Assembly: GCA_964201305.1 (NCBI GenBank)
Contig: CAXNEG010000001.1
Location: 1-32,677 of the forward strand
DNA from: Polaromonas sp.
Lineage (GTDB): Bacteria > Pseudomonadota > Gammaproteobacteria > Burkholderiales > Burkholderiaceae_C
Direction of reading: 5' to 3'
DNA length: 32,677 bases
The notes under the pieces are model-generated. The model saw only the letters and a program-made list of their open reading frames with translations. It was not told the origin of the DNA and did no database searches. The stretch's first letter is position 1, and each line of letters opens with the position of its first letter. Both the position numbers and the translations under genes were made by a program. This document shows, in pieces, positions 1 to 32,677 of this stretch.

Positions 1-84
1 GCCGCAGTCACCCAACGCATGGCAGGCCAAGACTTTGGCCTGTGCCTGGCCGGCCACACCCACGGCGGCCAAATTGCCTTGGGC
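1..84 (+). repeat. 84-bp direct terminal repeat, copy 1 (identical to 32594..32677)
   Basis: gccgcagtcacccaacgcatgg...caaattgccttgggc matches the last 84 nt base for base. Confidence 0.97.
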
Positions 85-240
85 AACTGGGCGCCATTCA
101 CCCCCCCAGGCAGCGGCCGATTTGTGGCCGGCTTCTACGACCTGCCCAGTTGCCACCTCTTCGTCTCACGCGGTGCCGGCACGTCCGTGCTCCCCCTGCG
201 CTGGGGCGCCAAGGCGGAGGTGCTTGTGTTTGATCTGTAA
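1..240 (+). CDS. Metallophosphoesterase (YkuE/YaeI-like), 3' part only
   Basis: GHTHGGQI and SRGAG motifs; the frame continues from the GNWE/HSP segment at 32336..32677; TAA at 238-240. Confidence 0.85.
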   Translation, partial: AAVTQRMAGQDFGLCLAGHTHGGQIALGNWAPFTPPGSGRFVAGFYDLPSCHLFVSRGAGTSVLPLRWGAKAEVLVFDL

Positions 241-499
241 TCAAGTAGAGCATTGGGACCCTATCTCGGATGAGCGACACGGGATCAGGCGGGAGAAGCC
301 TTGGGAATAAGCCACGGATTGCTCACCCCCAATGATGAAAGAAAATCTATGGATGGTCTGCACAACTCGTTTTGAAAAAGTGATAGCCAATGTTAAAAAA
401 CAGGGGCCTGTCACTTGAAGACATTGCCCTCCCGCACGACATTGTTGAGCGCGGCGAGTTGATAGGGCGTGTGCTGTTGGATATTCCGGGGGACAAGCG

Positions 500-1312
500 C
501 TAACGTCCGCGAAAGACCGGCTTGCGGCGTTCGACGAACGCGCGTACCCCTTCGGCAAAACTATCGCCATCTATCAGTACGGCCTGGCGCTCACGCTCCA
601 ACTTGAGTTGCTGGGATAAGGTATTGCTCTCGGCTGCATCCAGCAGAGCGCGGGTTTCGGCTATTGCATGGGCAGGCAGCGCAGCCAAGCGCTTTGCGAT
701 TTTCAACGCTTCGGTCTGCAAATCCTCGTCGGCCACGCAGGCCAAGATCATTCCCCACTGCGCGGCCTTTTCCGCAGGTAACTTTTCGCCCAGTAACACC
801 AGCGCAGCGGCACGCGCACGCCCCACGCTACGCTGCAACGCCCACATAGCACCCATATCGGGCACGATTCCTAAGGCAGGGACAAAGGGTAAATAGAAGA
901 TGGCGGATTGCGCAGCAATGACGACGTCAGCTGCCAGCGCAATGCCAACCCCACCGCCCGCCGCGGCGCCGTTGACAGCACACACCACTGGCACCGGCAT
1001 CGTGGTCAGCCCAAACGCAATGGGATTGCCCGTGGCGTCCATCATGTCACCCACATAGCCGCCCAGAGATTGCCCGGCTGGCATGGTGGACGCGCGAAGG
1101 CTGAAGTCCTTGAGGTCCGCGCCCGAACAGAAACCACGCCCGTGTGCCGTGAGAAGCATTGCGCGAACCGCCGTATCGCCACGGATGCGTTCCATCGCGT
1201 CCAGCAAGCCGGCCTGCAAAGATTCAGACAGCGGGTTCATGCGTTCGCTCTCGTTGAGCGTGACCACCGCCACGCCATCAATGACTTCATAAAGCACTGC
1301 AGCCTTGTTCAT
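500..1312 (-). CDS. Crotonase-family enoyl-CoA isomerase/hydratase, PaaG-like
   Basis: FCSGADL, NGAAAGGG, GIVPDMG; ATG at 1312 overlaps the upstream stop (ATGA). Confidence 0.9.
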   Translation of the reverse strand: MNKAAVLYEVIDGVAVVTLNESERMNPLSESLQAGLLDAMERIRGDTAVRAMLLTAHGRGFCSGADLKDFSLRASTMPAGQSLGGYVGDMMDATGNPIAFGLTTMPVPVVCAVNGAAAGGGVGIALAADVVIAAQSAIFYLPFVPALGIVPDMGAMWALQRSVGRARAAALVLLGEKLPAEKAAQWGMILACVADEDLQTEALKIAKRLAALPAHAIAETRALLDAAESNTLSQQLKLERERQAVLIDGDSFAEGVRAFVERRKPVFRGR

Positions 1313-1866
1313 GGCGTTGCTTCCTTCTGGTGCTGGGGAAAGAAGGTGCGTACGATGTGTCCGTTCAGGCGCAGCGCATGGCAGCCACCCAGGGGCGAGG
1401 TACGCTGCTGGCTGCCTTGTGCATCCACCGTATTGAAGTCGCTGTCCGCCCACATCACTTGGAATGCGGTGCTTGCCATGGGGGGCAACAACTCCGTCAT
1501 GTGCGAGCAACCCAGCGTGCCACGAAACAGGCGCTTGACCTGGCGCGTGAAGCCGGGTTCGATACGCAGGCCAATGAGCTTGCGGTAGCCGGCTTGCACC
1601 TCCATGCATTCCGGGTAGGGTGTGTGTTCGCTCCAGGCATTGGCGTCCACGATGCAGCGCTCGCGGTCTATCGTCAGGCGCACACGCATCTGGTGGATCG
1701 GGTCACCAGCCGCCAAGGCCTTGTTCAACAACTGCAATGCAACTGGCTTTTTGTCAATCAGCAGGCCTTCAATCTCGATGAGCCCGTCGTCACGCAAAAA
1801 GCCTTCGCAGCTGATCCGGCGAAAATGCAAGGGCTGTCTCGCGGCGGGTGGCGGCGCCATGCTCAT
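1309..1866 (-). CDS. DUF2889-like protein
   Basis: [41 protein letters not shown]; coupled to both neighbours. Confidence 0.75.
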
Positions 1867-3026
1867 GCGCCGACCTCCAGGTGGGCCACACCGGCAACTA
1901 ACAACGCTTCGATTTCACCCGAAGTCAAACCGGCCTTCGCCAGTAATTCAGTGGTGTGTTCGCCTGTGCGCGGTGCCTGGGCCGGGAGTGTGCAAGGCGT
2001 CCGGTCAAACCGAGGCGCCGGCGCGGGCTGTACCACCCCACCTTGGCTAACAAAAGTGCCTCGAGCGGTGTTGTGTGGGTGCTCCGCGGCTTCGTTCATC
2101 GACAAGACCGGGGCAAAGCAAGCGTCTGTGCCTTCCAGCACTTCGCACCATTGCGCGCGAGTGCGCTTGCGGAAGACGTCCGCCAGCTTGACGCGCAACG
2201 CCGGCCATTCGCCCTGCTCCCACTGCTTGAGGAAATGGTCGTCAGTGATGTCGCACAGCGCCATCAAAAGTTGGTAAAACTGCGGCTCAATCGCGCCAAC
2301 GGAAACGTGTTTTCCGTCCTGACACGCATAGGTGCCGTAAAAATGGGCAGCGCCATCCAGAAAATTGCTCTGGCGCTCGTCATTCCATAAGCCCTTTGCC
2401 ATCAAGCCATACTGCGCAGACATCAGCAGCGCTGCGCCGTCGGTCATGGCAGCATCCACCACCTGGCCTTCGCCGCTGTGCTGTGCTCGGGCTACGGCTG
2501 CCAGCACGCCCATCGCCAGCAGCATGCCGCCTCCACCATAGTCGCCCACCAGGTTCAATGGAGGCAGCGGCTGCGCTGCTGTACCAATGGCATGCAAAGC
2601 ACCTGAAAGCGACACATAGTTAATGTCATGCCCGGCAGTCTGGGCCAGTGGGCCCGTTTGGCCCCAGCCCGTCATACGCCCATAGACCAGCTTCGGGTTG
2701 CGGGCATGGCACTGCGTCGGCCCCAGGCCGAGCTTTTCAGCAACGCCCGGGCGAAAGCCTTCAACCAAGATGTCTGCTGTTTCTACCAACCGCAGCACCG
2801 CATCTACAGCGCGAGGGTCCTTCATGTTCAGCGATAGAGACTTTCGGCCTCGGTCCACCACGCTGTCGTTGCGCATGAGTGCCTCCAGTCCGCCGCGCGC
2901 CGGGGTGGGAGGGCGGTCGATCCGGATCACGCTCGCCCCCATATCTGCAAATAACATACAGGCAAATGGCCCCGGGCCGATGCCGGCCAGTTCGATGACG
3001 GTGAGGTGCGATAGCGGTCCAGGCAT
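1863..3026 (-). CDS. CaiB/BaiF family III CoA-transferase, alpha-methylacyl-CoA racemase (AMACR/Mcr)-like
   Basis: [29 protein letters not shown] (racemase His/Asp positions). Confidence 0.9.
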
Positions 3027-3029
3027 CTG

Positions 3030-3719
3030 TCAAAGCCCTTCTACTTCAATGCGGCTGCGCCCCTGGCTCCACAAGCTTGGCGGATAGTAGCCACGCCAGT
3101 CCTCGTCTATCCGCAGGTACGGAACGTCGGACCATACGCCGTGATCCCGCAGGTATTCCATGTGCACGCTGCCATCCTCCTTGTACTGCTGCAGTACGGC
3201 GTCGTGTTCACCATCGAAGTCGGTGGCCGGCACACTCATTAGCGTGCACAGTTCCTTGTTGAACGCAGGGACCGCCTTGACCCATCGGCCTTCCAGGTAC
3301 ATGGCAGTCCAACCATGGTGCATGAAGACTTCTCGATTGCCCATGACCTGCTGCAATCTGGGTGTACTGAAGTGGTTCACCACATCTGACAGACCTAGCG
3401 CCGCCGGAATGCCCAGGAGCCGCGCCCCCGCCGTTAGAAGAACAGCCTTGGGAATACAAAACGATCCTCGCTCGCGCACCACAGTGCTTGCGCGAAAGCA
3501 CTCGGGCGTCAGGCGCAGGCTGTAGGGCTCATATCGCACCTGGTCGCGCACAGCCAGAAACAGGCGGATCGCCTTTTCCCGCTGGGTGCTCGCACCGACA
3601 ACAGCATCGAGCACAAACTGCGCAACCACTGGCAGATCGAAGTCCAGGAACGGCGTAGCAGCAAGGTACAGGGACCCGGGTTCGGGCCAGCCGTACGGGG
3701 TGAATTCCTTTTGGTGCAC
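3030..3719 (-). CDS. Transglutaminase-like (Cys protease fold) protein
   Basis: LFLAVRDQVRY, SFCIPKA, HGWT...WVKA; GTG start 10 nt after the upstream stop. Confidence 0.8.
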   Translation of the reverse strand: MHQKEFTPYGWPEPGSLYLAATPFLDFDLPVVAQFVLDAVVGASTQREKAIRLFLAVRDQVRYEPYSLRLTPECFRASTVVRERGSFCIPKAVLLTAGARLLGIPAALGLSDVVNHFSTPRLQQVMGNREVFMHHGWTAMYLEGRWVKAVPAFNKELCTLMSVPATDFDGEHDAVLQQYKEDGSVHMEYLRDHGVWSDVPYLRIDEDWRGYYPPSLWSQGRSRIEVEGL

Positions 3720-3729
3720 GCAGTTCGCC

Positions 3730-4890
3730 TTACATCCTCTTGGCGACTTCTTCTAGCATCACTTCGGTAGCACCGCCTCCAATCGTCAGGATGCGCGAAT
3801 CACGTGCCATGCGCTCAACTGGCGTTCCGATGATGTAACCGGTACCGCCGTGCAGTTGCAAGCAGGTGTGCACCACTTCCTGGAGCGTCTCGGCGCCAAA
3901 TGCCTTGAGCATGGAGACTTCACGGACCGTGTCCTTGCCCTCGTCAATCATCTGAGCGCATTGGTAGGTCAGCGCGCGTACCGCGGCCGCCTTGGCTGCA
4001 ATCCAGGCAATCTTGTTGCGCACCACCGGCTGGTCCCACAGCGATTTCCCAAAGGCCTGACGGCTGCGCATGTAGTCAACGGTCAACTCTATCGCCCTGG
4101 CGCTGGCGCCAGACACCAGTGCACCCACCACTAAGCGCTCGTCTTGGAAGGTGCTCATGATGTAGTAGAAGCCTTTACCCTCTTCTCCCAGCAAGGCGTC
4201 ATGCGGCACCTTCAGGTCGTCCAGGAACAACTCGGCCGTGTCTGACGAACGCCAGCCGTGCTTTTCAAACTTGCGCGCGACCTTCAGGCCTGGATTGCCC
4301 TTTTCGACGATGAACAGCGAAATGCCGCGGCTGCCCTTGGCTTCAGGATCGGTGCGGGCAGCGATGATGTAAATGTCGCCATACACCCCGTTGGTGATAT
4401 AGGTCTTGGAGCCGTTAAGGATCCAGCCATCGGCTGTTTTGACGGCACGGGTCTTCAGTCCAGCAACGTCAGAGCCAGCATGCGGCTCCGTGACGCAAAT
4501 GGCGCCCACTTTCACACCCGCACAGGCGTCGGGCAGGTACTTCTGCTTTTGTTCATGGGTGCCGCGGTGGGCGATGTGCGAGACCGACATGTCGCTGTGC
4601 ACGGTCAGCGCGGACGCCACGCCGCCGAAGCCCGAGCGCGCGAGTTCCTCGCCCAGCACCACGGACGACATCACGCCCAGGCCACCCCCGCCGTATTCCA
4701 CCGGGTGGCGCATGCCAAGAAAGCCAATGGCTCCCAGCTCGCGGAAAAGCTCGCGCGGAATCTCGCCCGAGGCCTCCCAGGCGTCCCCATGGGGAATGAT
4801 CTTTTCGTTGACGAAGCGGCGCACCTGCTGGCGCACCATGCGCAGGTCGTCACCCAGAATGTCGGGTTCGCTGAATTCGAATTCGGTCAT
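3730..4890 (-). CDS. Acyl-CoA dehydrogenase
   Basis: TEPHAGSD, NGSKTYITNG, QLHGGTGY, IGGGATE; start placed at MTEFEF (4890) rather than 5016. Confidence 0.93.
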   Translation of the reverse strand: MTEFEFSEPDILGDDLRMVRQQVRRFVNEKIIPHGDAWEASGEIPRELFRELGAIGFLGMRHPVEYGGGGLGVMSSVVLGEELARSGFGGVASALTVHSDMSVSHIAHRGTHEQKQKYLPDACAGVKVGAICVTEPHAGSDVAGLKTRAVKTADGWILNGSKTYITNGVYGDIYIIAARTDPEAKGSRGISLFIVEKGNPGLKVARKFEKHGWRSSDTAELFLDDLKVPHDALLGEEGKGFYYIMSTFQDERLVVGALVSGASARAIELTVDYMRSRQAFGKSLWDQPVVRNKIAWIAAKAAAVRALTYQCAQMIDEGKDTVREVSMLKAFGAETLQEVVHTCLQLHGGTGYIIGTPVERMARDSRILTIGGGATEVMLEEVAKRM

Positions 4891-4940
4891 GGATAGCGGT
4901 GGGTTGATGTGGGTCAATGAAAGGCAACGGGTTTTATATA

Positions 4941-4960
4941 TAGTCCGGCGCGTCGGTTTA
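4941..4960. promoter_or_regulatory. Putative TetR operator 1 TAGTCCGGCGCGTCGGTTTA
   Basis: Palindromic 20-mer in the divergent ACAD/TetR1 spacer; recurs five times in the window. Confidence 0.85.
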
Positions 4961-5026
4961 TTAATTGTATACGTGCCGCCAGGTCCCAGCAAGGGCATTG
5001 ATACACTCTCAATCATAGGAAAAGCT

Positions 5027-5620
5027 ATGCCCCGCGTACGTTCAGACGACTACGAATCCAAAAGCCAGTCCATCATGGACTGCGCCGCTGCACTCTTTGC
5101 CAAGGAAGGCTACCCATCCGCCAAGATGCAGGACATAGCATCGGCATGCGGCGCAACGAAGTCGATGCTGTATCACTACTTTCCGACAAAGGACGACCTG
5201 CTATTTGCAATGCTGATGGAGCATCTTGAGCGTGTCGTTCAGGACGTCGAAAAAGCAATCGCGGGCACCGACTCCCCAACCGACCGGTTACTGTTGATGG
5301 TGGAGACTTACACGCAGAAATCTGCTCAGTCACGGCGGCGCCACATGATTGCGATGCAGGACGTCAAATACCTCCCCAAGCCCAAACAGGCGCCTCTGAT
5401 CGAATTGCAGCGAAAGTTAACTGAACGGGTGTCTGAGTTGTTGCAACAACTCAACCCGGGGCTGCCTGCGCAGGTGTACAAGCCCTACACCATGATGCTT
5501 ATCGGCATGCTCAACTGGACCGACATGTGGTTTCGCACCAGCGGCACCATGAAGCCCCAGGAACTGTGCGACCGCATGTCGCGGCTGTTCCTTAAGGGCT
5601 TCATGGCCGAAAAGTCGTAA
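5027..5620 (+). CDS. TetR/AcrR family regulator 1 (PaaR/KstR2-like)
   Basis: HTH MQDIASACGATKSMLYHYFPTK; GMLNWT..WF; AGGA RBS before ATG 5027. Confidence 0.93.
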   Translation: MPRVRSDDYESKSQSIMDCAAALFAKEGYPSAKMQDIASACGATKSMLYHYFPTKDDLLFAMLMEHLERVVQDVEKAIAGTDSPTDRLLLMVETYTQKSAQSRRRHMIAMQDVKYLPKPKQAPLIELQRKLTERVSELLQQLNPGLPAQVYKPYTMMLIGMLNWTDMWFRTSGTMKPQELCDRMSRLFLKGFMAEKS

Positions 5621-6778
5621 TTACTGCACGGGCTTGTAGGTTACCGCTGCCGGGTCGGCCTTGAGCAGGAACAGCTTGGGCGCGGCGAGATGGTTTGTCG
5701 CGCTAAAGGACACGGGCGTCATCACGCCGGTGTCAAGATTGCGCACTTTGGCCAACTCATTGTTCGCGCAGTCCCAGGTCAGTGCCTTGCCGCACTTGCC
5801 CATGGCCTCGAACAAGGCGCGCGTCGCGGCATAGCCGGTGTAGGTGTAGCGGTTGACCCTCGGCATTTCCTCGGCGGTCAGATGCTTAGCCAGCTTGTCC
5901 GTGAAGGCCTTGCCCTGCGGTGAGCTTTCAAGGTAAACGTAGTCAACGGTGTAGACATTCTCACCTGCCGTGCCCATTAGCCTGACGCTGGCGGACACAC
6001 GAGACACGTAGGTCACGCCCACGGGAATTTTGTGGCCGATGCGCTCCAGCTCCTTGGTCATTGCAACGTTCTCGCCAAGGACGCCGCCGGCCAACAGCAC
6101 TTCGGCGCCAGCCTGCTTGACCTTCAGGATTTCAGATGAGAAGTCGACCTGGCCCTTTTTGTAGATCTGCGTCGACGTGATCTGAAGATTCTTGGCTTTG
6201 GCGGCGCGTTGAAAGCCCGTGCGAACGTTCTCGCCGTAGTCATCATCCTGCGAGATCAGCGCCCACTTCTTGCCAGGGTAGCGGTCAGCCATCATCGACA
6301 CGAGCTCTTCAACGGCGTTCGCCATGTCGTAACCGACTGCGAAGACGTTCTTGATGACCGGGTTGTAGAGACCCTCATAGGTCGTGATCGGTGCCATGGC
6401 GGGAATTCCCGACTGCTTAATTATTGGCATCGCTGCCTCCGCTTGGGCCGTACCCGAGATAGACGTTAACGCGAAGACCTTATCGCTGGTGATGAGCTTA
6501 CGCACACCTTGGACAGTACGGGAAGGAACGTAGCCATCGTCCTCGGAGATCAAGCGGACCTTGCGGCCGTTAATACCGCCCGCAGCGTTCACTTCGGCTA
6601 CTGCGGCTTTCACGCCAAGGTTGTGTGCGACACCGAGCAACGCCGGCGGGCCAGTCAGCGGCAGGATGTCGCCAATGACGATTTCTGTGTCCGTAACACC
6701 CTGCTGTGCAACTGCGCGCCCGAAAGCGCAGGCGGTCAACAGGCTTACCAGGGCAAGTTTGGAAAGTCTCCGGTTCAT
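5621..6778 (-). CDS. ABC transporter substrate-binding protein (LivK/LivJ-like)
   Basis: Signal peptide, PLTGP, GGINGRK, EDDGY; AAGGAG RBS before ATG 6778. Confidence 0.92.
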   Translation of the reverse strand: MNRRLSKLALVSLLTACAFGRAVAQQGVTDTEIVIGDILPLTGPPALLGVAHNLGVKAAVAEVNAAGGINGRKVRLISEDDGYVPSRTVQGVRKLITSDKVFALTSISGTAQAEAAMPIIKQSGIPAMAPITTYEGLYNPVIKNVFAVGYDMANAVEELVSMMADRYPGKKWALISQDDDYGENVRTGFQRAAKAKNLQITSTQIYKKGQVDFSSEILKVKQAGAEVLLAGGVLGENVAMTKELERIGHKIPVGVTYVSRVSASVRLMGTAGENVYTVDYVYLESSPQGKAFTDKLAKHLTAEEMPRVNRYTYTGYAATRALFEAMGKCGKALTWDCANNELAKVRNLDTGVMTPVSFSATNHLAAPKLFLLKADPAAVTYKPVQ

Positions 6779-6839
6779 GCTAGCTCCTTGTGATAATGGC
6801 ACCCGCCATCGTTAAAAATCGTTGATGTGAAGATAAGTT

Positions 6840-7886
6840 TTAGTAGCGCAGTGGCCACTGGACCCAGGTGTGGCGCAGGTCGTGCCAGATGCCGCGCAAG
6901 CCTCGCGGGTCAAAACGCAGGAAACCAATGATGGCCAGCCCGTAAAGCACGCTCTTGATCTCGTGCGCGCTGGTGGTCATCAGGTTCTGCAGCCGGCCGC
7001 CGAGCAAGGAAACCAGCATGCTGAACACTTCGGGCAGCGTCACGATAAAGACGGTTCCCAACGCGGCGCCCAGCACCGACCCCAGCCCGCCGACTATCAC
7101 GATAGCCAGCGCTTCTATGGAAAGCAGGAAGGGAAAGCTTTCGACACTGACAATGCTCAGGTACATGCCCATCATCGCGCCCGCAACGCCGGTGAGTGCG
7201 GCACTCACCAGAAACGCTAGCAACTTAAAGCGCACCAGGTTGATGCCCATCGTGCGCGCAGCGATGTCGTTATCCCGTATGGCGACCAGCGCCCGGCCAA
7301 TGTAGGAGCGCCGGAAGTTAAGCGTTACCAGAACGGCCAGGATACACATGACCAGGCAAAACCAATAAAACATCCGGTCACTTGACAAGTCGACGCCCAA
7401 CATCTTTGGGCGAGCAATCGTAATTCCGCGGCCCGCGCCTGTGAATTTACCGCCAGCGAGTATGGAGGCGCTCACTATGTGACTGAACGCCAATGTGGTG
7501 ATCGCCAGGTACAGCCCGTGCAGACGTAGCGACGGGATGCCCACCACCAGACCGAAGGCAGCCGGGACCACTGCCGACATCATCAATGCAACTTCAGGCG
7601 GTAGGCCCAGGCGTGTTACTCCGATAGCGTAGGCGTAAGCACCCAGCATCAGGAAGCCCACATGGCCAAGCGAGATCAGTCCGGTAAAACCTGTCAAGAC
7701 TGTGAGGCCCAGAACACCCACCAGCGTGAACAGGATGATGGTCATGTAGGACAACAAGAAGCTGCTCATGAGTACAGGCGCCACGACCAGCGCCACCAGC
7801 AGCACCGCCGTCCATACCTTGACCGCGGGCGAGTCCGTAAGAACAAGAAGCTCGCTGTATCGTTGCTTGAAGTATCCGCTTCGCAT
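6840..7886 (-). CDS. LIV-type ABC permease (LivM-like)
   Basis: GLISLGH, RLHGLYLAITTLAF, GRALVAIRDN, GGLGS. Confidence 0.92.
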   Translation of the reverse strand: MRSGYFKQRYSELLVLTDSPAVKVWTAVLLVALVVAPVLMSSFLLSYMTIILFTLVGVLGLTVLTGFTGLISLGHVGFLMLGAYAYAIGVTRLGLPPEVALMMSAVVPAAFGLVVGIPSLRLHGLYLAITTLAFSHIVSASILAGGKFTGAGRGITIARPKMLGVDLSSDRMFYWFCLVMCILAVLVTLNFRRSYIGRALVAIRDNDIAARTMGINLVRFKLLAFLVSAALTGVAGAMMGMYLSIVSVESFPFLLSIEALAIVIVGGLGSVLGAALGTVFIVTLPEVFSMLVSLLGGRLQNLMTTSAHEIKSVLYGLAIIGFLRFDPRGLRGIWHDLRHTWVQWPLRY

Positions 7887-8758
7887 CAGACTCTTTCGAT
7901 TCGTTTCTCACCGAACAGCCCGAAAGGCCGCACCATCAACACCACCAGGATCAGCACGAAGCCCGAGATTTCCTTGAGCGTGCTAGGCAGGTAGCCCCCC
8001 ACAAGGTTCTCGAACACGCCAATGATCAAGCCGCTGAAGCCAGATCCCAGAACGGAGTCAAATCCGCCCAGCACAGTGGCCGGGAAGGCCTTGAGGCCCA
8101 GTTCGAAAACCGTTGGCGTCAGGCCATAGATGACGGCAAACAGGGCACCAGCCAAGCCAGCGAGGCCGGAAGCTGATGCCCAGGCAACGGCCTGTACCCT
8201 TGCTGTGGACACGCCCATCAGGCGAGCCGTCTTTTCATCCGCCGCCACCGCACGCATGGCAACACCGAATCTGCTATGGCGCAGGAAGAACCAGAAGCCA
8301 GCCACAGCCAGAAGCAGCGCAACGATTACGCCTACTTGACTAACGCGGATCCCGATACCCGCAATGTTAAGGATGGTGTCTGCGCCGGCAACCTCAAACT
8401 TGTGCGGCGATGCACCCCAAATGATGGTGACGATTGAACGCAACACCACGGCCAAACCTACGGTCACCAAAACGACCGATAGCACTGGCTCGCCCAACAT
8501 AGGCCGCATGATGAGTCGTTCACAAATCAGGCCCAACGCTGCGCCCACCACCACGGCGACGAACACTGTGGCGATTCCACCCGTTCCCATCAAGGTTGCC
8601 AGCGACCACGTGGTGTAGGCTGTAAGCATCCCCATTTCACCCTGAGCGAAATTGACGATGCCTGTTGCCTTGTAGATGACAGCAAAGCCCATCGCGACCA
8701 GACCATAAATTGCACCGACCGCCAGGCCGGAAACAACCAGTTCAATGAAGTAGTTCAT
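7886..8758 (-). CDS. LIV-type ABC permease (LivH-like)
   Basis: GAIYGLVAMGF, NFAQGE, GVAMRAVA, RPFGLFG. Confidence 0.92.
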   Translation of the reverse strand: MNYFIELVVSGLAVGAIYGLVAMGFAVIYKATGIVNFAQGEMGMLTAYTTWSLATLMGTGGIATVFVAVVVGAALGLICERLIMRPMLGEPVLSVVLVTVGLAVVLRSIVTIIWGASPHKFEVAGADTILNIAGIGIRVSQVGVIVALLLAVAGFWFFLRHSRFGVAMRAVAADEKTARLMGVSTARVQAVAWASASGLAGLAGALFAVIYGLTPTVFELGLKAFPATVLGGFDSVLGSGFSGLIIGVFENLVGGYLPSTLKEISGFVLILVVLMVRPFGLFGEKRIERV

Positions 8759-10617
8759 GCCCCAGCCCCGTAGATCTGCTCGAGTTCGCGCGCGAACTTC
8801 TTGTTGATGGTTCCGCGGCGCACTTTTTGGGTCGCTGTCAGTTCGCCGTCATCGTGATCCAGTTCCTTTTCGAGAAGCACGAACTTGCGTATGTTCTCGA
8901 CCCGGGCGAATTTCGAATTGACCACATCCACCACGCCCTGGATCAACTCCCGTACTTCGACCATCTGCGTGAGCGACTTGAAGGTCGTGTACTGCAGATC
9001 GCGCTCACCTGCCCAGCGGCCGACGCTGTCGAAGTCGATCTGGATCAGGCCACCCAGGAACTTTTTGCCCTCGCCCACCACGATCGCTTCCCTTATGAAT
9101 GGACTATCTTTAAGTGCGTTCTCGATCTCAGACGGCGCAATGTTCTTGCCGCCGCTGGTGATGATGATGGCCTTTTTGCGATCGACCACAGCCAGTTCAT
9201 CTGAACCTCGTTTTTCTACAATGTCGCCAGTGGCAAGCCAACCGTCGGGGGAGAGGATGTCGCTGGTGCCCTTGTCGTCAAACAGGTAGCCCTTGAAGAC
9301 ACCCGGGGAACGCACGATGACTTCTCCGTCTTCGAGCACTTTCCAGTCCACTCCCTCCATCGCCGGACCACAACTGCCCGAGATGAGGGGTCGGCCTGGC
9401 ACTTGCACGAAGCACAGCCCACCGGCTTCGGTCAGGCCGTACCCCTGTCCCACGGGCAGGCCAATGATGTCAAAGAACCTTAGCGTTTCTGGTGACACGG
9501 ACGCACCGCCACACATCCGGGTATGCGTCCTGTTCAGACCCATGTGCCGCTGCATGTTTCGAAACAGCAGCCCATACCAAAGCGCAAATTCAAGGCGGTC
9601 TGCTAGGGCGACATGCGCGCTGTGCTGCGTGCGACGATCCGACAGGATGCGCCCGCGCTTCATTCCCACGCTGTATAGCCACCGCTGCAATGGGCCACTA
9701 TCTTTCATGCGAAACTCAAAACCCTGCTGCAGCTTTTCCCAAATGCGGGGCACCCCCAGAAAAAATGTAGGCGCAATCTCCCTGATATTGGTCGCCACCG
9801 TGTCAATAGACTCGGCAAAATTCACGCATCCACCAGTGATCAGGTGCTGTACCGTCGAATAAGTGCGCTCAGCCACATGGCACAGCGGCAGGTAGCAGAC
9901 AGATTCAAACTTCTTGTCCACCATCTGTCGCGCCACCATGTAGGCATAGGCACCGTAGACGAAGTTACGGTGCGTGAGCATGGCGCCCTTGGGGGGACCA
10001 GTGGTGCCAGATGTGTAAACAAGAATATTTACGTCGTCAGGTATCAACTGGTCGATCAGTCCGTCCAGCCAGTGGTCGGCCGTGGAGTTTTCCTGCAGGT
10101 ACTGGTCGCCCAATTCCATCAGATATGCGAATGCATGCGGGAGTCCGGGCTCATAGCGGCGCAGCCCCTTCATGTCCACGCAAAAAATGTGTTTCAGGTG
10201 GGGTAAGCCATCTCCGCTGGCCACTGCGTCCAGAACCTTGTCAGTCTGCTCTTGGTCACCGGTGACAGCCAGCCTAGCCTGGCAATGGCCCGCTATGTAC
10301 TGCACTTCGGGCCAGGGGTTGGTTGGGTAGATGCCAACGACCTGTACGCCGATCATCTGTGCGCCCAGGTCGGCATAAAACCATTCAGGCACGTCCTCAC
10401 CTGCGATGATGATGCGGTCGCCCTGCTTCATACCCAGCTTGGCCAGCCCGAACGCCACCCGCCTGGCATCGCGGTAGTACTCAGCCCAAGTTCTCCCGCG
10501 CCAAATACCATGGACCTTTTCGCGAAGTGCCACCTGGGCCCCGCGCTCGGCCGCACGCAGGCGCAACAAGGCGGGCAAGGTAGCGTCACCGAGGATGAGT
10601 TTGTCGTGTTCAAGCAT
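8755..10617 (-). CDS. AMP-dependent (long-chain-type) acyl-CoA synthetase
   Basis: YTSGTTGPPKG, YGLTE, ATGD, GGKNIAP, TQKVRR; GAGG RBS before ATG 10617. Confidence 0.93.
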   Translation of the reverse strand: MLEHDKLILGDATLPALLRLRAAERGAQVALREKVHGIWRGRTWAEYYRDARRVAFGLAKLGMKQGDRIIIAGEDVPEWFYADLGAQMIGVQVVGIYPTNPWPEVQYIAGHCQARLAVTGDQEQTDKVLDAVASGDGLPHLKHIFCVDMKGLRRYEPGLPHAFAYLMELGDQYLQENSTADHWLDGLIDQLIPDDVNILVYTSGTTGPPKGAMLTHRNFVYGAYAYMVARQMVDKKFESVCYLPLCHVAERTYSTVQHLITGGCVNFAESIDTVATNIREIAPTFFLGVPRIWEKLQQGFEFRMKDSGPLQRWLYSVGMKRGRILSDRRTQHSAHVALADRLEFALWYGLLFRNMQRHMGLNRTHTRMCGGASVSPETLRFFDIIGLPVGQGYGLTEAGGLCFVQVPGRPLISGSCGPAMEGVDWKVLEDGEVIVRSPGVFKGYLFDDKGTSDILSPDGWLATGDIVEKRGSDELAVVDRKKAIIITSGGKNIAPSEIENALKDSPFIREAIVVGEGKKFLGGLIQIDFDSVGRWAGERDLQYTTFKSLTQMVEVRELIQGVVDVVNSKFARVENIRKFVLLEKELDHDDGELTATQKVRRGTINKKFARELEQIYGAGA

Positions 10618-11398
10618 GGCTTGCCTCTTCACCGAGGTAAGCCTTGAGCACCAACGGGTTGTCTGCTATTTGGGCTGGCGTGCCCTGCGCGATCAGCGAG
10701 CCGAAGTCCAGAACATAAACCCGGTCGGACAGGTCCATCACGACCTGCATATCGTGTTCAATCATCAGCACCGCAATGCCGAATTCGTCGCGTATGTCCA
10801 GAATGAATCGCGCAATGTCCTCTTTCTCTTCGCGGTTCATTCCTGCAACGATTTCATCCAGAAGCAATAGCTTGGGTTCGCAAGCCAGTGCACGTCCCAA
10901 TTCCACACGCTTTTGCTGACCATAGGCCAGTTGCGAGACGGTCTTGTCGCGAAGTTCTTCGATCTCCAGAAACTCGATAATCTGCTCGATCTTTTCGCGC
11001 GCGAGAATTTCCTGGCGGCGCGGACGGCCAAAGTACAACAGCGACTCCAGCACCGAATAGCGAAAGTGGATATGGCGGCCCACCAGCAGGTTTTCCACCA
11101 CTGTGCCGTGACGGAACAGAGCAAGGTTCTGAAAGGTGCGGCCAATCCCCAGGCCTGCAAAGTCCGACGACTTCAGGCCCGCGACATCTTTGCCCTCGAA
11201 CAGGATCTGACCATCGCTTGGGGGGAGCACCCCGCTGATCAGGTTGAATGTGGTTGTCTTGCCGGCACCATTGGGGCCGATCAGGCTGACGATCTCGCCG
11301 GGATTGACTTTCAGGCTCACGTCGTTGACCGCCTTCACACCACCGAATCTCTTGGAGATTTTGTGGACCTCAAGCACGGGTTGTATGCTGGCGTTCAT
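10610..11398 (-). CDS. LIV-type ABC ATPase (LivG-like)
   Basis: GPNGAGKTT, RTFQN, LAYGQQKR, LLLDE, EHDM. Confidence 0.93.
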   Translation of the reverse strand: MNASIQPVLEVHKISKRFGGVKAVNDVSLKVNPGEIVSLIGPNGAGKTTTFNLISGVLPPSDGQILFEGKDVAGLKSSDFAGLGIGRTFQNLALFRHGTVVENLLVGRHIHFRYSVLESLLYFGRPRRQEILAREKIEQIIEFLEIEELRDKTVSQLAYGQQKRVELGRALACEPKLLLLDEIVAGMNREEKEDIARFILDIRDEFGIAVLMIEHDMQVVMDLSDRVYVLDFGSLIAQGTPAQIADNPLVLKAYLGEEASHA

Positions 11399-12225
11399 GA
11401 CAGCCACCTCTTGCGGCGTTTGTAGTGTTTCACGTCTTTCATGTGCGTGCGGCCCGCTTGGGAAGATAGGCCGAGGTAAAACTCGCGCACGTCCTGGTTG
11501 CGGCGAAGCTGTTCACTGGTACCGTCTAGCACCACGCGGCCGTTTTCCAGGATGTAGGCGTAGTCGGCAATAGCCAGCGCCCGACTGGCGTTTTGCTCGA
11601 CCAGCAAGATGGTCAGACCATAGGTTTCGCGCAGTCCACGGATGGTGTTGAAGATTTCCGTGACGATCAGCGGCGCCAGGCCCAGCGAGGGCTCGTCCAG
11701 CGCAAGCACCTTGGGGCGGCTCATAAGCGCACGGCCGATTGCCACCATCTGTTGCTCGCCGCCCGAAAGGTAGCCGGCAATTTGCTTGCGCCGGTCAGCA
11801 AGGCGTGGGAACAGTTCGTACACGTATTCGCGGGCTTCGCCCAGCCGCTGCACGCCCTGCAGGTGGGCGCCAACGATGAGGTTTTCGTCCACGGTGAGCG
11901 ACGCAAACAGGCGACGGCCTTCAGGCACTTGCACCATGCCGCGTTTGACGATCAGCGGCGCGGGTGCACGCTCAACCGCCTGGCCGAACAGGTGGATCGA
12001 GCCTTTTTCGATCTCACCATCCTCGGCGTCCAGCACGCCCGAGATGGCCTTGAGCACGCTGGATTTGCCGGCACCGTTGGAGCCGAGCAAGGCCACGATC
12101 TGACCCGTGCGCACCTCCAGCGATACATCGCGTACGGCCTCGATCGCGCCGCCATACACGATCTGGATGTTATGCACGGCCAGAGCCGGCGGCACAGTGG
12201 TGGGCGAATCAGTTGAAAAATTCAT
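11395..12225 (-). CDS. LIV-type ABC ATPase (LivF-like)
   Basis: GSNGAGKS, PEGRR, LSGGEQQM, DEPSLGL, C-terminal KHYKRRKRWLS. Confidence 0.93.
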   Translation of the reverse strand: MNFSTDSPTTVPPALAVHNIQIVYGGAIEAVRDVSLEVRTGQIVALLGSNGAGKSSVLKAISGVLDAEDGEIEKGSIHLFGQAVERAPAPLIVKRGMVQVPEGRRLFASLTVDENLIVGAHLQGVQRLGEAREYVYELFPRLADRRKQIAGYLSGGEQQMVAIGRALMSRPKVLALDEPSLGLAPLIVTEIFNTIRGLRETYGLTILLVEQNASRALAIADYAYILENGRVVLDGTSEQLRRNQDVREFYLGLSSQAGRTHMKDVKHYKRRKRWLS

Positions 12226-12239
12226 CTTACTTGAATAAT

Positions 12240-12259
12240 TAGTCCGTCGCGTCGGTCTT
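12240..12259. promoter_or_regulatory. Putative TetR operator 2 TAGTCCGTCGCGTCGGTCTT
   Basis: Same 20-mer, 14 nt upstream of the ABC operon start. Confidence 0.8.
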
Positions 12260-12299
12260 TAAATTGAGCGGATTATTGAACAAAGGAGGGGCGCACTGC

Positions 12300-13317
12300 C
12301 ACCTAGGGCATACCCGTAAATACCGCCGGAGCGGCCAAAAATCCTTGAGGGCCATGTTTTCGTCCGCGAAAAAGGCGGAATCAACCTGCAGCGGCTGGAC
12401 CAGCGCCCGTCGCACCAGCAAGAAGTCGCCTAGGCGGTTGACCGCGTCAACCGCCATTACACGGTTTCCCTGCAGGTAGAACGCGCAAAAGCTCCGCGCC
12501 GCCAGGCTTCCGCGCAACACACAACGGTCGAAACCCTGCGACAGGCCAGCCATCTGCAGCTTGATCTCGTACTGGTCGAACCAGATCCAGGGCACCGACA
12601 GGTTGGGCTTGCCGCACAGCCAGGATGCGGCAGCGCGCGCCTGCTCCAGCGCATTGGGTACAGATTCAAGACGCACCTAGCGGCTACTGGAATACCGCCG
12701 TCTACGTCCAGGGCCGCGTTGCGAGCAAGCTCAATGTTCGCCAGCATGCCAATGCCCGCGACCACCATGTCAGCCGACAGTCGCCGGTCTGTGCTACGCA
12801 GCACGGCGACGATCCTGCCGCCCTCGCATCCCATACGCGCAACGATGGTGCCGGTGATCAGGTTCACGCCAGGGTCGAGGTGAACGTCCTCGTAAAACTG
12901 CGACACCTCGGGACCTGCCACACGGGCCAGTACACGCGGCTGCGCAGGGTCCATGCCTTTGCACACCAACGGTCGGGGCCGTCCGCCGGTGCACAACGCA
13001 AGCTTTTTGTAACCCAGCGCTGTGCCGTCAGACAGGATCACGCGATGCGCGATTCGGTCGATGGCAACCACACGCGCGCCCTCCAAGTGCTCCACGCGCG
13101 CCACCTCATTGCTGCCGCCGGCCGCAGAGCTAGCGAGACCAAGTCCGACTTGTCCATGAGGTGGGCCTTGTACAAAGGTGGACGCTGGTAAGGCGCACCG
13201 GTTTCCTCACCCAGCAGGACAATGCGCCCAGCCCAACTGCCTTGGCGAGCAGCCATGGTCATCTCACCACCGGCATGTCCGACGCCCATTATGAGCAGAC
13301 CGCAGTGTTGTATCCAT
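12300..13317 (-). pseudogene. FAD-dependent ferredoxin reductase (putidaredoxin-reductase type), frameshifted with internal deletions
   Basis: GVGHAG, PYQRPPL, LCTGGRPR, RLESVPNA, PWIWFDQY and LQMAG occur in different frames; NAD-binding GGGxIG and GD motifs are missing; 3' boundary approximate. Confidence 0.88.
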
Positions 13318-13352
13318 GCTTACCCTAATCTGATTTAGCGGACTTTAGTTTA

Positions 13353-13372
13353 TAGTCCGACACGTCGGTCTA
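13353..13372. promoter_or_regulatory. Putative TetR operator 3 TAGTCCGACACGTCGGTCTA
   Basis: Most symmetric copy; lies in the divergent reductase/TetR2 spacer. Confidence 0.88.
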
Positions 13373-13451
13373 ACAATAATTCCATGAGACCGGATGTGCA
13401 AGGTTGCTGGTACGGGTTGGGCGGCCAGGGAGAACAAACAGGAGCAGGACG

Positions 13452-14063
13452 ATGACGCGAGCACGCGCCGACGACTACGAGGACAAAAAACAGGTCATCC
13501 TTGACAAGGCGGCCGCTTTGATTGCTCGCAAGGGGTTTGACGTAGCCACCATGATGGACGTGGCCAAAGCCTGTGGTACGTCGAAATCACACCTGTACCA
13601 CTACTTTCCCAGCAAGGAAGACCTGCTCTACGCCATCGTGCAGGAACACATCACGCGCCAGAGTCTGGACCTCGCCCGCATCGTGGCGCAGCCTCTGCCA
13701 GCTGAGAATCGTTTTGAGCAGTTTGTGGAAAGCTTCGTGCAGGGCGCGGCGCGCTCGCGCAACGAGCATCTGATGCTGATGAACGACATCAAGTACCTGC
13801 CTAAGCCGCAGCTCGATGAAATCCGCCGCATGGAGGTCGAGATGACCGAACTCATGCAGTCCTTGCTGCGCGAAATCAACCCTTCACTGATGGGCGAGGA
13901 ACGAGTGCAAAAACCCTACGCATTGCTGCTGTTCGGCATGATGATCTGGACTTTCTCGTGGTATCGCCGCTCGGGGTCGATCACCCCTGGAGAACTGGCC
14001 AAACGCATCTCCGATCTTTTCGTCAGCGGCTTCAAGGCACAGTCAAAACTGAATTCGAATTAA
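13452..14063 (+). CDS. TetR/AcrR family regulator 2, paralogue of regulator 1
   Basis: MMDVAKACGTSKSHLYHYFPSK; GMMIWTFSWY; AGGAG RBS. Confidence 0.93.
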   Translation: MTRARADDYEDKKQVILDKAAALIARKGFDVATMMDVAKACGTSKSHLYHYFPSKEDLLYAIVQEHITRQSLDLARIVAQPLPAENRFEQFVESFVQGAARSRNEHLMLMNDIKYLPKPQLDEIRRMEVEMTELMQSLLREINPSLMGEERVQKPYALLLFGMMIWTFSWYRRSGSITPGELAKRISDLFVSGFKAQSKLNSN

Positions 14064-14096
14064 AGGGCGAACGCCTATGCGTGTCGATCAGTTCAG

Positions 14097-14360
14097 CTAA
14101 CGCTTTTGAATCTTCCGATATGAATCGCGCAGAACGCTCTTCATGATCATGCTGGCGCCGGAAAGCGCTAACGCATCAAAAAACGCCACCTGATGGGAGA
14201 GCTTGTAGTTAGCAATATGTTCGCGGCAAAGGGTGACGATCTCATCCTCCTTCGCCATCTTTGCGTCCTCCAGCGTCACAACGGCCGGCACTGCTTCGCC
14301 ACATTCCTCGTCCGGGACCTCAATCAAGGCAAGTTCGCGCACCGACGGGAGGGAGTGCAT
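14097..14360 (-). pseudogene. C-terminal remnant of an acyl-CoA ligase (AMP-binding C domain)
   Basis: VPDEECGEAVPAVV, CREHIANYK, LSGASMIMKSVLR (degenerate PxxxxGK); N-terminal domain absent. Confidence 0.75.
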
Positions 14361-14384
14361 GGCGTTCTACACCGCATTGGAGTA

Positions 14385-14791
14385 AATTTTTGCCGCCAAT
14401 GACAAGCATGCACCTGCTTGATCTCCTGAGGCTGCAGGGATGGCAGAAATTTGAGGTCGTTGGTCGACCCCATGTGCACGCTGCAATGCTCGGCGGCACG
14501 TTTCGCCATGGCTCGTACCAATTGTTTCAGCCGCTCTTTCGGTATTCCTGGTCCGTGAGCAATCGCGCCCAGCCCGCCCACGGCACTTGAGATGTGCTCG
14601 CTGGTGAGCACAAGCAGCAGCACTTCCTTGCAAGGAAAGTGGTGGTTCAGCTCGGACTTGGACACATTGCACGCCACCGCGATGTCCTGCAGCTTGCGGC
14701 TCTCAAAGCCTAAGCGGGCAAACAGGCTGGCTGTACCCTCGCAGATCTTTTTACGTCTGTCGTTGTGGTTACTGGCACGCGGTCTGGCCAG
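14385..14791 (-). pseudogene. Degenerate third TetR paralogue
   Basis: LARPRASNHNDRRKKI...LQDIAVACNVSKSELNHHFPCKE and NDLKFLP align with TetR1/2; no ATG; C-terminus lost; boundaries approximate. Confidence 0.75.
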
Positions 14792-14831
14792 CTTGTTGCG
14801 GCACAAGGTTGAACCGGGTCTTTTGATGCAA

Positions 14832-16052
14832 CTACCGAGCGACCACGCCCCGGTCACACAGGCTTCCATACTGGGCTTGCGTCACGCCCAGCAGTTGCGA
14901 CAGCACCTCGCCCGTGTGCTGCCCCAGCATGGGTGAAACACCCGCCGGCAGGCGCTTCATCCCCGAGAAGTTCAAAGGCAGACCCGCCGCCAGATACTTC
15001 CCCACCCCCGGCTGATCAATCGTTCTGAACATCGGGTTGGCCGGAGAGCAGGCTTCGTCCTGCGTGACCAGCTGCGCGAGCGTCTGGTACTTGCCCCAGC
15101 AGGCGCCGTGTTTCGTCAACGCGGCTGCTGCCTGAGCATAGCTGTGGCGTGCCATCCAGCCCTCCACCAGCACGCCAAGTTCCTTGCGGGCCTCGAAACG
15201 GTGGCCTTCCAGGTGCAGGTTCAGGCCCCGTTGCTCGCCCAGGATCCTCACCGCCTCGTTCAACCCCATGGCTTCGCAAATGGCCTGCCATTGCTTCAAG
15301 GTCAGGCCCACGATGATCACGCGTTCGCCGTCCGCCGTCTTGAAGTCGCGGCCAAACGCGCCGAACAGCTCGTTGCCGTGGCGCTCGCGCTGGTGGCCAA
15401 GCTGAGCCTCGGCGATAAGGCCCAGGTGGCTCACAGCAGCGAGTGCCACGTCTTCGAGCGGCAGCTTCACATGCTGGCCCTGACCCGTCTTCAGTCGGTG
15501 GCGTTCTGCGGTCAGCAGGCCGACTGCTGCCATCTGGCCGGTCACGAGATCCCAGGCGGGCAGCACGTGGTTGACCGCTTCCTGGTTGGCCGTGCCGCGC
15601 TCATCGCCCGTGATGTACGGGATGCCCACGCGTGAGTTGATGGTGTAGTCGACCGCCGAGCCGCCATGTCGGTCGCCTTGCACGGTGAGCTGGATCAGGT
15701 CCTCGCGCTTTTCCTTGAGCTTGTCGTGATCGAGCCAGCCGCGCGCCGGAAAGTTGGTCAGCAATATGCCGGCGTCTTCGCCCGGCGCGGTGATGAGTGC
15801 CATGGCGATCTCGCGTCCTTCGGGCTGGCCCAAGTCAAGCGTGACGGACCGTTTGGACTTGTTAAGGCCGCACCAGAAGAGGCTGACATCGTCGTGCGTT
15901 ACTGGCCATCGCTTGTAGTCGAGCCCTCCGCCCAGCGTGTCGATACGGATCACATCTGCGCCCATCTGCGCCAGAGTCATGCCGCCCAGCGGCGCCGCCA
16001 CGAACGCAGCAGCCTCGACCACGCGCATGCCCGCCAAGATGCCTTCTGTCAT
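14832..16052 (-). CDS. mct: Mesaconyl-CoA C1-C4 CoA transferase (2-methylfumaryl-CoA isomerase)-like family III CoA transferase
   Basis: FVAAPLGGMTLAQ, GGGLDYKRWP, VNHVLPAWD, GAFGRDF, NPMF closely recall Chloroflexus Mct (from memory). Confidence 0.85.
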   Translation of the reverse strand: MTEGILAGMRVVEAAAFVAAPLGGMTLAQMGADVIRIDTLGGGLDYKRWPVTHDDVSLFWCGLNKSKRSVTLDLGQPEGREIAMALITAPGEDAGILLTNFPARGWLDHDKLKEKREDLIQLTVQGDRHGGSAVDYTINSRVGIPYITGDERGTANQEAVNHVLPAWDLVTGQMAAVGLLTAERHRLKTGQGQHVKLPLEDVALAAVSHLGLIAEAQLGHQRERHGNELFGAFGRDFKTADGERVIIVGLTLKQWQAICEAMGLNEAVRILGEQRGLNLHLEGHRFEARKELGVLVEGWMARHSYAQAAAALTKHGACWGKYQTLAQLVTQDEACSPANPMFRTIDQPGVGKYLAAGLPLNFSGMKRLPAGVSPMLGQHTGEVLSQLLGVTQAQYGSLCDRGVVAR

Positions 16053-16053
16053 G

Positions 16054-17736
16054 TCAGTCCTCCGCAGCCTGCAGGCCCAAGGCGCGCTCCATCAGGCTGC
16101 GCGCAATCACCTTTAGCGCCAGCGTTTCTTCCGCGCCCTCGAAGATGGACAACACGCGCGCATCCACAAAATAGCGGCTTACTGCGGTTTCCTCAGCATA
16201 CCCCATGCCGCCATGCAGTTGCAGAGCCTCGCGGGTGACTAGTTCGGCCGACCGGCAGGCCAGCAGCTTGACCAGGCTGGCCTCCATGCGGCCGTTGCCG
16301 GTGTCCACAATGCCGGCAACGGTGTAGGTAAGCCGCCGGCAGGCTGCCTGGCGAGCGGCCATGCGTGCAAGCTTGGCCTGCGTGAGGGCAAACCCGCCCA
16401 GCGGTGCACCAAACACCTTGCGGTCGCTTGAGTAGCGAATGGCCGCACGCAATGCAGCGCGCATCACGCCGCAGGCGCGCGCGGCGGTCTGGATGCGACC
16501 GCCCACCATGCCGGCCATGGTGAAGTAAAAGCCCTTGCCCAGACCCGCCTCGCCACCGATCACATTGGCGTCGGGCACAAAGAAATCCTCGAATGACAAG
16601 TCAAACGAATGCATGCCGCGGTAGCCGATGGTCGGTATGGCCCGGCCCGTGAGCTTGCCGCCGCCATCTTGCTGGTAAGTGAACTCGTGGCTGTCGTACG
16701 AAGGCTTTTCCACCAGCAGCAAGCTCAGGCCCTTGTGGCCCAGCGCGCGGTCCGACTGGGTGCGCGTGACCACCATCAACACGCCTGCCTTTCCGGCAAA
16801 GGTGCACCAAGTCTTGGCGCCGTTCAGCACCCAGCCGCCAAGCACCTGCGTGCCCTTCAGGCCCAGCGCGGCAACGTCCGAGCCGTAGTCGGGTTCGGTG
16901 ATAGCAATCGCACACAGCGGGTCGCCCGCGGCCAACCGGGGTAGCCAGTGAGCCTTTTGCGCCTCGGTGCCACCGGTCATGAGGGCGCGGCTCAGAATTT
17001 CGGGACGGGTGATCAGGCTGCCCCCGGCGGCCAGCGACGCTTCGGAAAGAGCCTCTGTCACCACCACCATCAGCAAGGTGTCGTCGCGGTCGTCAGGGCC
17101 GCTGCCGCCGAACTTCTCGGGAATCGCCAAGCCAAAAACCCCCATCTCGCGCATGGGCTGCAACAGTGACTCCGGCACGGTGAGGTCATGCCGGTGGATA
17201 GATTCGGCCTGCGGGGCCACCACTTCGGTGGCAAAGCGTCGAAAGGCGTCCTGGACCTGTGCGTGCTGCCCATCCAGCAGAGGCGCAGCCACATCGTCAT
17301 CCTCTTGTGCCACGGCACGGCCGGTGGCCTCCAACGCCCGGGCACCGCCAGCTTCGCGCCGCAAGCGGGTCCAAGCTGCACTGTCACGCACCCCGCGCAG
17401 CGCAGCGGCGTCCAGGCCGGCCTCGGCGTACACCGTCTCCAGCCGGTCGATCACTGAGATGACGGCGTCCACCGTGAAAACAAGCGCCAGCTGCACCTGC
17501 AGTACGGGCGAGTCCGGTGCCACCGCCGCCACACTGACCTCGGCCGCCAGCAATTCGGCGCCGGCCCAGGCCATCTCGAAGCTGGCCACCTGCTGCTCAT
17601 CGAGCAAGCGGTTAACTAGCCGGCCCTCGCTGGCACAGGCACGCGCCAGCGCGGACACACCGACGTCGAATACAGGGCGCAGCGCCGACAGCACCTCGCG
17701 TGCCGCCTGCATTTGCTGCTTGATGGTGTCGTTCAT
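16054..17736 (-). CDS. Long acyl-CoA dehydrogenase with N-terminal extension, methylsuccinyl-CoA dehydrogenase (Mcd)-like
   Basis: TEPDYGSD, GAKTWCT, IGYRGM, RIQTAARA, HGGMGY, IFEGAEE; ~560 aa; adjacent to mct; alternative start 17742. Confidence 0.85.
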   Translation of the reverse strand: MNDTIKQQMQAAREVLSALRPVFDVGVSALARACASEGRLVNRLLDEQQVASFEMAWAGAELLAAEVSVAAVAPDSPVLQVQLALVFTVDAVISVIDRLETVYAEAGLDAAALRGVRDSAAWTRLRREAGGARALEATGRAVAQEDDDVAAPLLDGQHAQVQDAFRRFATEVVAPQAESIHRHDLTVPESLLQPMREMGVFGLAIPEKFGGSGPDDRDDTLLMVVVTEALSEASLAAGGSLITRPEILSRALMTGGTEAQKAHWLPRLAAGDPLCAIAITEPDYGSDVAALGLKGTQVLGGWVLNGAKTWCTFAGKAGVLMVVTRTQSDRALGHKGLSLLLVEKPSYDSHEFTYQQDGGGKLTGRAIPTIGYRGMHSFDLSFEDFFVPDANVIGGEAGLGKGFYFTMAGMVGGRIQTAARACGVMRAALRAAIRYSSDRKVFGAPLGGFALTQAKLARMAARQAACRRLTYTVAGIVDTGNGRMEASLVKLLACRSAELVTREALQLHGGMGYAEETAVSRYFVDARVLSIFEGAEETLALKVIARSLMERALGLQAAED

Positions 17737-17750
17737 GCGCATTCCCTTGT

Positions 17751-19061
17751 TCAGACCGGCACGGTGGCAAGCACCGCCAGAGCCTTGTTCGCGGCCTCGC
17801 GCCCGGTATAGGCGCAGGCCTGGGTGCCGCCATCGCCATAGTCCTTGACGGCGTCACCCACATGCCACAGGTTGGCCAGCGGCGTGTCCTGCGACATGTC
17901 GTAGCCCGCGCACGAGCGCTGGGCCGGCCACTCGTCGCGCATCACGCGTACCGACAGCATTTTGGCGTCCTTAAAGCCGGGAAAGATATCGCGCAGGTCA
18001 GCCAGCGACTCCTCAATTTCAACCTTGTCATTAAAGTCGCCGATGGCTGGGCGCGGCACGGCGTAGGCGACGTACTGGTACCAGCCGGGCGGCGCCAGCT
18101 CGGGGCAGGTGGCCGTAAGTTCGCCCATATTGCACAGGCGGCGCGTCTTGCCAAAGGTGATTAGTCCGGGCACGTCCAGCAGGCGTTCACGGGTGGCGAA
18201 ATTGATAACGATGTTGGCCGCCGGCTGCAGGAGTGATTTGGCCTGAGCGAGGTAATCGGCGCCAAATGCCTCGGCGCCGGGCAGCAGCGCCGTGGCCGTG
18301 GGGCCGATGTTGCTGATCACCACATCGGTCTCGACACGTTTCGTCACACCCCCGTGCTCAATGTCCAGCGCCGTGACACGGCCGTTTTCCGAATGCAGGG
18401 CCACCACCGGGGCTTCCAGCCAGATCTCGCCGCCGCGCGCGCGGATGCCATCGCCCAGGTCGTTCCAAAGGCCAATCGTGCCGCGCGGGCAGAACCCGAA
18501 GCGCTTGAACGCACCCTTTTGCGCAAAGTACACCAGGAAGGCGCGCGCGGGCAGTTCGTCGGCATTCACTGCGAAGATCGCCGCGCACAGGTTGCGGAAG
18601 ATCGCATGCACGGTTTCGTTGGTGGTGTATTGCTCCAGCCACTGGCGGGTGGTCAGCTTGGCCTCGGGCAAGTCACCAGCACGTGCGTCGGCAAACTTCG
18701 CACCAATCTTGGCCGCCTGCTTGGTGAAGGTTCCCAGCAGCATGCCCCAGCCGCCCTTGGCCACATTGATGACTTTGCCGTCAATGTAGAACACGGTCGC
18801 CGGGTTCGGTTCGCGGATGTCCAACTGCACGCCCAGCATGTCGAAGGTCTCCTCGAAGATGCCGCCGCGCTCAATGGCAATGGCGCCGATGTTAACGATG
18901 TGGCCGTCAATGATTTCGCTGGAAGCGCGGCCGCCCAGGCGGTTCATCCGCTCCACCAGCAACACTTTCTTGCCGGCGGCCGTCAGTCGCGCCGCCGCGC
19001 TCATGCCGCCGGCGCCGGCACCGATTACAACCGCGTCGTAGCGGGCAGTGTTTGCATTCAT
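17751..19061 (-). CDS. FAD-dependent oxidoreductase, phytoene dehydrogenase-related
   Basis: VIGAGAGG, ERMNRLGGR, NLWHVGD; AGGAG RBS before ATG 19061. Confidence 0.85.
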   Translation of the reverse strand: MNANTARYDAVVIGAGAGGMSAAARLTAAGKKVLLVERMNRLGGRASSEIIDGHIVNIGAIAIERGGIFEETFDMLGVQLDIREPNPATVFYIDGKVINVAKGGWGMLLGTFTKQAAKIGAKFADARAGDLPEAKLTTRQWLEQYTTNETVHAIFRNLCAAIFAVNADELPARAFLVYFAQKGAFKRFGFCPRGTIGLWNDLGDGIRARGGEIWLEAPVVALHSENGRVTALDIEHGGVTKRVETDVVISNIGPTATALLPGAEAFGADYLAQAKSLLQPAANIVINFATRERLLDVPGLITFGKTRRLCNMGELTATCPELAPPGWYQYVAYAVPRPAIGDFNDKVEIEESLADLRDIFPGFKDAKMLSVRVMRDEWPAQRSCAGYDMSQDTPLANLWHVGDAVKDYGDGGTQACAYTGREAANKALAVLATVPV

Positions 19062-19099
19062 GAAATGGTCTCCTGAGGTTGGTCGTTTGTTGGGGGGCT

Positions 19100-19908
19100 T
19101 CACGCGAATGCCGCCGAAGCCTTCATGCCGGTAAATCCTTCGGCGTCGCTCGTCCAGAGTTCGGCACTGCTAGCTGTGGGTGTACCGCAGGCGCGCATCG
19201 TCTGGCCTTCAAAGGCCGGACGTATTTCGCGAAATGAAAATCCCTTGATCGCTGCACCGGGTTGCTCGCGCTGCACCAGGTCCAGCAACGGCGTGGCCAG
19301 CAGAGGGTCGTGCACCACGAGCGAGGGGTAGAACTCGACCTGTGATGCGCAGTCACGGTCGATATGGATGCGGTGGCCGTTGTAAGTGAGGGCCGAAAAC
19401 CGGAAGAGCAGCGCCGTATCGAGCAACAGCGTACGAACCAAACGGGCGCTGCAGGCGCGCTCTCCCCCGACGGCAACGGCGCGGACGTGGTGGGTGCATC
19501 CCGGTAGACGATGTTCTGTTCCTCGGCGATGCAGGTGTGTCCGCCCTGGCTCTCCTGATGGTCCACCATCACAAACACTAGCGGCCCGTTTTTGCCTTCT
19601 TTCAGGTCGATGCTGCAAATGGTAGATACCTTTTGCGCCGTGCGCCCGATCAGCAGCGGCGCCTGAACCTGCAGGCGCCCTGCGGCCCACATGCGCAGTG
19701 GCAGCGGCACGGGCGGCAGGAAGCCGCCACGCAGCGGGTGGCCGTCTGCACCGGTGGCCGCGCGTGCAGGAGCATCCAAGAAATAGAGCCAGCGCCAGGG
19801 CAGCGGCAGAGCGTCGCCCTCGCCCGTTTTACCCGGTCGGTCCAGGAGATCCGCCAAAGCGCGCGCGGGAAACGGGTCGATGGCCAGCGCCGCCGGTGCG
19901 GCGTTCAC
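19100..19908 (-). pseudogene. MaoC/hot-dog hydratase (mesaconyl-C4-CoA / itaconyl-CoA hydratase type), frameshift near 19436
   Basis: GFLPPVPLPLRMWAAG and EEQNIVYR in one frame, LFRFSALTYNGHRIH in another; length 809 is not a multiple of 3. Confidence 0.82.
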
Positions 19909-21416
19909 CGCTGTGCCTCCGGCGTAACCAGTGGCAGCCTCAGCGCAACGCGGCGCACCAGCCAGGGACTGGCACGGTAACGCGGGTCTCCCGTGGCGTC
20001 ATGTTGCGCACGCAGGATCGCCAGGATATGGGCCGGGCCGATTCGGTCGCCCCAGGCCAGCGGGCCGTACGGATACCCCAGGCCCAGCTTCACCGAGTCT
20101 TCCAGGTCGGCCACGCTGGCGATGCCGCGCTGCACGATATTGGCCGCAATGTTGACGATGGTGGCCATGACGCGCTGCGCGATGAAGCCACCAGAGTCGT
20201 TGATCACCGTGACCGCGACACCATCGCTGGCCAGCAGCGCATAGGCCATGTCACGCGCACCAGGCGCCGTGACGGTGGTGAGCATCAGCGTGCGGCGCAG
20301 CTCAAACGGCGTGATGGGGTCCACCGCCACGGTGCGGGCCGGATCCAGTCCGAGCGAAAGTGCCATGCTGGTGGCATCCATACCCCAGGGTTGCACGATA
20401 AACAGGCCGGCATCCCCGGTGCGGTTCACCACAGAGAGGCCGGCACCCACGGCCAGCGCCTTGAGCGCATCGGCCTGTGGTGCATGCGAATCCACCCAGA
20501 CACCTTGCGCTGAATCCAGCTTCGGTGCGACACGTGCGGGCGGGCGCACCTGCTTGGCGTCGTCGTAGCGGTACCAGCCTTCACCGCTCTTGCGCCCGAA
20601 CAGGCCGGCCGCCACCCGCGGGGGCACCAGCGACGAAGGCCGAAAGCGCGGCTCCTGCTGGAACTGCTCGTAGATCGACGCCATCACCCGCGACGACACA
20701 TCCAGCCCCGTCAGGTCCAGCAGCTCGAACGGTCCCATGCGAAAGCCCATGGCGTCGCGCAGAACGTCGTCCACATCGGCGGGTGTAGCCACCTGCTCCT
20801 CAACCACCCGAAGGCCTTCGGTGTACAGGCCACGACCTGCGTGGTTAACCAGAAAACCTGGCTGGTCAGCCGTGACCACCGCGCGGTGGCCTGCGCCTTC
20901 GGTGATGTACTTGAGCAACTGTACCGTGGCCGGTGCGGTGCGCACAGCGGCGATGACTTCGGCTACTTTCATCAGCGTCACCGGATTGAAGAAGTGCAGG
21001 CCCGCCACGCGTTCGGGACGGGCACAGCCCGCGGCGATCTCGGACACGGTGAGCGACGAGGTGTTGGAAGCCAGCACGGCGTCATCGCCCACGATGGCTT
21101 CGAGGCTGCGAAAAAGTTCCCGCTTGACGCCCAGGTCCTCCACGATGGCCTCAACCACGACAGCGCAGCCGGCCAGCGCGCCCAGCTCCGGCGCGGCGCT
21201 GATGCCGGCGCGGATGCGCTCGAATGCATCCACGGCCAGGCGGCCCTTGTCCACGTTGCGCTGGAGCATGGCGGCCACATGGTGAATGGCTGCGGATGCC
21301 GCACCAAGCTGTGCGTCGTAGATGCGCACGGGGTGGCCCGCCTGCGCGTACAGCTGCGCAATGCCGCGCCCCATGGTGCCGGCGCCCACGACGCCGATGG
21401 TGATCTTGTCGGTCAT
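19905..21416 (-). CDS. 3-hydroxyacyl-CoA dehydrogenase, PaaH-like (~500 aa)
   Basis: GAGTMGRG, EAIVE, SNTSS, HFFNP, GPFELLD, duplicated C-domain. Confidence 0.93.
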   Translation of the reverse strand: MTDKITIGVVGAGTMGRGIAQLYAQAGHPVRIYDAQLGAASAAIHHVAAMLQRNVDKGRLAVDAFERIRAGISAAPELGALAGCAVVVEAIVEDLGVKRELFRSLEAIVGDDAVLASNTSSLTVSEIAAGCARPERVAGLHFFNPVTLMKVAEVIAAVRTAPATVQLLKYITEGAGHRAVVTADQPGFLVNHAGRGLYTEGLRVVEEQVATPADVDDVLRDAMGFRMGPFELLDLTGLDVSSRVMASIYEQFQQEPRFRPSSLVPPRVAAGLFGRKSGEGWYRYDDAKQVRPPARVAPKLDSAQGVWVDSHAPQADALKALAVGAGLSVVNRTGDAGLFIVQPWGMDATSMALSLGLDPARTVAVDPITPFELRRTLMLTTVTAPGARDMAYALLASDGVAVTVINDSGGFIAQRVMATIVNIAANIVQRGIASVADLEDSVKLGLGYPYGPLAWGDRIGPAHILAILRAQHDATGDPRYRASPWLVRRVALRLPLVTPEAQR

Positions 21417-21417
21417 C

Positions 21418-22203
21418 CTAGGAACCCTTGAATTGCGGTTTGCGTTTGTCCAAGAAGGCACGCATGCCTTCGGTCTTGTCTGCAGTGTCAAACAGCAACA
21501 GGAACTCACGGTTCTCCAGCGCCAGCGCGGCGTCCAGCGGCATGTCTGCCCCCTGGCGAAGCACGCGCCGCGTGGCGGCTACGGCCTTAGGCGGCATGCG
21601 GGCCGCCTTGGCCGCTAGAACCAGTGCACGCGCAAGTGCCTGGCCCGGCTCAGCCAGCTCCGCCACCAGGCCCAACTGGAACGCCCGTGCTCCAGTCAGT
21701 TGCTCACCCGTCAGCAGCATCATGCTGGCCACCTGCTTGCCCAGGCTGCGCACCAGCCGCTGGGTGCCGCCCGCACCGGGCATGATGCCCACGGCCAATT
21801 CCGGCTGGCCGAAACGGGCGCTGTCGTCGGCCACGATGAAGTCGCACATCAGCGCCAGCTCGCAGCCTGCGCCAAGCGCGAAACCGCTCACGGCGGCGAT
21901 CACCGGCTTGCGGGCGTTGGCCACCGGCGTCCAGTAACGGCCCAGGTCAATGTCGGCCACCTCCTGCGCACCTTTGTCCACCAGCAAGTTGAGGTCTGCA
22001 CCTGCGGCAAAGACCGTATCGCTGCCGGTAATGACAATGGCCAGGACCTGTGCATCGGCGTCCAGCGTGGCCACTGCCTGGGCAATCGCGCTGCGCATCG
22101 CTAGGTCCAGCGCATTGCGTTTATCGGGGCGGTTCAGCGTGACGACGCCTACCGCGCCTTCGGCGTGCACCCGCACGGGTACATCAATGGCGGCTTCAGT
22201 CAT
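21418..22203 (-). CDS. Enoyl-CoA hydratase, PaaF-like
   Basis: FAAGADL, GAGCELAL, FGQPE, PGAGGTQRL (both catalytic Glu present). Confidence 0.92.
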   Translation of the reverse strand: MTEAAIDVPVRVHAEGAVGVVTLNRPDKRNALDLAMRSAIAQAVATLDADAQVLAIVITGSDTVFAAGADLNLLVDKGAQEVADIDLGRYWTPVANARKPVIAAVSGFALGAGCELALMCDFIVADDSARFGQPELAVGIMPGAGGTQRLVRSLGKQVASMMLLTGEQLTGARAFQLGLVAELAEPGQALARALVLAAKAARMPPKAVAATRRVLRQGADMPLDAALALENREFLLLFDTADKTEGMRAFLDKRKPQFKGS

Positions 22204-22997
22204 GGTTGCTTCACGCCGGGGCGTGCAATGAAATCGGCCGTGCGCTTGTTGCGAAAAGCGTCGTAGCCTTCCAGAAAATCAGGACCGGTCAGGCAAACCG
22301 CCTGGTCGTCCTCCTCGCGTGCCAGTTCGGCCTGCAGCGTGGGCGCCGAGTCATTCAGCCGTTGCTTCATCCGGCCAAAGGCCTCCTGCGGCAGCAACGC
22401 CAGCGCAGCGGCCGTCTGCACTGCGGTTTGCATCACGTCGGCATCGGGCACCAGTGTGTCGGCAAGGCCCATGCGGTGCGCTTCTTCACCGGTCACCGCC
22501 TGGCCGCTAGTGAGAATTCGCCGTGCAGCGCACAGACCCACACGCCGGGGCAAGGTGAGCAGCTGCCCCCAGTCGGGCGCCAGCCCGAGCTTCATGAACG
22601 GGAACAGCACCCTGGTGCCAGGCCCCGCCACGATTTGGTCGCCCAGCAATGCCAGGCCAACCACAGCACCTGCGGCAATACCCTGCATCGCGCTCACAAC
22701 CGGAATGCGTGCGCCGGCCACCAGGCCGCACAACACATGGATGTGCCGCATGCGTTCACGCGCCTGCGCCTCGGTCAGACCCACCATACTGTGCACGTCG
22801 CCGCCGGCGGAGAACACCCCGTCCACACCCCCGAACACCAGAGCGCGGCAGCGGGTATCGGCCAGCAGGGAGCGCAGATGCTGCGTCATCTGCTCGCGTA
22901 CGTCGTAGTCAATGGCATTGCGCTTATCGGGGCGGTTGATGCGCAACCGCGCAACGTACGGCAGCGGCTCGTCTAGCAGAACCACAAGATCAGTCAT
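22200..22997 (-). CDS. Crotonase-family protein, PaaG-type
   Basis: NRPDKRNA, FSAGGD, LGLAPDWG. Confidence 0.88.
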   Translation of the reverse strand: MTDLVVLLDEPLPYVARLRINRPDKRNAIDYDVREQMTQHLRSLLADTRCRALVFGGVDGVFSAGGDVHSMVGLTEAQARERMRHIHVLCGLVAGARIPVVSAMQGIAAGAVVGLALLGDQIVAGPGTRVLFPFMKLGLAPDWGQLLTLPRRVGLCAARRILTSGQAVTGEEAHRMGLADTLVPDADVMQTAVQTAAALALLPQEAFGRMKQRLNDSAPTLQAELAREEDDQAVCLTGPDFLEGYDAFRNKRTADFIARPGVKQP

Positions 22998-23002
22998 GTG
23001 CG

Positions 23003-24205
23003 TCAAACCCCCTGCAGGCCCACGATGGAGATCGAGCACACGTTCTGCGATGGCTGGCCACCCAGGTTGTGGATCAGGCCCGTCTTAGGGTCTGCCAGCT
23101 GTCGGGAGCCGGCGCGGCCTTGCAGCTGCAGGTAAATTTCGTACAGCATGCGGATGCCGCTGGCTCCCACGGGGTGGCCAAAACACTTAAGGCCGCCGTC
23201 GATTTGGCACGGCACCGCGCCGTCGGCATCAAACACACCGTCAAGCACATCGCGCACGGCCTGGCCTTCGCCAGACAGGCCCAGGTCTTCCATAGTGACC
23301 AGCTCAGTGATCGAGAAGCAGTCGTGCACCTCGGTCATGCTCAGTTCCTTGCGCGGGTCCCGGATGCCGGCTTCCTGATAGGCCTTTTTTGCGGCGATGC
23401 GTGCGGTGTGCATGTAGCTACCGTCCCACTGGCTGGACTGCAGTTCCCAGCCATTGGACACCGCGAGCTGCAATGCCTTGAAAGTCACGAGACCGGTTTT
23501 CCCCAAAGCGCGTGCAATCTCCGGGGTGGTGACCACCACGGCTGCGGCGCCATCGGACACACCGCAGCAGTCAAACAGGCCCAGCGGCGCGGCAATGGTG
23601 GGCGCCTTCATGCACTGCTCTTCGGTGATCGGCTTTTGCAGGTGGGCCTTGGGGTTCTTCGCACCGTTGGCGTGGCTTTTGATCGAGACGTGCGAGATGG
23701 CGCGCTTGAGCAACGCAGCATCGATGCCATGTTTGGTCCGGTAGGCACTGGCCAGTTGAGCGAAGTTAGCCGGTGCTACCGCGTTTGGGTACCACTGCGG
23801 AATGTAAGTACCCACCTGCGCCATGGGCAGGCCGCCATAGCCGGTGTCCTTGAGTTTCTCAACACCCAGCGCCAGCGCGATGTCACAGGCACCTGCGGCC
23901 ACAGCATAAACCGCGGCTCGAATCGCCTCGGAACCACCCGCGCAGAAGTTTTCCACCCGGGTGACACCGATGTTCGGCAGGCGCAGCGCAATGCTCATGG
24001 GAGTACCGCCGCGGCCCGTGCCGACGTCGTCCATGTGTGTGGAGTACCAGGCCGCGCCTAGCTGCTCCGGCGTGATGCCGGCGTCCGCCATAGCTTCGTT
24101 ATAGGCCTCCAGCATGAGGTCTTCGGGACTAGCGTCCCAGCGCTCGCCAAATTTGCTGCAGCCCATCCCGAGGATGGCGACTTTGTCCTTGATGCCCGTG
24201 GCCAT
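23003..24205 (-). CDS. SCP-x/SCP2-type thiolase (acetyl-CoA acetyltransferase)
   Basis: VENFCAGG, VSDGAA, EVHDCFS, GHPVGASG, HNLGG. Confidence 0.92.
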   Translation of the reverse strand: MATGIKDKVAILGMGCSKFGERWDASPEDLMLEAYNEAMADAGITPEQLGAAWYSTHMDDVGTGRGGTPMSIALRLPNIGVTRVENFCAGGSEAIRAAVYAVAAGACDIALALGVEKLKDTGYGGLPMAQVGTYIPQWYPNAVAPANFAQLASAYRTKHGIDAALLKRAISHVSIKSHANGAKNPKAHLQKPITEEQCMKAPTIAAPLGLFDCCGVSDGAAAVVVTTPEIARALGKTGLVTFKALQLAVSNGWELQSSQWDGSYMHTARIAAKKAYQEAGIRDPRKELSMTEVHDCFSITELVTMEDLGLSGEGQAVRDVLDGVFDADGAVPCQIDGGLKCFGHPVGASGIRMLYEIYLQLQGRAGSRQLADPKTGLIHNLGGQPSQNVCSISIVGLQGV

Positions 24206-24216
24206 TCCAATTCCTT

Positions 24217-25680
24217 TCAGGGGTTGGTGGAAGCAGCACGCACCGGCGTGGCTTTCCAGAAGTAGCGGGTGAATCCGCGGCGCTCGTCCACGTCCTTGAC
24301 GCGAAACACCATTTCCATGGCGGTGCCGGAATCGACCTCACCGATATCCAAGTCGGTGAAGTCCATCAGGATGCGCCCGCCGCCTTCAAAGTCGATCTGA
24401 CCGTAGTGATGGGGCGGCGCCGGGTGGTACGACAGGTACTCGGCCGACCATGACAGAATTTTTGCGGGCCGGTCGGCCAGCTTGTGGGGTTTTTGTGTGT
24501 CCTGCAGCGGTTTGCCTTGGTCGTACGACAAGCGCGATGGCGGGAAATGCACGCTGCCAGTCACCTCACAGCGGCCCGCCACCAGCCCCATCAGGGCCGT
24601 CCGATGTCGCCAGGCGGTGGACAGCGCGGTTTTTTTGTCCTGCTCGCCGCGCATGCCGCGCTCCAGTTGAAGCTGGCCATTGAACGCGAGAAATTTCGTG
24701 TAATTGCGCTCTTCGGCGCCGCGTGCGAGCCACTGGCCGACACCGCGCGCCGGACGGAACGAGCCAATGGCATCGGTCACCCGGAACACCAGCGCCTGCG
24801 CGCCGCTGCCAAACTGCGCAACCACGATCACCTGGCCAGGCCGGGCACGCTCCAACACATGGGCCAGCAGCAGCAGACCGTGTGGCAGGCCGCTGTCGCC
24901 CACCTGGTCCAGCAGCGCATCCACCACCGCTTCTGCACGGATGCCGCAGGACTTGGCCAGCTGAGTGTCCATTTTGGCGAAGCTGGACGGGAAGATGAAG
25001 TGGTCTACCTGCGCGGCCCCCACGCTCGCCTGCTGCAACGCCGCGGCCACCGCGCGCGGCATCAGCTTGCCGATGCCCTCGTCACGAACCCAGCGCTCCT
25101 CCCAGTGGTAGTCCACGGCCTCGCCGGTGGCGCGGAAGTGGTCGACAAAGTCAACCGATAGCGTACCCGCGCCCAGGAATTCAGCCAGCACCCTCTCGCG
25201 CCCGATCAGCAGCGCTGCAGCGGCATCGCCGTAGTCCAGCTCCTGCGGACTGGCCGCGCGGGTCTTGCGCTCGTCCGCGGCCATTACGAGCACGTCGCCC
25301 GCGCCAGACTGCACCCTCGCGACGGCCTGCACCACCGCCGACAGCGCCGCGCGTTGAGAGCCGCCCATGTCTAGCGCATCAATGTCGTCAGCCAGGGCCA
25401 GCGCACCGGCTGCAATGCCTGCGTTCATGCGCTCGGCAAACGGCAGAGTGTCAGACGCCAGAAACACAGCCCGCACATGCGCGCGGCCTTCATCCACACC
25501 GAGGCAATCGCGCGCTGCGGCCACAGCCATGGTGATGCTGTCTTCGTCCCAATTAGCCATAGCGCGTGTGCCCTTGCGGCCGGCAAAGTGGGGCGCATAC
25601 CAGGAATTGGCCTGCACTACCGCCTGGCGCGACAGGCGCAGGCGCGGCAAGTAGCCGCCGAAACCAGTGATTCCGATCAT
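24217..25680 (-). CDS. HMG-CoA-synthase-fold + DUF35 (Zn-ribbon/OB-fold) fusion protein
   Basis: GITGFGGYLPRLRL, DEDSITMA, GDAAAA, FGSG, then GRCEVTG..FPP, DFEGGGR, YFWKA. Confidence 0.88.
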   Translation of the reverse strand: MIGITGFGGYLPRLRLSRQAVVQANSWYAPHFAGRKGTRAMANWDEDSITMAVAAARDCLGVDEGRAHVRAVFLASDTLPFAERMNAGIAAGALALADDIDALDMGGSQRAALSAVVQAVARVQSGAGDVLVMAADERKTRAASPQELDYGDAAAALLIGRERVLAEFLGAGTLSVDFVDHFRATGEAVDYHWEERWVRDEGIGKLMPRAVAAALQQASVGAAQVDHFIFPSSFAKMDTQLAKSCGIRAEAVVDALLDQVGDSGLPHGLLLLAHVLERARPGQVIVVAQFGSGAQALVFRVTDAIGSFRPARGVGQWLARGAEERNYTKFLAFNGQLQLERGMRGEQDKKTALSTAWRHRTALMGLVAGRCEVTGSVHFPPSRLSYDQGKPLQDTQKPHKLADRPAKILSWSAEYLSYHPAPPHHYGQIDFEGGGRILMDFTDLDIGEVDSGTAMEMVFRVKDVDERRGFTRYFWKATPVRAASTNP

Positions 25681-26615
25681 GTGGATGTCTTTCGGGTGGA
25701 CGCGGCGTCAAGATGCGCCGCAATGAACTGGCCGCCCGCCACAAGCGCGTTGCGCGCCTCGGGCAGCTCAGCGGGAAACTGCTGGAATACGTGGATCATG
25801 CCGGGCCATATCTGCAACTCAGCCTGCGCGCCGGCGGCATGGGCTTTGCGCGCGAAGTCTTCCGAATCACTGACCACGGTCTCGCGCTCGCCCACCTGCA
25901 GCAGCAGGGGGGGCAGCGCGCCCAGCTGCGCTGATGTCGCAAACAAGGGCGACACCAGCGGGTCCTTCGCGTCGGCGTCGCGGCCCAGGTAATTGCGCGC
26001 CATGGCCACAATCATGGGTTGCTGATGGATAGGGTCGAGCGCGGCACGGGTCTGGTAGCTGGTGCCCGATGCGCTCAGGTCGGTCCACGCGGACAGGCCC
26101 CAGAAGGCGGCCGGCAACGGCTCGCCGCGCGCCTGCAGCGTCAGCATCAAAGACAGCGCCAGGCCGCCACCGGCCGAATCGCCAGCCAGCGCCACCTGTG
26201 ACCCAACCACGCCCTGCGTTTGCAGCCATTGCCAGACGGTCAAGGCGTCGTCCGGCGCCGCGGGGTAGCAGTGCTCGGGTGCCAGCCGGTAACCCACGCC
26301 CAGTACACGCGCCCTGGCCGCGGCGCCGATGCTGGCCATGAGTTCGCAGTGAGATGCAAGCGAGCCCACCTGGAACCCGCCGCCATGGAAGTAGACGATC
26401 AAGCGGTCTTCGCGCGCACCGGTGGCGACTACCCATTGGCATGGCACGCCGCCTGCATCGACCGCATCCACCTGCGCATCGCCGCGCGCGCTGAACAACG
26501 CGTCCCAGTCGGCGCGCATCTGCGCTACCGGGGTATCGCGCCGCCAGCGGCCGTAGGTCTGGCGAATGCGCGTGATCACTGCTTCAACAGCAGGGTTCAC
26601 AGTGGAGTCACTCAT
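25677..26615 (-). CDS. Alpha/beta hydrolase, family IV (HSL) esterase
   Basis: HGGG, YRLAPEH, GDSAGG, E...GMIHVF. Confidence 0.92.
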   Translation of the reverse strand: MSDSTVNPAVEAVITRIRQTYGRWRRDTPVAQMRADWDALFSARGDAQVDAVDAGGVPCQWVVATGAREDRLIVYFHGGGFQVGSLASHCELMASIGAAARARVLGVGYRLAPEHCYPAAPDDALTVWQWLQTQGVVGSQVALAGDSAGGGLALSLMLTLQARGEPLPAAFWGLSAWTDLSASGTSYQTRAALDPIHQQPMIVAMARNYLGRDADAKDPLVSPLFATSAQLGALPPLLLQVGERETVVSDSEDFARKAHAAGAQAELQIWPGMIHVFQQFPAELPEARNALVAGGQFIAAHLDAASTRKTST

Positions 26616-27361
26616 GCGCCGCACCCCATGCCACCGGACACACCCAGTACCTCGCCTGTCACAAAACCTGCTGCGTCACTTGCCAGAAACGCCACTGCAG
26701 CCGCGACTTCATCGGGGGTACCCAGACGGCCCGCCAGAGTGGCCTCCGTCATGGCGGCCATGATCTTGTCGCCAGCCTGTGCCACCGCCTTGCGCAGCAA
26801 GGGCGTGTCGATGGGGCCGGGCGCCACCACATTGGCGGTGATGGCCTTGCGGCCGTTCTCGCGGGCGATGGAGCGGGTAAAGGCAATCACGCCACCCTTG
26901 GCCGCCGCATACACCGAGCCGCCGCGCGAGCCCAGGCGGCCCGCTTCAGACGCCACATTGATGATGCGCCCATAGCCGGCCTGCTGCATGGCGGGCAGTA
27001 CCGCATGGGTGGTGTTGAGCACAGACTCCAGGTTCACCGCCAGCAGCCGGCGCCAGTCATACGGTGAGGTTTTCGTGAAGAAGGCATGCTGGTCCACGCC
27101 CGCGCTGTTGACCAGGATGTCAAACGGGCCACTTTCGCGCACGACGGCATGGACACGGTCAAAATCGGTCACGTCCAACTGCACACCCGTCGCGCCGATT
27201 TCACCCGCAAGGCGCGCCGCAGCGTCACCTTGCAGGTCGGCGATGACCACGGCTGCGCCGTCGGCGGCAAGCCGGCGGGCAATGGCTGCGCCGATGCCGC
27301 TGGCGCCGCCTGTGACCAGTGCGCGACGGCCCACAAGCGGGGTTGCGTTGGCGGCGGCCAT
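26612..27361 (-). CDS. SDR oxidoreductase, BadH (2-hydroxycyclohexanecarboxyl-CoA dehydrogenase)-like
   Basis: TGGASGIG, NSAGVD, ASEAGRLGS, YAAAK, PGPIDT. Confidence 0.9.
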   Translation of the reverse strand: MAAANATPLVGRRALVTGGASGIGAAIARRLAADGAAVVIADLQGDAAARLAGEIGATGVQLDVTDFDRVHAVVRESGPFDILVNSAGVDQHAFFTKTSPYDWRRLLAVNLESVLNTTHAVLPAMQQAGYGRIINVASEAGRLGSRGGSVYAAAKGGVIAFTRSIARENGRKAITANVVAPGPIDTPLLRKAVAQAGDKIMAAMTEATLAGRLGTPDEVAAAVAFLASDAAGFVTGEVLGVSGGMGCGA

Positions 27362-28182
27362 CAGCGCCCCGTGAAGCGCGGTGCGCGCTTTTCAATAACG
27401 GCCGACAGACCTTCGCGGGCATCGGCCATGCCGCTGAGCATGGCTTGCGTGCTGTTTTCCTCGTGCATTACGGCTTCGACGCCCTGGCCGATGCCGCTCC
27501 ACAGCAGGCGCTTGGTGTTGGCCAGCGCGGCGGGTGCGCCGGCGGCCAGCTGCCGCGCCAGCGCCAGCGCCTCTTCGTTGAGGTTGGCGTCGGGCACCAT
27601 GCGTGTGATGAGCCCCATCTCCTTGGCCTCGGGCGCCGTGATCACCGGGTTGAGCATGAGGATTTCAGTGGCGCGGCGCAGGCCCACCAACTGCGTCAGC
27701 GTGACCGAGACGCCCGCATCGGGCACCATGGCCACGCGTGTCGCACCAGCCAGGAACTTGGCGGATTCGCCGGCGACCACAAAGTCGGACGAACACACCA
27801 GTCCCATGCCGCCGCCGCCAGCCGCGAAACCGTGCACGGCCGTGACTACAGGCGGGTTCAGGCGCAGCAATCCCGCAGCAACCAATTGCAGATATGAAGT
27901 TGCCACGCGGATGTAGTTCGGCAGATCCTCGCCCTTGGACAGGAAGGTGTGAACGTCGCCACCAGCGCAGAAGTTTTTGCCTTCGCCGCTGATAAGGACG
28001 GCGCGCACGCGGCCGTCGCCATGCACCTGCATGACCACCTCATGCAGCGCCTTGAGCAGTTCAATGTTCAGCCCGTTGGCTGATTCGGGCCGGTTCAGGC
28101 GTATGTGGGCCACGCCATCGGCGTGCAGTGCGAGCAGCACCGGGCCGTCGGCCATGAGGACAGTGGGGAAAGCAGGGATCAT
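27361..28182 (-). CDS. Crotonase-family protein, PaaG-type
   Basis: LNRPE, FCAGGD, GFAAGGGG, MVPDAG. Confidence 0.9.
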   Translation of the reverse strand: MIPAFPTVLMADGPVLLALHADGVAHIRLNRPESANGLNIELLKALHEVVMQVHGDGRVRAVLISGEGKNFCAGGDVHTFLSKGEDLPNYIRVATSYLQLVAAGLLRLNPPVVTAVHGFAAGGGGMGLVCSSDFVVAGESAKFLAGATRVAMVPDAGVSVTLTQLVGLRRATEILMLNPVITAPEAKEMGLITRMVPDANLNEEALALARQLAAGAPAALANTKRLLWSGIGQGVEAVMHEENSTQAMLSGMADAREGLSAVIEKRAPRFTGR

Positions 28183-28192
28183 TTCATGCGCC

Positions 28193-28684
28193 TCAAATCA
28201 GGAAGGCCATGGAGTACAGGGCCGTATGGTTATTGACCAGCATCACCTTCTTAAAGGCCATGCGCAGGCTCTCACCTTCGCGACGCAAGGTGTATTCGTT
28301 GCGCGACGCCCAGATCTGGTCGCCACGCGTCTGCGACTCGAACACCATCGCATTGGCTGCAACCTTCAATTCGGTGCCGTCGTCGCTCAAGATCTCTACA
28401 TTGGAGACTAAGCGGCGAAGGCGCGACTGCGGCGTCTGGCTGAAGCGCTTGCCGGTGTGATACTGGCGGATGCGTAAAGCGATGCGTGAACGGTTGTCGT
28501 AAATAATTGACATCTGCTGCTCGGGGTCGATGTCGTCACCATTGGCTGGCACCCAGTAGACGCCGTCGTCGGTCCACAGGCTTTCCCAGGCGTCATAAGC
28601 GTTTTCGTCCTGTAGCCGCGCTTCGCGATAGATAAACTGGGTGACCTCTTCGAGCGTAGCGCGTTGTTCCGGGGTCATCGCCAT
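28193..28684 (-). CDS. Aromatic ring-hydroxylating (Rieske) oxygenase beta subunit
   Basis: FIYREARLQD, YWVP, QTPQSR.RRLVSNV; TAATG coupling to alpha. Confidence 0.92.
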   Translation of the reverse strand: MAMTPEQRATLEEVTQFIYREARLQDENAYDAWESLWTDDGVYWVPANGDDIDPEQQMSIIYDNRSRIALRIRQYHTGKRFSQTPQSRLRRLVSNVEILSDDGTELKVAANAMVFESQTRGDQIWASRNEYTLRREGESLRMAFKKVMLVNNHTALYSMAFLI

Positions 28685-29973
28685 TACGCGGCCTCCATCA
28701 TGGATTTGTAGTGGCGCCATATGCCGCGGCTGGGCACCTCGTCGGTGTTGTCCCCGATCAGGAACCCGTCTTCGTCGCGCCTCTCGCGGTGCTTGCCGCG
28801 CCCTAGGTACAGCCACTCGGGTTTGCGCATCTGCACACCCATTTGCGTGCGCTCGTACATTTCAGCGTCATCGGCCAACAGGAAGCCGGCCGGCCCCACG
28901 GAGCCCATGGTCTGCTGGCGCAGGCGGCGATTCAGGTCCGGCGCACCCTTGAACTGCAACGCCGTCACGTGCTGGACAGTCTCGTTCACCGACAGCGGCT
29001 GGATCACAAAGATCTGAATCTCAGCAATGAACAGATTCGGAAAGATCATGATGTGCGGCGTGCCGTCGATCATGATGGTGCGGGCCTTTTCGTGCCCGTA
29101 TGCCGCGTTCATTTTTGACACATAGTCGGGCAACTTTTCGACCGTGGTGCCAAACCACGACATGGGCACGTCGCGCTTGCGGAATTCGGGGCGAAGGTCG
29201 TTTTCAGTGTGGCCGTTGCCAAAGTCCCGCGACACGGCGGTGGACTCGGCGCTGTACAGGGTGCCGATGCCGCTTTGCGCCACCTCGAAGACGGACGCGT
29301 GAACGAACGACGGGTGGTAGCCGTCGGTTTCGTTTTCCACGAGGAATTTCCAGTTTGCCTTGACCTTGTGCTTGAGAAAGCCCGCTGTGATCTGGACCTC
29401 GCCCTCGGGCGAGGTCTCGCAAAGTGCATCGATCGAGCGCATCGCCGCGCCCAGGTGCTGCTGTAGAGTTGGCCCCTGCTCGGCCATCGAGCCGAAGACG
29501 AAGCCACGGTAGTTACCTATGCGTGCCACCTTACCCAAACCCAGTTCGCGGCGGTCAACGCCCTCGTAGCCCGAAGGGAACGGGTAACCCTTCAAGTCGC
29601 CGTCATTGGCAAAGGTCCAACCGTGGTACGGGCAGGTGAACGAACGTGCATTGCCCTGCTCGGTCATGCACACCCGGTTGCCGCGGTGCGGGCAGCGGTT
29701 GTGAAGCAGGTGAATCTCGCCCGACTTGTCGCGCGTCATGAGCACCGGCTCGGGGCCGATGGACTTCATCACGAAGTCATTTGGATTAGGGATTTCACTT
29801 TCGTGGCCCACGTACACCCAGGTGCGAAACCAGATGTTCTTAAGCTCTTCCTGGTAGATGGCGGGGTCGGTATAAAGCGAGCCGTGCACCTGGTTGGCCC
29901 GGACCAGATGGTCCCAGGCCGGTGCGGGCCCGGACGGTGCTTGCACGATAGGAATGGTGGCGCGGTGTTCCAA
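28684..29973 (-). CDS. Aromatic ring-hydroxylating (Rieske) oxygenase alpha subunit
   Basis: CPHRG...CPYHGW Rieske motif, NWK...ENETDGYH..FVH, DDAE; TTG start with GGAG RBS. Confidence 0.95.
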   Translation of the reverse strand: MEHRATIPIVQAPSGPAPAWDHLVRANQVHGSLYTDPAIYQEELKNIWFRTWVYVGHESEIPNPNDFVMKSIGPEPVLMTRDKSGEIHLLHNRCPHRGNRVCMTEQGNARSFTCPYHGWTFANDGDLKGYPFPSGYEGVDRRELGLGKVARIGNYRGFVFGSMAEQGPTLQQHLGAAMRSIDALCETSPEGEVQITAGFLKHKVKANWKFLVENETDGYHPSFVHASVFEVAQSGIGTLYSAESTAVSRDFGNGHTENDLRPEFRKRDVPMSWFGTTVEKLPDYVSKMNAAYGHEKARTIMIDGTPHIMIFPNLFIAEIQIFVIQPLSVNETVQHVTALQFKGAPDLNRRLRQQTMGSVGPAGFLLADDAEMYERTQMGVQMRKPEWLYLGRGKHRERRDEDGFLIGDNTDEVPSRGIWRHYKSMMEAA

Positions 29974-30016
29974 AAGCTGACTCCAGAAAGGGTTGTTGGA
30001 GCTGATAGTTAGTGCA

Positions 30017-30046
30017 ATAATAGACCGACGGGACGGACTATGTCAA
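30017..30046 (-). promoter_or_regulatory. Sigma70-like promoter TTGACA-N18-TATTAT for the oxygenase operon
   Basis: tgtcaa at 30041-30046 and ataata at 30017-30022 on the + strand. Confidence 0.7.
30021..30040. promoter_or_regulatory. Putative TetR operator 4 TAGACCGACGGGACGGACTA
   Basis: Reverse complement TAGTCCGTCCCGTCGGTCTA fits the consensus; divergent oxygenase/ferredoxin spacer. Confidence 0.88.
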
Positions 30047-30085
30047 TAACTTGTTCGTGCCCACTTACAGAGGAAAAAACATCCC

Positions 30086-30406
30086 ATGCCCACCGTCGTA
30101 TTCATAGATCACGCCGGCGCGACCTACCCGGTTCAGGCGCCGCTCAACAAGAGCCTGATGCAGGTCGCTCTGGATAACGCCGTGCCAGGCATCCTGGGCG
30201 ACTGCGGCGGCTCTTGCAGTTGTGCCACGTGCCACGGCTATGTTGACCAGCCCTGGGCCGCGCAGCTGCCGGCGCGCTCGGAGACCGAGGTGTTCATGCT
30301 GGAAGGGGTACCTGAGCTGCGGGACAACAGCCGCCTATGCTGCCAGATCCGCATGACCGCACAGCTAGATGGGGTGGTTGTCCATCTGCCGAAGGAACAG
30401 ATGTGA
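30086..30406 (+). CDS. [2Fe-2S] ferredoxin, adrenodoxin/putidaredoxin type
   Basis: CGGSCSCATCH and SRLCCQ; GAGG RBS. Confidence 0.93.
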   Translation: MPTVVFIDHAGATYPVQAPLNKSLMQVALDNAVPGILGDCGGSCSCATCHGYVDQPWAAQLPARSETEVFMLEGVPELRDNSRLCCQIRMTAQLDGVVVHLPKEQM

Positions 30407-30431
30407 CGTGCCATCGAGCGGACAGGCCAAC

Positions 30432-31313
30432 TCAGTCTGCGTAGGCCATCAGACAGTGCTGTGTGATGGTGGCCAGCAAGCTCCCCTGCGCATCGTGCAC
30501 CGCGCCTACGGACAGGCCCAGCCCGGCTGCTCGGGCAGGGCTCGTGCTGTCTACATGCAGCCACTGATCGGCACGCACTGGCCTGTGCAGCCAGATCGCA
30601 TGGTTCAGGCTGGCGATGTACAGCCGCAGCTCGCCCAAGCTGCGCAAGTGCAAACCCAGCGAGCTGAAGTTCAGCCACCAGTCCGACAGGTAGGCAAACG
30701 CCGCGGCATGGATACGTGGATCATCCGGGAGCGCTTGGGTCGCGCGCATCCAGAACCGGAAGCGGCCATCCATCGTGGACGGCGCAAGTTGCCGGTCTGG
30801 TTCAGGAATCCGGAATTCAATGCTGGGCTTGCGGCTTTCTGAATAGCCCCCCAGCCGACGCACGCCGCGCATCAGCAATGGATTAACGTCGTCCAGTGTG
30901 GCCAGGGCCTCGGGACACTCACCCGCTGGTGCCTTACTTGGGGTGTCATGGGTGGGTGACGCCATGGGGACTGCGCAACTGACTTGCGCGTCCAGCACGA
31001 ACCTGCCGTTGGCCTGACTTCCGCGCACGTTTCGCGAACTGAAGCGTTTGCCCTCTTGAAGGGATGTGACCTGCAGCTGTACACACTCATGCGGCATAGC
31101 GCCTTGCAGAAAGAGGAATTGCATCATGGTCGCTTCACGGCCATCAGGTATATCCATCAACCCGGCCATCATGGCCTGCCCCAGCAACTGTCCGCCATAC
31201 GACCGCGCGTTGAGATTGGAGTCGCCATGACGCGTACGCCATAGGCCAGGCGCCACAGCCTCCAGCGCCAAGAGTTGATGGATATCGAGCTCGTTCCAGG
31301 GTTTGTGAATCAT
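30432..31313 (-). CDS. Acyl-CoA thioesterase II (TesB-like)
   Basis: YGGQLLGQA, EGKRFSSR, AYLSD, ASLNHAIWLH; alternative start 31319. Confidence 0.87.
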   Translation of the reverse strand: MIHKPWNELDIHQLLALEAVAPGLWRTRHGDSNLNARSYGGQLLGQAMMAGLMDIPDGREATMMQFLFLQGAMPHECVQLQVTSLQEGKRFSSRNVRGSQANGRFVLDAQVSCAVPMASPTHDTPSKAPAGECPEALATLDDVNPLLMRGVRRLGGYSESRKPSIEFRIPEPDRQLAPSTMDGRFRFWMRATQALPDDPRIHAAAFAYLSDWWLNFSSLGLHLRSLGELRLYIASLNHAIWLHRPVRADQWLHVDSTSPARAAGLGLSVGAVHDAQGSLLATITQHCLMAYAD

Positions 31314-31315
31314 GA

Positions 31316-32068
31316 TCAACCTTGGTTGGGCGCACGCCGATGCCCCGCAGTGCGGGGTTCAATGCCGGGCATGAGGCGCCAGTCGGGGCCGAACTCGGCC
31401 AGTGCATGTACAGGCATGGTGTCTTCATTCTCGATGGCTAGCAGCCGCGCCTCATACTCATCAAGGTAGACCTTGCGCTTTGCATCGTCGGTGTATTGGA
31501 TGGACCAGCCCACGAACGGCTGTAGAACCTCAAGGCCGCTGTAGCCAAATGTGCCGTACTGCAAGTGCCAGAGGATGACGTCGCGCTGACCCAGCAGGCC
31601 GCCGGGCTCCATCATCTCTGGAAAGCAGCCGGTGGTAAACGCCAGCATGGCCTTGCGACCTTTCAGACCGCCATTGTCAAAGCGCATGCCGCCGCTGCCA
31701 TACATGGTGCCGTTGACGAAGACACGGTCAATCCAGCCCTTCATGATCGCTGGTACCGAGAACCACCAGAGCGGAAACTGCAGGATCAGCAGGTCACAGG
31801 CCAGCACTTTGTCAATCTCGGCCTGTATGTCAGGCGCGAAGGTACCGCGTTGCGAAGAAAGTTTCTGCTCACGGTCGTACTGCAGCGCGTCGGGAAATCG
31901 GCGTTGGGTGAAATCGCCACCCGTGGCCACTGGGTTGAAACACATGGCATACAGGTCTGAGACCACCACCTCATGTCCACATCCGGTTAACGTCTTCACC
32001 GAACGATCCAGAAGGGCGCGACCAAATGAAAGTGGTTCGGGGTGGGCAAAAACAATCAGTACTCTCAT
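31316..32068 (-). CDS. NAD(P)H:quinone oxidoreductase (flavodoxin-2/KefF/NQO family)
   Basis: AHPEP.S, SDLY, QFPLWWFSVPAIMKGWIDRV. Confidence 0.92.
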   Translation of the reverse strand: MRVLIVFAHPEPLSFGRALLDRSVKTLTGCGHEVVVSDLYAMCFNPVATGGDFTQRRFPDALQYDREQKLSSQRGTFAPDIQAEIDKVLACDLLILQFPLWWFSVPAIMKGWIDRVFVNGTMYGSGGMRFDNGGLKGRKAMLAFTTGCFPEMMEPGGLLGQRDVILWHLQYGTFGYSGLEVLQPFVGWSIQYTDDAKRKVYLDEYEARLLAIENEDTMPVHALAEFGPDWRLMPGIEPRTAGHRRAPNQG

Positions 32069-32100
32069 GGTGTTTCAGTTGATAGATCGAATTTCTATAA

Positions 32101-32120
32101 TAGTCCGTCTTGTCGGTTTA
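32101..32120. promoter_or_regulatory. Putative TetR operator 5 TAGTCCGTCTTGTCGGTTTA
   Basis: Consensus copy 32 nt upstream of the NQO start. Confidence 0.85.
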
Positions 32121-32139
32121 TATATGTTCATTTTCCAAG

Positions 32140-32335
32140 CGCGCGTACCTTTTTTTCTGCCCGCTGATCGGTTGCAGCGCCTGAACAAAGCGCGGTCCAG
32201 CGGCTCGTACATGGTGATGCTGGAGTTTGAGGGCAAGAGCTACAGGCTCAAGGAGGCGGCGGCACGCTTGGCCATCAATTCAGAAACGTCATAATTTGGC
32301 TGCGCTGCCTGGGGGAATTTGGGGTGGCCATCAGG
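32140..32335 (+). mobile_element. istB: IS21-family remnant: istB 3' fragment plus probable element end
   Basis: MLEFEGKSYRLKEAAARL* resembles an IstB C-terminus (stop 32292-32294), followed by gggggaatttggggtggccatcaggg; boundaries approximate. Confidence 0.7.
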
Positions 32336-32677
32336 GTGCTCTTGGTGCCAGGCAACTGGGAGCATTGGAGCGGGATAGCCTTTGGCCGCTTGCAAAGCAC
32401 CTTGGCGGCCCAGGGCGCCAAGCTGCTGCTCAACGAGCGCTGGACCTTGGCGCGCAGCGATCGCAACTTGACCCTTATTGGCCTGGACGACTTCACCGCA
32501 GGCCAGCCCGACCTGCAGCTGCTCGACACCAGCGCAAGCAACCCCGACGGCTTGACCGTGGTGGTGCAACACTCACCCGCTTTTTTTGACCAGGCCGCAG
32601 TCACCCAACGCATGGCAGGCCAAGACTTTGGCCTGTGCCTGGCCGGCCACACCCACGGCGGCCAAATTGCCTTGGGC
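32336..32677 (+). pseudogene. 5'-truncated metallophosphoesterase segment running off the window end
   Basis: VLLVPGNWEH...GLDD...QHSP...GHTHGGQI with no start; same frame as 19..240 through the repeat. Confidence 0.8.
32594..32677 (+). repeat. 84-bp direct terminal repeat, copy 2
   Basis: Identical to 1..84. Confidence 0.97.

Follow-up and report, generated by a model that had tools for sequence, protein, structure and literature searches.

We identified a cluster of 14 genes, headed by a Rieske oxygenase, that is real, widely shared and unstudied. Our preferred reading, which we regard as evenly poised, has the oxygenase acting on the ring of an arylacetyl- or 2-arylpropionyl-CoA that is substituted, probably with a para-methyl group. 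Ring opening would then take place on CoA with no catechol formed, and beta-oxidation would lead to methylsuccinyl-CoA. Aerobic aromatic catabolism is taught as proceeding through a Rieske diol to a catechol, or, with CoA esters, through an epoxide made by a di-iron enzyme. If a Rieske enzyme does feed a ring opening on CoA, it would bridge these two routes.

We annotated the window (the whole 32,677-nucleotide stretch analysed) using open reading frames, Pfam and NCBIfam, which bore out the tightly coupled 14-gene operon with Rieske alpha and beta genes first that had been predicted. The genes lie on the minus strand at 14832-29973, with intergenic gaps of -4 to +38 nt given the start choices made in this analysis. 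The alpha subunit (28684..29973) is followed by the beta subunit (28193..28687), the crotonase ECH1 (27361..28182), an SDR (26612..27361) whose top NCBIfam match, BadH, scores 238 bits and does not reach the cut-off of 431, an alpha/beta hydrolase of the hormone-sensitive-lipase (HSL) family (25677..26615; HGGG and GDSAG motifs), which is a candidate lactonase or C-C hydrolase, a PhlA-like, HMG-CoA-synthase-like domain without the catalytic Cys fused to DUF35 (24217..25680), and an SCP2-type thiolase (23003..24205; PRK06157 above cut-off). Then come the crotonases ECH2 (22200..22997) and ECH3 (21418..22203), a PaaH-like 3-hydroxyacyl-CoA dehydrogenase (19905..21416; PRK08268 above cut-off), a Meh/Ich-like hydratase (19100..19908), a CrtI-like FAD enzyme of the phytoene-dehydrogenase/CrtISO type (17751..19061), a (2S)-methylsuccinyl-CoA dehydrogenase-like ACAD of the Mcd type (16054..17742), and a mesaconyl-CoA C1-C4 transferase-like protein (Mct, 14832..16052). 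The original prediction had named the crotonases, SDR, dehydrogenase, thiolase, ACAD and Mct but missed the hydrolase, the FAD enzyme and Meh; its thiolase and DUF35 are both present, DUF35 as the C-terminal part of the PhlA-like fusion. The [2Fe-2S] ferredoxin gene (30086..30406) is on the plus strand, divergent from alpha. The cluster is not a chance assembly, since its gene order is kept in relatives and dN/dS against one relative locus (L001) is 0.007-0.15 for 12 genes (ECH2 was saturated).

The flanks encode a TesB-like thioesterase and a flavodoxin-fold NAD(P)H oxidoreductase (30432..32068, minus strand), a CitE-like remnant (32136-32231), a LIV-type ABC transporter (5621..12225, minus strand) with an embedded long-chain-type acyl-CoA ligase (8755-10632), and a minus-strand block (500..5016) of an ACAD, a transglutaminase-like protein, an alpha-methylacyl-CoA racemase-like protein (1863-3026), DUF2889 and a PaaG-like crotonase (500-1312). 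A ferredoxin reductase pseudogene (12338..13298, minus strand), in three frames with an internal deletion, is intact in relatives. The Meh gene has a 1-nt frameshift near 19447. Independent lake runs show the same frameshift, and we rejected assembly error as the cause of it and of the reductase decay; both genes are broken in this lake population.

The PaaR-type operator ACCGAC-NN-GTCGGT occurs six times on the 32-kb contig. One copy (30022-30039) lies in the spacer of a sigma-70 promoter, TTGACA-18-TATTAT (30017..30046, minus strand), and this placement between -35 and -10, expected of a PaaR-type regulon, is likewise that of the Burkholderia PaaR operator; the inducer of Burkholderia PaaR is phenylacetyl-CoA. 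Other copies accompany the PaaR-like repressor TetR1 (13452..14063, plus strand; operator 13354-13371), the thioesterase and oxidoreductase (32102-32119), the transporter (12241-12258) and the racemase block (4942-4959). A degraded TetR (14324-14869, minus strand) and a third TetR (5027-5611, plus strand) are also present, and the eight weak TetR1 homologues found outside the cluster have paaA at a distance of 3.2-7.4 kb. The cluster is likely under one TetR regulon, and because the operator recurs six times the whole contig appears to form a single regulon that takes in the genes for uptake, CoA ligation and the alpha-methylacyl-CoA racemase. The boundaries first proposed (14832..30406) were too narrow for this putative regulon.

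A cluster-conservation search and an alpha-subunit phylogeny had been suggested as checks, and we ran both. The search recovered the cluster in 63 loci of two phyla, Proteobacteria and Actinomycetota. We used tblastn counts, because the all-against-all BLAST took in 1149 of 4731 ORFs, picked by composition score, and its family counts are undercounts. The beta gene accompanies alpha in all 41 long loci and ECH1 does so in 39 of them, across both phyla; the thiolase and fusion genes are absent from 10. Of 50 cluster genomes, 31 have Mcd, in 29 cases no more than 15 kb from alpha, and 19 lack it at the threshold used; a CitE-type lyase gene lies beside five loci. The CrtI-like enzyme is a near-universal companion (45 of the 50 genomes). 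FadA/FadB-like genes neighbour the cluster in several loci, and relatives carry an APH-family kinase block. Cultured strains from several genera carry the cluster, and its DNA occurs in lake metagenomes from 15 studies, which makes it easily testable. Among the data sets listed as containing it, none was of RNA. A full-text literature search, with most subscription journals outside its coverage, found no publication on the cluster, in line with the earlier statement that the combination is not a recognised characterised pathway.

The phylogeny of 85 alpha subunits, with supports from a quick search, placed the window sequence in a distinct clade of 63 rows (SH-aLRT 99), outside an 8-row IpfA clade but sister to it (joint support 98); identity to IpfA is 43%. 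We rejected identity with the iad enzyme, aniline dioxygenase, BenA, AndAc or Bph, all of which fall outside the clade. The protein has the attributes of an alpha3beta3 Rieske ring-hydroxylating oxygenase: intact Rieske ligands (C94/H96/C114/H117, invariant in 31 of 31), a 2-His-1-Asp iron site (H220 and H225 in 63 of 63 clade rows, D369 in 62), a beta subunit, and a model fold resembling IadD and NDO (TM about 0.8). The AlphaFold model confirms the fold only, as pocket loops have pLDDT <50. Column 322, whose equivalence across enzymes we set by aligning the protein with AndAc and with a TphA-like protein, is Phe in all 63 clade rows and hydrophobic in 8 of 8 Ipf rows. Arg stands there in 11 of the 14 outgroup rows and in 83 of the 115 library relatives that are full-length. 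Arg at the equivalent position binds aryl carboxylates in TphA2, NagG and AndAc (PMC9060491, in excerpt). BphA1 also carries this Arg, so its loss in the clade is suggestive only. IpfA acts on a CoA ester (PMC9195938, in excerpt). Because alpha is sister to IpfA, has lost the Arg and is associated with PaaR-type regulation, the sequence supports the predicted CoA-ester substrate for the alpha/beta oxygenase, which we consider very probable.

The thiolase partner is, by its motifs, a true Cys-thiolase and not a retro-aldolase. All 40 thiolases of the window type have Cys88 and 39 of them HDCF, and the window protein also has the GHP motif. IpfD instead has YDAF without such a Cys, which is the aldolase pattern (PMC12329534, in excerpt). 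The match to IpfD is partial, at 27%, and no pairing of an IpfD-type retro-aldolase with IpfE was found. The estrogen edc cluster also has a pair of thiolase and HMG-CoA-synthase-like protein (PMC7793797, in excerpt), so the pair is not aryl-specific. Both hydratase glutamates are absent from ECH1 and ECH2, distinguishing them from the two-Glu BoxC. ECH1 is isomerase-type, with an invariant Asp155 at the PaaG Asp column and 33% identity to E. coli PaaG, no closer than to other crotonases, and ECH2 is a second Asp-only crotonase; such a site is not specific. ECH3 is a two-Glu hydratase with 48% identity to E. coli PaaF, and the dehydrogenase has 36% to PaaH. The PaaG, PaaF and PaaH homologues (32-48%) have matching acid residues, and all score below NCBIfam equivalog cut-offs.

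The distal genes match a methylsuccinyl-CoA dehydrogenase, a mesaconyl-CoA transferase and a hydratase. Judged by sequence, the ACAD is a close full-length match to the PmMcd type (E 2e-220 to PDB 8CIW over residues 17-558), and Mct matches PDB 7XKG (E 4e-148) and TIGR04253 (500 bits, not reaching the cut-off of 725). Thiolysis of 4-methyl-3-oxoadipyl-CoA gives methylsuccinyl-CoA (PMC6449761, in excerpt). PmMcd also oxidises succinyl-CoA (PMC10266731, in excerpt), so Mcd is no proof of a methyl branch. The racemase-like protein is 47% identical to M. tuberculosis MCR versus 21-25% to CoA transferases. Its H133 and D162 motifs are invariant in seven of seven (predicted model pLDDT 63), and we take them to be the His and Asp catalysts of MCR, as the titles of H126A and D156A entries suggest. 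The substrate, held in the original prediction to be unreadable from sequence, may be narrowed further by inference from the methylsuccinyl-CoA module and the racemase.

As predicted, the window contains no ring-cleavage dioxygenase detectable by a 35-ORF Pfam scan or six dioxygenase queries, no match to E. coli PaaA among its proteins and, from Pfam and NCBIfam scans only, no BoxAB-type family among its ORFs; nor did those scans find the BoxC (two Glu) or BoxD families of the box pathway. The six queries, which did not include LigB or cupin types, had no match in the 63 clade loci but matched Ipf-type and outgroup loci; Ipf loci have a ring-cleavage gene or meta-pathway genes. Clade loci had no IpfE match and only partial IpfD matches (27-33%). 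With a Cys-thiolase in place of the aldolase, these results support the earlier view that the route differs from ipf. The cluster contains no aldehyde dehydrogenase, PaaZ included. The host genome, in which no paaA was found and a LigB-family fragment lies at a contig end elsewhere, is 61.6% complete, and genome-wide absences are therefore weak evidence.

Gene content, conserved order, the operator, family assignments and catalytic motifs were read from the sequence, and from them we infer the pathway steps. The substrate would be taken up by the ABC transporter and ligated to CoA, and its side chain shortened by the ACAD together with the racemase. Alpha/beta and the ferredoxin would then oxygenate ring C1-C2. 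The product would be either a diol, as with IpfAB, or an arene oxide, the product proposed for IadDE, and the PaaG-type Asp-only ECH1 could rearrange it, most simply to an oxepin. In the weakest step, the SDR and hydrolase would stand in for PaaZ to yield an open 3-oxo-dicarboxylyl-CoA; with no aldehyde dehydrogenase in the cluster, the oxidation within ring opening is a guess. The thiolase complex would take off acetyl- or propionyl-CoA, and ECH2, the FAD enzyme, ECH3 and the dehydrogenase would lead to 4-methyl-3-oxoadipyl-CoA. Its thiolysis would give methylsuccinyl-C1-CoA, for conversion to acetyl-CoA and pyruvate, predicted to be the work of Mcd, Mct, Meh and a CitE-type lyase. Taken separately, catechol-free ring opening is reasonably probable, an arylacetyl-type substrate slightly favoured, and a para-methyl substituent possible but doubtful. 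Two other substrate types were rejected: an aroyl-CoA (toluoyl-CoA), whose 1,2-dioxygenation would by our reasoning give a C7 chain with methylsuccinyl-CoA out of reach without a decarboxylase, and an N-heterocycle, no amidase being found by Pfam among window ORFs.

The oxygenase might instead hydroxylate or epoxidise a non-benzenoid ring acyl-CoA (a furan fatty acid, cyclic ether or alicyclic terpenoid acid), with the SDR forming a lactone or ketone, the hydrolase opening it, and methyl branches ending as methylsuccinyl-CoA. Oxygenase, SDR and esterase is the usual order in cyclic ether and lactone routes. The long-chain-type ligase, racemase and FadA/FadB-like neighbours would suit a lipid-like methyl-branched substrate, BadH is an alicyclic enzyme, and the frequent CrtI-like companion and the kinase block in relatives fit as well. 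However, IpfA and PaaR, the closest characterised oxygenase and regulator, each work with arylacetyl-CoAs, 10 of 21 compared pocket positions are identical between the window alpha and IpfA, and routes drawn on paper for odd-chain furan fatty acids failed to reach methylsuccinyl-C1-CoA; we consider this explanation unlikely. Rather unlikely, too, is an ipf-like course in which an aryl-CoA diol loses its ring as a catechol or 2-hydroxyaryl acid, cleaved by genes elsewhere, with beta-oxidation serving only a branched side chain. The kinship of alpha with IpfA would fit, dehydration of a 1,2-diol by ECH1 would on chemical grounds readily rearomatise, the thioesterase and hydrolase could free the product, and the incomplete genome holds the LigB-family fragment; yet the clade loci lack IpfD/IpfE orthologues and matches to the six ring-cleavage queries, and the PaaF/PaaH-like and Mcd/Mct genes suit a dicarboxylic chain derived from the ring. 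An additional pathway for plain phenylacetyl-CoA or benzoyl-CoA, with the Rieske enzyme substituting for PaaABCE or BoxAB, would explain the PaaR-type operator and regulators, the PaaF/G/H-like enzymes and the missing paaA, but it is very improbable given that paaA scores above cut-off, away from the cluster, in 34 of 50 cluster genomes and that the Mcd/Mct/Meh module and racemase are superfluous for unsubstituted rings. Least probable is an oxygenase whose substrate is a free acid or neutral compound, its place next to CoA genes being incidental. In favour of this, most Rieske oxygenases use free compounds, and IadD, the best solved relative, takes free IAA; against it, beta and ECH1 stay with alpha across two phyla, the operator is shared, the Arg is lost and alpha is sister to IpfA.

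On the preferred reading of CoA-bound ring opening, an ibuprofen-type oxygenase would be joined to phenylacetate-type downstream chemistry. We tentatively suggest, as somewhat short of an even prospect, a third aerobic CoA ring-breaking route in which the Rieske enzyme replaces PaaABCE/BoxAB and the SDR-hydrolase pair replaces PaaZ, serving catechol-free degradation of terpenoid-derived p-tolyl acids in lake and soil bacteria and forming the likely natural origin context of ibuprofen degradation. The cluster may name natural substrates of the IpfA lineage and may bear on what becomes of profen drugs, alkylbenzene acids and aromatic terpenoids in fresh water. A direct assay for the effector could be built on the conserved operator and the PaaR-like repressor.

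We compared the cluster to known systems. The ibuprofen upper pathway ipfABDEF (Rhizorhabdus wittichii MPO218, pIBU218) shares a sister-clade alpha, a beta subunit, a CoA ligase, an SCP2-fold protein with a DUF35 partner and the lack of the active-site Arg. Its IpfD, with a Tyr aldolase motif, frees a catechol for meta-cleavage, whereas in the present cluster a Cys-thiolase is paired with a PhlA-like/DUF35 fusion, there are three crotonases, an SDR, a hydrolase and C5-dicarboxylate genes, and the neighbourhood is without a ring-cleavage gene. The paa pathway (E. coli; PaaR-regulated in Burkholderia cenocepacia) shares the PaaF-like and PaaH-like enzymes, PaaG-type crotonases (32-42%), PaaR-like repressors, and operator core and position; the cluster differs in being without di-iron PaaABCE and without PaaZ or another aldehyde dehydrogenase, in the family of its thiolase (25% identical to PaaJ) and in its methylsuccinyl-CoA module. 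The iad indole-3-acetate pathway of Variovorax (IadDE, PDB 7YLS/9O71) provides the best solved relative by sequence and fold and resembles the cluster in that a Rieske enzyme, proposed to form an epoxide, precedes ligase and thiolase steps, but structural identity is about 28%, IadCDE uses the free acid and our cluster is without an amidase. Close Mcd, Mct and Ich/Meh homologues link the cluster to the methylsuccinyl-CoA/mesaconyl-CoA module (PmMcd 8CIW; Mct 7XKG/8APQ; Ich 8HUC/8KHG) and to the modified 3-oxoadipate route (mml); the C5 module is here predicted to be fed by a CoA-dependent upper pathway, whereas the known feeds are 4-methylcatechol ortho-cleavage or itaconate. PhlABC, the archaeal thiolase/HMGCS/DUF35 complexes and the edc pair share the PhlA-like domain, DUF35 and SCP2-type thiolase. 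In the present cluster the PhlA-like and DUF35 parts are fused and the setting is catabolic, and the thiolase is nearer to archaeal acetoacetyl-CoA thiolases than to PhlC.

The original prediction of a tightly coupled operon was borne out, as all 14 genes of the minus-strand cluster (14832-29973) are present and tight coupling was seen, but the ferredoxin gene stands divergent from the operon. The DUF35 of the original prediction is one part of a fusion, the other part being a PhlA-like domain that lacks the catalytic Cys. The G+C content of the operon is 60-68%, compared with 60.5% for the genome. We found purifying selection on twelve genes, with dN/dS of 0.007-0.15 relative to the nearest locus, and four other runs list no indel within the genes of 20000-32600. 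The window is contig C1 of a genome assembly that comprises 1.65 Mb and is 61.6% complete. DNA near-identical to the window is contained in metagenomes from lakes and fresh water in 15 studies, and one of these studies may be where the contig comes from. In the window and several relatives, genes for a transglutaminase-like protein (3030-3719) and a DUF2889 protein (1309-1866) lie on either side of the racemase gene.

This population carries disrupted copies of two genes, namely the gene for the Meh-like hydratase (19100-19908), through a 1-nt frameshift near 19447 that contigs of three other runs span gap-free, and the ferredoxin reductase gene (12338-13298), which has an extra 34-nt deletion in two runs. 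One TetR gene (14324-14869) and a CitE-like gene (32136-32231) have also decayed, and the core is still under purifying selection. The same genome has a second, intact-looking Meh-like gene adjoining a family III transferase gene (contig C171:1189-3272) and a second Mct-like gene adjoining an ACAD gene (C55:1548-3973). A search of the assembled part of the genome gave no close ferredoxin reductase in intact form.

The nearest characterized relative of the Rieske alpha subunit is IpfA of plasmid pIBU218 (43% identity), which we recognized from the plasmid and its gene order. The proposed phylogeny of alpha against IpfA, an 85-row tree from a quick search, placed the window protein in a 63-row clade (support 99) that is sister to, and outside, eight Ipf-type rows (joint support 98). 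All 63 clade rows have Phe at alignment column 322, a position occupied by Arg in 11 of 14 rows of the outgroup and in 83 of the 115 relatives from the library; this Arg is described as anchoring aryl carboxylates in TphA2 and NagG (PMC9060491). For the best solved relative, IadDE, a preprint reports monooxygenase activity with an epoxide as the likely intermediate (PMC12633357), and thus a diol and an arene oxide are both plausible products of alpha. The alpha family is compact at the sequence level, since the two full-length 50%-identity clusters that a profile search retrieved score 792 and 698 bits, after which the score falls to 442. In 118 of 120 close homologues the pocket has the same residues at eleven positions, suggesting a single type of substrate.

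Scanning species-representative genomes yielded 58 loci, and plasmids yielded five more. Among the 41 loci that span 18 kb or more, most with flanks cut at 10 kb, beta is present in 41, ECH1 in 39, the SDR in 35, the hydrolase in 33, the thiolase and the fusion in 31 each, the ferredoxin in 27, ECH2 in 24, and ECH3 and the dehydrogenase in 20 each. In 50 whole genomes picked from cluster loci, which are related and whose counts are not independent, alpha was found in 49, the FAD enzyme in 45 (within 20 kb in 37 of 44) and Mcd in 31 (29 within 15 kb). Searches of 36 genomes from the window's genus (best matches 38-46%) and of 400 further genomes of the order found no clade member, so the distribution of the cluster is patchy. 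Seven of the 50 genomes have a second alpha/beta pair, 72-75% identical and with nearly the same pocket; in six of them (L089:11306-13092; L091, L093, L094, L105, L107) it occupies the racemase end of the cluster, separated from the first pair by 20-42 kb, and in the seventh it is on another contig. In a Solirubrobacterales locus (L057), the alpha gene is split across frames. Relatives also have a block between two TetR genes (L090:8492-14027; also L092, L103 and L106), lost from the window, that encodes a TRAP transporter, an APH-family kinase, a 156-aa helical protein, an Rv3169-family protein and a second CoA ligase; we take it to be reminiscent of the LvaA/LvaB 4-hydroxyacyl-CoA kinases. 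SnoaL-crotonase fusions occur in the versions of the cluster from Rhodococcus (L062:19749-20939) and Bradyrhizobium (L042:15431-16627), the latter with alternative oxepin-CoA hydrolase as its best NCBIfam match (209 bits, below the cut-off of 300).

A strong predicted promoter lies upstream of alpha, and its spacer contains a palindrome. The pattern, derived from this site itself, has six copies in the window versus 0.09 expected, five upstream of gene blocks and one within the ACAD gene. With ≤ 3 mismatches allowed, it precedes alpha in 38 of 43 loci from Proteobacteria, and none of 860 control windows contains it. The palindrome matches the Burkholderia cenocepacia PaaR operator ACCGACCGGTCGGT in core and position (PMC2770484), and PaaR is described as being released by phenylacetyl-CoA (PMC9493321). 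Because the operator core is identical, the predicted operators might also be recognized by the host's PaaR. The 11 weakest matches (31-38%) to the PaaR-like repressor TetR1 (13452-14063, plus strand) comprise three in Bradyrhizobium clusters and eight located 3.2-7.4 kb from paaA. Given the copies upstream of gene blocks, two further blocks likely belong to the regulon, the ABC-ligase block and the ACAD-racemase-DUF2889-crotonase block. In the latter, the family III protein is 47% identical to alpha-methylacyl-CoA racemase; the assignment is based on this identity, as the structure model is of low confidence. Entries for that racemase include profen-CoA complexes.

Compared with the paa steps (outlined in PMC4498308), ECH3 has both hydratase glutamates and 48% identity to PaaF, and of the catalytic acids ECH1, ECH2 and the 500-1312 crotonase keep only the Asp at the PaaG column. 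The ACAD of the cluster matches the (2S)-methylsuccinyl-CoA dehydrogenase described in Pseudomonas migulae (PMC10266731), the last gene matches Mct, and an intact homologue of Meh matches itaconyl-CoA hydratase. Mct would be required only when CoA is on C1 of methylsuccinate, an ester that has been called a dead end where the itaconate cluster is concerned (PMC12290011). By chemical reasoning, C1-C2 opening of a para-methyl ring and two thiolyses would give this C1 ester, also the product described for the mml route (PMC6449761).

A non-benzenoid substrate is a possible alternative, as no aldehyde dehydrogenase was found in the cluster and the proposed route does not explain the role of the near-universal CrtI-like enzyme, the second alpha/beta pair or the kinase block. 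For the para-methyl route, p-tolyl acids that carry an alpha-methyl group could presumably come from aromatic terpenoids such as ar-curcumene and p-cymene. Plain phenylacetate is an unlikely substrate, since 34 of the 50 cluster genomes keep paaA.

A full-text literature search found no description of the cluster. The ipf route is described as running from ligase through dioxygenase and retro-aldolase to a catechol (PMC9195938), with IpfF accepting tolylacetates and 2-(p-tolyl)propionate (PMC9956071). In all six annotated Ipf-type loci, an IpfD-type thiolase-fold gene is accompanied by an OB-fold partner; a ligase lies within the fetched flank of five. Uncharacterized Ipf-type clusters occur in Rhodococcus DK17, Streptomyces, Variovorax WDL1, Chelativorans and Paraburkholderia plasmids (L063, L065-L068, L071). 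Ibuprofen genes occur in the window's genus, as one genome encodes a nearly identical IpfA as well as an IpfD at 97% (L072; G408:C103:117888-119105), and the window's own genome has, on another contig, a gene resembling IpfD (C3:22212-22880; 42% over 224 aa). An IpfE query had no match in clade loci. Six ring-cleavage queries matched Ipf-type and outgroup loci only. Neither PaaA nor an intradiol dioxygenase was found in the window's own genome, which has three glyoxalase-fold matches that look like small single-domain proteins and, where a contig ends, one LigB-family fragment; at 62% completeness, these absences are weak evidence. Whereas IpfD has YDAF, described as an aldolase mark (YD.F/Y), and is without the Cys88 of the cluster thiolase, the latter has that residue, GHP and HDCF, the SCP2 thiolase mark (PMC12329534). 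The cluster would work like a hybrid, with an ipf-like first step followed by paa-like ones, and belongs to neither system.
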